A stretch of DNA of 63,784 bases, filler included, from Chrysochromulina tobinii (lineage: Eukaryota), in NCBI GenBank assembly GCA_001275005.1. It is 6 parts of 6 records of this genome, joined end to end, with 100 filler letters (N's around TTAATTAATTAA, not from the genome) between each part and the next. Parts side by side here need not be neighbours in the genome. Positions count along the whole stretch, not along the records: positions 1 to 17,150 come from JWZX01000106.1; positions 17,251 to 32,346 come from JWZX01000107.1; positions 32,447 to 43,970 come from JWZX01000108.1; positions 44,071 to 54,498 come from JWZX01000111.1; positions 54,599 to 62,494 come from JWZX01000116.1; 1 more part is not named here. The stretch is one strand, 5' to 3'. Both the position numbers and the translations under genes were made by a program. Shown piece by piece: positions 1 through 63,784 of the stretch; position 1 is the first letter of the stretch; each line of letters begins with the position of its first letter. The notes below the pieces were generated by a model. The model saw nothing but the letters and a program-made list of their open reading frames with translations. It ran no database searches and had not been told where the DNA came from.

Positions 1-3000
1 GCGCCCACGAGCACGCCTGCCGCCGCGGCGGGTGGCGCTGCTGAGCTGGAGAGCGAAGCGGAAGTGGATGCTGAGTTGATGGGATTGCTCTCCAAGCTAC
101 AGATCTCCACCAGCACGGCACGCCAATTCTCTTCATTTGGGATCGGGATGGGGGCGATGCGCTTGCTCACCGTCGGAGATATCATCGAGATGACCGGCTG
201 TGACGAAAGCGAGGCGGCCGCCATCGTGCGGGGGGTCAAGGCCGCCGATGCCGCCGCCGCCGCCGCCGCCGCTCAATCGATCTCGCTCCAACCGTCGGCG
301 AACTCCGGCATCGTTGGCAGTCACATCGATGCCGATGGGACGCCTCTCACGGCTGAGATCGTCTCGGCAGTCCTCGGCTACCCCATCGACGACTTCCAGA
401 CGCGCACCCTCGCGGTCATCGTGGACCCGGAGCGCGACCTACTCGCGATGGCGCCTACTGGCTCGGGCAAGACAGCGGTCGCTCTCCAGGCGATCATGGC
501 GGCCTTTCGGCGTGGCAAGAAGGCCGTGTACACCTCCCCCGTCAAGGCACTCTCCAACCAAAAGTACGCCGAGTTCAAGGCGTGGTTCGCCTCGCGCAAC
601 CTGAACGCGGGCGTCACGTTACTCACGGGCGACATTAAGATTCGAGCGCCGCCGGGCACCGTGGCTGAGCTCATCATCTGCACGAGTGAGATTCTGCGGA
701 ATAAGCTCGTCAAGATGGCGGGGACGGCGGCGGTGGTCGCCGATCCGGCCGTTGCAGCCGTTGGGCTCGTGGGTCAGGGCTCTGCCTCGACGATGAGCGA
801 CAATGACCTTCAGAACCTCGGGTGCGTGGTCTCCGACGAGATCCACTACATCAACGACCCGGAGCGCGGCGCGGTGTGGGAAGAGACACTGATGCACATG
901 CACCCGTCGACCCAGCTCGTCGCCCTCTCTGCCACGCTGCGCGAGCCCGAAAAGTTCCTGCAGTGGATCCGCACGACGCGTGGGCGCGACGCTGAGCTCG
1001 TCCGGAGATTTGATCGGCACGTGCCTCTCCATTTGGGCGGGCTCGAGCGCCGTCGTGGCGCCTTTGTGGAATTCTTCGGCACACACGGGGAGCGCGCTGG
1101 GGTGTTCGACATGGCCAAGTATGCGGAGCTGCGCCAAGCCATCTCTGCGCCGCCCGAGAAGGATAGCGCCGCCGCCGCCGCCGCCGCCACCAACAAGATG
1201 GATCGGGTGAATGAGAAGGCGGCCGCAAGGGCGGCCTTTGAAGGTGGGGGCGGCGGCGGGGGAGGCAAGGGGGGGCGCGGCGGTGGCGGCGGCAAGGGCG
1301 GAGGGGGCGGCAAGGGCGGAGGCGGGGGCAGCGGTGGCGGCGGGCGGGGCGGCGGCGGCTCGCACAGCAATGAGCCCTCGTATGCGTCCGAGTGCCTGCG
1401 GCTCGCGCGGGATCTTGCGGGGGGCGGCGGAGGCGTCTCAAAGATGCCTGCCATCGTCTTCGCCATGTCGCGCAAAAAAGTGCGTCGAGGGCGCGCACTG
1501 CTGCGCCTCACTCAACCTGCTCGGCGGCTACCGTCCCAAGGATCGGTTGGGGGACGACGCCACTGAGGAGGAGCGGGCGGCCTTCGAGAAGGCGGAGGCC
1601 GAGCGGCGCGCACTCGTCAAGGCCGCCCAACGAGCCCTGCACGCCATGCACCGCTCTCACTTGCAAAGGTACATGCCCGAGCTTGGTGAGCTCGAGGCGT
1701 ACACGGACGTGATGTACCTACTCGAGCGGGGTGTAGCCTACCACCACGGCGGCATGCTGCCCATCCTGCGCGAGTTTGTCGAGCTGTGCTTCCAGCAGCG
1801 ACTGGTCAAGCTCGTCTTCGCCACCGAGACGCTCGCGGTCGGTGTGAACATGCCCGCGCGCACCGTCGTGTTCACGCAGCTCGACAAGCCCAACGACACC
1901 GGAAAGCCGGGCCATCGTAACCTGCGACCGGATGAGTTCTGGCAGATGGCGGGGCGAGCGGGGCGGCGCGGGCTGGATGAGCTCGGTTACGTGATCTACT
2001 CGCCTACCCTCTCCGTGGCGGGCCTCAAGAACATGGCGAGCGCGACCGAGCTGCGCGAGATGTTGGTGGGGGCGATGCCCGCGGCCACTTCACAGCTGAG
2101 CGTGAATCGGCCGTTTGTGCTGCGTCACCTCGCGCGTGGCTATGGGCCGGAGGTGCTCAATAAGACGCTCCTCGCCGACCAGCTACGTCGGCAGACGGAG
2201 CTCTTGCAGGCTGAGATGGCTGTGGCTGTGGTCGGGGGCGGTGGCAGCGACGCTCTCCTCGACGCCGCGCGCAAGTACGCAAAGCTCGAGGCGCGTCTCC
2301 ACGGCACGAGCGCCGATCTGATTGGGCTCAACCCGAAGCAACAGAAGGCCGCCCAGGCTGAGCTGCGCCAGCTGCTTGAGCTCCACGGCGAGAGACTGAT
2401 TGCGGCGAAGAGCTCGATCGCGACGACCGAGCGGCTCACCGCCGAGATCGAGATCAATCAGTCGCTCCTGTTTCGTCAATGGCAGGAGGCCCTCGGCTGG
2501 CTGGGCGAGTACGGTTTCGTTGATGAGGCGGGATTGCTCACGCCCCGCGGACGTGCATGCGCCGCCTTCGCCGATGGCCACCCGCTCATTATCGGCACCA
2601 TCATCGCGGACGGCTGGCTCGCGCAGCTATCTCCGGGCGAGATCTGCGCGTGGCTCTGCCTCTTCCTAAAGGAGAGCCGCGGCAATGATATCTCCCAATC
2701 CGAGCTCAAGCCGCCCGAGCCGTCGGCGGCGCTCGCGGAGGTGCTTTGATGGGCACTGATCGCGTCCCTGATTGCGACCCTGATTGCGACTCCGAGTGCA
2801 AGCATCATCGCGATCCGAATTTGCGACCCAAATTGCGCCCCTATTTGCGACCCTGATTGCAGGTGCTCGCCGAGACGGACGGCCTCGCCGAGATCCTCGA
2901 GGTCGAACTTGAGCGCACCCTCATGCTGATGATGCTGGATTGGACCACCCACAAGGACATCAAACGCATCGCCGTGTGGGTCGACTCCTACATGCTCGGC

Positions 3001-3174
3001 ACCTTCGTCAAGGCCGTGATGCGCGTCGCCTCGTACATTGACGTCGTCAAGGAGGTTCTCCTCGGCCTGGGCGCGTACGAGACGCATAACAAGCTCGACA
3101 ACCACATGGACCTCCTCCTTGGGGGGTTGGTCACCAACGAGTCGCTCTACCTACGCCTCGCCGACGGCGAATGA
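1..3174 (+). CDS. Ski2/Mtr4-like DExH RNA helicase (5'-partial; apparent 1-nt frameshift; one intron)
   Basis: Motifs APTGSGKT, YTSPVKALSNQKY, DEIHY, LSAT, ATETLAVGVNMPARTVVF, QMAGRAGRRGLD and C-terminal SLYL. Frame is open from position 1. An A6 run at 1474-1479 shifts MSRKK|CVEG between ORFs 64..1566 and 1211..2749. A GT-AG intron at 2741-2862 joins ALAE|VLAETD. Confidence 0.9.
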
Positions 3175-3627
3175 CGCGTCGCCGAGGGCGCGAGAGAGGG
3201 GGAGAGAGGCCAGAGAGGGAGGCACGAGCGCCAGCCGCGCCGTGTGGTGCCGAGCGTGCCTGAGGCACCGCAGGGTGTGTCATGAGAGGTGAGAGCGCGC
3301 GTGCCCCTCGGGAGCACGTGTGGCTTTTTTGGAGGGTGGCCGCCGTACAGAACTGCCCCGCCCACACACATACACCTTGACTTCGTGTCTCATCGTTGCT
3401 TCTTAGGATTCAACTACTCGGCGCCCATCGTGGCTACAATAGTACTTGGGTCCGGTATTATGCGAAAGTCTTCGAGTCATCTGGAGATCACTTCACAGCT
3501 ATTGAACACACGAGAGTCCTGCGTTTCTTTTTCACGTGTTGGTGTGGAGTCCCGGTGTCTTGGGTGTCGAATTAAAACTGTTTGGCTGTGAATTCATAAT
3601 GAACATATCGACAGTTCTGAGTTCAAG

Positions 3628-6116
3628 ATGGAGTTTATCTCATCTTCCATGGTCTACTTGCCGCTCCACACACTGCTGCTCGAGGACGAGCTGCCTGTTA
3701 CCGCGGCGCCACGGCCCGAGATCCGACGATGCCGCGGCTGCCAGGCTGTGCTGCTCGTTGCCGACTACATTGGTCGTGGCGCCGGCGCAATGGATAAGGC
3801 CCTCGCGTACCATTCTTGTGGCACCTGCGCCAGCGACGAGGCCTTCGCTGCCTCGATGGTGGCCGAGTTCAAGAGCATGCTGGGATCTGGCGGCGACGAG
3901 GGCGAGCCCGACTCTGCTGCGTGCGCGCTGCCCGTCACGTGGCCCGACGGCGAGCCTCCGCTCGTGTACCTGGCGCGGGTGGGCAAGGTCGAGTGCGCCC
4001 TGAATCTGCTGCGTTCGGGCCTGGCCGCGTCCTGCGGAGGCGTGAACGCGCGCGGTCGCTTCGGCATGACCGCGCTGCACCACGCGGCCGCACGCAACGA
4101 CACGACGCTTCTTCGGACGCTCGTCGCTGAGGGAGCCTCCACCTGGCTCACCACTCAGGACGATGTCAACGCAGGCGTGACTGGCGGGCGCACACCCCTC
4201 CACGCGGCGGCGGCGGCCGGCGCGGCAGCCTCGGCGGCGTTGCTCGTGGAGCTCGATCCGATGAGCGCCGCGCGCACCGATTGGGAAGATCGGCTGCCTG
4301 CCGAGCTCGCGTGGCTCGGCGAGATCGAGGGAGCTCACGAGCTCGCAATCTCGCTCGTCGAGGCAGCGAGGCAAGCCTCTGCTGCTGACCCTCCAGCTGC
4401 GAGCGGGGAGATCGAAGGAGATCGAACGATCTTGAGCTCGATCGAGGTCGAGGTGCACGTCGACGCGATCGAGGAGACGGAGCTCAATGAGCTTGATGGC
4501 GAGCGGCAGCACGCGCGTACTCTGAGCAAAGTCGAGCTACGCGAGCGCCACCGCGCCGCCCTTGACATCGAGGCACGCCCGAGGTTGCACACAGCTCATC
4601 TGATCAAGGGCGCTTGGACTGCTGACCGGTGCGGCGCCTCTGATTGCCACTGCTCGCCACTGATGGTCTCCGATGGCGACCGATTCGAGCGTGCAGGTGC
4701 AGCCACTGATTGCAACTGATTGCCACTGATTGCCACCGATTGCCACCGATTGCCACTGATGGTCTCCGATGGCGACCGATTTGAGCGTGCAGGTGCAGCC
4801 ACTGATTGCCACTGATTGCCACTGATTGGCACTGATTGCCACTGATTGCCACTGATTGCCACTGATGGTCTCCGATGGCGACCGATTCGAGCGTGCAGGT
4901 GCAGCCACTGATTGCCACTGATTGCCACTGATTGCCACTGATTGGCACTGATTGGCACTGATAGGCACTGATTGCCACTGATGGTCTCTGATGGCGACCG
5001 ATTCGAGCGTGCAGGTGCAGCGCGCTGCTCGAGGCGGTGCGCACAGCGGCGGCTCAGTACGGCTGGTCTACTGGGCGACATAAGTACCATGCGACCATGG
5101 ACATGCCAATATGGCGCCTTACACCGCACAGCGCCGCGTGTGTGCGGACGGCTCTGGAGGACGAGGTACTGCCCGCGATGGCGCGCGTCTTTGGCATCGC
5201 TCGCGAGCGGTTGGCGCTGCGCGAGGGCTTCGTGGCCATGTATGGTACTGGAGGATGCATGCAGCGCGCGTTGGGCATGCACAAGGATGGTACGCTGCTT
5301 GCGTGCACGCTGCTGCTCAATCCGGAATCGGACTTTGATGGAGGTGGCACCACGTACGCCGCGCCTGTGCGGCTGCGCGAGTGGAGCGAGGCGGACTGGA
5401 AGGCCTCGTCGGAGTGGAAGGCGGACTTGAGCGCGCCCGTGGGAGCCATAAAACCATCGGATGACGACGGCGGCGGCGGACAGAAGACGCTGGAGGAAGC
5501 CTTGGTGCACACGGTGCCGGCCGCGATGGGCGACTTGCTCCTTCATTGTGGGCAGCTGCGCCACGGGGCCGCAGAGGTCAGTCGAGGCTACCGGTATGTG
5601 CTGGTCGCCTTCGTCGACGAGCTGCAGCTCTCTCCCGAGCGCCGTGACGAGCGCCGTGACGAGCGCCAGGGCGAGGAGGTGCAGGGCGAGGGGGCAACGG
5701 GTAAGGTGGGGCCAAATGGCTCTCCCGGCCCCATCTCGACGCCACAGCCCCCATCGGCTGCTGGCGCTGTGCCGCCACTCATGGCCCGTTCCGTCTCACT
5801 GGACGGCGGCACACCCAAGGCCACTAGCGCGCGCTCGGTGCCACGGCTGGCGAAGGCGACGTCGTTTGTGACACCCACGTCCGTAGGGGCTGCCCCCGGG
5901 GGTGAGCGCTCACCACGGCGCTCGTGTGTCTCCTTCCACGTGAGCGAGATCAGCGGGAGCTCAGTACCGGAGCGCCGTGGCAAGTTCACACTGCCGGGCG
6001 GCAAGGCGGCCTTCACACCTGGTTGGGATGAGCAGCCGAAAATTGAGGACGACGAGGCTGAGCTCAGGGCCGAGATCAACGCGGATCAAAAGAAGAAGCT
6101 CAGCTTTGGTTCGTGA
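3628..6116 (+). CDS. Ankyrin-repeat plus 2OG-Fe(II) dioxygenase (prolyl/lysyl hydroxylase-like) protein
   Basis: Ankyrin motifs GMTALHHAA and GRTPLHAAA. Removing intron 4629-5014 gives WTADR|CSALLEAVR. Oxygenase motifs HKD...DFDGGGT...RHG...RYVLVAF. Confidence 0.8.
4629..5014 (+). repeat. Compound intron of four tandem GT...AG units filled with CCACTGATTG decamers
   Basis: Units 4629-4696, 4697-4792, 4793-4898 and 4899-5014 each end GAGCGTGCAG and are followed by GTGCAG. Confidence 0.85.
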
Positions 6117-6573
6117 GCTTGATGGGAATTGCGCATGCAATGGTATGGGGAACGGGGCAGTGCCCATGCATGCCACGCTGCATGCATCGCTTCTGGCTCC
6201 ACACCTCGACTATGATGCATCGGCCATCGGCCATCGTGGTTCGGCTCCGCTCCAGGCCTGCCTCCACGCCACTCCTCTCGCTTCGTTTGGCCTCGGACGA
6301 ACTGCATCGGCTTCGCTTGAGTGGCATTGTGCGGCGTGCTGGTGTGTGTCCTCGCGCGTCGCGGTCCGCGCGCGATTTGGCTAAACCAATGAAATTCCAA
6401 ATTCGGATATTGGTCGATCTTTTTGCCGGTTCGCAAGGGTCCTTCATCCTTTGTATGCTCGGTACTCACACTGGTCTTTCTTTTGAAAGTTTCACTCCAA
6501 CACGAGTTTCTTCTTTCTATCTCCAACCCACTGTCTCGCTCCACGCTCTGGTCGCGCAGGGGCAGCCACTGCA

Positions 6574-7240
6574 TTATTTGGGCATGTCCACTTTCATCCC
6601 GAAGGACTCCATGAGCTTCTCTGCCCGTCTGGCCGCGTGCTGCATCTCGCTCGGCATCTCGTGCCCGAGGAGCTTTTGCAGGTTCGGCTTGATCGCGAGC
6701 GAGCACAGTGCATAGATGAAGAGGATGCCAGCGTCACGCATGTCGTCGCCGGGCAGGTTCCTGTGCGTAATCCCGGTGATGAAGCTGAAGGGCATGAACG
6801 GGAGCCGTGCGAGGACGACACTGTCGTAACTGGCCTTCAGCGTAAACAAGGTAAACGTGTGAAAGACGCCTGCCAGCATGTTGCATCTCCACTGCGAGGA
6901 AGGAAGCGGCCACAACCGGACGAGTCAGCTGTTGCTCTGGCGGGCATGGTCCGCCCAGCACCGCGCTTACCTTGTACGTCCCAAGGTCACGGCTGGCACG
7001 GGAAAACTCACGTTCGAGCATGATGAGCTTCTTGTCCTTCTTATCGATCTTTTTGTCAACCGCAACCGTCGCCAGCTCCTCCTGCTTCCTTGCGAGTCGC
7101 TTTGATGCGCTGGCGTACTGCGCGTGCAGCCGTTGAAAGTCCTCGAGGCGAAAGACAAGTAGCCACGAGACGGCCTCGCAGATGCAGATAGACACCGTCG
7201 CACAGCCGATCACGTAGAGCAGTGAGCCTTTGTCGGCCAT
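6574..7240 (-). CDS. TMCO1: TMCO1 / EMC3-family ER membrane protein
   Basis: N-terminal TM helix (CEAVSWLLVFR), a coiled coil, then LPFMPFSFITGITHRNLPGDD and FIYALCSLAIKPNLQKLLG. Canonical GTAAG...CAG intron at 6892-6970. Confidence 0.9.
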
Positions 7241-7490
7241 CTCGTGAACAAGTTCCTCTTGCTGTGAACAGAAAAGTCTCCGCAAACTACGACACGAACG
7301 AACATGGGATGAACGTGCACACATGGATCATGCAAAACAAGAAGAAAAGACTCACATGAAATCATGAATACAGTACGACTCGCTCGGATGGCCTTCTCCA
7401 CGCGCTGCCTGGCCCATTGGCGTACATGCATGCCTCTTACGTAGAAGTCGGCCTTGTTCGTGCCACGAGCCGAGTCGTGCGCGCGCGCCC

Positions 7491-7992
7491 TCATCGTACG
7501 CTATCCTTGGCGACGGTCACCAGCGACACCTGCATCTCGCGAGCCAACCGCTTCACCATCGCCGCAAGCGCGAGCTTGCGCACCTGGTTGGGCGGCAGCG
7601 TGACAGCAGTGATCATCTTGGCATCGCGCTCGACCACCTTGAACTGGTCGTACGGCTCGTCCGACGGCTCCTGTTTGAACATGCCTGAACACCAAGATGG
7701 ACGCTCGCTGAGCACTGAGAGGCTGGCACTTTGTGCTCCCAGGGTGTATTTGGCGCGGGCGCGCGCGGGAGCGAACGCAGCGACGATCGCTGATGCACGG
7801 TGGGGCGTGCGAGGCGCGTAGCGCACCCTCCTCCACCATGAGCTTGCGCTGGTCGGCGAGGCTGAGCTTCTTCACAAGCTTTGCCGCCTCCGAAGTCTCA
7901 GGAATCTGCTTCCACACATCGAGGAAGTCGGGGTCGCCCTGCTTGACGTGGTACACGGGATGGTTGATGTTGGTTTTGTCATCGCCACCCAT
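7491..7992 (-). CDS. Hypothetical protein of about 119 aa, two exons
   Basis: ATG at 7992 (MGGDDKT). GT-AG intron 7685-7826 joins MVEEG|MFKQEPS in frame. Coding-like composition; no family recognised. Confidence 0.6.
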
Positions 7993-8074
7993 CGCTGCGC
8001 CTGCAGGCCGACGTGCGAGCGAGGCGCGAGCTGGACGAGCCACGACAAAGAGGCTACTTGTATCTGGGGCCCTA

Positions 8075-8170
8075 CAAGTTTTCAAGTTTCAAGTTTGAAT
8101 CCAAGTTTGCAAGTCAAGTCAAGTCAAGTCAAGTGGACTTGACTTTACTTGACATTTTGCAAGTACTTAC
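8075..8170. repeat. (CAAGT)n array abutting inverted ACTTG copies (short foldback)
   Basis: caagtcaagtcaagtcaagtcaagtggacttgactttacttgac. Confidence 0.7.
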
Positions 8171-8729
8171 AGAAGTGTTTTCAGGGTTGCTCGGCCGCCC
8201 TGCCGCCCTATTTGCCCTCCGACACAGGATGACCACTTCATTGGCTCACAGCTTCATGGGCTCTGGTGTCTATTGGGGATTTGGGGTGGCCAGAGTTTCA
8301 AATCACGAATGGTTGTCAACTAGTGCCACCCAATAAAAGCACGATGTCGACGATGTCGAGTTGTCAACGTGAGCGCAGAGTACTCCACAGCAGCACCGCA
8401 GGGCGCAGGCGCAAGAAGCTGGATGGCGAGGTCGTCCTCATACCGGTGCGGCTAAACACAATCAGAACTGAAGCCCAGGCTAGGACCGCAGGGTCTGGGG
8501 TTGGTGTGACCATGTGACAATTGGCGCTTGCCATCTCATGATCTCATTGTCGGGCCATCTTGTGGCAGTGCAGTGGCAGAGCAGTGGCAGGCGGGATGAG
8601 TGCTCAGATGAGCTGATGAGCTGCTGATGGAGGTGATGGTGGGCTGCTGAGAGGGGCATGCCTCACTGTCACTCGACGACTGTGGCACTGCATTGATGGT
8701 CAGTGCAGTCAGCGCACGAAAAATGCGTC

Positions 8730-11700
8730 TCACTGTGCTGTGTCGGCGTCTGAGGCAGCCTTGATCCTCGTGACAAGTCCGTTGTGGATGGGCCACCAAG
8801 ACATGTCGCCCAGACCAAGCTGGCAAATGAGCTCATGGCCAAGATCAAGAGGCTCAAGCTCATCTGAAAGATGTTCTTGGTCTGGGACTGCGTCTGGCGG
8901 CAGCATGGTCAGAGTGGTGGACGGTGATTCTGGTGGTGCTTCGGGTAGCATATCCCCATGGTGCTCCTCATGCCCAGCAAACGAATTCGTAATTGCGTTC
9001 TGCTCAAAGTGCTGCTTGAAGACGAGCTGCTTGAAGACGATAATCGCATCTTTGACTTGCTTCAGCTCTGAGTCTGACTTGGCCTTCTTGTCCTCATGGC
9101 CAATGTCATCTACATCATCAGGCATGGGGCCCTGCCTCTTGCCGTAGTTGAACTGACCCTCATAAATTTTGTCACCGGTGAACGTGGCCTTGCCCTGACC
9201 GTGCATCGAGCTGTCCTCGAGGCCACCCGAGTACATGAGCATCACCTCCAGACTGTCGCTCTTGTCGCTCTCCTCATCAGCATCGGCAAGCGGCATTGCG
9301 CCCTTGCTGAAGGGGCCCTTGCATGCATGCAGCATCGCACTCTCAAGATCCTGCCTGAGGTCCTCACATTTGCGCTTGAGTGCATCACACTCTGCCTTGT
9401 GCGATCGCTTGAGTTCATCACACTCTGCCTTGTGCACATCACACTCTGTCTTGTGCGATCGCTTGAGTGCATCACACTTTGCCTTGTATGCATCACGCTC
9501 CACCTGATGGCACAGACAATGTAAGTGATGAGCAAGCTTTGTGCATCAAAATAAGTGATGAGCAAGCTTTGTGCATTCATGCATGCATGCATGTGTATGC
9601 CCAATCTCCAGTGTCCCCATGCCCAGATTGTGTGTGATGACCATTTGTCTGTTGTGGACAAGCACACAAAAGTGGTCATCAAAGGAGAAAAGTCAATGAA
9701 CCATCGGATGTCTCCACGTGAAACGGCTGCAAGAGAAGGATGGCTACCGGTGAAACGTCCATGCATGAAGAGAAAAGCAAGAGAAAGAACGAACGGAGGA
9801 AACATGTCATCAGTTTCCACTGGATGACAGTTTCCACTTGATGACAGTTTCCATATTTGTTGTGGGCCTTTCCATTGATAACTTTCTGTTGCCACTCTTA
9901 CTCGTTGTTGTTGCTGCTCAGGCTGCTCGTCACGCTGGCCATTGCGACTGCACTGAGGACTGCACTGAGGTCGCCATCGCCGGGGCGTGAAGACGACCCA
10001 CGGCTCCTCACGCCGACTATGATGCTGCCTGACGTGACTGTCACCATCACCGCTGATGGATCGACACCTGCCCGCCCCACCCCGATCGTGATTGTAGTCT
10101 TCATCGTGGTCCGCACACTCGGGGGTGAAGGAGGAGCCGTCGCTCACTGAGATTAACACTGAGATGATGGTCAGGGAGCTGTACATGATGATGTTGGGCT
10201 CACTGAGATGATGGTCAGGGAGCTGTACATGATGATGTTGGGCTCACTGAGATGATGGTCAGGGAGCTGTACATGATGATGTTGGGCGTCAGGGTCACGC
10301 TCGGAGGGGCGGTCGGGGGTGAGGGCGGTGGGGGAGGGCAGGGGAGGGGACCCGGAGGCGGCTGCGGTGGCGCCGGGCTAGGGCGGAGGCGAAGGTGGCA
10401 AGGGCTGCGGCGGGGTGAGGGAGGCGGGGTGAGGGAAGCGGCACGCGGCGGTGGTGGGGAGGGCCGGTGGTGGGGAGGGCGGCAGCGGTGGGGAGGGCGA
10501 TGGCAGTGAGGCCAAGCAGTGGCGGTGAGGGCAAGCAATGGGGAGGGTGATGGTGGTGAGGGGAGTGATGGGGACAAGGGCAGTGGGGAGGGCTATGGCG
10601 GAGGCGGATGGGGAGGGTGTGGGGAGGCAGTGAGGGCGGTGGCGGTGAGGGTAGTGAGGGTACGGTGAGAGCTGAGGTGAGGGTGATGGTCCATGGTGGT
10701 GGTGGCGACGGAGATGGTGGTGGTGGCGACGGTGACGGGGCGGCGCCGAGATGCGATCTGCCTGTGTCGTTGAGAATTTTCCATGAGCTCCCAGATGAGC
10801 AGGAGCAAGTTGTGTGAAGCCCCCATGTATGATCTCCCCAGATGTGATCTCCCCGTTGAGATGCGATTCCCCACATGCATGTGCCCACACAGAGGGTTGG
10901 GAGGGGCTGGGCACGCACCTTCAGTTCCTCGATCATGAGGTCCTTGTCGTTCTTCATGTTTGTGTCTGGCTTCAAGTGATCCGCTTTCATGGACTCGACC
11001 TCCTGCCATAAGTGATGCTCCTCCTGTGTAACCACATCCGAGCGAGGAGAGGGGGCCGATGGCGTGATCGGTGAGGGTCCAGGTCATTAAGCGTGTGGGT
11101 ATATGGGTGGCGCGCGTGCGTGCGTCATGTGTACGTGCACGGATTGAGATCACACGCACCAGCCCTGCATTGCGCTTGCCTGTACCGCCAGTGTCCTTCT
11201 CCTTCTTCTTCGCGAGACGCCGCTTGAGCAGCTCGCAGAGGCGGTTCAAGATGTCTTGGTTCTCCAGGTCGCCGATCGTCTTCGCCTTATCGCACATATC
11301 GCGAGCTAGGGATAGTGTCTGCGGGAGCGTGCACACGTTGCGCATCATAGGCGAATTAGCGACCTGAGCTCAACAGAACGGGAGGGAGCGTGCACGGGTG
11401 CGTGCGCGGCGAACGCACATCTGGTTCAATCTTCTTGATTTTCCCCTTGTACTCGTAGTTGCAGTACATCACGAGAAAATCGTAGCATTTCTCGCAGAAG
11501 GAGCCGCACTTCAGCGGCAGCACGCGCTCCTTGGCCTGTTGGGGCGTCTGCAGGCAGTGCGAGTTCGAGAAGTCAGAAAGCGCGTGCTGGGCGGGCAGTT
11601 CAGGGAAGACGCGGATGAGTGGCGGGTCGGGCGGGGCGCGCGCGCGCGTCGATGATGATCCCGCCCGGCTATGCCGCGGGCGCAGCCGCTCGAGCGCCCA

Positions 11701-11804
11701 ACGCACCGGCTCCATCGACTGGGCTTGCTCTCCGCTTCACAAGGCTCTTCGTGTCGGACGGTCTCGGAGGGATGGCGGAGATGGAGGGACGCTTCCACAG
11801 TCAC
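8730..11804 (-). pseudogene. Decayed multi-exon gene (coiled-coil repeats, MORN remnant, Pro-rich tract) in a CpG-depleted block
   Basis: An intact-looking intron at 11364-11418 joins KKIEPD|VANSPMMRN. Downstream fragments show KAECDELKRSH repeats and the degenerate MORN motifs YSGGLEDSSMHGQG and YEGQFNYGKRQG. Visible TG/CA excess at 8500-11050. Confidence 0.5.
10157..10288. repeat. 44-bp tandem repeat, about 3 copies
   Basis: Unit cactgagatgatggtcagggagctgtacatgatgatgttgggct. Confidence 0.8.
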
Positions 11805-12102
11805 GCGTTTCTCAAACTAGACAACATTTCTCCGAGACGAACCTGCAAGTTGCGTTCGTTATCACTCCCTATCAAGTTACCACCAAGTCTTCTGAATTCC
11901 ACAGCCCTGCCGGTGCAATCGGGAAAACAGCCCCAGCGACCCCGACTGCCGCTCCGGCTGGCAACAGACACAACTCCGTGAAGCGAACACAGCATTTCCG
12001 CCATGTCTCAGCGCACAACAGCCCAGCCGGGCCTCTACTTCGGCGCGACGAGCTCTGCTAGCCCGCGCCAACTTGCATCGCCGAGCCGCGTCAATGCCGT
12101 GA

Positions 12103-15100
12103 GTGCCACTCCATGGGCCGCTCTCTCCGAGCACTCCTCGCGCTCCGCCTGTGGCTACTCTTGACCTGAGCCTGCATCTCGCCCACCCTCGTTGCCCGCA
12201 GGCGCTCAACGACGGCGAGGATCTTCGTTTTAGCTTTGAGGCGGCGCGCGCTGGCGGCGAGACACCCTACTGGCAGCAGGGCCACACCGACCTTGAGTCG
12301 CCCGAAGCGCTCGCGATGCGTGCGGCGCTGCGGCAGGACGCGCGCGTGCAGCGCGAGCTCGGGCGCTTTTGGAGCGTGCACTCGAAGCTGGCCGACGGCA
12401 TGATCAGCAAGGACGAGTACCTCAAAGTGCGCGTCAAGATTGCTCTCGCGCTCATCCCGGACATGACTCCAGAAGAGGCGCGAGCTGCCGGAGAGGAGGA
12501 CTGGGTGGCGGATGCCAAGGGAGCGGACCGCATGTCGGCCGAGCAGGTGCACGACTACCTCTTCGAGCTTGCCGACCTCTGGTGCAGCGCCATCGATGGC
12601 CACGAGTACGCCGCCTTTGTTCGCAAGCTTTTCCGCCGCGTGGCCGTCAAGGTGGTGCACGGCTCCGACGGGAAGGTGAGCGTCTCTGCCCCCGCGCAGC
12701 CGTCCAGGGAGCGCAAGGAGGAGTTCGAGACGTTCCGTGACGCGCGCCGACGCAAGCTCGGCCTGCCGCCCCTCGGAGGCGATCCGATGCCCTCCGGCGC
12801 TTCGATCTCCGGCGCGAGCTCGCCAGCAGGCGGCGACGAGGAGGAGGAGGCCGAGTCGGACGGCATCGGCGAGACGGTTACGTTCGGCTGGGCGCCGGAG
12901 AGCGAAATCTACCCCTTGATCCTGTACGAGGAGGCGCCGATCGACTGGGCCGAGTACGGCGACATGAGCGTCGGTGCCAAGGGAGCGCCGCCGGTGCCAC
13001 CGCTGCCCGTCCGCACGGCTACGATGGTTCCACGCTTCCCGATGGTGCAGCGCGAGTTGCAGTCCTCCTCGTACAGCGCGAAGCTGCTGCTGCCCAAGCA
13101 GTTACTCGCCGAGGAGACGGATGCGGGCGGGAGCGCCGCCGCTCCGTCCGCCGCGCGGGCACACACAGCACGTCCCCAGGTCTCGTTCGCGGAGCTCGAG
13201 GCGCCAGAGCCGCCGGCCAGCAGCAAGCTACCGGTACGCCCGGCGAGCGCGCAGGTCTCGTCACGCAGTGGCGCGCAGCTGGCTGCCGACGGCTCCGCGG
13301 ACGATGGCGAGGCGGGCGCGGCCGAGGCGCCCGCGGCGCTCAGGGCGCCCGCGGTGGCACTGCCGGTGCCGCCTTCGATTCAGATGGGCATGCCGTACGA
13401 GAACGCGCTCGCGCTCGCGCAGCTGAGCGCGTCGTCTCGGGCGCTCGTCACGCGCCACGCCGTCGTGCGAGGGCTGCCAAAGGACCTGAAGGCTGATCTG
13501 ATGATTCCGCCCGGCAAGGGCGGCTACCTCAAGGGAGCGATCGCCCTGAGCCATGGCGGCGCGACGCCCAACAAGAAGGCGCCGCCGCCGCCTTCGCCGC
13601 TAGCGCTGCCGTCTCGTTCGAGCAGCGGGCGCTCGATGATGCCGCCGCCCGCGGAGCCAGACATGCACCCCGGCCTCCTCGCCGTCGCCACCGCGTGCGC
13701 CGCCACGCTCGCCTCCGCCAAAGGTGCCGGCCGGGATGCGCCCGATACGGCGCTCTCGGCGACGGCGGCCAAGGACGCGGTGAGTGCGGTCGAGCCGCCG
13801 CGTGAGGGAGTCATGCCGCTGCCGCTCCCTCGCCTCGCCCCTGAGCCCTGCGGAGAGCTCGCGCTTCTGCTCGGGAGCGCGCGCACCAATCCGAAGCCAC
13901 GCCACGTGCTCCTCGCTGGCCCGCCGCTGCTGTCCGAGCCGCTCGCGACTGCGCTCGCGTCCGCGCTCGGCGCAGTGCTCGTGTCGCCGACGGCGGCGGT
14001 CATGGCCGCGTCCAAGGGCGACGATCCGCTCGCCAACGTGCTCCGGAACGCCCTGAGCGCCGGCCTCACGATCGGCCGGGCCGAGCAAAAGGAGGCGCTG
14101 CTGCAGCTGCTGGCGAGCCCCGAGGCCCAGGCGCGGGGCACGGTCCTCTTCGGGCTGACAAGCGACGCGGTCACAGCGGCCAACGGCACGCCGCCCACGG
14201 CGACCCTCGCGGTCGTGATGGCCGCGGACGAGCTCGCTGCTTGGAAGGAGGAGGCTGAGGCCGCTGCCGCCGCCGCGGCGGCACCCAAGCCCCTCGCAGA
14301 GGGGGACGAAGCGGAGGAGGCGCCGCCGCCGCCGGCCGAGGACCCTGATGCACCGCCACCGCTGCCGCCGCCGCCGCCGATGAGCCTGGCGCCCAACCCA
14401 CTGCCGCAGGACGACTCCGACAAGGCCGCCCAGCTTGCCGACGCCGCCCTGCTCCACGGCCAGCTGCCCGCGCCCGAGCTGCTCGACGCGGCGCTCGTGG
14501 CGCTCGGCTTGCCGCCGCGCGTGCGTCGAGCGCTCGCGGTAGCGCTCCCGGCCGAGGCGGCCGAGCAGCCGCGCGCGGAGCAGCTCGAGGTGCTCAAGAC
14601 AGCGGGCGGCGCGTTGTTCGCGGCCGCATGCCCGCGCTACGTCGCACCGGGCACCGCGCCCGAGGATGCGCCGCCGCCGCCGCCCCTCGCCCTGTCGGCA
14701 TGGGGGACGAGCTGCCCAGTGAGCCTCGCGTCGGGGGCGCTCGACACGGCGCTCGGCCTTGGAGCGCCCTTGGAGGGCAGCACCAGTTGCGCGGCGGCCT
14801 TCGACGGCCGATTGTATTTGTGTGCGGCTCCGGAGCAGCTGAGCGCCTTCCTCGGCAGCCCGTCGACCTTCCTCGCGGCGCCGCCACAGCTGCGCTCGAC
14901 GACGCGGCTCGCTGTGCTAGGCCCGCCTCTCTCTGGCGCCTCCGCCATCGCGGGGTCCCTCGCCGCCTCGCGCCGTGTCGAGCGGATTTCATTGGCCTCG
15001 CTGCCCGCGCGGCTGCTCGGGCGCGCTGATGCCAAGGGCGCCGAGCTCGCGCAGGCGCTGAGCGCGGCGAGCGGCGGCGGCGGCAGGGCGGCGCCACCCC

Positions 15101-17150
15101 TCGTGGCCGAGAGCATCGCACGGCTCCTCGCGCCGAGCTGGGCGCCCGTCACGGCGCCCACTGAGGGCGCGCCGTCCTCGTCGTCGTCGTCGTTCGTGCC
15201 GGGGGTGGTCTTCGAAGGGTTGCCCATGGAGGTGGGCGAGCTCGAGGCTCTGCAGGCGGCGGGGCTCGCTCCGGAGCGCGTGCTCGTCGTCGGGCATGAT
15301 GACGGTGCACTCAAGGCGAAGCTCGCGGCCATGCTCGAAAAGGGGGAAGCGGCCTACAGCGCCACTGGCGAGGTGCTCGATGATGCGAAGCTCGACGCCG
15401 CCCTCGCCGCGTACGCAGCCGCGCTGCCGTCGCTGATGGACAAGTTCGCCGCCGCCGGCATCGCCGTCGTGACCCTCCCACCGGACGCAACCGCCGAGGC
15501 GGCCGCCGCAGCTCTCGATCCGTACGCGCCGTTGGCTGCGCCGGTGGAGGTGGGCGATACGGCCGAGCTGCCGCCGTTTGGGCCGGGCTCGCTTGGAGCC
15601 ACAGGGCCCTACTGCCCCGTCGCGCTCGCCACCGACGGGCGCCTGGTCAGGGGCAAGGCGGAGCTGGGGGTTACGATCGCGGGGCGTGTGTACCTATGCT
15701 CCAGTGAGGGCGCACGCGCACGGCTGCTCGCGGCGCCGGCCGCACTGCTGCCGCACCTGGACGGCCTCTCCGCGCCGCTCGTGCCGCCGCCGCCGCTGCT
15801 GCTGCTGGTCGGCCCTTCGGGCTGTGGAAAGGAGGAGCAGGCGCGCCAGCTCGACGCTGATTGCCACTGATGACCTGCCTTGCATGCAAGTGCTCACCAC
15901 AGCGCGTTCGGTTCTCGAGGAGCAGGCGCGCCGGCTGAGCGACGCTCGCAAGCTGCCGACGCTCGACCTGAGAGCTCTGCTGGCCTCCGACCCGCCCCCG
16001 CCGCCCGAGCTGCCGCCGCCGCCCGCGGACGGCGAGGATGGCACGCCGCCGGCCGAGAGCGACGTTGAGGCGTACGCGGAGCGTGTGGCGGAGCTCGTCG
16101 CGGCGGCCAAGGTGCACACGCCCACCCAGATCGCCGAGTGCGTCGCGCGCGCGCTCAAGACGGCGCCGTTCGCGGGCGTCGGTTGCGTGCTCGATTGGGC
16201 GTACGACGTGGCGCTCGATGGGACCATGTGGGAAGCGCTGCTGGCGGCCAAGCTGACCCCCGATGGGGTCGTCGTCTTCGAGCTGAGCGAGGACGAGGCC
16301 GACGCGCGCCTCTTCCGCCCAATGACGAAACCGACGATCTCGGAGGCGGAGGTGAAGATTCGGCGCGAGCGCGCCGTCGTGGCGCTCCGGGAGCAAGCGG
16401 ATGCCGAGGACGAGGGCGAGGACGGGACGGCCGGTCCGCTCAAGGCGCTCTTCGCCCTCGACGACCAGGCGCTCATCGAGGCGCGCGCGGCCGAGTTGCT
16501 CGGCACAGTGGGTCCGGTGAGTCGCGAGGAGGCCACCGAGGTGCTCGAGGGGATGCTCGAGGCGACCAACGCCGCCGACGAGGCGCAGCACGAGGAGCTG
16601 CGCGCCAAGAATGCGAGCGCGACCGCCACGTTGGAGGCGCTCGTCGAGGCGCTCGAGGCCAGCGCAGTGCCCGCATGCAAGCTGAGCGCCGAGCAACGGC
16701 CAGGCCAGCTGCACCGCGCCGTCCTGGGCGCGCTCGAGCCGCTCATCGGGCAGCGCGCGGAGCTCTTCTCTCGCGCGGCGCCGATTGAGCCGGCCGAGGC
16801 CGCCGCCATGATCGAGGCGGGCGAGGCGATCCCGAGTCGATTCGGGCGGCACGATGTGGTCATGTACGTAACCAAAGGCACGCTCTCGCCACCGCTCGTG
16901 CCGACACGTGGCAGTCTCAACCCTCCGCCGCCTCTGTCGGCCGAGGAGCTCGCGGCGGCGCACGCGGCGCTCGTCGAGGCGGCGGCGGCGGAGCACGCGG
17001 CAGCGGTCGAGGGCCTGGCATTGGTGCACGCGGCGGCGGTCGAGGAGGCAGCAGCGGCGCACGCGGCGGCGGCCGAGGCCGCGGCCACGGCGCACGCAGC
17101 GGCGGTCGAGGCGGCAGCCGCGGAGCACGCGGCGGCGGTCGAGGCGGGGG
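12103..17150 (+). CDS. Adenylate kinase 9-like protein (EF-hand-like N-terminus, YHS-like domains, degenerate P-loops); 3'-partial
   Basis: YHS-like WGTSCPVSL...FDGRLYLC...FLGSP and GPYCPVAL...GRVYLCSS alternate with P-loop-like GPPLSGAS and GPSGCGKE. GC-AG intron 15841-15925 joins GKEEQ|ARRLSD. Runs into the gap. Confidence 0.7.
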
Positions 17151-17250
17151 NNNNNNNNNNNNNNNNNNNNNNNNNNNNNNNNNNNNNNNNNNNNTTAATT
17201 AATTAANNNNNNNNNNNNNNNNNNNNNNNNNNNNNNNNNNNNNNNNNNNN
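17151..17250. other. Artificial contig linker
   Basis: N-run, TTAATTAATTAA (stops in all six frames), N-run; 100 nt in total. Confidence 0.97.
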
Positions 17251-17937
17251 CGGCGGCAGCGACGGCGGCAGCAACGGCGGCAGCGATGGCGGCGACGATG
17301 GCGGCAGCGACGGCGGCAGCGACGGCGGCGGCGCCGGCGGCTGCGACGGCGGCAGCGAGGGCGGCAGCGAGGGCGGCAGCGAGGGCGGCAGCGAGGGCGG
17401 CAGCGACGGCGGCAGCGAGGGCGGCAGCGAGGGCGGCAGCGAGGGCGGCAGCGAGGGCGGCAGCGAGGGCGGCAGCGAGGGCGGCAGCGACGGCGGCGGC
17501 GACGGCGGCGGCGACGGCGGCAGCGATGGCGGCAGCGATGGCGGCGTCGATGGCGGTGACGAGGGCGCGGGCGAGGGCGGCTGCGGCGGCGGCAGCGAGG
17601 GCGGCAGCGAGGGCGGCAGCGAGGGCGGCAGCGACGGCGGAGGCAACCTTGGGCTTTTTCGATCCGGCGGCGGCGACGGCGGCGGCGAAATACGAGGACT
17701 GCAGTCAATGCAGTCGGTGCCGCGATGGCACCACGTAAACTCCGCTCCGGGTCCGCCGTCGTCGCACTCGCCGTCTGAGGTAAATGCGCACGTCTCCGTG
17801 CACTCCACGAAAGGCGGCGGCGGAGAAGGAGGCGGCGGAGACGGCGGCGGCTGCTCCGGCGGCGGAGCTTGCCCCAACGTGCCGCTCAGCTGAACGATCG
17901 CGACCAGCGCAAACAGTACGCGATTCAGCGCCCACAT
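17251..17937 (-). CDS. Secreted Pro/Ser-rich (PPSL)n protein with a Cys-rich CDDGG module; 3'-partial
   Basis: Signal peptide MWALNRVLFALVAIVQLSGTLG, module CTETCAFTSDGECDDGGPGAEFTWCHRGTDCIDC, then 12-nt repeats encoding PPSL. Confidence 0.8.
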
Positions 17938-18387
17938 TTGTCCCGCGGGGATCGAGTACCGGATTCTTTTGCAAAGGCGGGCAAGGCTTCCTGTTTGGTA
18001 AGCCCGCGGTGCGCAGAGACGGGCGCTGACGCACGCGGCGCGAAGGAACCCGAAAAGATTCTTTCATCAAGAAAAATTGGGAGTTCCGGGGGTGGGGGCG
18101 TAGCCCCCCAGAGGATGTATATAGCAAGCCTACACACAACCCGACACGCATAGAACCTCTTGAGTCGCCAAAAAAACGTATCCGAAGCCTCGTTCACTAA
18201 TCCCACGAGGTCGTCGGAATACCTCGGGCCACGCACCAGTCGTACCTGTGGAGCTGCTTGTACATGTAGAACCTCGGGCTCGCGCGTCGAGTATCGCCTT
18301 AAGTATCGCCTGTCACATATATGCCTATAATATATGCCCGGCGGTCGCTGTCCCCCACCCAGTACTTTAACCAGCTTTGGTTACTGA

Positions 18388-19140
18388 TTGAGCCCTGGGC
18401 GCCACGACAACTCGACAGGAAACTCGACAGCTACTCGACAGCTACTCCTACTGCTCGACAGGATTTAGCCTTTTTTAGCCTTGGATTTAGCTCAACAGCT
18501 ACTCGACAGACCTCGACAGACCTCGAGCACAGAACCCCCCCTGATCCAACCCTAAATCCAACCCCCCCCTGACATCTCCATGTGGAGCCGGGGCGAGTTC
18601 AACCCGGAGTTCAACTAGCTGTCAAGCTCGACAACTACTCGACAGCTCGACAGTGACCTCGACTCGTCCTCGACAGACCTGTGCTCGACACGAAACTCGA
18701 CAGCTCGACAGCTACTCGACGCGCCGGCACATGGAGATGTCAGCCTGTCGACAGGCTCGACAGGAACTCGAGACTCGACAGGAACTCGACAGGTACTCGA
18801 CAGGAACTCGACAGGCTCGACAAGGCTCCATACCAGTTGATCCTCGATCCACTTGGCACCCGCGTGTCCACATCCATGTTCCATTCAAGTACCTCAACTC
18901 GAAGCTCGCTGTCGACAGGCCGTATACTAGTATGATCTGGAACATGGATGGACATGGAACATGTGGACACGCGGGTGCCAAGTGGATCGAGGATCAACTG
19001 GTATGGAGCCTTGTCGACGCGCCGGCACATGGAGATGTCAGCCTCGACAGGCTCGACAGGAACTCGACAGGAACTCGACAGGAACTCGACAGGCTCGAGT
19101 AGCTGTCGAGCTGTCGAGTTTCGTCTTTCGTGTCGACACA
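18388..19140 (+). mobile_element. TCGAC-rich non-autonomous foldback/MITE-like repeat
   Basis: Dense CTCGACAG arrays and a perfect 57-bp inverted repeat (18817-18873 / 18961-19017). The terminus tgagccctgg...acaactcgacaggaaactcgacagctactcgacag is shared with the copy at 30455-30670. Confidence 0.7.
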
Positions 19141-20115
19141 GCAAACTGAACGCCCTTCTGCAGAGGGGTCTGCAGAATATCTGCAGAACCCCCAATGGTT
19201 AGTCAGCTGCCGAACCCCTTGCCTAACCCTTACCGACCCCCCTGCCGACGTGATCCGGCGGCCTGTCTTCGGTCTCTCTCCGAATCGTCGCACTCTCTGC
19301 GGCCGATGCCGCGTCCCGCGTCAAGTACGGTCCTACGTCTTGCTTATTGGATCCAAAGATTCATACGTAGGACGAGAGCCGCAAGGGATTTTAATCAACA
19401 CGGTTGGTGGGTTTTGAATCGAATCATGATGGCGTGGGAGTAGGTGGTCCACACATCCGGCACCTTAAACGCATAGAGTTGCTTAACGTTAACGTATAAC
19501 GAGGACCAAACACCTGAGTTGAAGTCTGTGTTTAACACGCGCTATAACAACATAACAACAATAGGATCAACCAATAACAACAACACTTTATAAAGGTTGA
19601 GGCAATAAGGGTTTTCCGTTAACATGAACGCTCCCGGTATGGCCTCCGCACGTCTGTCCGTGAGGTCAAGTGTCCCGGTGATTCGCCGTTGTGTTCTTGT
19701 GTCTGAACCGTCGGGCGTCGCTGTTACGCTCCGGATCCGGCCATCAAACACGATTCCCGGAATTCATATTACGCGAAATGTACAGCGGCGCCGCGAGCGG
19801 CGAGCACCGACACACTAGTGAGTTGAAATGTTGTAAAACCCCCCTCTCCAAGTGCCGACGGTGGCACGGTCCACGGTGCATGGCCGACCGAGCCACGGCC
19901 GTTCAGCACCGCGTGCCAGCCCGGTCCACGATGGCTCGACGATCTGAATAAAGGAGAGGCAGCCTCCCCTGCGACGTCGTCCATTTCCGCGCATTTCATC
20001 CGCCCAAGCCTGCGGCAGCTGGTGGCGACCACCCTGCGTGTGCGCCGCCCTCAGCCTCCTTCCCCTTGGCGCGCGGCTCCGGCCGCAGTCGCGCCTCTGC
20101 CACTGCTGCCGCCGC

Positions 20116-21679
20116 TCAGCGCGTGCTGTAGCTCTCGCCAGGCGACATGCGCCCCTGATGCTCCCACTCCTCATGGTCGCAAAAGGCCTGAAGCTGTCTG
20201 AGGGATCGCTGCTTCCGTAGCTTGCGCAGGGCACGGCTCTGTGCGAGCTGCGCCTGCTTTTCGGGCAGGTCGCAGCGCGCGGCGATCTGCTTCCACGAGA
20301 GCGCGGCGCCGTCGCCAAGCCCATAGCGCAGCGAGAGCACCTCTGCCTCGAGAGGCGAGAGCTCGTGTGCGAGCCTGCGGATGAGGGGACGGATGAGGGG
20401 CGGGGACGGCGTGGGGAGCGTGAGGGGAGCGTGATGGGGGGGGGGGAGAGGGGAGCCGCGTGTGGAGGCTCACGGGGGCCGGGCAGTGATGGTGAGCGCG
20501 AGCGCGGGGCGGGGTGGGGAGGGCATTGGTGGAGAGGGCATTGGTGGGGAGGGCATTGGTGGGGAGGGCATTGATGGGGAGGGCATTGGTGGGGAGGGCA
20601 TTGGTGGGGAGGGCATTGGCTGTAAAGGGGCGCTGCACTCACAGCTCCTTGAGGCAGTCGGAGACGAGGGTGACCTCGACCGAGTCTTCGGGCGTGCGTT
20701 GCTGCTGTGGCTTCGTGCGGTACGCGTCGAGCAGCGTCGACTGGCGGCCGCTGGCGGTCGACGACGGGCCGTGGCTCGAGATCGGCGCCTCGAGCGAACC
20801 AACGCCGTGCCAGTGCTGCATGAGCACGCGCAGTTGCGAGACGGGTACGTCGAGCCCGCTCGCAAGCTCGTCTTCGGTCGGTCGCCGGCCGTGCTGCTGC
20901 AGCAGGGTGTCGTACAGCCGCTTGGCCTTTGAGAGCATGCGGCTCTTGCCAAACGGCAGCCGGATCGTGCGCGCCTGGTCGGCGACGGCCCGCTGCACGG
21001 TGGTGCGGATCCACCAAGTTGCGTACGTCGAGAAGCGGTGGCCGCGCTCAGGCCGGAAGCGGCTCACTGCCTTGAGCAGGCCGAGCGAGCCCTCCTGCAC
21101 GAGGTCCTCCATCGAGAGCGCGCCGCCCGCGACCGCATTCGGCGCCAGGTACGGTCGCACGATCGAGACCACCAGCCGCATATTGGCCGCCACCATCAGG
21201 TCGCGCGCAGAGTTGGTGCGCCGCATGCGCTTCTGCAGCTCACGCACGCTGAGCTCGACGCGCTCGGCCCACTCCTCGACGGTGGGTAGGCGCATGAGCT
21301 CATCAGCGAGCTCGTGGCGCGCGCGCTCGTACTGCTCGCCCGCGATGATCATGCGCGACAGCTGCTGCTCCTGCTCCGCCGTGAGCAGCCTCGTCGAGGA
21401 GATCGACTTGAAGTACCACGAGACGAGCTGGCCGCCTCCCCGCCCCCGCGTGACGGCGGTGGAAGAGGATTTGGGTCGGGGCGGAGCCGCGACGGTCATC
21501 ATCTCAAGGGGGCGCGCCCGGGCGCCTAAGCACGCGGCAGCTGCAAATGTCGCCTCCGGGAAGGGCGTGCATGGCGGGTCTTCGAGTCGAGCCGCCAGGG
21601 CAGGAGAGTCGGCACGTCGCAGGACTGGTCCAACGGCCATGAAGCCGAGGGCCATCTCGGCGAGACACAGGCACAGCAT
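20116..21679 (-). CDS. Nucleus-encoded plastid RNA polymerase sigma-70 factor
   Basis: Region 1.2 (YFKSISSTRLLTAEQE), region 2 (ANMRLVVSI, DLVQEGSLGL, RFSTYATWWIR), region 3 and region 4 (LRYGL...ALRKLR). GTGAGT...CAG intron at 20375-20642. Hydrophobic leader ending ALGF. Confidence 0.92.
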
Positions 21680-22014
21680 CCGCGCCTCGTGCGGGCCTGC
21701 CCTAATGCACGATGAATTGATGGCACCCGCGTGGAATCGGAATGAAGGCAATCTCAACAAACAGATTGCGGACACTTTCATCGCTTTTCCAGGAAAACAG
21801 AGTCACCCTCATATTTGCGCCCGAGGCGGCACCAGTTCGGAGAGAGAATGTTGGATGTGTGAGAGGTCGGCGCGCCGCGCACCGGGTCCGGGACCGTTCG
21901 GACCGAACCGCGTCGGCGGCTGCGCGCCGAAGGCCCTGTTCACTTGCTCATTTAGACCAAAGCAGCTACCAGCATCCAAAGACCATCGGAAGGACCCTTT
22001 CGGCGTTGCTCTCC

Positions 22015-23172
22015 TCATCTCATCGAGTCCGGCATGGGCATCGGCATGGGCTCAGGACCGCCGCCCCCGCCCCCGCTGCTTCTCCTCGCCCAATACGGCA
22101 CGTCATCAAGGTCATCAAGGGAGGTCGGCGCAGGACGCGGCACGGGCAAGTCGAGGAGGCGACCAATGTCGCCCTGCGCGGCCTCGGCGCTCTGGCGCTC
22201 GTAGAGGTACACGTGCTTGGCCGATGGCTCATCCCCCCCCGGGCCGCCCTCCCCGGCACCCGTCCTGACCGTCCTAACCGGACTCGGCCCACGCATGATC
22301 CGCAGCTCATTCCCAAGGTAGGTGCAGAGGCGCGTCAGCTCGAGAGTAGGTGCATCGAGCTGCAGGCTGCCCCCAAACTCGAGGCGCGGGTACGCTTCGG
22401 CGAGCGCAAGGCGCGGAGCCTCCGAGAGCAACTGCACACCCCATCCACCCTTGAGAGCCGCGATCACGTGCTGACCTACATTCTGCTGGCCGATCACCTC
22501 GACGAGCTGCGCGCTCGGCTCCTTCGCGGTTTGGATGAGCGCAAAGGAGGCGTGCAGTAGGCAGAGCGGCGCCGCGCCGAAGCCGGTGAATCCGTTCGTC
22601 GCGAGCGCCGCGTCCGTTGTCAGCCGGAGCCGCCAAAAGCCGAGCAGCCCGCCCTCGCTAGTGTACAGCGCCTCCTCCGTTGGCGGCGGCCCCGCTGCGA
22701 ACGCCTCCTCAAGGGTCGTGACGATGCTGAAGGCCTTTGCGCCCAGGCCATCGGCCAGGTCGTCGAAGGTGGTGAGCGCTTTGCCCGACACGGGTGCGCT
22801 CCGCGCCATCGAGGCAAGCACCGCCTCGAGCGAGGCCGCTGCCGCACGAGCGTTGCGCTGGACTGTGAACACGTACTGATCCTTACGCTTGATCACCTGG
22901 CCGAGCCGGCGGCCGTCGAGGTACTCGCCGTCCACCGCGACGATCACATCGCCCACCTTGAGGCCGGGCTGCCCCGAGTTGGTCGCGACCACATTTGAGC
23001 CATCGACCTCGATCCCGAGCGCTCCCTGGACGCGACTCACGTCGACGGTGAGGACGCCCGGTGCGCAGAGCTTCAACTCGCATGAGCGCGACGGGCGAAG
23101 GGTACGTGCCACGGCCGTTGCGGGCGAGGTGAAGGCTGCTGCAGCTGCTGCAGCAACGAGGCAGCCGAGCAT
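22015..23172 (-). CDS. Putative plastid-targeted PDZ plus PAP/fibrillin-like protein
   Basis: Leader MLGCLVAAAAAAAF followed by a Ser/Arg-rich transit-like segment. PDZ-like LGIEV...LKVGDVIVAVDG. Fibrillin-like LLGFWRLRLTT and TYLGNELRIMRG. Confidence 0.7.
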   Translation of the reverse strand: MLGCLVAAAAAAAFTSPATAVARTLRPSRSCELKLCAPGVLTVDVSRVQGALGIEVDGSNVVATNSGQPGLKVGDVIVAVDGEYLDGRRLGQVIKRKDQYVFTVQRNARAAAASLEAVLASMARSAPVSGKALTTFDDLADGLGAKAFSIVTTLEEAFAAGPPPTEEALYTSEGGLLGFWRLRLTTDAALATNGFTGFGAAPLCLLHASFALIQTAKEPSAQLVEVIGQQNVGQHVIAALKGGWGVQLLSEAPRLALAEAYPRLEFGGSLQLDAPTLELTRLCTYLGNELRIMRGPSPVRTVRTGAGEGGPGGDEPSAKHVYLYERQSAEAAQGDIGRLLDLPVPRPAPTSLDDLDDVPYWARRSSGGGGGGPEPMPMPMPDSMR

Positions 23173-23364
23173 CAGGCGCCGACTGTCAACAACAAGTGCT
23201 CCATGTGCACTTCCGAAAAACCTGTAAATTCACAGCCAATGTTGAAGCGCAACCGCGCGCGCCGAAAAAGAGCGTTGTGTTGGTACTTGAGCTCTAATTT
23301 TGTCAAGTTTCTTCTTCAGGAACGACAAAACGCAGTTGGCCTCCGATTGCCCGACCCTCGGCGG

Positions 23365-26300
23365 ATGGTTGTGCTGGACACCCGCCACACCCTCTCCATT
23401 GAACCCACATCCAAGGTAGGCGGCCCACCGAGCCGCTATCGGCCGATCAGCCCGCGAAAGACACCGCCTGCAATCCAGGATGACAAGCGATCACCATCAC
23501 CGCCCGAGCATAAGCCGATTGCGCAGCGTCCGAACACGTCTCCGTCACCGCGGCGAAGGCCGCCCTCCCGAGCGGCCAAGGCGACAGCGGCCACCGGCGG
23601 CAGCGCTAGCCAAAGCGGCGACGCGATCAAGCCCGCGCTGGACCGTAAGGCGCTCAACCCGCACTGGCGGAAAGTGATGGGGGTCATCGACCGCGTCAAC
23701 GGCCAGATCGAGGACTCGGAGCGGGTGCGCGGTGACCAGGTGGCCGGCGACACGCTCGACCTTGTCGAAGTCGACACGGCCGTGCGCAAGGAGATGATGC
23801 ATCGCCTGGGCCGCAAGCTCAACGAGATGATCGACGAGCAAACGCAGCATGCGGTGCAGCAGTCCAACAACCTCGAGAAGGTGGACACGTGGCTGATCGA
23901 GGCGGCCGCGCGCCTCGAGCAGGACGACGATGGCGACCCGTTCGCTCAAGCCGCGGTCGTGCGGCCGGACGCGTCGGTGGGTGCGATGCTCAACCGGCAG
24001 ACAGAGATGGGGCAGGCCCTATCCAAGGTGCACCGGAAGATGTCGCAGATGGTGGCGGACCTGAGCGCCAACAAGGCGAGCGGCGAGCAGGCGCAGGCCA
24101 AGGTGCTCGAGCTCGAGCAGCGGCTCGCGATGCAGGGCGTTGAGATCGCCAAGGCACAGAGCGCAGTCCTCGACGAGAAGGCGCGCGCCGACCAGGTGGC
24201 CCACCAGGCGCGGCTACAGAACGAGCTCTTGACGAAACAGCGCGATGAGGCGCGCGATGAGGCGGCGGCGCACCGCACCGCGATACGCAAGACCCGCAAG
24301 GAAGATCGGAAGGCCCTCGAGGAGGCCCTCGAGCCGCTCAACGCCCAGGTTGCCAAGCTCTCGATGGAGCTGCGACAGTCGCACGCGGTTCTCGAGAAGC
24401 GTGACGATGAGCTTTTCGACCTGCATGCGAAGCTCGAAGAAATAGCCATCAAGGAGGCGGGAGCCGTCAAGGTGATCAACGAGGTCAAGGTGATCAAAGA
24501 GGTCCGAGAGGTGGTCACCGAGCGCGGTTCAACGGGCGGCACGACTTCCCCGATCGTCACGCGGCGCGCCGAGCTCAAGCGGCGTGCAGCCGAGGGAGAG
24601 CTCTCCGAGCACGAGGCTCTCGAAATGGAAGCTCACCACGCCAGCGGCTCGGAGCAGTTCCCCGCCTTCCTCGATGAGGTCCGTGAGGAGGTGCGCGTCG
24701 AGGTGCGGGCGGAGCTCCAGTCGGAGCTACTGGGGATGCAGCAGAGGCTCGAGGCGACAGAGGAGCGCGCGCACGCCGCCGAGCAGCGCAACTCCGCAGA
24801 CGAGCAGCGCATCTCGGCAGCCGAGCAGCGCATCTCCGAAGCCGAGCAGCAGGTGGCCGCCGCTGTTGCGACTGCTGAGGTGCACAAGGCGGCAGCGCAG
24901 GAGGCGCACGCGGCAGCGGCGCAGGCGAGGTACGCGGCGATTGAGCAGATGGAGGCCGTCCAGGCCGCCCAGGCCGCGGCGATCGAGGCGGCGGTCGAGG
25001 CGGCGGTCGCGGAGGTGGCCGAGGGATCGGCGACCGCGCCCGGCCAGCAGCAGCAGCGTCGCCGTCGAAGAAGAAGTGGGTCGATGCACGCTGCCAAGGC
25101 GGGGGCGCGGCGGCGCGTGGGCGGCGGCGCGGCGGAGGATGGCGACGAGTACGAGTACGACTACGACTACGAAGATCACGGCCTTGTCGGCCTCGACGGC
25201 GGGGAGCGGCAAGAGGAGGAGCCCGCGCCGTCGGCCGCGCCGTCGGCCTCAGATGATGATCTCGGCGAGTGGAGCCGGCGCTACGCGGCGGCGCACGACG
25301 CACCCGGCGTGCCCGAGGATCCGGCCGCGGTGGATGCGGCAGCGGTGGCCGAACGGAAGCGGTTGGCGCTCGTTCGAGACTTGTGCACCGCACAGGATGC
25401 GGTGCTCAAGGAGGCGTCCGTGCTGCGCGCGACGCTCGAACGCATTGGTGGCGACGTCTCGGCTCCCATTCTGCGCGGCGTGGTGATGGCGGCGAAGCCC
25501 GGCGTGGCCAAGCGCCTCGCAATCGAGCTATTTGAGCTCCATGAGCACCGCCAGCTCGTCGACGCGAACGCTGACGTCGCGTTGCCAGAGGGCTGGAAGG
25601 ACCTTCCCGCGGAGATTCGGTACAAGGTGCCTGAAGGATGGGGGCCCATTGACGACAAGGCGTTGCTCGAGGCGGCCGAGGCACGCCGCGCCCTGGAGGA
25701 GCGCTGCGCCGAGCTTGAGGAGGCGTTACGCGTCGCGTCGCTCGAGCTCGAGGAGAGTCGCGCCAGGCTGCGCGCCCAGCTGGCAGCGAGCGAGGCGGAG
25801 AGAGAGAGAGCGAGAGAGCTGGCTGAGGCCCTCGCCGCTGCCAAGGCCAAGGTCGAGGCCCTCACCGCCGGGCTCAATGACGCGGAGGCCGCGGCCAGAG
25901 CCAAGGCGGCCGCCGAGGCTGACGCCCTGCGGCGCGCTGCTGCCGGCAAGCTGGACGCTCTGGACGCTGACGCGGCGGCTGAGGCGGTCCTGAGGACGGC
26001 GATGACGCGCGAGGCCGCCCAGGCCGCCGAGGATGCTGCCGAGCTTGCAGCGGCCGAGCTTGCGGAGAGCGCGGCGCGCAGCTCGAGGCCAGGGACCAGG
26101 GAGGGCTCACGAGGCGGTGCGGCCTCAGCAGCCGATGCCGCCGCCGCATTGGCCGCGGCCGAGGCTGCCGACGCGCTCGCACGGGAGGCCGCGAGGGCGG
26201 AGCAGATGGCCGCACTGGCGCGGGATACTCGTGAGAAGGCGGAGGTGGCCGAGGAGGCGGCTGCTCGTGTTGCAGGCGTCGAGTACTCGCGCCCATCGTC

Positions 26301-29300
26301 GCGTGGCTCGCGCCCGACGTCACGAGGCGGGCTCGGGCCGCCCTCGGCGATGACGAGCTTACTCACCGAGGCCCAGGAGGAGGCGGCGGCGGCGCGGCTC
26401 GCCGCCCAGCAGGCACTCGAGGAGCTTGAGAGCCTGCGCGAGGAGATGGCGGCGGCGCGCGAGGAGGCGGCGGCGGCGCGGCTCGCCGCCCAGCAGGCAC
26501 TCGAGGAGCTTGAGAGCCTGCGCGAACAGATGGCGGCGGACGCGGCGGCGGCGGCCAAGGCGGCGGAGGAGGCGCGCTTACGTATCAAGGAGCTCGAGGC
26601 GAAGCTCAAGGCGGCGCATGCGGACTTCGCGCGTGAAAGGGAGGAGCTGCTCGAGAGGCAACGCGAGCTCGAGGCGCGGCTCGCGGCGGCGGCAGCCCTG
26701 GGCGCTGGCACGGGGGAGGCGGCGGCGGCTGTGAAGGCTCTCGAGCAGAAGTACAAGGAGCAGTTCGATGCTCTGCAGGCGCAGCTGGCAGCGGCGGCGG
26801 CGGAGCGCGATGAGGCAAGGCGGCGCGAGAAGATGCGCAACACCCTCCTTTTCATGGCAAACAAGAGGAAGTATGAGGCCATCCATCAAGGCAAGGCGTG
26901 GGCCGCGACCCTTGAGGTGGAACTACGCTCGCTCGAGGCGGCGCACGCAGAGGCGACCGCTGCGTGCAAGCGCGCGGCCGCCGCCGCCGCCTCGTCGACC
27001 CAGGTTCGGGACCACTCGGAGGCGAGCTTGGTCCTCGTGGCGCGCGCCATTCGGCAGTTGAGCGACCGGCGGATGCGAAGGAAACTCGACGAGCGTGAGG
27101 CAGCCCATGCAGCCGAGCTCGAGGCACTTCGAGCGCGCTTCGAAGCCGAGAGTGCCGCGTGGCAGAGCCGGCTGCACGCCGCGGAGGAGCGTGCCGCGGC
27201 GGCCTTGTCAGCACAGGCGAGCCTCGAGGCCCAGTTAGCCAACCTCGGGCAGATGGCCTCGCTGCATAAGGACGTTGGAGCCGCCGCCACACAAGAGGCG
27301 CGAAAGAAGCTCGAGGACGCCGAGGAGAGGGCGCGTGCCGCTCAGGCGGCGGCGGACGCGGCGGCCAAGGAGCGCGACGATGCCCAACGGAGGCTCGCCG
27401 AGCTCGAGGCGGCGTTGAGGGCACTGCAGGAGAAGCTGCGGGAGAGCGAAGCCGCAGTCGCGGCGGCCGAGGCGCGCGCCGCGAGCGCCGAGGCGCGCTG
27501 CCAGGCGCTCGAGGGCGCGGGCGGCGCGGCGGCGTCCGCGCTCGAGGCGGCGCTTGAGGAGGAGCGCGCGGCGGCGGCGCGGCGTGGCCAGCAGCTCAAT
27601 CAACAGCTGGCGGAGCAAAGGGCGGCGCTCGCGGCGGCCAAGGAGGCGCTCGAGAGAGCGCTCGCCGCAGCGGCTGCCGACCGAGCGCGAGCTCTCGATC
27701 TCGAGGCGAGGCTCCGTGATCTCTTGGCGCGCTCGGACGCGGAACGTGTGCTCGCGCTCCGGCTGAGGCGCGCGATCGACGAGCGCAAGCTTCTGGGCGT
27801 GAAGCAGCAGCTCCACGAGATGATGGCCAAGGTCGTTGATCTCGCGTCCGAGCTCTCATCGGAGAGGGCAAGGATCGCCTCGGAGCGCGCCGACCTCGAG
27901 CGCCGGGTTCGGGAGGCACGCGGAGGCGCTCGGATCGCGTCGCGCTACTGGCAGAAGAAGGCGCAGCTGCAGACGGTGCAGGCCATCCTCGCCGACCGCA
28001 AGCAGAAGGGGGCCGAGGCGCGGTGTGCCGAGCTCGAAGCGTACGTGACCGAGCTGGGCAACGCCGACAAGCGGATGGCCGTGCTCGAGGCGGCGCGGCG
28101 CTCGACGGCTGAGGAGCGAGATGTCGCGAGGTCCGATCTCGCCTACTGCGAGATGAACCTGCTCGAGGCGCGCCAGGCAGCCGAGAGCGTGACGGCGCTG
28201 CTCGCGGCGGCGCGTGCCGCCCACGACGGCGCGCAGCATCGCGTGGCCGAGCTCCAAGCCGAGCTGCAGGCTGCCCTCCCACTGATGACGTGGAAGGTGC
28301 AGGCCGAGGACGTGGTGCGCCGCGACGCGCAGCTGCACGACGAGCTCACCACGGCAGACCAGCGACTCTCCGAGTTTGAGACGCGCCTCGGCGCGCTCCA
28401 GGCTAACCTCGCCAAGGCGAGCGCCGTCGCGGGCAGTGCGTCGGCCTCGTTGCTGGCTCGGATGGCGGACAAGGAGGCGAGAGAGGCGTCGAGGTGGTCG
28501 GAGCGGCGCCAGCAGCTCATGGAGCTGCGCGAGGGCAATCTGCTCCGCGGCCTCTCGACGCTCGGCAAGCTCATGAACAACGCCCAGCACGACGCCTTTG
28601 ACGAGCTCAGACATATCGAGGCGACGACGCTCGGCATCGGCGGCAGTGGCGGCAATGACTTTGAAGGGCGCGTGCCGCCGGTGGTTCGGCCGCCCAAGCA
28701 GAGCAGCGACTTTTACAATCGGCAGTCGACGACCATCAACCGTTGGCTCGAGCAGCAGGCGCTCGGCCGACCCGAGTCGCGACCCGCCTCACCGCCCACC
28801 CTACCTTGGGTCTCCTCCTCGGCTGCACCCGGAGCGGCGGCGGCCGACGAATGGCCTCCTCGCCCTCGTGTGGCAGAGGATGAGGGGGCACTCAGCCTGG
28901 CACCCGCCGGGGCCCCCGGGCACAACATCGAGCGCGCGACCACCCCGCGCTCGACTGGCCGCAGCTCAATGCTTCTCCCTGGTCTCTCTCAAGAGCTGAG
29001 CAATGCGCTCGCGCTCGCGGAGGAAGACGGCGCCGCGCCGGCCGCCGCCGCGGACGCGATGAGCAAGCTCTTCGAGGCGGCTGTGCGCCTCACGTGGAAC
29101 TCAAAGTCCCCGCCGCGCACCGCCGAGCCCGGGGCGCGCCGTCCTAATTTGGGTAGCGTCCCTTATTTGGGTCCAGCTGGCACCGCGAGCGGCGACGGGC
29201 TGTTCTCGGCACCCATCTCGGCGCCGAGCACGCGACCCGCCTCGCATCAGGCGCCGCGCCGGCCTACCCCAACGCTCGAAGGGCTGCGCCGCCCCGCCCA

Positions 29301-29613
29301 GAGTGCCCGCGGCGGCGCCGGTGGCGCGACCACGGTGCCGATGCCCCTGGCGCTCTCCGTCTCCTCTCGTGGCGCCTTGCCCCTGCCGCTCGACGCCAAG
29401 GGCGTGATCACTCACTTTTCCACGCAGTGGGCTTCGCGGCCCCTGCTCGGGCAGGGGCGCAACCGCGAGGACCTCGTCACAGCCACCTACAACACCGCGC
29501 CGCCGACGCCGCGCGAACGGGCGCGGCGGCCCACCAAACGGAGTGGTGCGGGCGAGCTCGTGCAGCAGCCACCGCACACTGCGCAGGCACTGCCACCGCT
29601 TCCTCGAGTATGA
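23365..29613 (+). CDS. Giant Ala/Glu-rich coiled-coil protein (about 2080 aa, apparently intronless)
   Basis: Single 6.2-kb ORF with heptad-rich A/E/L/R composition and Pro/Ser-rich termini. Likely ATG at 23365. Internal 84-nt duplication near 26376-26535. Confidence 0.8.
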   Translation: MVVLDTRHTLSIEPTSKVGGPPSRYRPISPRKTPPAIQDDKRSPSPPEHKPIAQRPNTSPSPRRRPPSRAAKATAATGGSASQSGDAIKPALDRKALNPHWRKVMGVIDRVNGQIEDSERVRGDQVAGDTLDLVEVDTAVRKEMMHRLGRKLNEMIDEQTQHAVQQSNNLEKVDTWLIEAAARLEQDDDGDPFAQAAVVRPDASVGAMLNRQTEMGQALSKVHRKMSQMVADLSANKASGEQAQAKVLELEQRLAMQGVEIAKAQSAVLDEKARADQVAHQARLQNELLTKQRDEARDEAAAHRTAIRKTRKEDRKALEEALEPLNAQVAKLSMELRQSHAVLEKRDDELFDLHAKLEEIAIKEAGAVKVINEVKVIKEVREVVTERGSTGGTTSPIVTRRAELKRRAAEGELSEHEALEMEAHHASGSEQFPAFLDEVREEVRVEVRAELQSELLGMQQRLEATEERAHAAEQRNSADEQRISAAEQRISEAEQQVAAAVATAEVHKAAAQEAHAAAAQARYAAIEQMEAVQAAQAAAIEAAVEAAVAEVAEGSATAPGQQQQRRRRRRSGSMHAAKAGARRRVGGGAAEDGDEYEYDYDYEDHGLVGLDGGERQEEEPAPSAAPSASDDDLGEWSRRYAAAHDAPGVPEDPAAVDAAAVAERKRLALVRDLCTAQDAVLKEASVLRATLERIGGDVSAPILRGVVMAAKPGVAKRLAIELFELHEHRQLVDANADVALPEGWKDLPAEIRYKVPEGWGPIDDKALLEAAEARRALEERCAELEEALRVASLELEESRARLRAQLAASEAERERARELAEALAAAKAKVEALTAGLNDAEAAARAKAAAEADALRRAAAGKLDALDADAAAEAVLRTAMTREAAQAAEDAAELAAAELAESAARSSRPGTREGSRGGAASAADAAAALAAAEAADALAREAARAEQMAALARDTREKAEVAEEAAARVAGVEYSRPSSRGSRPTSRGGLGPPSAMTSLLTEAQEEAAAARLAAQQALEELESLREEMAAAREEAAAARLAAQQALEELESLREQMAADAAAAAKAAEEARLRIKELEAKLKAAHADFAREREELLERQRELEARLAAAAALGAGTGEAAAAVKALEQKYKEQFDALQAQLAAAAAERDEARRREKMRNTLLFMANKRKYEAIHQGKAWAATLEVELRSLEAAHAEATAACKRAAAAAASSTQVRDHSEASLVLVARAIRQLSDRRMRRKLDEREAAHAAELEALRARFEAESAAWQSRLHAAEERAAAALSAQASLEAQLANLGQMASLHKDVGAAATQEARKKLEDAEERARAAQAAADAAAKERDDAQRRLAELEAALRALQEKLRESEAAVAAAEARAASAEARCQALEGAGGAAASALEAALEEERAAAARRGQQLNQQLAEQRAALAAAKEALERALAAAAADRARALDLEARLRDLLARSDAERVLALRLRRAIDERKLLGVKQQLHEMMAKVVDLASELSSERARIASERADLERRVREARGGARIASRYWQKKAQLQTVQAILADRKQKGAEARCAELEAYVTELGNADKRMAVLEAARRSTAEERDVARSDLAYCEMNLLEARQAAESVTALLAAARAAHDGAQHRVAELQAELQAALPLMTWKVQAEDVVRRDAQLHDELTTADQRLSEFETRLGALQANLAKASAVAGSASASLLARMADKEAREASRWSERRQQLMELREGNLLRGLSTLGKLMNNAQHDAFDELRHIEATTLGIGGSGGNDFEGRVPPVVRPPKQSSDFYNRQSTTINRWLEQQALGRPESRPASPPTLPWVSSSAAPGAAAADEWPPRPRVAEDEGALSLAPAGAPGHNIERATTPRSTGRSSMLLPGLSQELSNALALAEEDGAAPAAAADAMSKLFEAAVRLTWNSKSPPRTAEPGARRPNLGSVPYLGPAGTASGDGLFSAPISAPSTRPASHQAPRRPTPTLEGLRRPAQSARGGAGGATTVPMPLALSVSSRGALPLPLDAKGVITHFSTQWASRPLLGQGRNREDLVTATYNTAPPTPRERARRPTKRSGAGELVQQPPHTAQALPPLPRV

Positions 29614-30454
29614 TATATACCTTGTTTGATTTACCTTGTTTATCGATGTCCTAGTCTACTCCTAGAGATGCCAGATGCGATGGGTGCAGGGTCACGAAGT
29701 CACAAAACGAAATAACTTGTACTTTAACTTCGCGTATAGCGAGTCGTGACGTGTGTTCGGTCGGCACGCCAGACCGGACTGGCTGTGGCTCGTCAGCTAT
29801 ACGGTGCCGTCACCGGTGTCAATCTCTGTTGGTACAGTCTGTTCCGGATTCGCTATTCGATCCGACCGCGAGACCGTAACTCGTACGAGTTTTTCGGCTG
29901 GTCACGTACGCCCCACACGCCAGTAAGTTTTTCGGCTGGTTTATGCCCCACACGGTGCCACGCCGCACGCGCCACCTCCACACACACCACAGCAACGCCA
30001 ACGGCTAAGTACCGCCAACCGCCGATGCCACCACAGAGGTGTTTCATGTTAGTTTCATGCGGTGGGTCGCTAGCGCTCTTGCGCTAGATTGGTTGTCTTC
30101 CAGAGCGAACAACGTTAAGGGCGGCAGGCGCAACATCACCTCGACCCGTGCTGTCGAGCCCGGAGCGCCGGCGGGCGGGTGAAACTAACATGCATGTATC
30201 GATGAATGCATGAATATACAGAAGCATACTGCGCTTGTGCCAATTCTGAGGAGAATTAGGACAAAAAGAGCACGAAAGAGCATGAACGTGGAACGAAAGG
30301 TCCACCAGAACATACATCATACAGCCACCAAGTTGTGTAGTTGACCAGTGGGCCCATCAACCTTCACCTTGAAGGAGTGGGGCTCTAACCTGGCTTCTCT
30401 CAGCTAGTGCTAGATCCCAGTCTTAGACCTCGTGTTTATACCTCATGTCTTCTC

Positions 30455-30670
30455 GTGTCGAGGTCTGTCGAGGTCTGTCGAGGTCTGTCGAGCTGTCGAG
30501 CTGTCGAGCTTGACACTTGACGCCGCCGTCGCATGGAGTCAGGGGTAAGTCAGGGGGGTTCTGTCGAGGTCTGTCGAGGTCTGTCGAGGTCTGTCGAGTA
30601 GCTGTCAAGCTACATGTAGCCTGTCGAGTAGCTGTCGAGTTTCCTGTCGAGTTGTCGAGGCCAGGGCTCA
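30455..30670 (-). mobile_element. Second, shorter copy of the TCGAC-rich repeat family, inverted
   Basis: The reverse complement begins tgagccctggcctcgacaactcgacaggaaactcgacagctactcgacag and contains cagaacccccctga, matching 18388-18545. Confidence 0.75.
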
Positions 30671-30922
30671 AGCCAGCTCTCGGGGCTGATTATTACTTAA
30701 CATCCCTAACAAGTCGTGATGCATACGATATAGCTCTGCTCCGTACGATATAGAGAAGACTAATCAAGATAAATATACAAGCAAGCAAGCAAATCAGTCG
30801 AAGGCAACTCACGGTAGAAGTACCTAAGAAGTACCTAAACAAGCGCAACCGAGTACCCCAAGTAACAAACAATGACTCTTACATCATGATGATGAATCTT
30901 GAAATGTCACGACCATCCACGT

Positions 30923-32346
30923 TCACACTCGGTCACCATGATGCTCCAAGCGGCTGAGCACTGCCGCTTTTGCAGCCGCCTTTTGCTTCAGCGTCTCGTC
31001 GTTCCAGATCAGGCACTGCTGGCCAAAGTGGAGGAAGCGTTCCTTGCTTTCGGCGCTCACAAATTCGATCGAGCCGTCGTGCGCCTTCTCCTTGGTCATC
31101 TCGCAGTGCACGAGATACTCGTCCTCGCATTGGTCCTTGAGCATCTTGCGCAGCTGCTTGTATGCCCGGCCCGTCGCCACCTTGACCGCCTTGGCCGTGG
31201 ACGGCGAGGCCGAGGACGACGTGCTGCTTGCATCCTCTCCGAGGGCACTCTCGCCGATCAGAACGCTGCCCGAAAACACCCTCTCAAACATCTTGACCGC
31301 CTCGACCTCCGCCTTCGACACCGCCTGAGACGGCAGTCCCTTAACCGACTCCAGCGGCAACCCCGCAATGCAGCCTGCTGCGGCGGTCATCTTGACAATC
31401 CGAAGGCCCGCCGAGATGATCTTGCGGTTCTCGACCAGCCACTTCTTGGGCATTTCCAGCTTGTAGCCGTCGCCGTCGGAGCCGCAGTGCACCGCGCAGC
31501 CGGTCACCGGGTCGAGGAAGACGAGGCGGTACTTGTCCTTCAGAAATTCCCTCTTGACGAGCTGCCTCAGCTTCGACCTCGAAGCCTCCATCGGCAGGAG
31601 CACAAAGAGGCGGGGGCAGTCGAGCTCGCCCTCGGCGAGACGGATAAGGCTACGCCTATTGGACTCGGTCTCCGCCTTGAGCTCACTGAGCTCCTGCATC
31701 GCCTGTCGGAACATGTCCGACTGCTGCTGCAGCATCACACTCAGCGCACTCGCGAGCTCGCCGCCGCTACCGCCGGGCATCTGCGAGAGCACCGAAAAAG
31801 CATGCTGGCGGAGCAGGCCCTGCGACGTCTCCAAGGCTGCCTTCTCCTCTGCCAGGTCTGACAGCTCCGCCGCCGTCGTCGTTGGGTCCCCCTGTACCGC
31901 GCTAATCTGCACGAGGGAGAGGCTCAGCGCCTCCGCCTCGGATTCAGTCGAGATCAGCTGAGTCGCGAGCGCCAGGTGCGACGCCTCCAGCTCAGAACCC
32001 TTGGAGAGTGAGCTCTCCATCTTCTCGAGCATCGCGACGACGTCACATCTCCCTGCCCCCTTGCCGCCCTCTACACCCACCTCGCGGCTTCCGTCGAGGG
32101 GAGCGCTGCCGCTGCCAAAGGTCGGGCGCTGCGTATACTCAGCGTGCCAGCAGCCCTCGATCAGCCTCACCATCGCCGAGATGGTCTTGTCCCGCCACTC
32201 CTCGTTCGGGTCGGCCAGCGTCGGCCGCACGCCCTGGGCCACTGCCTGCGGCAAAGACGTCGCAGCCGCCTGCATCTTTGCGTACGGCTGCTCACCACAG
32301 ACGACGATCCACGCGAGGATGGAAAAGGCGTAGACGTCAGCTTCGG
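30923..32346 (-). CDS. TKL-like protein kinase C-lobe plus C-terminal Roco/Tornado-like domain; 5'-partial
   Basis: EADVYAFSILAWIVVCGEQPY and CWHAEYTQRPTF (subdomains IX-XI), followed by CPRLFVLLP...YRLVFLDPVTG...GYKLEMPKKWL. Confidence 0.75.
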
Positions 32347-32446
32347 NNNNNNNNNNNNNNNNNNNNNNNNNNNNNNNNNNNNNNNNNNNNTTAATTAATT
32401 AANNNNNNNNNNNNNNNNNNNNNNNNNNNNNNNNNNNNNNNNNNNN
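32347..32446. other. Artificial contig linker
   Basis: N-TTAATTAATTAA-N. Confidence 0.97.
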
Positions 32447-32448
32447 AA

Positions 32449-32485
<37 letters not shown>

Positions 32486-32697
32486 TGAAGCCCCATCTCC
32501 TTTCTGTCTGTCGAGCATGTACAAGAAGGTTTTCGACGCGTTGCACAGCAAAACTTGGATCATGACCCCTGTGCTTGTGGTCGGAACGCCGGGGACGGTT
32601 TCGTCGTGAGCCAAACTTCTTTTTTCTTTTGCACCCCGCCGAATATTGTCCAGACGCCTGTGCTGCTCGGATCCCTCGGGGTCTCACGGATCGCGTG

Positions 32698-33148
32698 ATG
32701 CCGGTCATGTCGTCACCGGATCCTCTGACGGCCTCACTCAAGGAGCTGTGTGACACGTCGGCCGCCGACATCTCAACTCTCTACTCCGTGCACGACGTAC
32801 TCGGCGAGGGCCGCTTCTCCAGGGTCTATGCGGCCGTGGATGAGAGGAACGGGCAGGTGCTCGCGTTGAAGGAGCTCGACATGAGCGCGATTGCGGAGGA
32901 CGAGGAGGCGTTCGATATGCTCAAGGCGGAGGTGCTTGCGCTGCGGCGCGCCGGCAACGCGCCGCACATCGTCCGGCTGCGCGAGGTCATCGCCTCGTCC
33001 GACGCCATCTGGCTTGCCATGGAGCGCGTTCCCGGCCGCGAGCTCTTCGAGGTGGTGTCGCAGCGCGGCGCGCTTGAAAACGGCATCGTGCGCCACTTGA
33101 TGCAGCAGCTGCTTACGGCGCTCACGGCGCTCGCCGAGCTCGGCGTGG

Positions 33149-33180
<32 letters not shown>

Positions 33181-35529
33181 GTGAGCGATGAGGAGACGGA
33201 GCGGCCGCATCTGACGCTCATCGACTTTGGGTACGCGGCGTTGCTCGGCGAGGCAGCAGATGGCGGTGGCGGGCCCATGGAGCTGACGGGCGTCGCCGGC
33301 TCGCCCGAGTACGCGGCGCCCGAGGTGCTCTCGTGGATTGAGGCGGAGGCGGACGCGACGGGCGAGGTGGAGGGCGAGCCATACGACGCAGGTTGCGACG
33401 TGTGGAGCGTGGGCGTGACGGCGCACGTGCTGCTGTGCGCCGCGATGCCCTTTGAGCTGCCCGAAGAGGCGACCGAGGCAGCGCTCGTCGCCGCCGCGCG
33501 CAACGTCGACCTCTCCTTCCACAGCCGTCCGGAACTCGAAGGCGACGCAATGGCGCCCACGCGCGACTTCGTGCGCGCTTGCATGACGGTCGCACGCAGG
33601 GAGCGCCCCTCGGCGGAGCAGCTGCTCGGCCATCCGTGGATCCTCGGGTCAAATCTCGGGACAAATCTCGGCCATCCGTGGATCCTCGGGTCAAATCTCG
33701 GGACAAATCTCGGCCATCCGTGGATCCTCGGGTCAAATCTCGGGACAAATCTCGGCCATCCGTGGATCCTCGGCCCACCGATGGCGCTCAACACGGCGCG
33801 TCAGGAGGAGCGCCCCTCGGCGTCCGTGCGCCCAACACGGCGCGAGCGCCTCGCGGCGGAGGAGGGCGTGTCGACGGGGGGCGCCATGCCTGAGGACGAC
33901 CTCGTGTTCCGTCGCCAGAGGGAGGATGACGAACGCCATCATCGGGAGGATGACGAACGCCATCAGGAGGACGAGCTCGAGTTCCGTCGCCAGGCGACCA
34001 TGCAGCGCCAGAGGGAGGATGAAGAACGTCATCAGCAGGAGGATGAAGAACGTCATCAGGAGGAGGAGGCCGCCAAACGGCTGCACGATGCTGAGGAGCT
34101 TGAGGCGCGGCGCCATCGTGAGGCGTTGACCGGTACCTACTCTGGCACCTTCTCTGACGCTGGGGCGACGTTGCCTAATTTGGACCAACGCAAGTATGGC
34201 ATCACCATCGCAGTCGGCACAGCCTCGCCGACGCGCGTGCACATCAACGCGGTCACGCCCAACACGGCGCCAACCAGCTGCCTCCTTCCCGACGCGAAGC
34301 CGCTGCCCAAGGTGGCTCGCGCCGCTCAGGACGGCGCCATGCAGGCCGTCAACCAACACGAACTCGCGGCGCACCTCGCCGCTGCAGTCAAATCCGCAGC
34401 TCTGACGTACTTCGTGCATGCTCACAGCCAGCGTACCAGTACTTCCCTTCAAGTGCTCGTCGGCCAGGTGCGAGCTCTGATGACCTCTGATGACCTCGCT
34501 GATGACCGCTGATGACCTCGTCGGCCAGGTGCGAGCTCTGATGACCTCGCCGATGACCCCGCTGATGACCTCGCTGATGACCGCTGATGACCTCGCTGAT
34601 GACCCCGCTGATGACCTCGCTGATGAGCCCGCTGTTGGCCGTGGATCGCCTCTGACCATCTCCAACGCCAACGCTCGCCTGCCAGGCACTGCTCGTGCGG
34701 CCGTTGCCACTGATGACCTGCCTTGCATGCGAGTGCTCACCACAGCGCCATCTCCCCACAGGCACTGCTCGTGCGGCCGTTGCAGACGCCTCCTCTTCCC
34801 ACAGAGCTCTCGAGTGCCAAGCTGACGCCTTCCCAGGCGGCCAGCTTGAAGCGCGACCTCAGCATCCTCTCGGCGAGGCTCACGAGGATCGTCAATGCGA
34901 CAAGGCGCGGTGGGTCAACTTGGCTCGTGAGGGAGGTAGGACAGGCTCTGATAGTCGCCGAGGAGCAGCCACTCCCCGACTGGTGGCACGCGTCCGGATC
35001 ACAGCGTTTGGGTGTGGTCCGGACGCAATCTCCCGCCACCGAGATCGCAATCTCCCCCGCGGCCGCAATCTCGCCCTCAGCTCCCTCATCTCCGAAGGGA
35101 GATCCGGTCACACCGCCACCCCTGCACTTCACACCACCACCCCTGCACTCGCAGCCGTCGCTCGGGTTACCGCCGCCAGCGACGAACGTGCCGAAACCGA
35201 TGAACGCGTCGGTGCGCCCGCCCTACGGCTTCGTCAGCCACGCCGAATGGGCCCCAGACGTACCCTTCATCTGCCACGCCTCGGTTTCGTCACCTCCCTC
35301 GCGTGCTCCCGGGCTCCCATCGTGGTGGTCAGACGCCTCGATGGGCGTCGCAACGGTGCGACCGGCCGCGGTGTCTGCCACGCACACCGACGAGACTGCG
35401 CCTCTGGTGGCCTCACAGGTGCTGGGAGCACTTGAAGGCACGGCGGGCGGCATTCCCGCGTGGTGGGCCCGGGAGAGCGCGAGGAGTGCGACCCCCCAAT
35501 CTCAGCGAGCGCATGTATTGACGGTGTAA
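32698..35529 (+). CDS. CAMK-group Ser/Thr protein kinase with long C-terminal extension
   Basis: GEGRFSRV, ALKE, HRDVKPEN, DFG, GSPEYAAPE, DVWSVGV, HPW. Compound intron 34468-34761 joins VLVGQ|ALLVRPL. Confidence 0.88.
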
Positions 35530-35670
35530 AAGCGGTCGGGTGGACTGGATCGGTGTCAAAGCACCGGAACAATTCATACCGCTCAGAAAAACACACATTC
35601 ACATTCACATTCACAGGTGAGGGAGGGCCTCCCTTTTGCTACCGTGTCCCAAGGAGAGACCACGGGCCAC

Positions 35671-36378
35671 ATGCCACCCGGCCGAGGGCGCGGGCGCCAT
35701 CTGCCGATCAACTACCCCGACGGCCTCACGTGCAAGCTGGCGCCCACTGACCCATACCCGCACATGGATCCCGAGAAGCTGCCGGTGCCGCCCGTCATGA
35801 CCACAACCGACCGGGAGCTCCTTGCCCTCCGGCGCAGCTTGCTGGGGATGCCGGCAACGCTCTCGTTTCGCGTGCGCAACGCGCCCGCGTCAGTGGGCTT
35901 GCGCTACTCGGATGGCCTCCTCGACCCGGTGCCCACGCCTTTTGACCAGACCAAGGAGTTCACGATGACGCGCAACACACACTTTCCTCAGGAACTACAA
36001 CCGGTGAAAAGCAAGAGCGGCGGCAGGAAGCGTGGGGCGGCGGCAGCGCTGCCGGCAGCGGTGGAGCGAAAGCGCCTGCACAAGACGGGCGCCGTGGGGC
36101 AGCGGCTCGACGAGATGGCCAAGCACGAGGATGGTACGGGACCAAGCGGCGCTGGGGCTGCGGGCACCGCCGCCGAGGAGGAGGAGGAGGAGGAGGAGGA
36201 GGAGCAGGTGGAGGCGAAGAATGAGAAGAAGGATGACGACGACGAAGAGGGCGACGGCAACGAGTCGGATGAGGATGAGGATCTCTACGAGGCGGAGGAT
36301 TGGCACTTCAACCAGGACGACGGTATGGACGACGATTTCGACGACGGAGGCGACGACGGTGGAGGGGACACGTATTGA
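35671..36378 (+). CDS. RPC31: RNA polymerase III subunit C31 (RPC7/POLR3G-like)
   Basis: N-terminal GRGRG, then P.P...LPVP, RYSD, FPQEL, a long acidic tail and C-terminal DTY. Confidence 0.75.
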   Translation: MPPGRGRGRHLPINYPDGLTCKLAPTDPYPHMDPEKLPVPPVMTTTDRELLALRRSLLGMPATLSFRVRNAPASVGLRYSDGLLDPVPTPFDQTKEFTMTRNTHFPQELQPVKSKSGGRKRGAAAALPAAVERKRLHKTGAVGQRLDEMAKHEDGTGPSGAGAAGTAAEEEEEEEEEEQVEAKNEKKDDDDEEGDGNESDEDEDLYEAEDWHFNQDDGMDDDFDDGGDDGGGDTY

Positions 36379-36861
36379 GGGCGATGTGGCCAAACCAGGC
36401 TGTGTGAGAGCCGAGCGCCGAGATTCGGTATTGTATTTAGAGACGAGCGTGCGTTATTCCGCGTTTGGCAGATGATAGAAATACGCCACACACTAGCCGG
36501 GCACGATCCGCAACAAATAACGAAACTCCATTACCAGTTACGTCAAGGCTCCGCTCAAGCGGACCATCGACCTTGCTCCTTGGTCCTTGCATAAATCTCC
36601 ACTCGCTGCGGGCGCTGGGCCCTTCACCGCATCCGCCCCGCCCGGTCTCCGGCACCGCTTGTTTTTCACTGCAAACAAGAAACATCCGTTGAGCGTTGTC
36701 GCGATGTCGCACTTCAAAAATGGCCTTGGAATCGTTATCCGCGGGAAGTGTGTCCACGCGATTAGGAACTCATGAGTAATGTTACCATGAATGTTACCGA
36801 GTAACCCTATGTAAACCCACAGCAGCAGCGATACAAAGGTTCACAGATGTGCTCGCACAAT

Positions 36862-39198
36862 CTACAAATGCAACGTAAATCCACTCCGACCCGTCACCGC
36901 GTCTTGCACCGCTGTTGTCCCTGCACGTCCGATGCGGTTTTCCCGGAGGTTCAGTTTGGTCAGGACCGCCTTGACCTTCAGCGCCTCCGCGATCGCGATG
37001 GCACCCTCATCCCCGATGTTGTTGATTGCGAGAGAGAGGGTGGTCACCACCGCGTTGACCTTCAGCGCCTGCGCGATCGCCTTGGCACCCTTATCCCCGA
37101 TGCTGTTGCTCCGGAGGGAGAGGGTGGTCACTGCCGCGTTGACCTTCAGCGCCTCTGCGATCGCCTTGGCACCCTCGTCGCCGATCTTGTTGCTGCCGAG
37201 CTCGAGCTCGGTCACCACTGCCGTGCCCGACTGCAAGGCGTCAGCGATGGCTTTGGCACCCTCGTCCCCGATCTGGTTGTAGTAGAGGGTCAGGGTGGTC
37301 AACACCATGTTGATCTTCAGCGCCTGCACGATCGCGATGGCTCCCTGGTCCCCAATCTCGTTGCGTCCGAGGTCGAGCTCGGTTAGGATCGGGTTGACCT
37401 TCAGCGCCTCCGCGATTGCGATGGCTCCCTCTGGACCAATGTTGTTGTCGTCTAGGCGCAGGATGGTCAGGACCGTGTTGACCTTCAGCGCCTCTGCGAT
37501 CGCCTCGGCACCCTCTGGTCCGATTTTGTTGACGTATAGGACCAGCTCGGTAACGCCCGTGTTGACCTTCAGCGCCTCTGCGATCGCCTTGGCACCGTCG
37601 TCGCCGATGTTGTTCCCCCAGAGGCGCAGCTCGGTCAGAAACGCCATGCATTGCAGGTCGGACCCGATCAGGATGGCGTCGGAGGGTTGGAGGCTCACCA
37701 CACTATGGGAGTTTTGGAAATCAAACTTGGCCTCCGTCTGGATGCGCGTCATGCCCGAAAGCATGATGCCCTTCTCCGCGCCGATTTTGGCGAGCATCGT
37801 GGCCGACTCAACGTCGAAGTGGTTATGGAGCAAGCTGCAGTCCTTCAGTACCGCGTTGACCTTCAGCGCCTCCGCGACCGCTTTGGCACCGTCGTCGCCG
37901 ATGTTGTTATGCCAGAGGTCCAGCTCGATCAAGACCGCGTTGACCTTCAACGCCTGCGCGATCGCCTTGGCACCCTCGTCCCCGATGGAGTTCATCCCGA
38001 GGTCGAGGGTGGTCAAGACCGCGTTGACCTTCAACGCCTCCGCAATCGCTATGGCACCGTCGTCGCCGATGTCGTTGCCGTTCAGGTACAGGGTGGTCAG
38101 CACCGCCGTGACTGGAATGAAACTCGCAATGAGCATGGCTCCCTCGGGGCCAATCATCAGGCCATTCAAATCGGAAATGTCTGAATCGAGACTGCTGAGC
38201 GTATCGGCGCGCAGCTCCTCCACAGGGATGCGACGGATCTCTCCAAGGCCAGCGCAGGCAATGGCTCCGAGCAGCAGTGCTAGTGGTGGCTCACCCTCGC
38301 CCGTGATGCAGCAGCACATATGGCGCTTGGCCAGACCAAGAAGCAGAGGCAACGGCGTGTCCTCCTCCTCCTCCTCCTCTTCCTCCTCTTCCTCCTCGCC
38401 GCCATCATCGTCCAAGTCGACCTCTCGGACCGCAGCCACATCCACCACAAAGCCATACCCCGTGAGCCGCTCCAGGTGGACTAGCAGCCGCCCTGCCCTC
38501 ACCGCCTCCCACGGTCGGCTGGCTTCGATGAGCAACTGCAGGTTGAGCTCCGTGATCTCGTCCAGCTGCTGAGGGTCGGCGTGACCTTCACGCCTGCACA
38601 GCCGCGAGCACAGCGCTCGGCGTCCGAGCGCACGCCACGCTCGGTTGACGCCCTTGAGCTCGATCAGCGTGTCCACGTCGACCGTGGCCAAGGCAGCTTC
38701 CGCAGCGTCGTCATTCACGGCCAACGCGGGCGGCCCCGCGGTGGTAGACTGTGGCATGGGACTATCCGGTGTGAAAGCCGGCTCTGCAAGGGCTTGCACG
38801 CGCTCCTCATCGCTCTCAAAGTCGTCCACCGCACCGAGCAGCTCACGCAGCTCGTTGGCACGTTTGCCATCCAATCGCCGAGCAAAAGCAGACTGAGCAT
38901 ACAAGAGCGCCTGCTCGGCGATGAGATTGCTGGCGCCCTCGATAAGAGCAGCTAGCTGTGTGAGCGAGCACTCATCGAGGCGTGAGGCTGACCAATCGTC
39001 GTCGTCGCACATTGCCCCAAGTGTGCGCAGCACGGTTGTGGCCGTCTCGTCTATGGGGAAGACGGTGTCTTCAGACGGATCGAGGTCGTTGAGCCAATCA
39101 TTGAGTCGTCCCGCTCGCCGCGCTGCTTTGAGTGACCACTCGACCTCCTCGCCCTCACGCCCACGCACGCGGACGCGCCGCCCGCAAGCCTTCTCCAT
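36862..39198 (-). CDS. Skp1-like plus F-box-like plus RI-type (NLRC3-like) 28-residue LRR protein
   Basis: N-terminal about 140 aa Skp1-like (LDGKRANELRELLGAVDDFESDEE), F-box-like TLIELKGVNRAWRAL, and many LxLxxNxIGDEGAKAIAEALKVN repeats. Confidence 0.85.
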   Translation of the reverse strand: MEKACGRRVRVRGREGEEVEWSLKAARRAGRLNDWLNDLDPSEDTVFPIDETATTVLRTLGAMCDDDDWSASRLDECSLTQLAALIEGASNLIAEQALLYAQSAFARRLDGKRANELRELLGAVDDFESDEERVQALAEPAFTPDSPMPQSTTAGPPALAVNDDAAEAALATVDVDTLIELKGVNRAWRALGRRALCSRLCRREGHADPQQLDEITELNLQLLIEASRPWEAVRAGRLLVHLERLTGYGFVVDVAAVREVDLDDDGGEEEEEEEEEEEEDTPLPLLLGLAKRHMCCCITGEGEPPLALLLGAIACAGLGEIRRIPVEELRADTLSSLDSDISDLNGLMIGPEGAMLIASFIPVTAVLTTLYLNGNDIGDDGAIAIAEALKVNAVLTTLDLGMNSIGDEGAKAIAQALKVNAVLIELDLWHNNIGDDGAKAVAEALKVNAVLKDCSLLHNHFDVESATMLAKIGAEKGIMLSGMTRIQTEAKFDFQNSHSVVSLQPSDAILIGSDLQCMAFLTELRLWGNNIGDDGAKAIAEALKVNTGVTELVLYVNKIGPEGAEAIAEALKVNTVLTILRLDDNNIGPEGAIAIAEALKVNPILTELDLGRNEIGDQGAIAIVQALKINMVLTTLTLYYNQIGDEGAKAIADALQSGTAVVTELELGSNKIGDEGAKAIAEALKVNAAVTTLSLRSNSIGDKGAKAIAQALKVNAVVTTLSLAINNIGDEGAIAIAEALKVKAVLTKLNLRENRIGRAGTTAVQDAVTGRSGFTLHL

Positions 39199-39347
39199 TT
39201 CTGCTTTCTTGATTTGGTATCGGCCTCTTACCCCGATTTGGTAATGTTCGAGCGTCGTAGTGAGCTTTTGGGGCACATTCAATTGTAGTAGTTCCTCACC
39301 ACTCAAGATCACAGCCGAAACTTGATTGAGTTCTCGTTTGCGCCACG

Positions 39348-42073
39348 ATGCCGAAGAGACCACGAACCTCTGAAGTTGTGGCTGCTCTCTCTGGCATCGA
39401 GCGCGAACGAAGCGTTGGCATCGACTCGTACGCGAGCGCGCCCCTTCCGCTCCACCCGACCGGCCTCTTCCAGTCGCGATGGATTGATTTCCACGTTCGG
39501 GAGCTGGCAGAAGATGGAGTCGCCCTTTCACTGACCGACGTGCCACAGCAGGCAGACGCGTTGGCACCCTTGGCACACAGGCATCTGTGCTCGTTCGTAA
39601 TGTGCAAAGAGAATCGGACGACCTCAGATGCCTTGAGGCAGGTAGCGGCCGCAGCTGGCGTGCCTCTCTCGAGCCTCGCCGTCGCCGGCGCCAAGGACAA
39701 GCGAGCCGTGACGGTGCAACGCGTGACTGGCCGCGGCATCGACGCGCCGAAACTGCTGCGCGTGAACGACAAGTGGACAGCCGCTGGCAGCCGGGTGCGC
39801 GTCGGGCATTTCGCGGCCGCCGATCGCTCGCTCGGCCTCGACCAAGCGCGTGGAAATCAGTTTGTGGTCATCCTGCGCGACCTCGAGGTGACGTCCACTT
39901 GCCACGAGGCGCACGCGCAGGCGCCGGCAGGTGGAGCGGCTGGCGAGGCAGACGGCGATGGAACGGCTTCCATATTTGGCAACTCCGAGGGTCTGGGCGA
40001 GGTGGCGTGGCGCCGTAGCGGGCGCGCCGTCGCGGGCGAGGGTCTGGGCGAGGAGGCACTGCGAGGCGCATGCAGTGCCGCCCTCTCGCGCGTCGCGGCG
40101 GGCGGCTTCGTCAACTACTTTGGCTTGCAGCGCTTCGGCAGCGGCGAGGGCGTGGCCACGCATGCCGTCGGTGCCCTCTTACTACGCGGGGCATTCCGTC
40201 GGGGACTCCAAGCCATACTCGACCCGACCGCGCCCGGCCTCTCGGCGGCTGAGCGGGCGGCGCGCGCTCACTACGGCGCGACCGCGGACGCGGCGGCAGC
40301 GTTGCGCCTGCTGCCGAGGCGCGGCGGCCAGACGCTCACACAGAGGCTCCTTAGCTCCTATGCCGCTCGACTGTCGGCAGCGAGCACGGCGGCTGCTGAC
40401 ACGGCAGTTGCAGGCACGGCAGTTGCAGGCACGGCGGTTGCTGACACGGCAGTTGCTGACACGGCAGTTGCTGACACGGCAGTTGCTGACACGGCGGCGG
40501 CTGGTGCTACGGTAGTCGGTGCCGCATCGGCCGCGCATGCAAGTGATCACCACGGCGCGCGGCCATCAGCGGTAGCCACATCGGCCGCGCATGCGAGTGC
40601 TCACCACGGCGCTGCATCGGCTGGCGCCCTGGAGGCGAGTGCATTGGAGGACGCGGCGGCGGAAACGACTCTTTGGCGCCTCCCTTTTCGGGAGCGCTTG
40701 CTCTACGTGAATGCGCTCCAGTCGTTCGCGTTCAATCGCGCCGCCAGCTACCGCATCCGAATGAATGCGAGCACTCCCATCGAAGGCGATCTGGTGTGGG
40801 GAATGAATGCGAGCGCTCCCATCGAAGGCGATCTGGTGTGGGGAATGAATGCGAGCGCTCCCATCGAAGGCGATCTGGTGTGGGCGGCAGCCGGCGGCGG
40901 CGGTGCCCATGACGGCGCCCATTTAGGTGCCCACGACGGCGCGATCACGGAGGACGAGGGCGCCGACGTGAGCGCCGTCGTGGGCGCCGACGCCGTTGAA
41001 GGCGCCGACGACGTCGAAGGCTCGGCAGCGGCGGACGGGTTCGAGGACGATGGCGGCGGCGCTGTCGCTTCGGTCTCCGTCGGGCCTGCCGTGCGGGCGC
41101 GCGCGCTGTTGCCGCCTGCTGTGAAAGTGCTCAGCGCGGCGGAGGCAGCTTCTGGCCGTTACACTCTTGCGGACGTGCTGCTGCCACTCCCAGGTCACTT
41201 CGCCACGTATCCCCTGAGTGCCACTGAGTGCCTTCCTCATCAGGTCACTTTTCACCACTTATCTCCCGAGTGCCACTGATTGCCTTCCGCATCAGGTCAC
41301 TCACACCTTCCCATATCCCTGATTGCCACTGATTGCCACTGATTGCCTCCCCATCAGGTCACTCCGTCACCTACCCCGCGCACGGCGCCGGCGCCGAGTA
41401 CGCTCGGGTTCTGTCCGAGCTCAATCTCCGGCTCGATCTCCGGCTCGGCGCCACGACGGCGCTCCCAGCCGCGAGCTCGGAGCTCCCAGCCGCGAGGTGG
41501 TTTCAGGCAGGCCTCTTCGACCTGCCTGGCGGGTATCGTCCATTGCTTGCCTTCGCGTCGCGCTTGAGCGGCGCCGTACTCTCTTACACCGACCCGATCG
41601 CCGTGCTTGAGCGCTCGGATTTGGATGCCCTCGAGCCCAGAGCCACTGCCACGTCGACGGCGCCGTCACGAGCACCCGAGCGCTCGGATTTGGATGCCCT
41701 CGAGCCCAGAGCCACTGCCACGTCGACGGCGCCGTCACGAGCACCCGAGCGCTTGGATTTGGATGCCCTCGAGCCCAGAGCCACTGCCACGTCGACGGCG
41801 CCGTCCCGAGCACCCGAGCGCTTGGATTTGGATGCCCTCGAGCCCAGAGCCACTGCCACGTCGACGGCGCCGTCCCGAGCACCCGATGAAGCCGACGGCG
41901 GCTCGGCACGCAAACGCTTCGCGTGGCGGGTGAGCTTTGAGTTGCCTGCGTCGGTGTATGCGACCGTGTTCTTGAGGGAGCTCCTGCATCATCCCCTCGA
42001 TGCCGCGGAGGACGCGCGCCGCTCGAAAACAGTGCTCACCGCGAAAAATAAGACTCCGTTCGGTATCGACTAG
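39348..42073 (+). CDS. PUS7: TruD-family pseudouridine synthase
   Basis: AGAKDKRAVTVQ (catalytic Asp), GNQF, GFVNYFGLQRFG, LPGGYR, FELPASVYATVFLRE. Intron 41194-41357 joins LPLPG|HSVTYP. Confidence 0.92.
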
Positions 42074-42628
42074 GGTCAAGTTTTGGTGACCCCGGTGAGA
42101 CGCTGCAAATAGGTAGTGCAAGGTGGAGGAGTTCCGGAGTTGGACGCGTAGCCGCCTGGTAGCGTAGGCGTGCTGCGCGCGGAAAGCTCGGCTCTATCGC
42201 TGGACGCTGCACGTTCCCTCATGCTGCGCGACGCCCTCAGGGCCGACTAACGCTTCACTGGGACCGGCACGACCGCCCGCGCGCCGCAACCGTATACATC
42301 GATGCGAGACAATCATGCAAATACGATAGCACATGCTTTCAACGACACACATACGAACCGTCGATCCGGAGTGGACGCCTCGGCTTGTATGTTGTCGAAT
42401 AGTACTTTCAGCAAAGAATCAAAGGAATGAAGCTGAATCACATGAGCGAGTATCGAGCTGACAGAGTGACCGCCGTGACCGATCGCCGTGACAATAAGGA
42501 TCAGAGAAAGAGATGATAATCTCGTGCGGTCGGTGATGATGATCTCGTGCGGTCGGAGATGATGATCCCGTGCGGTCGGAGATGATGATCTCGTGCGGTC
42601 GGTGCCGCAACACTGGATGATTGAGATC

Positions 42629-43970
42629 TCAGTGCGTGGTGGGGATCTGACGGATGAGGGCCGCACGTAGCTCGACACGCCCTCGCAGATCCTGCAGCTC
42701 ATCAGCTGCCCGATCTGCCGCCTCGAGCTGCGCCTCGGCCGTGCGGTTGCCCGCAGCGGCAGCGGCGTGAGTGGCGGCGTCTGGGCGCGGCACAGCGGGT
42801 GCCTCTGCCGCGAGCTCGTCCTCGGCGGGTAGCGAGCCCCAGCGCGCTCCGTACCTGTGGGGAAGTGAGGGCGCCGTGGTGAGCGCTTGCATGCAAAGCT
42901 CGTCCTCGGCGGGTAGGGAGCCCCACGCTCCGTACCGGTACTCGTCGTGAATGCGCAGCGGGTGCGCTTCGGTGTTGAAGACGTACTCGCTCAGCGGGTA
43001 CTCGGAGCCGTCGCCGAAGAGCAGGTAGAGGTATTTGAGTGTCTCCGCGGTGAAGAAGGACTCCATGCGACCACCCTGTGGGGAAGAGGGAGGCACGGGG
43101 CGGAGCGCCGTGGTGAGCACTTGCATGCACGTTCCACTCGGGAGCAGTTGGCGTACCTCATCCTGGGGAGGAGGCACGAGCGTGACGTCCTTGAGCGGCA
43201 CGTATCCCCCCGTGGGAACCTTTGTATGAGTCTCGATGGCACCGAAGATGTGCCATCCCCATTCGCGATACTTCGGATCCCCGGTGAGCCGCCACAAGAT
43301 CAAAAGGCTCTCTGAAGTTTCAGGGCGCAGCAAAAAGTGCTTCGCCTGCTCCGCGGCGACCACGTGTGTCCGGTGACCAAAGGCGGCTATCTCGGGAGCG
43401 AGGCCCGATGGGCTATCCGCATACATGCGATAGCAAGTGTGCATGAGCTCGACGGCGAGCTCACGATCGGCGTCCGCGCGCGTGCCCTCCGCCCCGAGGA
43501 TAAGCATACCGGGGGCGAAGCAGGCGAGATGGTCCATCGTGTGTGAATACTCTCCGGTGCGGTGGTTCCATCGTGCCAGGTACGTGCAGTTACCACACCG
43601 GTCTGGGCCGCCGCGCCTCACGAGGCGCGCATGGATCGCCTCGACCGACGTGTCATACATTTGGCGCATCCGCTGATCGGTGCGCCCGGAGAGGATCCAT
43701 TGCTTCAGGAGGTATTCGTACAGCGAGTCGGCGCGCGCGCCGAGCGTCACCTCCTGCGACATCCACTGGCCAGTCTCCGGCGAGATGAACATGGGGTAGA
43801 GCCCGCGCGGCAAGTCGGACGGCCAGGCGCCCCCCTCCGGTGTGCTGCTCGAGGGTACCCCGTGCTGCAGCCGGCGTAGGTACGTCATGATACGCTGCGC
43901 CACTGCCTCGTACGCCGGGTTCCCTGTGTGGCGCGAGAGCGCTCGGAACTCGAGCTGCAGGGTGCCCACC
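42629..43970 (-). CDS. Class I alpha-1,2-mannosidase (GH47); 5'-partial
   Basis: GTLQLEF, LGARADSLYEYLLK, MDHLACF, LLRPETSES, MESFFTAETLKYLYLLF, FNTEAHP. Two 81-nt introns at 43076-43156 and 42855-42935. Confidence 0.93.
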
Positions 43971-44070
43971 NNNNNNNNNNNNNNNNNNNNNNNNNNNNNN
44001 NNNNNNNNNNNNNNTTAATTAATTAANNNNNNNNNNNNNNNNNNNNNNNNNNNNNNNNNNNNNNNNNNNN
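43971..44070. other. Artificial contig linker
   Basis: N-TTAATTAATTAA-N. Confidence 0.97.
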
Positions 44071-44602
44071 GTATGCTGTATGGTTCCCGTGGGGCGCTGG
44101 GGCCTAGCTGGGGCCGCGCGTGGCAGCACAGAGAGGTCCCGTCTCCCGTGCGCGCGTATCCGTGTTTGTGTCGGAGCGAACCACAGGTTCGCATCATCCG
44201 TCACAGCCCCATGCGCGTTTGCCGTTTCAAAACAAAGTTGGTGATCAACACGACGCGTCCTCCCCCAATCACGAGTCGGGCCTCTACATGTATTATCGCA
44301 TGGACGGAGGTGTGGCCGCGTTTCAACACGCTGTTCGTTACAAAACACGACGCCGAGCCTGTTCAATACAACGCTCAGATTCTTCTTCATCTGGGCGGTC
44401 TGACATCGCATCCAGATCCACAGGCTTCCAGGGTCGAGGGTGGCGAACGATGGAAGTTAGAACGAAGCTTGCCGGGGGTTCGGTTCAGCACCGCACGGGC
44501 CTCAGTTCCGTTCCGTTTTAGGGCCCTCGCGGCCAGAAGTAGCCCTGTATCTGTTCGACGGAAGTGTCGACGCGGTGCTTCGCCAGAGACGCCACCAGAT
44601 TT

Positions 44603-47600
44603 CTACGGCGACGCCACCCGGATCGGAGTGGCTTCACGTGTTGGCAGCAGCATCGTCAACGACCAATGGAGATGGGGGCGCACGATCGGCGTCCACTCGG
44701 CATCGGTGCCCGCGACTGCGCCTCGCTCGGCGTCGGCGCGCTCGCTCGCTGCGACCAGCTCGTTCGCCTGAGCGATGGCGGCCTCGAGGAGCGCGTCGCG
44801 CCCGCGCATCGCGTCGTGCGGCGCCGCCTCCACGTGCACCGTCGGGCGCAGCCCTCGGTTCTCGAGCGCGGCGCCGCTGTCCATGCGCACCGCGTACGAC
44901 GGGTGGCTCACAGTTGTACCGTCCACGAGTTCGGTCTCGCCCATCCCGATGACCCCGCCCCACGAGGGGCTGCCCACGAGCAGCGCGCCCGCCACCGCCG
45001 CGAGCTCGGCCCCGAGTAGCTCGCCGTCGGAGCACGTATTCTCATCGACGAGCACTATCAGACGCGCAGGCGTCGCGTGGCACGGTATGGAGTCGGGCCG
45101 ACCGTGCGGTGGCTGCTCGATGGCAACGCGCCGCTGCGTGAGCTTGGCGACGAGCACATCCGAAGTGACTCCACCCACATTCCCGCGCAGGTCGATCAGC
45201 AGCACACGCCGCGCGTGGTGGCACTCGGCGAGAAACTGGCGCGAAAAGTGCGCGTAGCCGCTCTCCTCCATGTCGGGTACATGCACGTAGCCCACCTTGC
45301 CACCAGTGCGTGCGTGCACGAGCTCGCGGCAGCCGATTACCCAGTCGAGGTAACGGCCACGCCGCACGAGCGACGTGCTACCCACGCGCACGCGTGTCGA
45401 GCGATCCGCCGCCGACCCTGCTGCCTTCCCGCCGCCGCCAGCGCCGCCATCCTTGCCGCCGCCTATGCCACCTCCGCCCTTGCCGCCGCCCTTGCCGCCG
45501 CCCTTGCCGCCCTTGCCGCCCTTGCCGCCACCTCCTCCTCCATCGCCTCCCTTGGCCCTGGCCTTGCCTCGCGCCTTGCCGCCATCCGCGCCGCCGCCGC
45601 CGCCGCTCTGACCCGCAGGTGTGAATGACGAACCCGCAGGGCGCAAGGTCACATACACTTCTTTGCCGGCAAGCCGTCGCATCGCCACCTCGGGCGGCAT
45701 ACTGGCCGTGAGTCGCAGTTGGTTGATCGCGAGCAGTGCGTCTCCCACCTTGGCGCCCACCGCGGCGCGCGTGAGCGGCCCCGCCTGGCTCTCATCGTAC
45801 GGGTCGCCCCGCACCATCGAGATGATCCGCCACCCCTGGAGGGAGGCGTCCCATTCGGTGGTGCATCCGAGTGAGCCTTGGCGCCCCTCATCCTCATCGT
45901 CTCCGTCGCACTCGGGCGCGGACACGTAGGCGTGGGACGCGCCCAGCTCGCCGCACATCTCCTGGAGCACATCGAGGAGCTCGTCGTAGCTCGCCACTCG
46001 CGCGAGCAACGGCTCATACGTGCCCAGGATGGCGCGCGGTGCGAGGCCCGCCGTAATCGACGGATGCGCATGACGCACCGCCGCGGTCCACGCCTCGTAA
46101 AACATCTGCTGCCACTCGCGGCGCGGGTCGACGGTAAGGCACACGCGCCCCTCGACATCGACAAGCCCCGAGCGCTCCCCGGGCTGCTCAAAGTCGACCT
46201 CAAGCTCGTCGTCGTCCTCCTCGGCCGGCTTGGCGCCTGCCTCGTACACGCGCACACGGAGCAGGCCTTCTTCATCTGTCAGGAGCGCCATGGTCGCCAG
46301 ATCCAACGAGAGCTCGAAGTCGAGCACGTTGTCGACGAGGCGCACCTCCTTGCACGTGCTCAGCGCGCAGCGCATCATCGCCCCCGTCTCCTCGTCCGCG
46401 CCGCCGACACCATCGTCGCCGCGCAGCCCAGAGCCACCAACGCCGCCGTCCCCACCCGCGTCGGACGGCTTCAGGCGCGTGTACAGCAGCTGGTTATCCC
46501 ACAGGCACGCGAGCTTTTCGAGCCTACCGGCGCGCACGGGCACGCTCACGATTCGAGTGGCAAGGCCCGCCGCGTCCACTCGCACCATTGGGACGTCGTC
46601 CTCGTCCTCGTCGTCCTCGTCGTCGCTCTCGTCGTCGCGCCGTCCGCGGCCGCCACGGCCGCCGCCTCCGCCTCCGCCTCCGCCTCCGCCGCCGCCGCCG
46701 CGCCGCCTGCCGCCGCGATCGTCCTCGTCGTCGTCCTCGTCGTCCTCAGTTTCGTCATCCTCTGGACGCCAGCCGGGGGGCCGAGGAGGGGGGCGGGTCG
46801 GATCGGTCGCATCCTCGGTGAGCAGGGCGAGGAAAGGGCGCTGCGCGCGCGAAAAGTTGAACTGCCAGAACACCTCGTCCTCGCTTGGGCGGAGCGAGCG
46901 TGTCGAGAGGAACGCGAGGTATTGGGCCTGGGGGTCGAATGAAGGGGATGTGTCGCGCGTCACGCCGCTCGTCACCTCCACCACACGCTCACCGGTACGC
47001 TCACCGGTGCCGCCGGCGCCGCGTGCTGCCATCTCCATGACGGCCGCTGCGTCGCACATCCGAATGGCCGAGGTGCGGGCGCCGCTCGAGGTTGCGACCG
47101 CGTACGCGAGCCAGTGGCCATCGGCCGACCAAGCCAGATCAAAGATGCCTCCGTCGTGAGCGGCGGTGTCGACGCAGCTAAAGCGCGCGGAGCGCAGGTC
47201 GACGAGGAGCAGCCGCAGGTCGTGCGTAGCCACCGCGATCCAATCCTCGGTGGGACTTGCACGCATCTCGTACGGCTCTCCGAGGGCGCCGCCGCCGCCG
47301 CCGTCTCCGCCTCCACCTGCGCCGCCGCCGCCGCCGCCTCCAATGCCGCCGCCGCCGCCGCTGCCGCTGCCGCCGCCGCTGCTGCTGCTGCTGCTGCCGC
47401 GGAGCGTGAGCGTGCGCGATGGAGGGCGGCCTCCGCCGCCGTTGCCAGTGGCGGTTGGGGCCACCTGGGACGGGTAGAGCTCATCGAAGAGCTCGAGAGC
47501 CCATTCGCCGGCTGGCCCACACACGGCTGCCACCGGCCGCCCTTTGTGCGTGAACTCGGGGCACGCATAGCGCATGCCTTCGGACGCACCACACTGGACG

Positions 47601-48814
47601 GCGGGGCCCTCCCAGAGGCCAGCGAGGCCAAAGAGCTTGCCACGCAGCGCGAGCAGCAGCGAGTGGCCCTGCGGGTGCAGCACGAAACCGTCGAGATCAT
47701 CAAGGCACTCGGGGTGCCACGTGTCCTCTCGCACCCTGCTCACTCCCACCTTGAGCAACGGCAGCGGCTGCGGCGCCACCGGAGGGCGCACGCTCGCGGC
47801 GGCCGGCTCGAGCGCAAGCAGGTGCAGCTCGCCGCCGCGCATGTACACCAACACGCCCGAACCCGACGCGTCCGCGCTCAGCTCGCGCACGCCGAGCTTC
47901 TCGTGGCACGTGTGCTGTGCCACCGCCAAGGTCGTCGTCGCTGGCGGCGGCGCCGGCGGCGCGCCACTGATGGTTGCCTGAGCGACGGCGTCGGCGAGCG
48001 ACGCGCTCGAATCGGGTGTCGGAATCGAGTACACGTTCGAGACGCCCTCGTGGTCGGACACGAAGTAGAGCCGACCGCCAAACTCACACGGCTCACCCAC
48101 GTTCCAGTCTGCCGGCAGAGGCACGCGTGCAAACTCGCCACCGCGCCGGCCGTGCCACAGGTGGCCGCCCGCGCCACCGCGGTAGCCCTTCCACTGTGTG
48201 TGCGCCGGGTCCACCGTGTATCGCCCGACCAAATACGAGCCATCGCTCAGGTTGAGCAGGTGGTGGCTCACGCCTACGCCGAGCGGCGCAGGGCGGCCGG
48301 ACTGGCCGCTGGCGCCTGCGGGCCAAGGCTTCGACGACAAGGCTGGAAGAGCCACCGACCAGAGCTGCGTGAGATGCTGCATGGGCTGATCCGCGCTCGT
48401 GCGGAACAGGATGCGCGAGCCGTCGGCCGTCCAGCCTGCGACCTCGCAGCGCTCGCCCAGGTAGGTCAACCGCCTGGGCGCGCGTCCACGACCACGCGCA
48501 TCAACGACGAAAACCTCGGCCGGGCTGTGAGGATCGTCCTCATCAGATGGGGCAGAATATGCAAGATGCATGCCGTCGGGCGAGAAGCGCGGGTAGCAGC
48601 AGCCTCCATGGGTTGTGAGGCGTGCACAGATGGTGGCACTCACGGTGGCATCCGCTACTTGGTTCGCAAGCATGGTCGGCAAGGTGGCAAGCCATATGTC
48701 GCCCTCCGAGACGAAGGCGAGCTGCTGGCCATGCAGCGCAGGATGACGCGCGTAGCCTTCCGGCGAGTCGCCGGGCATTGTGCGACGATCGGAGGCGTCG
48801 CTCGGGGCCTCCAT
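44603..48814 (-). CDS. Tricorn protease homolog (peptidase S41B; beta-propellers, C1, PDZ, C2)
   Basis: YARHPAL...FVSEGDIW, WKGYRGGAGG, EWQQMFYEAW, GELGASHAY (His), GYVHVPDM, IDLRGNVGG, CSDGE (nucleophile Ser), SWGGVIG, ENRG. Intronless, 1403 aa. Confidence 0.9.
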   Translation of the reverse strand: MEAPSDASDRRTMPGDSPEGYARHPALHGQQLAFVSEGDIWLATLPTMLANQVADATVSATICARLTTHGGCCYPRFSPDGMHLAYSAPSDEDDPHSPAEVFVVDARGRGRAPRRLTYLGERCEVAGWTADGSRILFRTSADQPMQHLTQLWSVALPALSSKPWPAGASGQSGRPAPLGVGVSHHLLNLSDGSYLVGRYTVDPAHTQWKGYRGGAGGHLWHGRRGGEFARVPLPADWNVGEPCEFGGRLYFVSDHEGVSNVYSIPTPDSSASLADAVAQATISGAPPAPPPATTTLAVAQHTCHEKLGVRELSADASGSGVLVYMRGGELHLLALEPAAASVRPPVAPQPLPLLKVGVSRVREDTWHPECLDDLDGFVLHPQGHSLLLALRGKLFGLAGLWEGPAVQCGASEGMRYACPEFTHKGRPVAAVCGPAGEWALELFDELYPSQVAPTATGNGGGGRPPSRTLTLRGSSSSSSGGGSGSGGGGGIGGGGGGGAGGGGDGGGGGALGEPYEMRASPTEDWIAVATHDLRLLLVDLRSARFSCVDTAAHDGGIFDLAWSADGHWLAYAVATSSGARTSAIRMCDAAAVMEMAARGAGGTGERTGERVVEVTSGVTRDTSPSFDPQAQYLAFLSTRSLRPSEDEVFWQFNFSRAQRPFLALLTEDATDPTRPPPRPPGWRPEDDETEDDEDDDEDDRGGRRRGGGGGGGGGGGGGGRGGRGRRDDESDDEDDEDEDDVPMVRVDAAGLATRIVSVPVRAGRLEKLACLWDNQLLYTRLKPSDAGGDGGVGGSGLRGDDGVGGADEETGAMMRCALSTCKEVRLVDNVLDFELSLDLATMALLTDEEGLLRVRVYEAGAKPAEEDDDELEVDFEQPGERSGLVDVEGRVCLTVDPRREWQQMFYEAWTAAVRHAHPSITAGLAPRAILGTYEPLLARVASYDELLDVLQEMCGELGASHAYVSAPECDGDDEDEGRQGSLGCTTEWDASLQGWRIISMVRGDPYDESQAGPLTRAAVGAKVGDALLAINQLRLTASMPPEVAMRRLAGKEVYVTLRPAGSSFTPAGQSGGGGGADGGKARGKARAKGGDGGGGGGKGGKGGKGGGKGGGKGGGGIGGGKDGGAGGGGKAAGSAADRSTRVRVGSTSLVRRGRYLDWVIGCRELVHARTGGKVGYVHVPDMEESGYAHFSRQFLAECHHARRVLLIDLRGNVGGVTSDVLVAKLTQRRVAIEQPPHGRPDSIPCHATPARLIVLVDENTCSDGELLGAELAAVAGALLVGSPSWGGVIGMGETELVDGTTVSHPSYAVRMDSGAALENRGLRPTVHVEAAPHDAMRGRDALLEAAIAQANELVAASERADAERGAVAGTDAEWTPIVRPHLHWSLTMLLPTREATPIRVASP

Positions 48815-49367
48815 TCAGTGTCCCGTGACCCGTAGGAATTCCACACCGCAGACGGCCGCAGACGGCTGTTTCATCAAAATCTGGAAGCACGAGCCGAGGA
48901 TAACTACCCGACTACCCCGACCGCCCCGACCGCCCCGTTTCGGCGAGTGTAACAAAAACAAATCACACAAAAAATCGAAAACGCCTATCATAAGTAATTC
49001 CTACGTGTTATCCGGAACTTATCCGGATAGAAGTCACGCAGTAACAGTGCCGTAGCACCGGCTGTCGCGTCTGTCGTGTTAACGTTCACACAGACACACA
49101 TTCACATTCACACACACACATTCACACCATGGCGGGTACCGCGCGGGGGCGGTTTTAGAAGGGCGACATGCCCATGGTGAGCTTGAAGCTCATGGCGGGA
49201 GCGCGAGGAGTATGGTAGTTGCGTCCGCGAGAACGACGGCTGCGTGTCCCGACGCCCCCATTCACAATGAGAAAGGAGGGGCGTGTTCCTTCGCAACAGC
49301 ACAGACCTCGCGCTGCTCGACACGACGCGATTGGCACCCTTTTTTTCTCGTAAGTGGCCTCACCACG

Positions 49368-49552
49368 ATGGTGTCCCCTTTCGATCGCGTGGCCGCCGAC
49401 GAGATCCACCAGATCCTGACGCTAACTGGCATGACGGGGCTTTGCGTCGTCTTGCCACGCGTGTCGAAGGAGATGAAAGCCCATGCCGCCGCGGCGCTCT
49501 GCAGCATGGAGCACATTGAGATTTCAGCATACGATTCTGTTTGGCATTCTAG
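49368..49552 (+). pseudogene. F-box-like 5' gene fragment fused to a retrotransposon
   Basis: MVSPFDRVAADEIHQILTLTGMTGLCVVLPRVSKEM resembles an F-box. The sequence switches abruptly to copia RT at 49553. Confidence 0.5.
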
Positions 49553-52500
49553 CATGATCGCACGCGTGGACAAACCAATATACGGCATCCAGCAGGCCGG
49601 CCGCCGCCTCCAACGCAAGCTCTTCGACTGGCTGCGCGCCAAGGGCTTCCAGGCGCTCGACGATTCCGACCCTTGCGTCTTCAAGCTCACGTGCGTCAGC
49701 GGCGAGATCCTCACCATTGGCGTCCCCTCGCTGCGACCGGGGACCCACACTATGGCCGCGGCCGTGGCCGTGGCCGCGGCCGCGGCCGCGGCTCTGGCCG
49801 CGGCGAACAAGTACCGCGCGTCGAGCCTCCGCGCGACGCGGACGGCCGCATCACCCACTGGATCGCGGGCATGGTGTGGGCATCGCGGGCGTGGCATCAC
49901 CCTGCTCCACGTGCAAGCAAAACCACCTCCACCGCGATTGCCCAAAGTGGGTAGACTCGACATCAAAGCGAAGGCGCCGACCACCATGGCACAAGCGATC
50001 GAGTACGTTGACGCGATCCTCAAGACCAATGTTCGCATCGCCGAACTCGACACGATCAACAACGGCTCGGTCGGCGCCGCCCTCGCCGCAACGCGGGCCG
50101 CAGAAGACACACGCGTCGCCGAGCTCGAGGCTCGCGTCGCACAGCTCGCTGCCCTCGCTGCGACCGGGGACCCACACTATGGCCGCGGCCGTGGCCGTGG
50201 CCGCGGCCGCGGCCGCGGCTCTGGCCGCGGCGAACAACCGCGCGTCGAGCCTCCGCGCGACGCGGACGGCCGCATCACCCACTGGATCGCGGGCATGGCA
50301 CCCTGCTCCACGTGCAAGCAAAACCACCTCCACCGCGATTGCCCAAAGTGGGTAGCCGAGCAAGCCGCCAAAGAGGCGACCAACGCGACCGCGCAAGCCA
50401 AGAAGGAAACCGCGCCGCTCGAGGCACGCGTATTCGAGTGCGACGGACTCGACGAGACCAACCTGGCCGCCCTCCTCGGCACCGTCTTCCCGGACACATC
50501 GGTGCATAAGGGGGGCCCGACGGGACCGGTACCGAGTCCGGAGCAAGAGGCCGAACAGGCGGGACCGGAGGTGGACCTTAACGATTTCTTCACCTATTCG
50601 CGCGTCCTACCGGTACCAGACGACCTTCCAATTTCGGGCGATTTTCTTCGCGATGCAAAATTCTCTTGCATCCAAGGAATCGCACCGAATCTTGCCCCTA
50701 TTTGGAAAGGAGGCGCAAGCAGTACGCCAACGCAACAAATTTCGCAATTGGCCGAGCAGCCCACCGTGGATAGTTGCGACTCTCGCCCGTCACCTTGCAA
50801 CTCTTATCCATTCCCGCCGCCGCCAAATCCTTCGCCAACGCCCAGCCTGCTCACCGCTCTCGTCGCAAACCCTTCTCCGCCATCGCCAAAACGCTTGAAA
50901 GCCACAATCCAGCCGACCTGCGAAGAACCGACCGGTGGCCGCATCATCAGCGGCGCCGTCGACTCGGGGTGCACTGGGCACGTCACGCCCAACCCACACT
51001 GGCTCGTCAACCGCCGCCCGTGCACTGACACGTTCCGTGCAGCCGCCGGCTCCAAACACGTCGCCGCCGAAATCGGCGACATGCCCGTAATTGCTCGCGA
51101 CAGACACGGAGGGCTCCACTACAAACTCATCACGAACGTGCGTTGCGTGCCTACCTTCGCGTACACGCTCCTCTCCGTCGGCCAACTCTGGCTTGAGCTC
51201 AAAATTGACTCGCTCTTCGCGGACAGCCTCTGCTGCCGTCTCCACGACGGTACCGAGCTTCCCTATGTACGCGAGAAGCAACTGCCGACGCTGCTACTCG
51301 TCAGTGTCGCCGGCTGTGACCCCGACGCCATCGCTCGCAGCACCACCCGCAGCACCGCGCAATCCTCACCAACCATCACCGCCCTCACGCTCACCAGCAT
51401 CTCCGCTGCCCCACCCAACCCTGCCCCTGCCTCGAATACGTCGGGCCTCTCGACCAGGCACCTCGGACACCACTCTGTCCACTCCTCCGCGCACATCGCT
51501 CGACTGCCGGCTGCCCAAGCCGGCGAGCTCATGCATCGACGCTGCCACGCCAGCTTGCGCTACATCCAGGCCATCGCCAACACCACCGCCGACGGCCCTC
51601 GCAACGTCGCCTCCGCTCCCGCCATCAACTGCGCCAGCTGCGCCGAGGCTCGCATCACCCAAGCCGCGCACCGCGGCACCCTTTCGACGCCAGCTCCCGA
51701 GGCCGGCGTTCTCCACGTTGACCTCAAGGAAATGGTCATCTCCGCCGAGGGCTTCCGCTACTTCCTCGTCGCCGTTGACGAATTCACGAGATTCATCTTT
51801 ATTGCCTTCCTCAAATACAAGTCCGAGGCCGGCGCCGAGCTGCTCGCCATCGTGAACAAATTTAACGCCACGGTTGGCACCCCCGTCGACGCCGATGGCC
51901 GGGCCCTGCTACGGCCTCGCGTGCGCACCCTCCACTCTGACCGCGAAGGCAAGCTCATCTCGCACTCGTTCCGCTCGGCGCGGACCTCCGCGGGCCTTCA
52001 TCACACGCTCAGCCCTCCGCACGACCACGACCTCAACCCTATCGCAGAACGGGCTATCCGCACCCTCGCCGAGACCGCCTCCGCCATCAGGGTCGCTTCC
52101 AATGTGTCCGCGCGCCATTGGCCGCACATCATCGCGTACGCCGCCGACTGGCACAACTCACTCATCGGCTCCGTCGGCTCCTCCACCGCCGACAGCAATA
52201 TCACGCCTTACCAGCGCTTCACGCTCCGCCCGCCTCGTGTCATGGACCTTGCTACCTTTGGCTGCCGCGCATTCGCCCTCAAACCGCCGCATCTCCAGCA
52301 CAAGCCCAGCCTCGACGGCCGCGGGCGCGAGGGCGCCTTCTTAGGCCGCTCCCTCAACTCAAAAGGATGTTACGACGTCCTCGTCGGGAGCGGCGCCGCA
52401 GCTTACGTCATCAGCTCCTCCAGCGTTGTCCTCGACGAGGAGTGGATGCCGCTGCATCCAGTCGGCAAACAACACCGGCCACTCACCTCGCTCGCACACG

Positions 52501-54498
52501 CTGCCCACCCGCCGCAGCTCCCCAGCCTAGAGGCTGACTTTCCCAATGACAGTGCTGCTGTCGCTCGCCCCCCAGCCTTCGACGCGCGCCTGCAATTCGC
52601 TGCGGAGTCTCGGAGTTCCCTCCCCATGCCTCTCGACCACGCGAACTCACAACAGCGCGATTCGCCCTCAGCGGCGGGCGGGGCCTCGCCTTCGCCGGCG
52701 CCCTCGCCACTCCCTCCGCCCGACAGCCCCACAGCCCCCATACGTCGCCTCGTCTTCCCCGACCTAACCGCCGCGACTAGCCCCCGCAGCGAAGCCCTCT
52801 CATGGAAGCTTGCCGGCCAGGAGGCCTCTGCCGCCTTACGAGAGCATGAACGTGCACTGCTCCCCCCACGACGGCCCCCGGGCGCCACCGTCAACTACTT
52901 CCCCAAACAGCCGACCCACCGCCCATTCGGCCCCAAATGGCTCCCGGCAGTCTCCGATGCACCTATTCGAGCCGTCCCGGTGGTAGCGCCTGAGCTCGAG
53001 CCTCCCCCGACTCTCGAACCCATTCCAGAATCGCCCACCGCTGAGGACTCTTATGAGCCATATGAGCCTGCCTCGCCTCTGGCGGCCGCCATGCGGCACG
53101 AGGAGATGCTCGGCGCCCGCGCGGCGCTCCACGCTTACCTCGACGGCTACCTCGAAGCCGCTCTTGCCCACCGCCATAGCGCCAGCCCGCCGCCTCGCCC
53201 CTCGTCTGCCTCCTCCTTGGAGGCCGCCGTCGCCGAGTCCATTTACGACGCGCACCATCGACGGCCTGTCGCAGGCACTCTCGAGATACCCATCTCCGAA
53301 TGGCGCAACGTCCCCAAGGTCCCGTTTGGCAAGAGCCCCGGCGACCACGCGCTCTTCCTCGACATCGCGCTCGACGAGCACGACTTCAAATCGCCCGACA
53401 CCATACTCGACGGCATCCGCGCCAGCTTCCTCACCGCGCTCCGCGCCGACTCGCCCGACGCACCCGCAACGCACTCAGAGGCTGTCAAACGTGGCGACGT
53501 CTGGATGCGCGCCGAGGCCAAAGAGCTAGCAAACCACGAAGCCAACGGCTCCTGGACGTTTGTGCGCCGTGCTGACGTGCCAGCCGGCCGCCGTATCCAC
53601 CGCCTCATATGGGTCTACAAGGTCAAGCGCGACGGCACCTGCAAAGCCCGCCTGTGCGTCCAGGGCTCCACCCTCGAACCCGGAGTCGACTACGACCAAG
53701 TCTTCTCGGCCGCCCTCCGCTACTCATCGGCGCGCTCACTCTTCGCCTTCGCGGCCAAGACAGGCTGCCGTGTACGCAGCGTCGACCTCGTTGCCGCCTA
53801 CCTGCAGGGCGATTTCCTCGACGGTGAAGTTGTGTACTGCCACGCGGCACACGGCTACCCCAAGTACGATGAGCACGGCGAGCCCATGATCGCACGCGTG
53901 GACAAACCAATATACGGCATCCAGCAGGCCGGCCGCCGCCTCCAACGCAAGCTCTTCGACTGGCTGCGCGCCAAGGGCTTCCAGGCGCTCGACGATTCCG
54001 ACCCTTGCGTCTTCAAGCTCACGTGCGTCAGCGGCGAGATCCTCACCATTGGCGTCTACGTTGACAACCTCCAGATCGTGCACTCAGTCGAACTTGATGC
54101 ACAAGGTCGCGGACCCGCCGGCTGCGCGTACAACAAGTTCATGGACGACCTCCAACGCGAATGGACAGTCACCGACGAGGGCGACATGGAGGACTTGCTT
54201 GGCATCGAAGTCGAGCGCTTCAGTGACGGCTCAATCAAGCTCCACCAGACTAAGTACATCAACAAGGTCATCGAGCGCTTCCTACCCAACGGCCCATCGT
54301 CCCACGTCCAGCGTAACTCCATGCCCTACTCGTCCCTCTTCGAGACTCGGATGAAAGACGCGCTTGCTCTTGACGCCGGCACCTATCCCGACCTTATCAC
54401 CACATTCCAGCAGCGCATCGGATGCCTCATGTACGCGGCCACCTCTACACGGCCTGACATCGCATATCCTGTCCATCAGCTCTGCAAGTGCCTGCAAC
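49553..54498 (+). mobile_element. Ty1/copia LTR-retrotransposon gag-pol (5' rearranged, 3' cut by gap)
   Basis: Zn knuckle CSTCKQNHLHRDC, protease VDSGCTGH, integrase HVDL/VDEFTR/HSDREG/NPIAER, then RT WVYKVK...KARLCVQG, YGIQQAG, YVDN, TRPDIAY. Order is PR-INT-RT. No LTR visible. Confidence 0.93.
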
Positions 54499-54598
54499 NN
54501 NNNNNNNNNNNNNNNNNNNNNNNNNNNNNNNNNNNNNNNNNNTTAATTAATTAANNNNNNNNNNNNNNNNNNNNNNNNNNNNNNNNNNNNNNNNNNNN
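54499..54598. other. Artificial contig linker
   Basis: N-TTAATTAATTAA-N. Confidence 0.97.
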
Positions 54599-56203
54599 CG
54601 GCATCAGCTGCGGCGGCCGCACGGCACCCGATGAAAGGGCGGACGCGAGGGCAGCGAGCACCTCCGCCCCTGCCTCCTCGCAACCTTCGAGCAGCCAAAG
54701 CCGCGCGCACAGCCAGTTCGATAGGAGCGCCGCCGCGGGCATCGTAGGCATGTCCGTGCGCGGTCGCGCCGTCCTGGGCGATATCGTCGGCGCCGTCCTG
54801 GGCGCTTCTCGCGCAAGTGGCCGAAGCGCCATCGTGAGCAGCCGCAGTGCGAGGGTGGCCGCCTGACGCAGCAATGTCGGCAGGGTCAGAGCCTTTCCTA
54901 GCTCCACGCCCCCCCCGCCGCCCCGACCGCCGCCCCGACCGCCGCCCCTCCCCCCGCCCTCCCCGCCACCGCCCGTAGGCACGGCTGAGATGGCGGCTGT
55001 GAAGACCGGTGTGAAGCAGCTTGGCAGCGGTTCGAGCAGTGAGGGCAGCGGCTCACGCAATGCGTCGTCGTCAAGTCCCCTGGCGGCGTCGTGCACCGCA
55101 GCGATGGCGACGAGCGCGCTGTCGCAGAGCAGGTGGGCCGGTAACGCGAGCCATGGGGCGAGCCTCGATGGGAACAAAGCACCGCCCTTACTCGCTGCCC
55201 TGTCGACGTCCACGCGAGCGAATAGAGTCCATAGCGCCGTCGCGAGCGCCCCGAAGCCCGCGGTCGACGCTGCCGTTTCGGTGGACATATCCAATTTAGG
55301 CAGCTGGTCGTTCCCAGCGAGCTTCCCCACAGCGAGCTTCCTCGCGCGCTCGAGCAGCGCGACGAGGTTGGTGCGCGCATTCCGCCGCGCCTGCGCTCCA
55401 CTCACGGCGCCCATCGCGAGCGCGTAATGGCGCGCCGCGCGCACCGAGTCCTCAAACCCGCCCTGGGCGAGCAGCGCGCCCAGGCAATTGTGAGGGCGTC
55501 CGTCGGCGGGCGTCAGGTAGGAGGCGCTCAGATAGCACCGTCGCGAGCTCGCCACAAGCCGTTGGCGCTGTTCGACCTCCTGACCTGGCAGCGCGGATTC
55601 ATACCGGCGAAGGTCGCCGCAGGCCACGCAGACGCTCGACGCGAGCGCGGCGAGCGCGCCGTTGCCGCTACTACCGCCAGAAGGAGCCGCAGCCTGTGGC
55701 GGCCCGGCCACAGGCGCCGCCGCGTGGTGGCGGCAAGTCCCGACCGCGGCGGCTGCGGCCGGGTGGAGGCGCGCGAGCAAGGCCTCGAAGAATCTGCCCG
55801 CATCGATGAGCAGCGCGAGGAGCACTCGCCGGCGCTCGAGCAGCTCCGGCGTCGGCGGAGCGTTCGCAGCTCGCAGGTCGCGGCGCAGGTCGCGCTGCAC
55901 CTCATCGATGGCGGCGTGGTGCATCGCCCACAGCCTCGTGTGTGCGCCGCGGTCGAGCGCGAGCTCCGCGTGGTCGATCAGAAACGCGGCCCAGCCGTCT
56001 CGTGCCGCCGCCAGAGCCTCGCGGCCGTCGGGCGTGTCCACGATGGCGGCCACGCCGCGCTCCTGCAGCAGCACCGTGTAAGAACGATCCGCTGCACGCG
56101 CGAGCTGCTCGGCGGGTAGAGGAGGCCCGAGTTCGACAGTGCGCTCCATTTTGCGTATCTGGCGCTCCGCAGATCCATATCTGCCTGTCCCTATCCGATC
56201 CAT
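54599..56203 (-). CDS. EST1/SMG5-7-like TPR (14-3-3-like) domain protein; 3'-partial
   Basis: CGDLRRY...RRCYLSASYLTPADGRPHNCLGAL...HYALAM...ARTNL matches the EST1 domain pattern. Start is at 56203 or 56149. Confidence 0.78.
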
Positions 56204-56513
56204 ATCTGCGCGGTACCACGAAGGATGCTAGAATCCAAAAGCTTGCACGCGTCCACACGTCGATTCGGCACCGATACGCACGCTCCCTCTTTCGCGCGTC
56301 GGCCACGTGGCCGGGAAAACTTGGTGCGAGTCAAGACAAGTCGAGTATTCTCACGCTCACACGCTACAGTTGTACGCGCATGCACAGGATTGCATCTTTT
56401 TCATGATGGACCAAACTCGAAGCACCGTTACTCCTTTTGGCCGCCTTCGGTGAGGGACACGCAACACTTTCGGCTTTTGCGAGAGCGCGCCATCTTTCCT
56501 GACGCTCGCAATA

Positions 56514-57398
56514 ATGGCGTTCGCTAGTCGCGCCATTCCGATCGCATATCGATCGAGCTCCATGGGCATTCGTAGCCCCGACAGGATGCCCGTCGACGAT
56601 GGGCGAAACCGATGGGAGCCGATCACGGCTGACACGCACGAGAGTACGGGCTCTGTGCGCCCGCCATGGATCAAGTTGCCCTCCAACCTCGACAGCATTC
56701 GTGCACTCAGCCCGTCGACCCATAGCACGGCGCGCTCGACGGCCTCGCTCGTTTCCAAGGCCTCTCCCGGCACGCCCTCCTCCGTGCCTCCCCCTGGGCT
56801 GAGAATGACGTCAAGTGTGATGTCGCGAGATGATCGGGGAGATGGGCTGTGGGGAGATGGGCTGAGGAGCTCCAGCCCGACCTTCGCGTCGGAGAGGCGT
56901 GGGCGGACGCCCACGCCCGTCGACATGGCCGCGCGTCCATCCACACCGGGCACGTTCTGGAAACCCGATCACCAGCCCAACGCCCTCTCCCCGCCCACCG
57001 TTTCCCGCCAAGGCTGCATGCAACGGCACCCCATAGTTTGGCAGGCCGAGGGGAGCCTTCTATTCCCGGTGGCTTGGCACGACTCGCCGCAGCTGCGCGA
57101 GCCGCTCAAGTCGCCACGGAAGGTCGCCACCCTTAAATCCAACTCGGCGGCGCTGCTCCGATCTCCCAAATCTCCCTCGCACCTCAAGCCGCACGAGCTG
57201 ATTCGTCAAGTTCCGATCTTGCGGATCCGAGATTCGGAGCGCGCCAGCGTCGATGCGAGGTCGCTCACCCTGTACCGCCAGCCACAGCCCTTGGTGGCCA
57301 ACGCGACGAGCGACGAGATGAGGGGCGACAGTCATGCAGTCAAGACGCCCCGGTCCATCCGCTGCAACAAGATAAGGGTCGTTCGTGGGGTCGTCTGA
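56514..57398 (+). CDS. Hypothetical Ser/Pro/Arg-rich protein (294 aa)
   Basis: ATG-initiated ORF flanked by AT-richer intergenic DNA; no recognisable domain. Confidence 0.55.
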   Translation: MAFASRAIPIAYRSSSMGIRSPDRMPVDDGRNRWEPITADTHESTGSVRPPWIKLPSNLDSIRALSPSTHSTARSTASLVSKASPGTPSSVPPPGLRMTSSVMSRDDRGDGLWGDGLRSSSPTFASERRGRTPTPVDMAARPSTPGTFWKPDHQPNALSPPTVSRQGCMQRHPIVWQAEGSLLFPVAWHDSPQLREPLKSPRKVATLKSNSAALLRSPKSPSHLKPHELIRQVPILRIRDSERASVDARSLTLYRQPQPLVANATSDEMRGDSHAVKTPRSIRCNKIRVVRGVV

Positions 57399-57798
57399 AT
57401 GTCAACGCGCTGCACGCTTCTAGAGACTCCTGAAACGCGAGGAGACGATGCATACGATTGTACACTGCAAACTGTGCGCTGTGTTGCCGCTACATGTATG
57501 TGCCTTCTGATGCCGCACGCACGAGACAAAACGTCTTCAAATGCGTGTTACCTGATCTTGTGGCTATTTATACATACAAAGCCTTCGCAATGTCCTCTCC
57601 TTTTTGTGTACGATCACCTCGAACGTCCATCATGCGTTTCGACGCAATTCAAAGTTCATCCGAGGATGCATGCGTAACAATTTGGGGTATCAAACCCTCA
57701 AGTTTTCGTGGGTGGTCCCAAAAGGCCAACTTTTGCCTCCAGCGTGGAGCTCGCTGCGCCGCCCCTCCTCACCAGCTCGTGCCCCTTGCGCGTCAGCC

Positions 57799-60700
57799 AT
57801 GGGAGGCGAGGGCCGCACGAGGAAGCTCGCCGCGGGGATGACCAAGGACGACATCCCGCGCATCATCAAGGAACTCAAGAGCGCTCCTCAGGACGGCAAG
57901 GAGAAGTCCGCGTACCTGCTCGACATCATGGCCGAGCAGGAGGAGAACGTCAAGGCGATGGTGAAGGCGGGCGCGATCGGGCCGCTCGTGGAACTCGTCG
58001 CCTCGGGCAATGACGGCGGCCAAATCCACGCCTGCTCCACTCTCGCGCAGATCGCGCTCGCGGAGACCGACTTCACGTCAGAGGGGAATCCGCGTGATGC
58101 GATCGTGCTCGCAGGGGCGATCACGCCGCTCGTGAGCGTGCTGCGCAGCGGCTCGGAGAAGGCGCAGATGCACGCCGCCGCCGCCCTCGCCTCCCTCTCT
58201 GAGGACCCAGAGAACCAGATGCCCATCATCAAGGCCGGCGCGATCGCGCCGCTCGTCCGCCTACTCCGCGTTGGGACTGACGATGCCAAGATCTCAGCGG
58301 CCGACTGCGTGGCGAACGTGTCGGCGGCGAATATGGAGGCGCAGGCGGCCGTGCATGCGGCGGGCGCCGTCCCACTCTTGCTCGAGATGCTCAAGGGAGG
58401 CAAGGCGCAGCAAGCGGCTGCCAACGCCCTCGCGAAGCTTCTCTGGCCAGGTGATGACCCCTGATGACATATCTGATGACCGCTGATGACCGCTGATGAC
58501 CGCTGATGACCCCTCGGAATATTGCATGCTCGCCCTCGCGCCTCGCTGCTCTGGCCAGGTGATGACCCCTGATGACCGCTGATGACCGCTGATGACCGCT
58601 GATGACCGCTGATGACCGCTGATGACCCCTCGAATTGCATGCTCACCCTCGCGCCTCGCTGCTCTGGCCAGGCCCGGACCTCTCTCTTGCGGCCAACGTG
58701 GCCATCCAGCTATCGATCCTGGAGCAGGGCGGCATCGCACCGCTCCTCGCTCTGCTCAACGGCGTGTCGGATAAGGCGCAGGTCTCCGCCGCCGAAGCAC
58801 TCTCCCATGATGACCTCTGATGACCGCTGATGGCCGCTGATGACAAGGCACCGGTCTCGGCTGCCGAAGCGCTTCTCTCATATGGCTGACCCGCCTGGCA
58901 TGCAAGTGCTCACTACGGCGCTTCACACACCCGATTCACAGGTCTCCGCCGCCCGAAGCGCTCTCCAATGTGGCACGGAGCAACGTGGACACCCAATCGG
59001 AGATCGCCAGGGCGGGGGGGCATCGGGCCCCTCCTCGCCATCGTCACCTCCCGCAACCCAAACGCGCAGGCACATGATGACCCCTGATGACCCCTGATGA
59101 CCCCTGATGACCCCTGATGACCCCTCGAAGGGCGGCAAGCTCACCCTATCCCGCAACCCACACGCCTAGGCCCGAGGCGCGAGCGCCCGAGTGCTCACCA
59201 CGACGCCTCGCTGCTTCCCCACAGGCCCAAGGCGCGAGCGCTCTAGCACAGCTCTCCCGATTCAACCGTGACAACCAGGACTCTGTGGCGCGTGCTGGGG
59301 GCATCAAGCTACTCGTAGAGCTGCTCGCGCCCCACCACCCTCTCGACGTCCAGGTGGGTGCCGCTGATGACTCACCTGATGACCCTTGATGAGCACTGAT
59401 GCCTCCTGACGACCCTGCACACCCCTGGATGGCCACTTTCATTGCATGCGCGGCCCTCCCGACGTGCAGGCCATGGCCGCTCTCGCTGTGGCCTCTGATG
59501 ACCTCTGATAACCTCTGATGACCTCTGATGACCTCTGATGACCTCCCTCATCAGGCCATGGCCGCTGTGACCTCTGATAACCTCTGATGACCTCTGATGA
59601 CCTCTAATGACCGCTGATGACCTCTGTTGACCTCCCTCATCAGGCCATGGCCGCTCTCGCTGTGACCGAGATCAGCCGCAACAACTTCGCCAACCAGACC
59701 GCGTGTGCCGACAACGGGGCCATCGGCTCGCTCGTGGCGCAGCTGCGCCTGAGCGGCGCGAGGGGTGCCCGAGATGCACTCTCCCGAGATGCACTCTCCC
59801 GAGATGCACTCTCCCGAGATGCAATCTCCCCGGCGGTGCCAGGCACGGAGGAAGTGAAGGCAGAGGCGGCGGGCGCGATCTGGGTCCTCTCCGAAGGGCA
59901 CGTCGAGAACAAGATCGCCATCGCCAGCGCCGGTGGCATCGCGCCGACGGTGAGCTTGCCTTGGGAGAGGCTCATGATTACGGGCGGAGCCGTCGATCGC
60001 ACCATGATTGCACCCTGATTACGCCATGATCGCGCCATGATTGCGCCACGATTACGGGCGGAGCCGTCGATCGCACCATGATTGCACCCTGATTACGCCA
60101 TGATCGCGCCATGATTGCGCCACGATTACGGGCGGAGCCGTCGATCGCACCATGATTGCACCCTGATTACGCCATGATCGCGCCATGATTGCGCCACGAT
60201 TACGGGCGGAGCCGTCGATCGCACCATGATTGCACCCTGATTACGCCATGATCGCGCCATGATTGCGCCACGATTACGGGCGGAGCCGTCGATCGCACCA
60301 TGATTGCCAGTGGACGCCCGCCGAGTTTGATATGGACGTCCCTAATTTGGCAGGTGAGCCTGCTCGAGACGGGCGGAGCCCGGGCCCAATTGCATGCAGC
60401 GAACGCGCTCGCGTCGCTGGGCTTCCAGAACATCGACAACCAGCGCCAGATGTCGATGCTGCTGGTGAGTCTCCTCGGCACTGGGGGCGTTGAGGGCGCC
60501 GTGACGGGCACCGAGGCGACAGCGAGGGCTGGACGGTCGACGGAGGCCAAGTCGAACGCCGCCGCAGCGCTCTGGCGCCTAGTGCGTGAAAACCCGAACT
60601 CGATCGAGGAGGTGCGATCTCCCTTGATGAGCACTGATTGCTTGACTGAATGGCGCCTAGTGCGTGAAAACCCGAACTCGATTGAGGAGGTGCGATCTCC

Positions 60701-62494
60701 CTTGATGAGCACTGATTGCTTGACTGAATGGCGCCTAGTGCGTGAAAACCCGAACTCGATTGAGGAGGTGTGTGTGCGCGTGGCCTCTGAGGACCTCTGA
60801 CTGACTTTTGATGACCTCTGACGACATCTGACGACATCTGACGACATCTGACGACCTCTGACCCTCTGATTGCATCCCTAATCAGGTGGCCAAGGCGGGT
60901 CCGACCTCCGATCTGATCTTCCTCCTCAAGCACGGCACGACCGAGGCGCGCGCGTACGCCCTCTGGTCGCTCTCGCTCTCAATTACGGAGAGCAATCAGA
61001 AGACGCTACTCGATGAGGACGGCGTCGAGCCGCTCGTTAAGTCGTTACACTCGCCCGTACAGGTGACGGCCACTGATGACCACTGATGACCGCTGATGAC
61101 CGCTGATGACCGCTGATGACCGCTGATGACCGCCGATGACCGATGATGACCGCTGATGACCGCTGATGACCTCTCTCATTGCATGCGCCCCACTCGCCCG
61201 TCCAGATCACGAGGCAGCAAGCGGCCGCCGCCCTCGCGAGCCTCGTCAAGAACAATGCGAAGGCGCAGATTGCAGTCGCATCCAAAGGCGGGATTGAACC
61301 TCTCATCAAGATCATCTCCGCACCGGCGCCGTCTCCTCCTGCGCTGCCACCCTCAGCGCACGAAGAAGCGGAGGCGCAGTTGCCTAATATGGGCACGCCC
61401 CCAAAACAGCTCACCCCTACCGTCGACCTCACAGTGCAGCTGGTGACCGAAGAGGATACGATGGACTCGAAGCAGTGCGCCGCCGCCGCCGCGCTCTCTG
61501 ACCTCTGCCTTGCATGCGAGTGCTCACCACGGCGCGACCTCCTCCCTTCCCACAGGTACGCCGCCGCCGCGCTCTCCGACCTCGCCCTCGTCGCCGCCAA
61601 CCGCGACGAGGTGGTCGAAAAGAACGGCATAATGCCGCTGGTCAGTTTGCTGACCGTCGCCGACAACGAGGGCAAACTCCTTGCCGACAAGGCCAAAAAG
61701 TTCGCCGCGGCGGCGCTCGCGCGACTAGCGGATGGTCATCAGCAGACTGCGGCCGACATTGCCCAGGTGCCCAACTGATTGCCTCCCTCATCCAACTGAT
61801 TGCCCGCTGGGTACAGGCGGGGGCCCTCCTCCCACTGATGACCTCTTGATTGACTCGTGATTGCCTCCCTCATTAGGCGGGCGCCATCCCCCACCTCTTG
61901 ATGACCTCTTTTGACTCGTGATTGCCTCCCTCATCAGGCGGGCGCCATCCCCCACCTCGTCGGTCTGCTCGACGGCACGTGTGGGGACCCGGCCCAGGAG
62001 GAGGCCGCTGGTGCCCTCTTCTCTCTCGCGGACGACAACTCGAACCGGCTCGCGATCACCGAGGCTGGCGGCATCGGGCCTCTCGTCGAGTTGCTCGGCA
62101 GCCGTAACTCGCGCGCTCGCAAGCATGCGGAGGTGGGACTGCTCCCCTGTCACTGATTGCATGCGGAGGTCACTGATTGCATGCGGAGGTGGGACTGCTC
62201 CCCCGTCACTGATTGCCAGTGAGCTCAGCCCTAATTTGGGCAGTGAGCTCGGCCCTAATTTGGGCAAGTCGCCCTCTCCGATGACCTCCCTGATGACCTC
62301 CCAATGACCTCCCTAATGACCTCCCTGATGACCTCCCAATGACCTCCCTAATGACCTCCCTGATGACCTCCCAATGACCTCCCTAATGACCTCCCTGATG
62401 ACCTCCCGATGACCTCCCTAATGAGTCCTTAATGGCAGGGCGCCCTCGTACGTCTCTCCCTCGAGTCCGCCAACCGCGCTCTCATCATCAAGAA
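57799..62494 (+). CDS. Armadillo-repeat (Vac8-like) protein with about 11 introns; 3'-partial
   Basis: Repeated AGAIxPLVxLL...AAxALxxL. Hand-placed introns: 58451-58671, 58782-58941, 59070-59224, 59354-59643, 59756-59842, 59950-60353, 60612-60885, 61063-61205, 61475-61555, 61767-61937, 62133-62438. Two homopolymer +1 errors (about 58953 and 59017) are needed to keep frame. Confidence 0.85.
59976..60307 (+). repeat. Intronic 74-bp minisatellite, about 4.5 copies
   Basis: Unit gattacgggcggagccgtcgatcgcaccatgattgcaccctgattacgccatgatcgcgccatgattgcgccac. Confidence 0.9.
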
Positions 62495-62594
62495 NNNNNN
62501 NNNNNNNNNNNNNNNNNNNNNNNNNNNNNNNNNNNNNNTTAATTAATTAANNNNNNNNNNNNNNNNNNNNNNNNNNNNNNNNNNNNNNNNNNNN
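62495..62594. other. Artificial contig linker
   Basis: N-TTAATTAATTAA-N. Confidence 0.97.
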
Positions 62595-63043
62595 AGTGGA
62601 CGGCGATCGACAGAGTGGATGCTCTCCAGTGCGCCATCTCGCCGTGCTCTCAGCTGGCTCACGTGCCAGATGCCTTCCGTACTGATTGGGCACGGGCACA
62701 GTCTGAGGTCTTCGCTATCCTCCTCGATGGTTTTGCTCTCTGGAGGGCCTCTGGGGACCGATCTGCTTTGGATCGGGGCCTTAAGTGGCATCTCGCCCTT
62801 TCGGCTATCCTCCTTCGAGGCAGGCGCCGTGCTGGTCGTCGCGGTGACGTCGCTGTAGCTCAGCGCTTTGGTCACTGGTGTGCTGGCAGACGCGATCTGC
62901 TCGTGCGCTTGTGGCTTGATGACCGGGGGAGATCTGCGGAGTACCGTCGTCTACGCGCTGAGTCCTCGACACCGGACCCCGCCGCCACGATCGAGCGCGT
63001 CCTTGAGCACATCGACGACGGAGCGCCGCAGCCCCTTGGGTAA
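62595..63043 (+). mobile_element. Possible fragment of a CRE-like non-LTR retrotransposon ORF (pre-RT region)
   Basis: RGLKWHLALSAILLRG...RFGHWCAG...LVRLW resembles, from memory only, the region upstream of RT in CRE-type elements. The ORF ends abruptly and no RT motif is present. Confidence 0.4.
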
Positions 63044-63784
63044 CCGTTCACCATCCCAGCGACACTAGTGAGGAGACGCCAGCCTCGTGAGACCCGCCGT
63101 CTCCGAGAGCGGCTCCGTACAGCGTATGCCTTGCTCTTTGGTCCCGGCGGGATCGATGCCGCACGAGCTTATGCCGAGGAGCACGATCTCGAGGTCTCGG
63201 AGCCGACCTCCCAACCTCCGGCGTCGACGACGAACCGCTGACGCCCTACTGACGCCCGCCGCTGTATCCCGAGAACGAGGCGCCCAAGACGCCTGGAGAC
63301 GAAGCCGCTGGGCTATCCACGCCCAAGTAGGAGACGAGCATCTCGCTGAACTCGCTGCACGAACACACCAAGCCGAGGCGCTCAGAAGGATGCGAAGCAA
63401 GCCAACAGGTGGAGCTCGGCTGCACGCTCCATGCCGCGAACCAAGTATCCGAGGATCGCACGATGATCCACATTACCGATGTTCACCGGGCGAACATCAG
63501 GTGAGGCGCGCGGTGGAGCCGGTGGAGCCTGGACCCCCTCTGGCTGCTCTCCGGCAGGTGCAGCTGCCATAGCCTCCGCAGCTGCTGCGGCCTCCTCTGG
63601 CGAGACAGCTCGAGCGCGCAGGACGACCTGCTGGCAAATGACTGCGCCATGGCAAGCATCACGGCAGGCCTGAGTGCACGCGAGCTGAACGTGAGCGCCG
63701 GCCGCCACGAGTGCCGCAATGCGACGGAGCTCGGTGTCACGACGCGTGATGGCATCGGGCTCGAGACGGGGCTCCGAGACCTCG

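Follow-up and report, generated by a model that had tools for sequence, protein, structure and literature searches.

Introns of the window and of its armadillo-repeat gene

The stretch of Chrysochromulina tobinii DNA analysed here (the window; 63,784 nt) consists of six contigs joined via N spacers, and the intron system that a preliminary description had called window-wide is a genome sample, not a single locus. Single-base errors are present in its sequence. We counted 23 introns in the window and 14 from related loci. By eye and ahead of the statistics, 31 were assigned to a filler type (17 in the window, 14 at related loci) and the remaining 6 were classed as plain, the filler type predominating among window introns (17/23). 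Omitted from the counts were L005 11916-12178, whose ends are unclear, the alleles in L001 and, for two L003 introns, their counterparts in L005. Phase 0 was found in 19 of the 31 filler introns.

All six repeats between exon and intron end quoted in the preliminary description were found at their loci. A DEAD/Ski2-type helicase gene has a GT-AG intron (2741-2862, plus strand) with an exact 7-nt duplication over both splice sites (2739-2745/2861-2867) and a 12-nt repeat filler; splicing of this intron preserves alignment to eight homologues. The GT-AG intron of an ankyrin-repeat gene (4629-5014, plus strand) is a stack of near-identical modules, each beginning with a short downstream-exon copy; removal restores the frame and retention gives six stops. 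In the GC-AG intron at 15841-15925 (plus strand), both splice sites lie within a perfect 16-nt duplication (15832-15847/15917-15932), the filler amounts to 69 nt including a conserved element termed core A, and the frame is restored. A kinase gene contains a composite GT-AG intron of 294 nt (34468-34761, plus strand) built of modules of 61, 157 and 76 nt, inside which the spliced junction recurs as a 35-nt copy; the RNA joint of this intron, 34464>34759, was detected in X13. The interval 34686-34761 had been described as an intron in its own right. Its exact 25-nt repeat (34683-34707/34759-34783) was found, but by RNA it is the last module of the composite intron, consisting of a perfect copy of the downstream exon start followed by core A, and an RNA joint of its own was not seen. 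This module does not repeat the intron end that precedes it; 40/41 nt of its core are identical to an intron on another contig.

Two in-frame copies of core A, spaced by 54 nt and lacking the acceptor end, lie in a TruD reading frame (40521-40612, plus strand); they are apparently exonic, with no RNA joint listed. The same gene has a GT-AG intron (41194-41357, plus strand) of three diverged modules (50, 52 and 62 nt), each beginning with a downstream-exon copy, whose removal restores the frame. On the minus strand, an 81-nt GT-AG intron is predicted after a GH47 domain (42855-42935), with a 39-nt downstream-exon copy followed by core A; the initial 39 aligned nt repeat with one mismatch and a 3-nt gap. 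Since this segment is a multiple of three and stop-free, in-frame retention is also possible. Another 81-nt GT-AG intron lies within the GH47 domain (43076-43156, minus strand), where the Pfam profile runs from 149 to 412 before the intron and from 416 to 455 after it; it contains core A, and a clear exon copy is absent. RNA cover was too thin at 41194-41357, 42855-42935 and 43076-43156 for the lack of joints there to count either way.

The 5' part of an armadillo-repeat (ARM) gene (57799-62494, plus strand) carries ten filler introns. Two extra single bases in the window (58952 and 59014) are lacking in L001-L005. As the preliminary description had held, excision is exact: the spliced 829-aa frame is open and stop-free, and the junctions show no indel against the best homologue. 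Intron 1 (58451-58671) has two modules, each closing with an upstream-exon copy, and an RNA joint, 58440>58662, in X17; the wild allele L001 has a single module (73 nt). The donor of intron 2 (58782-58941) is provided by a 28-nt downstream-exon copy, followed by an inner degenerate junction copy and core A. Intron 3 (GC-AG, 59070-59224) holds an inner 43-nt copy of the spliced junction flanked by two fillers, and intron 4 (59354-59643) has modules of 116, 85 and 89 nt with an inner 37-nt junction copy, replaced in L001 by a different stack of 343 nt. The length of X13 record 16 equals exact removal of introns 2-4. In intron 5 (59950-60353), the donor is a downstream-exon copy (9/10 nt) and the filler includes a 74-nt array of 4.5 copies; an RNA piece ends at 59948 with letters left over.

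Intron 6, with predicted bounds 60612-60885, comprises two 78-nt units, each of 39 nt of filler and a 39-nt upstream-exon copy, and then a 118-nt module. RNA pieces stop at 60609 and begin at 60884, with 39 and 33 more letters, the joint itself being unlisted. The preliminary description had treated unit 1 (60612-60689) as a separate intron; its 39-nt copy is there with one mismatch (60573-60611 recurs at 60651-60689 and again at 60729-60767), but the unit is an inner module. The acceptor of intron 7 (61063-61205) sits inside a 15-nt upstream-exon copy with one mismatch (61048-61062/61191-61205; RNA joint 61059>61203 in X12). Intron 8 (61475-61555) is 81 nt long, has its donor inside a downstream-exon copy and contains core A; intron 9 (61767-61937) has modules of 50, 60 and 61 nt and two downstream-exon copies. 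Their RNA joints, 61474>61556 and 61763>61935, both occur in X12 and X13. Intron 10 (62133-62438) combines repeat filler with short upstream-exon copies, and RNA pieces end at 62130 with letters left over. The proposed splicing is thus borne out by five direct RNA joints and by exact length for three further introns.

Exon copies and shared filler

The comparison of intron ends with flanking exons was run on the 31 filler introns. The end-anchored match had a median of 10 nt and a mean of 11.3, compared with 4.67 for mismatched intron/flank pairs, and 3000 permutations peaked at 5.86. At least 10 nt matched in 16/31 introns (8/17 in the window) versus 26/930 mismatched pairs; the plain introns (n=6) matched over only 0-2 nt. 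In 17 filler introns, a working splice site fell within a stretch copied from the exon with 8 or more matched nt, versus again 26/930 mismatched pairs. Fewer than 7 nt matched at the true ends of 11/31 introns, a length that the AG|G consensus would account for; an inner copy is present in 6 of those 11. No junction copy, at the ends or in the interior, was found for 43076-43156, L003 11495-11611, L003 12207-12365 and L009 9003-9225.

Consistent with the notion that the duplicated site supplies a splice site, all 31 filler introns have a splice dinucleotide that recurs in the adjoining exon. The duplications also vary in length as described, with end-anchored matches of 3-29 nt and gapped copies of 11-43 nt. 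The upstream exon ends in AG at 22/31 introns, an ending that splicing selects anyway, and differently at 9/31. The donor comes from a downstream-exon copy (4-18 matched nt) in 9/9 introns without upstream AG; the donor dinucleotide is repeated in 11/22 introns with upstream AG versus 9/9 without (Fisher p=0.012). Mismatches between copy and exon are distributed over codon positions 1:2:3 as 7:5:15, as expected from drift after duplication. Derivation of the copies from a diverged coding allele or cDNA was considered and rejected: third positions account for 15/27 mismatches, which is above 1/3 (p=0.014) yet does not exceed the share of 1/2 that drift would give (p=0.35).

Filler common to another gene was detected in sense for 31/31 introns, never in antisense and never after shuffling, in agreement with the stereotyped filler of the preliminary description. 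Sharing persisted once arrays and exon copies were masked and showed no same-gene preference (p=0.76); spread from neighbouring introns, hinted at by ARM introns 1 and 3, was not borne out overall. The non-repeat cores are short (about 20-41 nt) and common across contigs, the similarity being partial and never end to end. Core A (15864-15904, plus strand; 41 nt) differs by one mismatch from 34707-34747 in another gene on another contig. It has a 10-nt palindrome at its start (15880-15889), and a variable tract intervenes between it and the acceptor; simple core-A introns are 81 nt long regardless of copy length. Matches to filler in 68 contigs of the DNA run X1 extend as far as the acceptor at 59555, beyond which the contigs continue as other sequence; one filler family therefore ends sharply at many loci. 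Where the duplication provides both splice sites, both filler ends are variable. Arrays of 10-12-nt repeats sit inside the filler or at its variable end, and several are 99-100% identical.

Terminal inverted repeats (TIRs) were absent from the filler introns, as claimed (mean score 3.42 versus 3.30 for mismatched ends), and no poly(A) tail was evident on reading the filler sequences. Neither a stable fold in the filler (z -1.95 to +2.25) nor an Rfam match within the window was obtained, and structured-RNA filler was discarded as an explanation. Pfam detected no Rep transposase among 15 scanned window exons; the sole reverse transcriptase found was a Copia-type RVT_2 ORF, and no autonomous partner element came to light in the sequences covered. 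Viral origin or carriage was likewise set aside, two filler patterns giving 0 matches to viral contigs. Bacterial DNA records L012-L014 and L016 were rejected as filler carriers, since their hits look like chance matches; L015 and L017, which carry the same filler, resemble eukaryotic contigs that ended up in bacterial MAGs through binning.

Alleles, assemblies and homologues

The ARM-gene repeats also occur in four other assemblies (L002-L005); L003-L005 agree with the window at all ten introns and L002 does so over the part covered. The wild allele L001 (exon divergence 1.2%) bears the same exon copies with its own changes. An intron is present at 5/5 covered positions; no presence/absence polymorphism was found between L001 and the window there, and hence no birth event was caught. 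The number of modules in ARM introns 1 and 4 differs between the window and L001, and L003/L004 exceed L005 by three units made of an exon end and an intron start. Since the L005 sequence beyond about 11520 (downstream) is rearranged or chimeric, its one unit may reflect repeat collapse. Plain tandem duplications are abundant in the genome, exons included, and vary between alleles. The idea that every exon copy is a scar of intron birth is not supported, since alleles can differ by entire units that span the junction: some of the long copies arose after intron birth, as allele-variable tandem duplications.

The homologue L006/L008 (49.6% identical) has no intron at 10/10 ARM positions, and the positions are also empty in L011 (4/4) and in L009 (9/10), the homologues compared being only 45-50% identical. 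Shared positions, which would speak against recent gain, were not seen in L006/L008; L009 has an intron at the shared codon 296 position, which may be ancestral.

Origin of the introns

Splicing, exact excision, filler shared in sense, copies carrying the working donor or acceptor, the lack of inverted ends and the absence from homologues were observed. They are best read as an introner-like filler that lacks inverted ends and whose insertion duplicates a target of variable length. We tentatively favour, at somewhat less than an even chance, a short protein-less mobile sequence copied in at a staggered cut, which yields spliced introns of gene-shared filler and flanking-exon copies. A nicked target would receive, in trans, a copy of a piece of an existing filler intron, with one end exact and the other shortened; the second strand would open from a few to about 40 bases away, and the target would thereby be duplicated. 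Survivors would be insertions whose duplication or filler gives GT/GC and AG in register, some possibly tolerated first as in-frame inserts. The junction could then draw further modules and slip into junction-spanning tandem duplications, giving stacks. As for the putative enzyme, either a non-LTR reverse transcriptase or a HUH (Replitron/Helitron-type) transposase would suit the anatomy. An improbable but far-reaching version is that the introns copy themselves, the AG end of an excised intron RNA pairing with a nicked AG|G site and being reverse-transcribed straight into the chromosome. This would leave truncated sense-only copies and long variable duplications and would re-target existing junctions; if true, it would be natural, genome-wide, RNA-templated intron transposition with a readable footprint.

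Host repair, in which end joining would close staggered or double-strand breaks with templated filler and no dedicated enzyme, remains, like template switching, a live rival to the element-driven route, although we think it unlikely. The variable duplication length, the short letters shared at filler/copy joints (by eye), filler ends that are both variable in some cases, and the plentiful allele-variable tandem duplications of the genome all suit it, as do direct repeats overlying the splice sites, a feature of intron gain by break repair. In Daphnia and Drosophila, introns gained at repaired breaks or by tandem duplication are described as lying between direct repeats that overlap the splice sites (PMC2809761, PMC3296678), but the filler there is, in those accounts, of no known genomic source or mitochondrial and the gains are scattered single events; here 31/31 introns have family filler spread across contigs, and such introns form most of those sampled. 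Selection for spliceable patches could favour pieces of other introns and so enlarge a filler family; even so, templates are not preferentially nearby and, in one family, the end is sharp across many loci. The preliminary description had taken variable duplications without TIRs to argue against a mobile element. That argument is not supported, because Replitron-1 also makes variable duplications (RG sites), and the filler families cross contigs without same-gene preference, which plain random-filler repair does not predict.

Equally unlikely, in our estimate, is that an ordinary TIR-less introner with short target-site duplications (TSDs) spread first and that all long copies came later, through duplication of exon-intron boundaries of the kind called mirages and partial gene conversion from spliced cDNA, which can swap an old intron end for exon sequence. 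The extra L003/L004 units, if L005 is not a collapsed repeat, and the differing module counts of ARM introns 1 and 4 agree with this, as do end repeats of merely consensus length in 11/31 introns and the constant 81 nt of core-A introns, as if the copy had replaced part of a fixed-length element. Moreover, TIR-less introners with TSDs are listed for marine Chrysochromulina MAGs. Simple duplication, however, keeps the old donor and acceptor outermost, and the working site is a copy in 17/31 introns; later duplication of an old junction leaves unaccounted for that a copy occupies the outermost position. The last module of the kinase intron, whose core matches an intron on another contig, also speaks against it. 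An assembly artefact or a chance match to the splice consensus has a very low probability and is largely refuted. Arrays at 99-100% identity and the single-base errors would be in keeping with an artefact, but L002-L005 agree, L001 has the same copies with changes of its own, RNA contigs of separate studies splice the introns out, and the permutation null is far exceeded.

SINEs and other non-LTR retroelements have variable TSDs, one fixed end and one truncated end. The filler introns show the variable duplication, and one filler family has a sharp end on the acceptor side, with both ends variable where the duplication gives both splice sites; no poly(A) or repeat tail occurs at the fixed end; the TIRs and fixed short TSDs of MITE-type introners are both missing. 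The marine Chrysochromulina introners, probably from the same algal group, have a TSD and no TIR (example TSD 4 bp; Gozashti et al. 2022; 10.1101/2022.06.06.494994; PMC9860276). They resemble the present introns in being short family introns in many genes that co-opt a splice site from the TSD. They differ, as far as their description rather than their consensus sequences goes, in the 4-bp TSD, as against copies here that range up to about 40 nt from mere consensus length and occur on one side or both, and in our short cores, 10-12-nt arrays and stacked modules. The introner-like elements of Polarella glacialis and Symbiodinium have, as reported, class-specific fixed TSDs of 3-8 nt, and share TSD-derived donors, acceptors or both, GC donors and a phase-0 bias (10.1101/2020.10.14.339549); in that account, inverted repeats are present in the Symbiodinium elements and several classes are functional in either orientation, whereas in ours the duplication varies in length, TIRs are missing and the filler is sense-only. 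Replitron-1 of Chlamydomonas reinhardtii is described as copy-in, TIR-less and orientation-specific, with a variable TSD at an RG target and one fuzzy end (PMC10288648). Its variable TSD length, lack of TIRs and orientation specificity recur here; it differs in that 9/31 of our sites lack upstream AG and that no transposase was found in the 15 scanned exons. In the available parts of that report, Replitron-1 and Replitron-N1 measure 0.9-3.6 kb, with 6-bp terminal direct repeats and intron-making is not reported, TSDs of other Replitron families were not found by the author, and one Replitron locus is given for C. tobinii. Amphioxus mirages are described as minisatellite-like 5' or 3' duplications of exon-intron boundaries, variable between haplotypes, with splicing kept (PMC3087553). 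A subset of our introns (L003/L004 versus L005; window versus L001) has such tandem boundary units in allele-variable number, but mirages as described involve the local junction only and leave the cross-gene filler and the working-site copies unexplained.

Variable duplications are already described for Replitron-1 and for break repair, and TIR-less introners with 4-bp duplications for Chrysochromulina; the introns are accordingly a variant, not a separate category. The origin of new spliceosomal introns is an open question, and about 72% of introner elements went unclassified according to the 2024 preprint of the latest survey. Module stacks and GC donors produce erroneous gene models, and such families would probably escape screens designed around a fixed TSD or similarity from end to end. 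C. tobinii retains unusually long footprints at most sampled introns, and intron interiors change fast between alleles just 1.2% apart in exons. Freshwater RNA and DNA data exist, and a population comparison could catch births and tell element insertion from host repair.

Splicing and probable gain of the filler introns

The window consists of six contigs separated by N spacers, has a GC content of 53-75% per 2-kb bin and carries eukaryotic genes. The best named match of an exon of the armadillo gene (57799..62494, + strand) is a Chrysochromulina tobinii protein with 51% identity, and the RNA matching the window comes from freshwater metatranscriptomes, which points to a freshwater haptophyte as the probable host. 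Ahead of any statistic, the 23 catalogued introns of the window were sorted by eye into 17 filler introns, which have sequence in common with introns of unrelated genes, and 6 plain introns. Related loci from other assemblies and metagenomes added 14 filler introns, giving 31; allelic duplicates and one intron of these loci, unclear at its ends, are not counted.

RNA contigs bore out the predicted splicing, with joints spanning 58451-58671 (run X17), 61063-61205 (X12), 61475-61555 and 61767-61937 (both in X12 and X13) and 34468-34761 (X13). In one X13 contig, 58791 and 59641 are separated by 242 letters, the exact remainder after removal of armadillo introns 2-4. At 59950-60353, 60612-60885 and 62133-62438, RNA pieces end at the outer borders with letters left over, the joints themselves not being among those listed. 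RNA contigs also start inside two introns (58614-58671 and 34735-34761) at a depth similar to that of the exon and may represent a retained intron, unspliced pre-mRNA or DNA. Excision had been proposed to restore the reading frame exactly. Removal of the ten armadillo introns indeed yields 829 residues with no stop and no junction indel relative to the best homologue, a frame that requires omission of two single bases (58952 and 59014), probable assembly errors missing from all of the related loci L001-L005. The helicase junction aligns cleanly after splicing; the helicase frame shifts at a homopolymer run around 1472-1479, probably another single-base assembly error.

A homologue of the armadillo gene (L006-L008; 49.6% identical) keeps a single frame through all 10 intron positions, and a further homologue, L011, is empty at 4/4 positions. 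The paralogue L009 is empty at nine of the ten and has its own filler introns at other sites; the position at codon 296 that it has in common with the armadillo gene may go back to a common ancestor or have been gained in parallel. Given the distance of these homologues, the empty positions point to gain after their divergence rather than to recent gain. The alleles compared showed no presence/absence polymorphism.

Exon copies and shared filler

All six repeats quoted in the preliminary description are present in the window. Anchored at the intron ends, matches to the flanking exon have a median length of 10 nt in the 31 filler introns and are 0-2 in the six plain introns; the identity that had been claimed exceeds the null, with at least 10 nt matched in 16/31 filler introns versus 26/930 mismatched pairs. 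Every filler intron, versus 1/6 plain introns, has a splice dinucleotide that recurs in the flanking exon, and in 17/31 a working splice site falls inside a copy with 8 or more matched bases. The true ends have fewer than 7 matched bases in 11/31, six of which contain an inner copy. All nine introns without an upstream AG take their donor from a downstream-exon copy. Mismatches between copy and exon fall 7:5:15 by codon position, compatible with ordinary drift.

The filler combines arrays of 10-12-nt repeats with a small number of short cores. Introns of Emiliania are reportedly enriched in 10-11-bp repeats; our literature search found no paper reporting this enrichment. All 31 filler introns have a sense match to an intron of another gene, with none found for antisense or shuffled sequence. 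Sharing persists when arrays and exon copies are masked, reaching 40/41 nt between contigs, and has no preference for the same gene. The DNA run X1 contains 68 contigs whose match to the filler ends at the acceptor at 59555, beyond which they carry other sequence; the filler family is therefore widespread in the genome. Terminal inverted repeats are absent from the filler introns, as originally described, and neither a stable fold nor an Rfam match was found for the filler.

Related sequence was also observed elsewhere. At 40521-40612 (+), core A, a 41-nt filler core (e.g. 15864-15904, +), occurs twice in frame with the TruD coding sequence, at a spacing of 54 nt and without an acceptor end, possibly an unspliced, protein-tolerated counterpart of the filler introns. 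The 10-nt AT-rich motif that closes intron 59950-60353 recurs in coding sequence with 13 matches in all, including 29143, 29161, 34174, 50696 and 61383 in the window and sites in L003, L005 (12604) and L009 (3586 and 9634); these are in coding orientation and mostly in the same frame, with one reverse case in L017, and are possibly exonised intron ends. L015 and L017 are eukaryotic-looking contigs that contain this filler and are placed in bacterial MAGs, likely as binning contamination. Intergenic clusters of 10-11-nt repeats at 18400-19130 and 30450-30660 belong to one family, run in opposite orientations and are possible ends of a DNA element.

Modules and allelic variation

The introns are modular. 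In one module type, donor filler comes first and the end of the upstream exon is copied behind it; in a second, the copied start of the downstream exon precedes acceptor filler. Some modules place both splice sites within the copy (15841-15925). Stacks of 2-5 modules are frequent, and four window introns (starting at 34468, 58782, 59070 and 59354) contain, internally, a 29-43-nt copy of the spliced junction. Because of this stacking, 34686-34761 and 60612-60689, previously taken for introns, turned out to be only parts of larger ones. The predicted intron 42855-42935 has a length divisible by three and is free of stops; so are all four single-module core-A introns of exactly 81 nt, the others being 43076-43156, 61475-61555 and 11665-11745 of L005, and their exon copy ranges from none to 39 nt.

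Throughout the armadillo introns, L003-L005 are identical to the window, as is L002 over its covered part; these loci and the window are probably the same strain. The wild allele L001 differs by 1.2% in exons (15/1293); it shares the five intron positions that it covers, together with the exon copies, which in L001 carry changes of their own. An assembly artefact is a very unlikely source of the copies, given their presence in L002-L005 and, varied, in L001.

Long exon copies can be secondary, as differences between alleles show: three units, each joining an exon end to an intron start, are present in L003 and L004 and missing from L005, and armadillo introns 1 (58451-58671) and 4 (59354-59643) differ in module number between the window and L001. 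Such allele-variable units and module numbers follow the 'mirage' pattern of junction duplication described in amphioxus (PMC3087553). From about 11430, L005 has a duplicated intron end and exon start and then jumps to an apparent later part of an armadillo gene, which looks like a rearranged allele or a chimeric contig. Exons also contain near-perfect tandem repeats whose period is a multiple of 3, at 33625-33773, 40759-40884, 41609-41886, 59768-59830 and 26376-26555, two of the five having lower copy number in wild alleles. A long intronless ORF at 36862-38400 (-) probably belongs to a large repeat-protein family; its 84-nt repeat array is covered at high RNA depth by numerous similar contigs.

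Origin of the introns

Mirage-type duplication keeps the old splice sites outermost, yet the introns lacking an upstream AG use a copied donor and the last module of 34468-34761 imports its core from another place; simple cases such as 15841, 42855, 59950, 61063 and 61475 are therefore better read as footprints of intron birth. We favour, at somewhat under even odds, insertion at a staggered cut of a short non-autonomous element that is copied in trans, where the cut, the copying step and the enzyme are all putative. Behind it we rank host repair that captures pieces of introns, which we consider unlikely, and a short-TSD introner reworked afterwards, which seems about equally doubtful. Since splicing selects for sense orientation, sense-only filler alone is no argument for an RNA route. 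The only reverse transcriptase found in the window lies in a Copia-type polyprotein ORF unconnected to the filler (49368-54497, +; integrase and RVT_2), which is ended by the contig edge and has an internal repeat near 49732-49930 and 50160-50350.

Among known systems, introners of marine Chrysochromulina have TSDs without TIRs, 4 bp in the example presented (10.1101/2022.06.06.494994), and in dinoflagellate introner classes one or both splice sites come from fixed-length TSDs of 3-8 nt (10.1101/2020.10.14.339549). Replitron-1 produces TSDs of variable length at RG sites (PMC10288648), and introns with direct repeats are known from Daphnia and Drosophila. A 2025 survey covers non-LTR, Helitron and other introner types, with haptophytes unnamed in its main text. 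Passages of PMC11282704, PMC4580454 and PMC12480563 contribute nothing on long variable duplications in haptophyte introns, and no description of these was found in literature consisting mostly of sources other than subscription papers and supplements, where the family may be listed. The footprint of exon copies and shared filler is real and well supported, and we read it as introner-type intron gain through a putative enzyme, overlaid by the known mirage duplication.

Follow-up and report, generated by a model that had tools for sequence, protein, structure and literature searches.

A stack of four adjoining intron units in a Chrysochromulina tobinii gene, probably built by duplication across the acceptor

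A 386-nt intron in an ankyrin-repeat gene of the freshwater haptophyte alga Chrysochromulina tobinii consists of four adjoining GT-AG units, and these units are very probably duplications across the acceptor, each copying the acceptor end and the 6-7 bases with which exon 2 opens. The intron lies in the window, by which we mean the whole 63,784-nt stretch of DNA that was analysed. The stack is real, recursive splicing of its units is plausible on the reading of the sequence, and the stack pattern, which recurs in the window and is apparently polymorphic, is of more interest than a single stack would be and is possibly a genome-wide habit.

The host gene is classed here as of the ankyrin and Fe2OG-dioxygenase type, the dioxygenase part by the name that a source gives. 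The coding part of exon 1 matches Pfam Ank_2 (E=3.6e-17) and is colinear with proteins P0001-P0004, and its positions 4289-4627 are covered by a contig of RNA run X2. A Pfam search gave no match for exon 2, the product of which clusters with C. tobinii KOO53703.1, named at its source as an Fe2OG dioxygenase domain protein. No insertion separates the exon-1 part from the exon-2 part in four homologues (685-860 aa), and three related loci (L003, L005 and L009), which are distant (27-42% identity in the best segment), have no intron at the stack position. KOO53703.1 is identical to the window translation at all 501 residues, made up of a 183-aa prefix and a 318-aa suffix; the public model joins 4176 to 5160, skipping 4177-5159 and losing about 200 residues that the homologues keep, and the exon sequence found in the X2 contig (4289-4627 and 5014-5655) speaks against it. 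Across 4177-5159 this model is likely a mis-annotation; it appears mis-spliced across the stack region, which is of importance for annotation.

Division of the intron at CAG/GT, where the slash marks a splice boundary, gives units at 4629-4696, 4697-4792, 4793-4898 and 4899-5014 (Table 1), and bears out an earlier, preliminary description of four adjoining units of 68, 96, 106 and 116 nt, all of which begin with GT, finish with TGCAG and adjoin as CAG/GTGCAG. Every splice element is intact in the DNA of all stacked units, which adjoin with none interrupted, and each internal acceptor directly abuts a donor dinucleotide (CAG/GT at 4696/7, 4792/3 and 4898/9), which is the arrangement of a zero-length exon. 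A 32-nt 3' tail is common to the four units; units 2 and 4 each carry a single substitution in it. A 20-nt probe from the tail has four matches in the 64-kb window, all within the stack, and none in 100 shuffles. Before the tail of each acceptor stands a branch-like CTGAT, its A at -34, and a pyrimidine tract is absent. The branch-point consensus is YTRAY, and by comparison with it CTGAT would be the branch point. As sets of motifs (GT, CTGAT with A at -34, CAG) the units deserve the earlier name of complete introns, whereas the excision of a single unit was not observed.

Table 1. Positions of the host-gene exons, the stack and its parts, and the other stacked introns, counted along the window
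Feature	Position	Strand	Description	Support
Exon 1, coding part	3628-4628	+	ATG at 3628; ankyrin repeats; ends in phase 2 (CG/)	
Whole intron	4629-5014	+	386 nt, GT-AG	X2 RNA contig; homologues without insertion
Unit 1	4629-4696	+	68 nt; outer donor CCG/GTGCGG; first 9 nt match exon 2 start at 8/9	
Unit 2	4697-4792	+	96 nt; exon-start copy GTGCAG(C), 5 decamers, common tail	
Unit 3	4793-4898	+	106 nt; exon-start copy, 6 decamers, common tail	
Unit 4	4899-5014	+	116 nt; exon-start copy, 7 decamers, tail to the acceptor of the mature RNA	
Acceptor tail	4665-4696, 4761-4792, 4867-4898, 4983-5014	+	32 nt	
Exon 2, coding part	5015-6116	+	begins GTGCAGC	
TruD pseudouridine synthase intron	41194-41357	+	3 units (50/52/62 nt), each starting with exon-start copy GTCACT	
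ARM-repeat gene, intron 1	58451-58671	+	2 units (108/113 nt)	
ARM-repeat gene, intron 3	59070-59224	+	2 units (100/55 nt); unit 2 begins with a 19/22 exon-start copy	
ARM-repeat gene, intron 4	59354-59643	+	3 units (116/85/89 nt); exon-start copies 23/24 and 12/12; GC donors	
ARM-repeat gene, intron 9	61767-61937	+	3 units (50/60/61 nt); exon-start copies 13/16 and 21/21	

In a parse by tens, unit 1 resolves into GTGCGGCG and six decamers. Units 2-4 each open with GTGCAG and continue through a run of CCACTGATTG-type decamers to a single CCACTGATGG, with three decamers of tail at the end; the parse confirms the reported runs of five, six and seven decamers in units 2-4. Growth by one decamer per unit, which had also been claimed, holds for the steps between units 2-4 (+10 each) but not for that from unit 1 to unit 2 (+28). 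Similarly, the claim that only the last AG leads into the continuing reading frame is correct among the four unit-end AGs (5014, giving 700 aa) but not beyond them, as the AG at 5020 is also in frame (698 aa), and yet the RNA join described below leaves out 386 nt rather than 392. If the outer donor is joined to 4697, 4793 or 4899, a stop follows after 337 aa in each case, and products retaining upstream units are likewise out of frame.

The repeated piece is read as acceptor end plus exon start because matches run on both sides of the internal AGs. Downstream, GTGCAGC at 4697, 4793 and 4899 equals the start of exon 2 (5015-5021) at 7/7 positions; upstream, the match to the true acceptor end extends over 52/57, 82/91 and 161/197 nt. 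The duplicated AG/GT thus has matching sequence on either side, as in a tandem duplication, and the internal donors exist because exon 2 itself begins with GT. Successive duplication, proposed earlier, is supported, although the piece that was copied is the acceptor end with the exon start and not a free-standing intron. One private decamer variant is doubled in unit 2 and another is tripled in unit 4, pointing to slippage inside units; with slippage acting once the units had been duplicated, the 5-6-7 ladder is not necessarily a record of their order, and the +10 steps are likely the product of decamer slippage. The suggestion that the size ladder preserves the order of duplication was considered and set aside as unproven, given these locally repeated private decamers in units 2 and 4.

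In the mechanism that we propose, the intron would have grown by repeated tandem duplication of the 3' splice site with the first 6-7 bases of exon 2. The first copy may have arisen where the exon start overlaps the decamer array by the 2 nt GC, an overlap between exon copy and array that would suit a microhomology-guided first duplication; extra units could have been added by unequal exchange and decamer numbers altered by slippage, and each copy would leave an AG/GT, so that unit-by-unit splicing would become possible for at least part of the transcripts. Exon-matching nucleotides amount to only 6-9 per unit, the remainder being decamer array and tail, and the stack is therefore not a strict de novo gain, in which a whole intron derives from duplicated exon sequence; the decamer filler is most of each unit and its origin is unaccounted for by junction duplication. 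An Rfam search of 4400-5200 returned no match at E up to 1, and hence no known RNA family is hosted in the stack, while the stack folds no better than its shuffles (z 0.58), which leaves a structure hiding the internal sites unsupported. With no RNA family and no unusual fold an adaptive role is without support, and the stack is likely tolerated rather than adaptive. Open reading frames over the stack on the minus strand and in alternative frames were absent from the protein collection (4/4), and a search of viral contigs for the decamer pattern gave no matches.

Contigs from four of 19 listed sequencing runs were compared, and yielded seven joints from three RNA runs at low or contig-level depth. 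In the poly(A) run X2 a 981-nt contig joins 4628 to 5015, skipping 386 nt with GT..AG ends. This contig differs from the window at 11 letters of its 981 nt and X2 therefore represents another strain, the intron of which may be unstacked; the protein is unchanged after splicing, as seen in the X2 join from that other strain and in the colinear homologues. An exon-1 end followed by GTGCAGCC would mark an intermediate and one followed by GTGCAGCG the mature RNA. Partial skips of 68, 164 or 270 nt were not found among the seven joints of the three RNA runs, the contigs of which drop rare forms. In runs X1 and X3, which have exon contigs identical in sequence to the window, no spliced join is listed at the focal intron, only unspliced pieces, which does not prove that splicing is absent; the neighbouring helicase intron (2741-2862) is spliced in all three RNA runs. 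In run X15 the contigs 4440-4701 and 4990-5611 share their terminal 30 nt, as might be expected of an allele in which a single short unit precedes exon 2; being a matter of contig geometry, this carries no weight in the argument.

The donor consensus is CAG/GTAAGT. The outer donor and the internal sites each have five matches plus a wobble to this consensus, and the donor that would be rebuilt on loss of unit 1, CCG/GTGCAG, has four plus a wobble; it is identical to the mature exon junction and is without the -2 A and the +5 G. Excision of units 2-4 through the CAG/GTGCAG donors would restore the junction each time and leave unit 1 as an ordinary 68-nt intron. Were unit 1 removed first, re-splicing from the weaker CCG/GTGCAG would be required, as in a 5'-to-3' ratchet, and products that failed to re-splice would carry an early stop and would be degraded. 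Since the four acceptors are nearly identical in context, the choice between them is probably stochastic, and the local sequence, in which the tail, the CTGAT at -34 and the next 7 nt are all equal, hardly accounts for a strict bias towards the last. The reading that we favour, at about even confidence, is a mixed and partly stepwise removal of the units. As the units carry private variants, the acceptor and donor used by each molecule would be readable by amplicon and lariat sequencing.

The units might share this duplication origin and still be removed in one step from 4629 to 5014, with the internal AG/GT sites inert and the downstream exon favouring the last acceptor; we consider this possible, if doubtful. 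The full 386-nt join is the sole join seen here, the +5 G occurs in the outer donor only and the rebuilt donor is weak, decamer arrays rather than an exon lie downstream of the internal acceptors, and the first internal site is absent at its place in 11/13 informative relatives. Little, however, distinguishes the internal acceptors from the last one, to which they are identical for 10-25 nt upstream and 7 nt downstream; the +5 G is present in only 6/13 of the donors examined, and the RNA-confirmed helicase donor works without it. Moreover, the partial products all stop early, so that mature RNA cannot reveal the splicing route and the sole join is what either route would leave. It is unlikely that the four-unit allele is instead a mildly damaging expansion, poorly spliced, with much of its RNA keeping the intron or stopping early. 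Unspliced contigs of X1 do run over the donor and the first internal junction at a depth of about 4 (against 6-8 for the exons), as does one of X3 over the second junction, with a spliced join in neither run, and among relatives the 5' end of the window type is in the minority. Nevertheless, contigs prove presence and not absence, their depth is low and DNA is possible in RNA libraries; stacks also occupy conserved genes, among them the TruD gene, in which Q-V-T, at the internal junction, is kept in all 12 close matches that reach it, and the ARM gene, which carries four stacks in one otherwise colinear frame.

That the assembly over-expanded a shorter intron is scarcely credible: the region is rich in repeats, N gaps and probable single-base errors occur in other parts of the window, and no single record among the run contigs spans the whole stack, but private variants in every unit make an artefact unlikely, two metagenome assemblies (L001 and L002), which may be from the window's own source strain, are identical to it over 6645 nt, RNA-run contigs cross two of the internal junctions unspliced (1/2 in X1 and 2/3 in X3), and protein P0176, which has four differences in exon 1, also reads from unit 1 into unit 2. 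Only slightly less improbable is that an Introner-like mobile element inserted several times over at a single target, with GTGCAG(C) duplicated each time. The start of the intron does equal the exon start at 8/9 positions, resembling a target-site duplication, decamer motifs are common to many loci, and Gozashti et al. 2022 (10.1101/2022.06.06.494994) list a Chrysochromulina sp. MAG among the hosts of Introners with 4-bp target-site duplications; the words 'recursive', 'nested' and 'tandem' are absent from the main text of that report, the supplements of which may bear on stacks. Introners and introns with direct repeats at their borders, as described in the available text of PMC11782384, share with the stack the repetition of flanking exon sequence at the intron ends. 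Terminal inverted repeats are a further mark of Introners, though some families lack them. Against such an origin, the tail is confined to the stack, with no dispersed unit copies in the 64-kb window, tails are locus-specific across the window's stacks, and their exon copies range from 6 to 24 nt, widely variable where a target-site duplication would be of fixed length; in addition, the family as so far reported brings its 5' site and borrows the 3' site, and the focal intron has no unusual RNA structure (z 0.58).

Variation between strains was traced through translated gene calls rather than DNA, in which the collapse of repeats in short reads could mimic fewer units; many of the proteins in the collection look like gene calls made on unspliced sequence, with the translation running on into the intron. 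At TruD the junction is reached by 12 of the 15 closest matches, all with Q-V-T at the first internal site, and among 14 further cluster members two (P0151 and P0155) pass through two units and then into exon 2, compared with three units in P0150 and in the window. Since P0151 and P0155 agree with the window's TruD protein at 184/185 core residues, the TruD unit number appears, from these translations, to differ (2 vs 3) between near-identical strains. In the 95-97% group of TruD relatives, unit 2 begins with a longer, undecayed exon-start copy. For the focal gene 16 of 70 cluster members were examined, of which 13 are informative and three stop too early. Two of the informative proteins, namely that of the window itself and P0176 (with 329/333 in exon 1), read unit 1 into unit 2 at the +68 junction, nine relatives continue in decamers at the position of the window's first tail, and two more diverged relatives are likewise without the first tail. 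With the first AG/GT in only 2/13, the 68-nt first unit is the minority state; the later focal units are invisible in the proteins of relatives because read-through stops early.

The focal stack is less singular than it first seemed: 6/13 introns examined in the window are stacks. The set comprises the ten introns of the ARM-repeat gene with the focal, helicase and TruD introns, and the last three were chosen as already noticed, so that 6/13 is a biased rate; RNA supports the focal and helicase introns, and the others are placed by homology. Once its ten introns are taken out, the ARM-repeat gene model (57838-62494) aligns with homologues over the junctions, two +1 shifts in exon 3 excepted. 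Its stacks have 2-3 units each with internal YAG/GY, as has the TruD intron, and all 17 units of the six stacks are at least 50 nt long; a scan of the window found no intronic junction-spanning copy below 50 nt. When the start of each of the 13 introns was scored against its own downstream exon start, the sum was 71, against a null mean of 27 and maximum of 46 in 10,000 re-pairings, and the corresponding comparison of intron ends with upstream exon ends gave 50 against a null of 33 and a maximum of 42. Downstream exons start with GT/GC in 11/13 cases (window frequency 0.17) and upstream exons end with AG in 10/13 (0.058), and with so many exons starting GT/GC a test of whether acceptor duplications are tolerated only before such exons is powerless. 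Across the window there are 30 AG/GY pairs against a shuffle mean of 1.7, a count that includes coding repeats and so is not a rate. A search for stacks in 53 kb of GC-rich related loci, L001/L002 not counted, came up empty, a result of little weight since it depends on how many introns those loci contain.

In its working the stack resembles a dual-site expansion, and it is a candidate member of the recursive-splicing class, whose mode of action it may share. In the available text of Duan et al. 2024 (PMC10809524), tandem dual-specific splice sites in human UBC are described under a 'DSS expansion model': those arrays similarly consist of AG/GT-bounded tandem units, serving as donor or acceptor, whereby splicing buffers repeat expansion, but they are of coding monomers kept in variable number, whereas here the units do not code, each partial product runs into a stop and the dual use is putative. 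Spliceosome profiling (10.1101/226894) reports, in its available text, two cases of zero-length exons, one of them in a 336-nt S. pombe intron; there too an internal acceptor is followed by a donor in a short intron of a unicellular eukaryote, but that site is conserved and its use was demonstrated by profiling, in contrast to three candidate sites in one intron, derived from junction duplication, the first of them polymorphic. Lipomyces stwintrons (PMC7138796) are, as the available text has it, likewise complex short introns of U2 units removed consecutively and sometimes in one step; in them the inner intron interrupts a splice element of the outer, whereas the stack units adjoin. As regards origin, Hellsten et al. 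2011 (PMC3265369) state in the text available that a duplicated AGGT segment makes a spliceable intron with an efficiency of about 6-16%. In this form of gain (see also the review PMC3443670) the AG/GT duplication, as here, pairs splice sites and leaves the protein unchanged, but an exonic segment is copied once to make one intron, whereas in the stack an existing acceptor with 6-7 exon bases was copied three times, the units are mostly decamers and many introns are concerned. The accessible main text of the C. tobin genome paper (PMC4580454) has the word 'intron' once. Titles and the starts of abstracts gave no description of stacked introns in haptophytes, most subscription papers being outside this coverage. 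The Emiliania genome paper reportedly touches on introns rich in repeats and on GC donors.

Natural cases of intron gain by tandem duplication are few, although such gain has been demonstrated in vivo, and only isolated examples are known of recursive splicing in short introns. Here the stack geometry occurs in 4/10 consecutive introns of one gene, and copy number seems to vary between strains. A wider proposal, which we offer tentatively and think somewhat improbable as it stands, is that Chrysochromulina routinely both makes and enlarges introns by local duplication of AG/GY junctions filled with branch-point microsatellites, that a large share of the short introns are stacks removed piecewise and that unit number segregates in the wild. 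If true, short introns would commonly be spliced recursively in this genome, and intron birth by duplication could be watched in progress there. The stacks would offer a natural test of the piecewise removal of short introns, and raise the general and testable question of what a short-intron spliceosome does when it faces several near-identical acceptors in a row.

Several minor observations were made on other parts of the window. In the six stacks the 3' unit is the longer in 9/11 adjacent pairs (one-sided sign test 0.03, post hoc and with non-independent pairs). Duplications spanning a donor, of exon end with intron start, occur as 78-nt and about 20-nt units in ARM introns 6 and 10 (60571-60770 and 62133-62200), and ARM exon 3 (58942-59069) has two non-cancelling +1 frameshifts, at a C run and a G run, that are probably sequencing errors. 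In the single introns 34686-34761 (a candidate intron), 58782-58941 and 61475-61555 the first 12-22 nt equal the downstream exon start; such exon-start copies would be expected if these introns were born by local duplication. A GCATGCGAGTGCTCACCAC-like motif lies near the 3' end of several unrelated introns (34725-34745, 58900-58920, 59190-59205 and 61515-61530) and is a possible shared branch element or Introner remnant. At 34468-34640, in a CTGATGAC-rich stretch, an AG/GT is duplicated 61 nt apart with 20 nt identical after it and 12 before. The RNA-confirmed helicase intron (2741-2862) contains 12-nt CTGATTGCGACC-type repeats, and over the contig that covers it run X15 departs from the window by 15 letters and by 32 gap positions, from which it follows that introns change quickly from strain to strain. 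Between genes, at 18400-19120 and 30456-30653, arrays of CTCGACAG/CTGTCGAG-type 8-11-nt repeats stand on opposite strands, and a GC-rich stretch at 17252-17640 holds 32 copies of a 12-nt repeat with 90% matches.

What the first reader, a model, noticed from the sequence alone, without database searches (positions are those of the whole stretch)
15855..61555. Shared intron core TGCATGC(A/G)AGTGCTCACCAC(A/G)GCG...CACAG in four unrelated genes (introner-like family)
Seen: near-identical cores, always in the sense orientation of the host gene, at about 15881-15905 (AK9-like), 34724-34761 (kinase), 42855-42897 and 43076-43130 (GH47, minus strand), and 58898-58941, 59189-59224 and 61511-61555 (ARM). 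The copies near 15863 and 34705 share TGCCACTGATGACCTGCCTTGCATGC(A/G)AGTGCTCACCACAGCGC. The core contains a branch-point-like CTCAC. Inference: a mobile branch-point/3'-splice-site cassette from a common template.
Basis: partly seen in the sequence, partly recalled or inferred. Interest (0 to 1): 0.85.

Follow-up and report, generated by a model that had tools for sequence, protein, structure and literature searches.

The report
Introns built from copied exon pieces
Genes of a freshwater alga (Chrysochromulina type) carry many short introns made of one shared piece of sequence plus a 10-55-base copy of the neighbouring exon, and these were likely created when DNA copying briefly jumped to another intron and back, a way of making introns in bulk that published screens would likely miss.

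Summary
RNA contigs show the kinase copy and both GH47 copies spliced out. A metagenome scan gave 161 copies at 144 sites, and a Chrysochromulina parva gene model carries the element. It is not a plain 3'-splice-site cassette. Of 136 sites analysed, 66 carry the acceptor and mostly take the donor from a copied exon start, 35 carry a fixed donor cassette and mostly take the acceptor from a copied exon end, and 35 have no recognised splice signal; some of these are in-frame or antisense. 74 of 98 single-core sites have a flanking duplication, against 0.4% in permutations. One subfamily sits only at look-alike targets. Best reading: homology-guided copying from existing introns, filtered by splicing (0.5); RNA-templated copying is the main rival. 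It fails the published introner test (both ends alike), and the 2025 survey lists zero families for C. tobinii. The scan earlier noted one such intron in another genome (e1-9728496).

The parts
15841..15925 (+). Predicted 85-nt GC-AG intron, donor-cassette type, in a P-loop (adenylate-kinase-like) gene; core 15881-15904; member of the subfamily whose targets end in GAGCAG
   Evidence: Sequence; removal restores the frame after the P-loop motif; same tail in five other genes; not tested by RNA
34468..34761 (+). 294-nt GT-AG intron of the protein kinase gene; core 34724-34747; a 25-nt perfect repeat (34683-34707 = 34759-34783) spans an older acceptor, so the insertion renewed the 3' splice site
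   Evidence: RNA joint skipping 294 nt, GT..AG, in runs X1 and X2; repeat; frame
40534..40611 (+). Two exonic, in-frame copies of the core in the Ala-rich loop of TruD; no splice sites
   Evidence: one RNA-run contig covers 40466-40832 without a gap at depth 3.1; the peptide occurs in 13 of 13 close alleles whose loop could be parsed and in 0 of 6 distant homologues
42855..42935 (-). 81-nt GT-AG intron of the GH47 mannosidase gene, acceptor type; its first ~40 nt copy the start of the next exon; core 42872-42895
43076..43156 (-). 81-nt GT-AG intron of the GH47 gene; core 43106-43129; only a 9-nt match to the upstream exon
58782..58941 (+). Predicted 160-nt intron of the ARM gene; head copies the next exon's start, then CTGAT/CTGAC repeats, core 58897-58920, acceptor
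   Evidence: not tested by RNA
59070..59224 (+). Predicted 155-nt GC-AG intron of the ARM gene; partial core 59182-59205 preceded by a 14-nt copy of the next exon's start
   Evidence: not tested by RNA
61475..61555 (+). Predicted 81-nt GT-AG intron of the ARM gene, acceptor type, 25-nt copy of the next exon's start; core 61511-61534
   Evidence: also present in a 94%-identical allele, L069; not tested by RNA
5905..5920 (+). Partial core (16 nt) inside an open reading frame, no splice signals nearby
   Evidence: not followed further

Best explanation
This is a family of short spliceosomal introns, each made of a shared core plus a 10-55-nt copy of the adjoining exon, likely created when DNA synthesis at a break or stalled fork leaves the gene, copies 25-55 nt from an existing family intron elsewhere, and rejoins the gene a little behind where it left. 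Shown: the shared core, the duplications, the three classes, splicing of three window copies, and in-frame exonic copies. Inferred: the jump is guided by short homologies; any existing copy, not one master element, can be the template; and splicing acts as a filter. Products in coding sequence would persist only if the copied exon start supplies a GT/GC donor (acceptor type), the copied exon end supplies an AG (donor type), or the frame is kept (splice-less type). No element-encoded enzyme is needed.
For: (1) Duplication: 74 of 98 single-core sites score >=12 between their own flanks, against 0.4% of 4000 permuted pairs; 27 of 74 are perfect. Length is variable, 12-55 nt in 45 acceptor-type sites, and the copy begins GT in 38 and GC in 4. 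(2) Mirror classes: in donor-type sites the upstream exon ends in AG in 27 of 31; the core variant tracks the class (27 A:8 G against 7 A:59 G). (3) Target homology: six unrelated genes share one 21-nt tail and all six targets end in GAGCAG, against 15 of 1198 AG|GY sites in the flanks; L005 and L056 form a second such pair. (4) Chain copying: L080 carries the intron head that L045 derived from its own exon. (5) Microhomology: 7 of 12 filler-free, non-tandem acceptor junctions overlap by >=3 nt against 11% simulated; alleles L061 and L109 differ by an 82-nt unit whose ends share 7 nt. (6) Splice-less copies include antisense ones in long frames (L012, L090), so insertion does not need splicing. 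(7) No terminal inverted repeat or stable fold (z -0.96 to 0.64 in 5 of 5). (8) The window is rich in short tandem duplications (121 overlapping rows).
Against: 31 of 45 acceptor-type junctions show 1-31 nt of unexplained filler, so the microhomology count rests on a subset chosen afterwards. One junction often falls exactly on a splice site, which excised-intron RNA would explain as well as selection does. Sense bias persists in splice-less copies (20 sense, 7 antisense, 8 uncalled), though some of these are introns my motif rule missed. All sites were found with an exact 24-nt pattern, so boundaries inside the core cannot be seen. No empty-site allele was found among 18 overlapping locus pairs. 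Why this one core is so common is not explained beyond copy number feeding on itself.
Confidence: 0.5

Rival explanations
1. Excised introns or pre-mRNA are the template: a reverse transcriptase primes on a staggered nick whose end pairs with the RNA, as in target-primed retroposition, giving long variable duplications and truncated copies.
For: Variable long duplications and truncation resemble non-LTR retroposition (established knowledge, recalled). Donor-type copies start at the GT and acceptor-type copies end at the AG, the two ends of an excised intron. The GAGCAG subfamily fits priming on 3'-end homology. Both cross-gene templates seen are intron-internal. A Copia-type reverse transcriptase is encoded in the window.
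Against: No poly(A) or tRNA-like head was seen, and Rfam gives no match at curated thresholds. Copies truncated at the 3' end or at both ends are as common as 5'-truncated ones. Local tandem re-duplications of whole introns (L005, L040, L097, L061) need no RNA.
Confidence: 0.27
2. The 53-nt donor cassette is a conventional non-autonomous DNA transposon (introner), and the other classes are its decayed or locally rearranged descendants.
For: Chrysochromulina introners that carry the 5' site and co-opt the 3' site from a 4-bp duplication are published (10.1101/2022.06.06.494994, Fig. 2C legend). 26 of 136 sites keep 26-29 nt of the cassette upstream of the core.
Against: Duplications are 10-55 nt and variable, not fixed; no inverted termini; the 3' end is locus-specific; acceptor-type copies outnumber donor-type and carry a different core variant.
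Confidence: 0.15
3. The core is a splicing signal homogenised among old introns by gene conversion or selection; the introns themselves are not new.
For: 10 of 45 acceptor-type insertions sit at or in an existing intron, as does the kinase copy; TTGCATGC and CTGAT/CTGAC repeats recur in core-less introns.
Against: 35 of 45 are in exon context, 32 of them open across the spliced junction. The GH47 intron head is a copy of conserved coding sequence. Exonic and antisense copies exist.
Confidence: 0.08

Closest known systems
Introners of Chrysochromulina sp. and Emiliania huxleyi (Gozashti et al. 2022, 10.1101/2022.06.06.494994 / PMC9860276; 2025, PMC12130899)
   Same: Families of look-alike introns in haptophyte genes that carry one splice site and co-opt the other from a target duplication. 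E. huxleyi has 5-6-copy families of unknown mechanism of both polarities, one noted with 10-bp terminal direct repeats.
   Different: The published Chrysochromulina example has a 4-bp duplication and similarity at both ends. Here the duplication is 10-55 nt and forms one end of the intron, both polarities share one core, and splice-less copies exist. The 2025 table gives C. tobinii zero families. I could not compare sequences with the marine Chrysochromulina families.
Intron gain by tandem genomic duplication (reviewed in PMC3443670, passages)
   Same: A duplicated exon segment supplies a splice site without changing the protein.
   Different: There the duplicate supplies both sites and nothing foreign is inserted; here a shared core from other loci supplies the branch region and the other site, at many loci.
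Daphnia pulex neointrons from repair of staggered double-strand breaks (PMC4202315, passages)
   Same: New introns with a direct repeat of the adjacent exon end at the opposite end.
   Different: Daphnia repeats are 4-12 bp and the source of most inserts is unknown; here repeats are longer and the insert is one recurring intron-derived sequence.
Intron transfer, and sister (stw)introns of Hypoxylaceae (PMC3443670; PMC9024468, PMC8469720, passages)
   Same: Introns copied between loci; microhomology-mediated repair invoked; a 10-nt palindrome inside the element (here TTGCATGCAA).
   Different: Transfer was described between paralogues; here it appears to use 6-14 nt of homology between unrelated genes. 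Sister introns have long inverted repeats; these do not.

Membership tests
Introner (Gozashti et al. 2022 definition) | Many sequence-similar introns in non-paralogous genes | tested here: met
   144 distinct sites from 161 copies; four unrelated window genes plus TruD
Introner (Gozashti et al. 2022 definition) | Spliced from mRNA | tested here: met
   3 of 3 predicted intronic copies in the stretch laid; the other four window copies and all metagenome sites were not tested
Introner (Gozashti et al. 2022 definition) | Similarity begins within 5 exonic or 10 intronic bases of both intron ends | tested here: not met
   Criterion read. One end is a locus-specific exon copy in 45 of 66 acceptor-type sites and most donor-type sites; only small subfamilies are alike end to end
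Introner (Gozashti et al. 2022 definition) | Creates introns at previously intron-less positions | tested here: inconclusive
   Anatomy implies gain (35 of 45 in exon context; GH47), but no empty-site allele or orthologous gene DNA was obtained
TIR DNA transposon / MITE | Terminal inverted repeats | tested here: not met
   No significant fold in 5 of 5 sequences; none seen in the listed sites
TIR DNA transposon / MITE | Fixed short target-site duplication | tested here: not met
   12-55 nt, continuous spread
SINE / non-LTR retroposon | Variable-length target duplication with truncated copies | tested here: met
SINE / non-LTR retroposon | Structural-RNA-derived head, and a 3' tail shared with a partner LINE | tested here: inconclusive
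   No Rfam match at gathering score in the window; three chance-level matches, E >1, in four loci; a partner LINE could not be sought without the genome
U2 spliceosomal intron | GT/GC...AG ends with a branch point upstream of the acceptor | tested here: inconclusive
   Ends confirmed by RNA for the kinase intron; branch at CTCAC inferred from distance only

The most novel reading that the evidence does not exclude
Chrysochromulina makes new introns on a genome scale without any transposon: its own introns seed new ones by homology-guided copying into unrelated genes, half of each new intron being cut from the target exon itself. Such chimeric introns are invisible to end-to-end introner screens, so this route may account for many intron gains of unknown source in other lineages.
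Probability: 0.35. Interest if true: 0.85.

Novelty: new variant of a known kind. Interest (0 to 1): 0.67.

Why it matters
Where new introns come from is a long-standing question, and bulk gain is now credited mainly to transposons. Here a family of roughly a thousand copies (rough estimate) shows the footprint of each birth: the copied exon piece, the template piece and, in some cases, the template lineage. The genus is cultured and sequenced and has many wild alleles in public data, so rates, templates and DNA-versus-RNA copying can be tested directly. It also explains mis-annotation: gene models read through the element, giving peptides such as TLIATDDLPCMQVLTTA in predicted proteins.

Tried and rejected
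No whole genome is held for the window, so there is no genome-wide count. The core has 0 exact matches in viral contigs and 0 in prokaryote genomes. Rfam: nothing; a snoRNA origin for the TGATGA-rich cassette is unsupported. Folding: no hairpin. A first strand-calling model was too strict (22 sense, 0 antisense, 79 uncalled of 101; 4, 3 and 28 of 35) and was replaced by a codon model. Depth pile-ups over the cores (about 500-900 against about 5) show many copies but are no copy number. Cluster look-up gave no species name. No RNA data were obtained for the ARM or P-loop gene copies. No presence/absence allele of a whole intron was found; six pairs were aligned by eye out of 18. The idea that similarity is only a generic branch-point consensus was rejected: 24 identical bases at 144 sites. 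Paper searches for this architecture in haptophytes found nothing; the library lacks most subscription papers, the C. parva genome paper was not seen, supplement files 13-14 of PMC12130899 were not searched, and the PMC9860276 supplement is cut and holds no sequences in the rows seen.

Full report
Observation. A 24-nt core with up to 5 mismatches occurs 9 times, against a mean of 0.1 in 20 Markov simulations. Two further copies lie at 40534 and 40588 and a partial one at 5905. The window is six contigs joined by N linkers. Pfam names the kinase, ARM and TruD genes; the GH47 protein's best named relatives are Prymnesium parvum (60%) and Emiliania huxleyi (54%). 'AK9-like' rests on a P-loop only. 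A Chrysochromulina parva gene model contains the read-through peptide of cassette plus core, and window GC is close to the 63.4% given for C. tobin (PMC4580454 passages). I therefore infer a freshwater Chrysochromulina; the species was not determined.

Splicing. Four runs were laid on 32490-43970. RNA runs X1 and X2 skip 294 nt with GT..AG ends, the kinase intron 34468-34761. One X2 contig spans the GH47 copies with 149 letters between 42844 and 43156, exactly 311 minus two 81-nt introns (arithmetic; the middle piece itself is not listed). X15 and X16, of unrecorded kind, read through these introns without gaps and behave as DNA of a related strain. One X2 contig crosses the TruD copies without a gap at depth 3.1, which is weak because RNA libraries can hold DNA. 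The spliced GH47 protein is collinear with homologues; the head of intron 42935-42855 is a copy of conserved coding sequence, so this intron arose inside an exon. The ARM and P-loop gene introns are predicted only.

The family elsewhere. An exact-match scan of metagenome contigs stopped at its limit with 136 loci from 6 of 64 parts: 161 copies, 144 distinct sites, 136 with enough flank to analyse. The 17 repeats among 161 draws imply about 750 exact-core sites if sampling is even (my arithmetic); 21 matches in 15 long contigs chosen for having one give 1 per 44 kb. Both point to the order of a thousand copies; neither is a census.

Three classes (motif rules). Acceptor type, 66 sites: core, pyrimidine tract, mostly CACAG. 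In 45 of 66 an ungapped copy of the downstream exon, starting at its first base, lies ahead of the core; it begins GT in 38 and GC in 4, is 12-55 nt long, and gives introns of 57-95 nt in all three phases. 35 of the 45 are in exon context and 10 at or in an older intron, like the kinase copy. Donor type, 35 sites: a fixed 29-nt cassette GTACGTTGATTGCCACTGATGACCTGCCT precedes the core; 31 have a recognisable donor, 27 of these follow an exon ending in AG, and 21 have a copy of the exon end scoring 8 or more, some being whole-intron tandems. Splice-less, 35 sites: several lie in long open frames. In TruD the peptide is present, in 1-3 copies, in 13 of 13 close alleles whose loop could be parsed (one as a variant) and in 0 of 6 distant homologues; two other close proteins could not be parsed. 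Excluding tandem arrays, 74 of 98 sites have an own-flank duplication scoring 12 or more, against 0.4% of permuted pairs and 32 of 400 random window positions under a similar ungapped score. Old introns of this organism were not available as a control, and three core-less ARM introns also end in 10-15-nt exon copies, so the footprint is not unique to this core.

Orientation. A codon model, right in 73 and wrong in 0 of 81 overlapping control points, calls splice-bearing sites 88 sense, 1 weakly antisense, 12 uncalled, and splice-less sites 20 sense, 7 antisense, 8 uncalled (Fisher p 1e-4). Three antisense calls are backed by an antisense frame (L012, L090, L051); one (L021) conflicts with a long sense frame.

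Clues to mechanism. Six genes with unrelated far flanks, the window's P-loop gene among them, share a 21-nt tail that ends in GGAGCAG; all six targets end in GAGCAG, against 15 of 1198 AG|GY sites in the flanks. These are whole introns copied into look-alike sites; the genes are Glu-rich, which raises the local chance somewhat. L005 and L056 are a second pair. L080 carries a head that matches the L045 intron, itself a copy of the L045 exon, so copies serve as templates for later copies. Of 45 acceptor junctions, 14 have no filler; leaving out 2 tandem arrays, 7 of 12 overlap by 3 nt or more against 11% simulated (p 1e-4); the other 31 have filler I could not source. Alleles L061 and L109 differ by an 82-nt cassette-plus-exon unit bounded by a 7-nt shared word. 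There is no inverted-repeat fold, no Rfam family and no exact match in viral or prokaryote collections.

Explanation. One process accounts for all classes: synthesis leaves the gene, copies part of a family intron, and returns 10-55 nt behind its exit. Exit after an AG gives the donor type, return at a GT gives the acceptor type, and other products persist only in frame or outside coding sequence. The anatomy is shown; the jump, its enzyme (polymerase-theta-type end joining or fork template switching, recalled knowledge; search listing only) and the filtering are inferred. I put this at 0.5, RNA-templated copying at 0.27, a conventional transposon at 0.15 and homogenisation of old introns at 0.08.

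Comparison. Introners that carry one splice site and co-opt the other are known in Chrysochromulina MAGs, with a 4-bp duplication in the figured case (bioRxiv 10.1101/2022.06.06.494994; parts 1, 2 and 4 of 5 and passages read; supplement rows of PMC9860276). That pipeline demands similarity at both ends, which this family fails. The 2025 survey (PMC12130899; passages and supplement rows) lists C. tobinii with zero families and E. huxleyi with two small families of unknown mechanism and opposite polarity. So this works like an introner but is not one by the published test. It combines tandem-duplication gain, break-repair gain and intron transfer (PMC3443670, PMC4202315, PMC9024468, PMC8469720; passages). 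Seven searches found no description of this family; gaps are listed under Tried and rejected. The scan's own notes hold one intron of the same build in another genome and no sequence look-alike.

Verdict.

Noticed in passing
window 17151-17250, 32347-32446, 43971-44070, 54499-54598, 62495-62594: Artificial N linkers with a short stop-codon spacer join six contigs; gene order across them means nothing.
   Followed up: yes
window 58451-62438: ARM introns are filled with 10-12-nt tandem repeats of CTGAT/CTGAC words, 66 on the sense strand against 8 antisense; one array is 90 nt longer in allele L069. They look like multiplied branch-point motifs and share modules with the donor cassette.
   Followed up: partly
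window 58451-58558, 59354-59469, 61063-61205: Core-less introns that also end in a 10-15-nt copy of the upstream exon end, each with TTGCATGC before it: the same build with other inserts.
   Followed up: partly
window 58942-59069: This predicted ARM exon changes frame twice relative to the ARM repeat pattern: assembly error or a broken allele.
   Followed up: partly
window 49083-54497: Copia-type polyprotein (integrase, RVT_2) open for 1805 codons up to a contig end; a possible reverse transcriptase source.
   Followed up: no
window 44606-48814 (-): Uninterrupted 1403-codon tricorn protease (S41, PDZ, PD40) frame, a mostly prokaryotic family by recalled knowledge; possible lateral transfer.
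   Followed up: no
window 40385-40884 and 41609-41886: TruD coding sequence holds several in-frame tandem repeats (15, 42, 69 nt); the 15-nt array varies in copy number among alleles.
   Followed up: partly
L007:27-185, L029:701-772, L057:701-818, L062:701-763: The core is part of short tandem units (39-48 nt), some in frame, so it also seeds minisatellites.
   Followed up: partly
window 4642-5021 and 41191-41358: Intron ends duplicated in tandem two to three times, giving several candidate acceptors.
   Followed up: no
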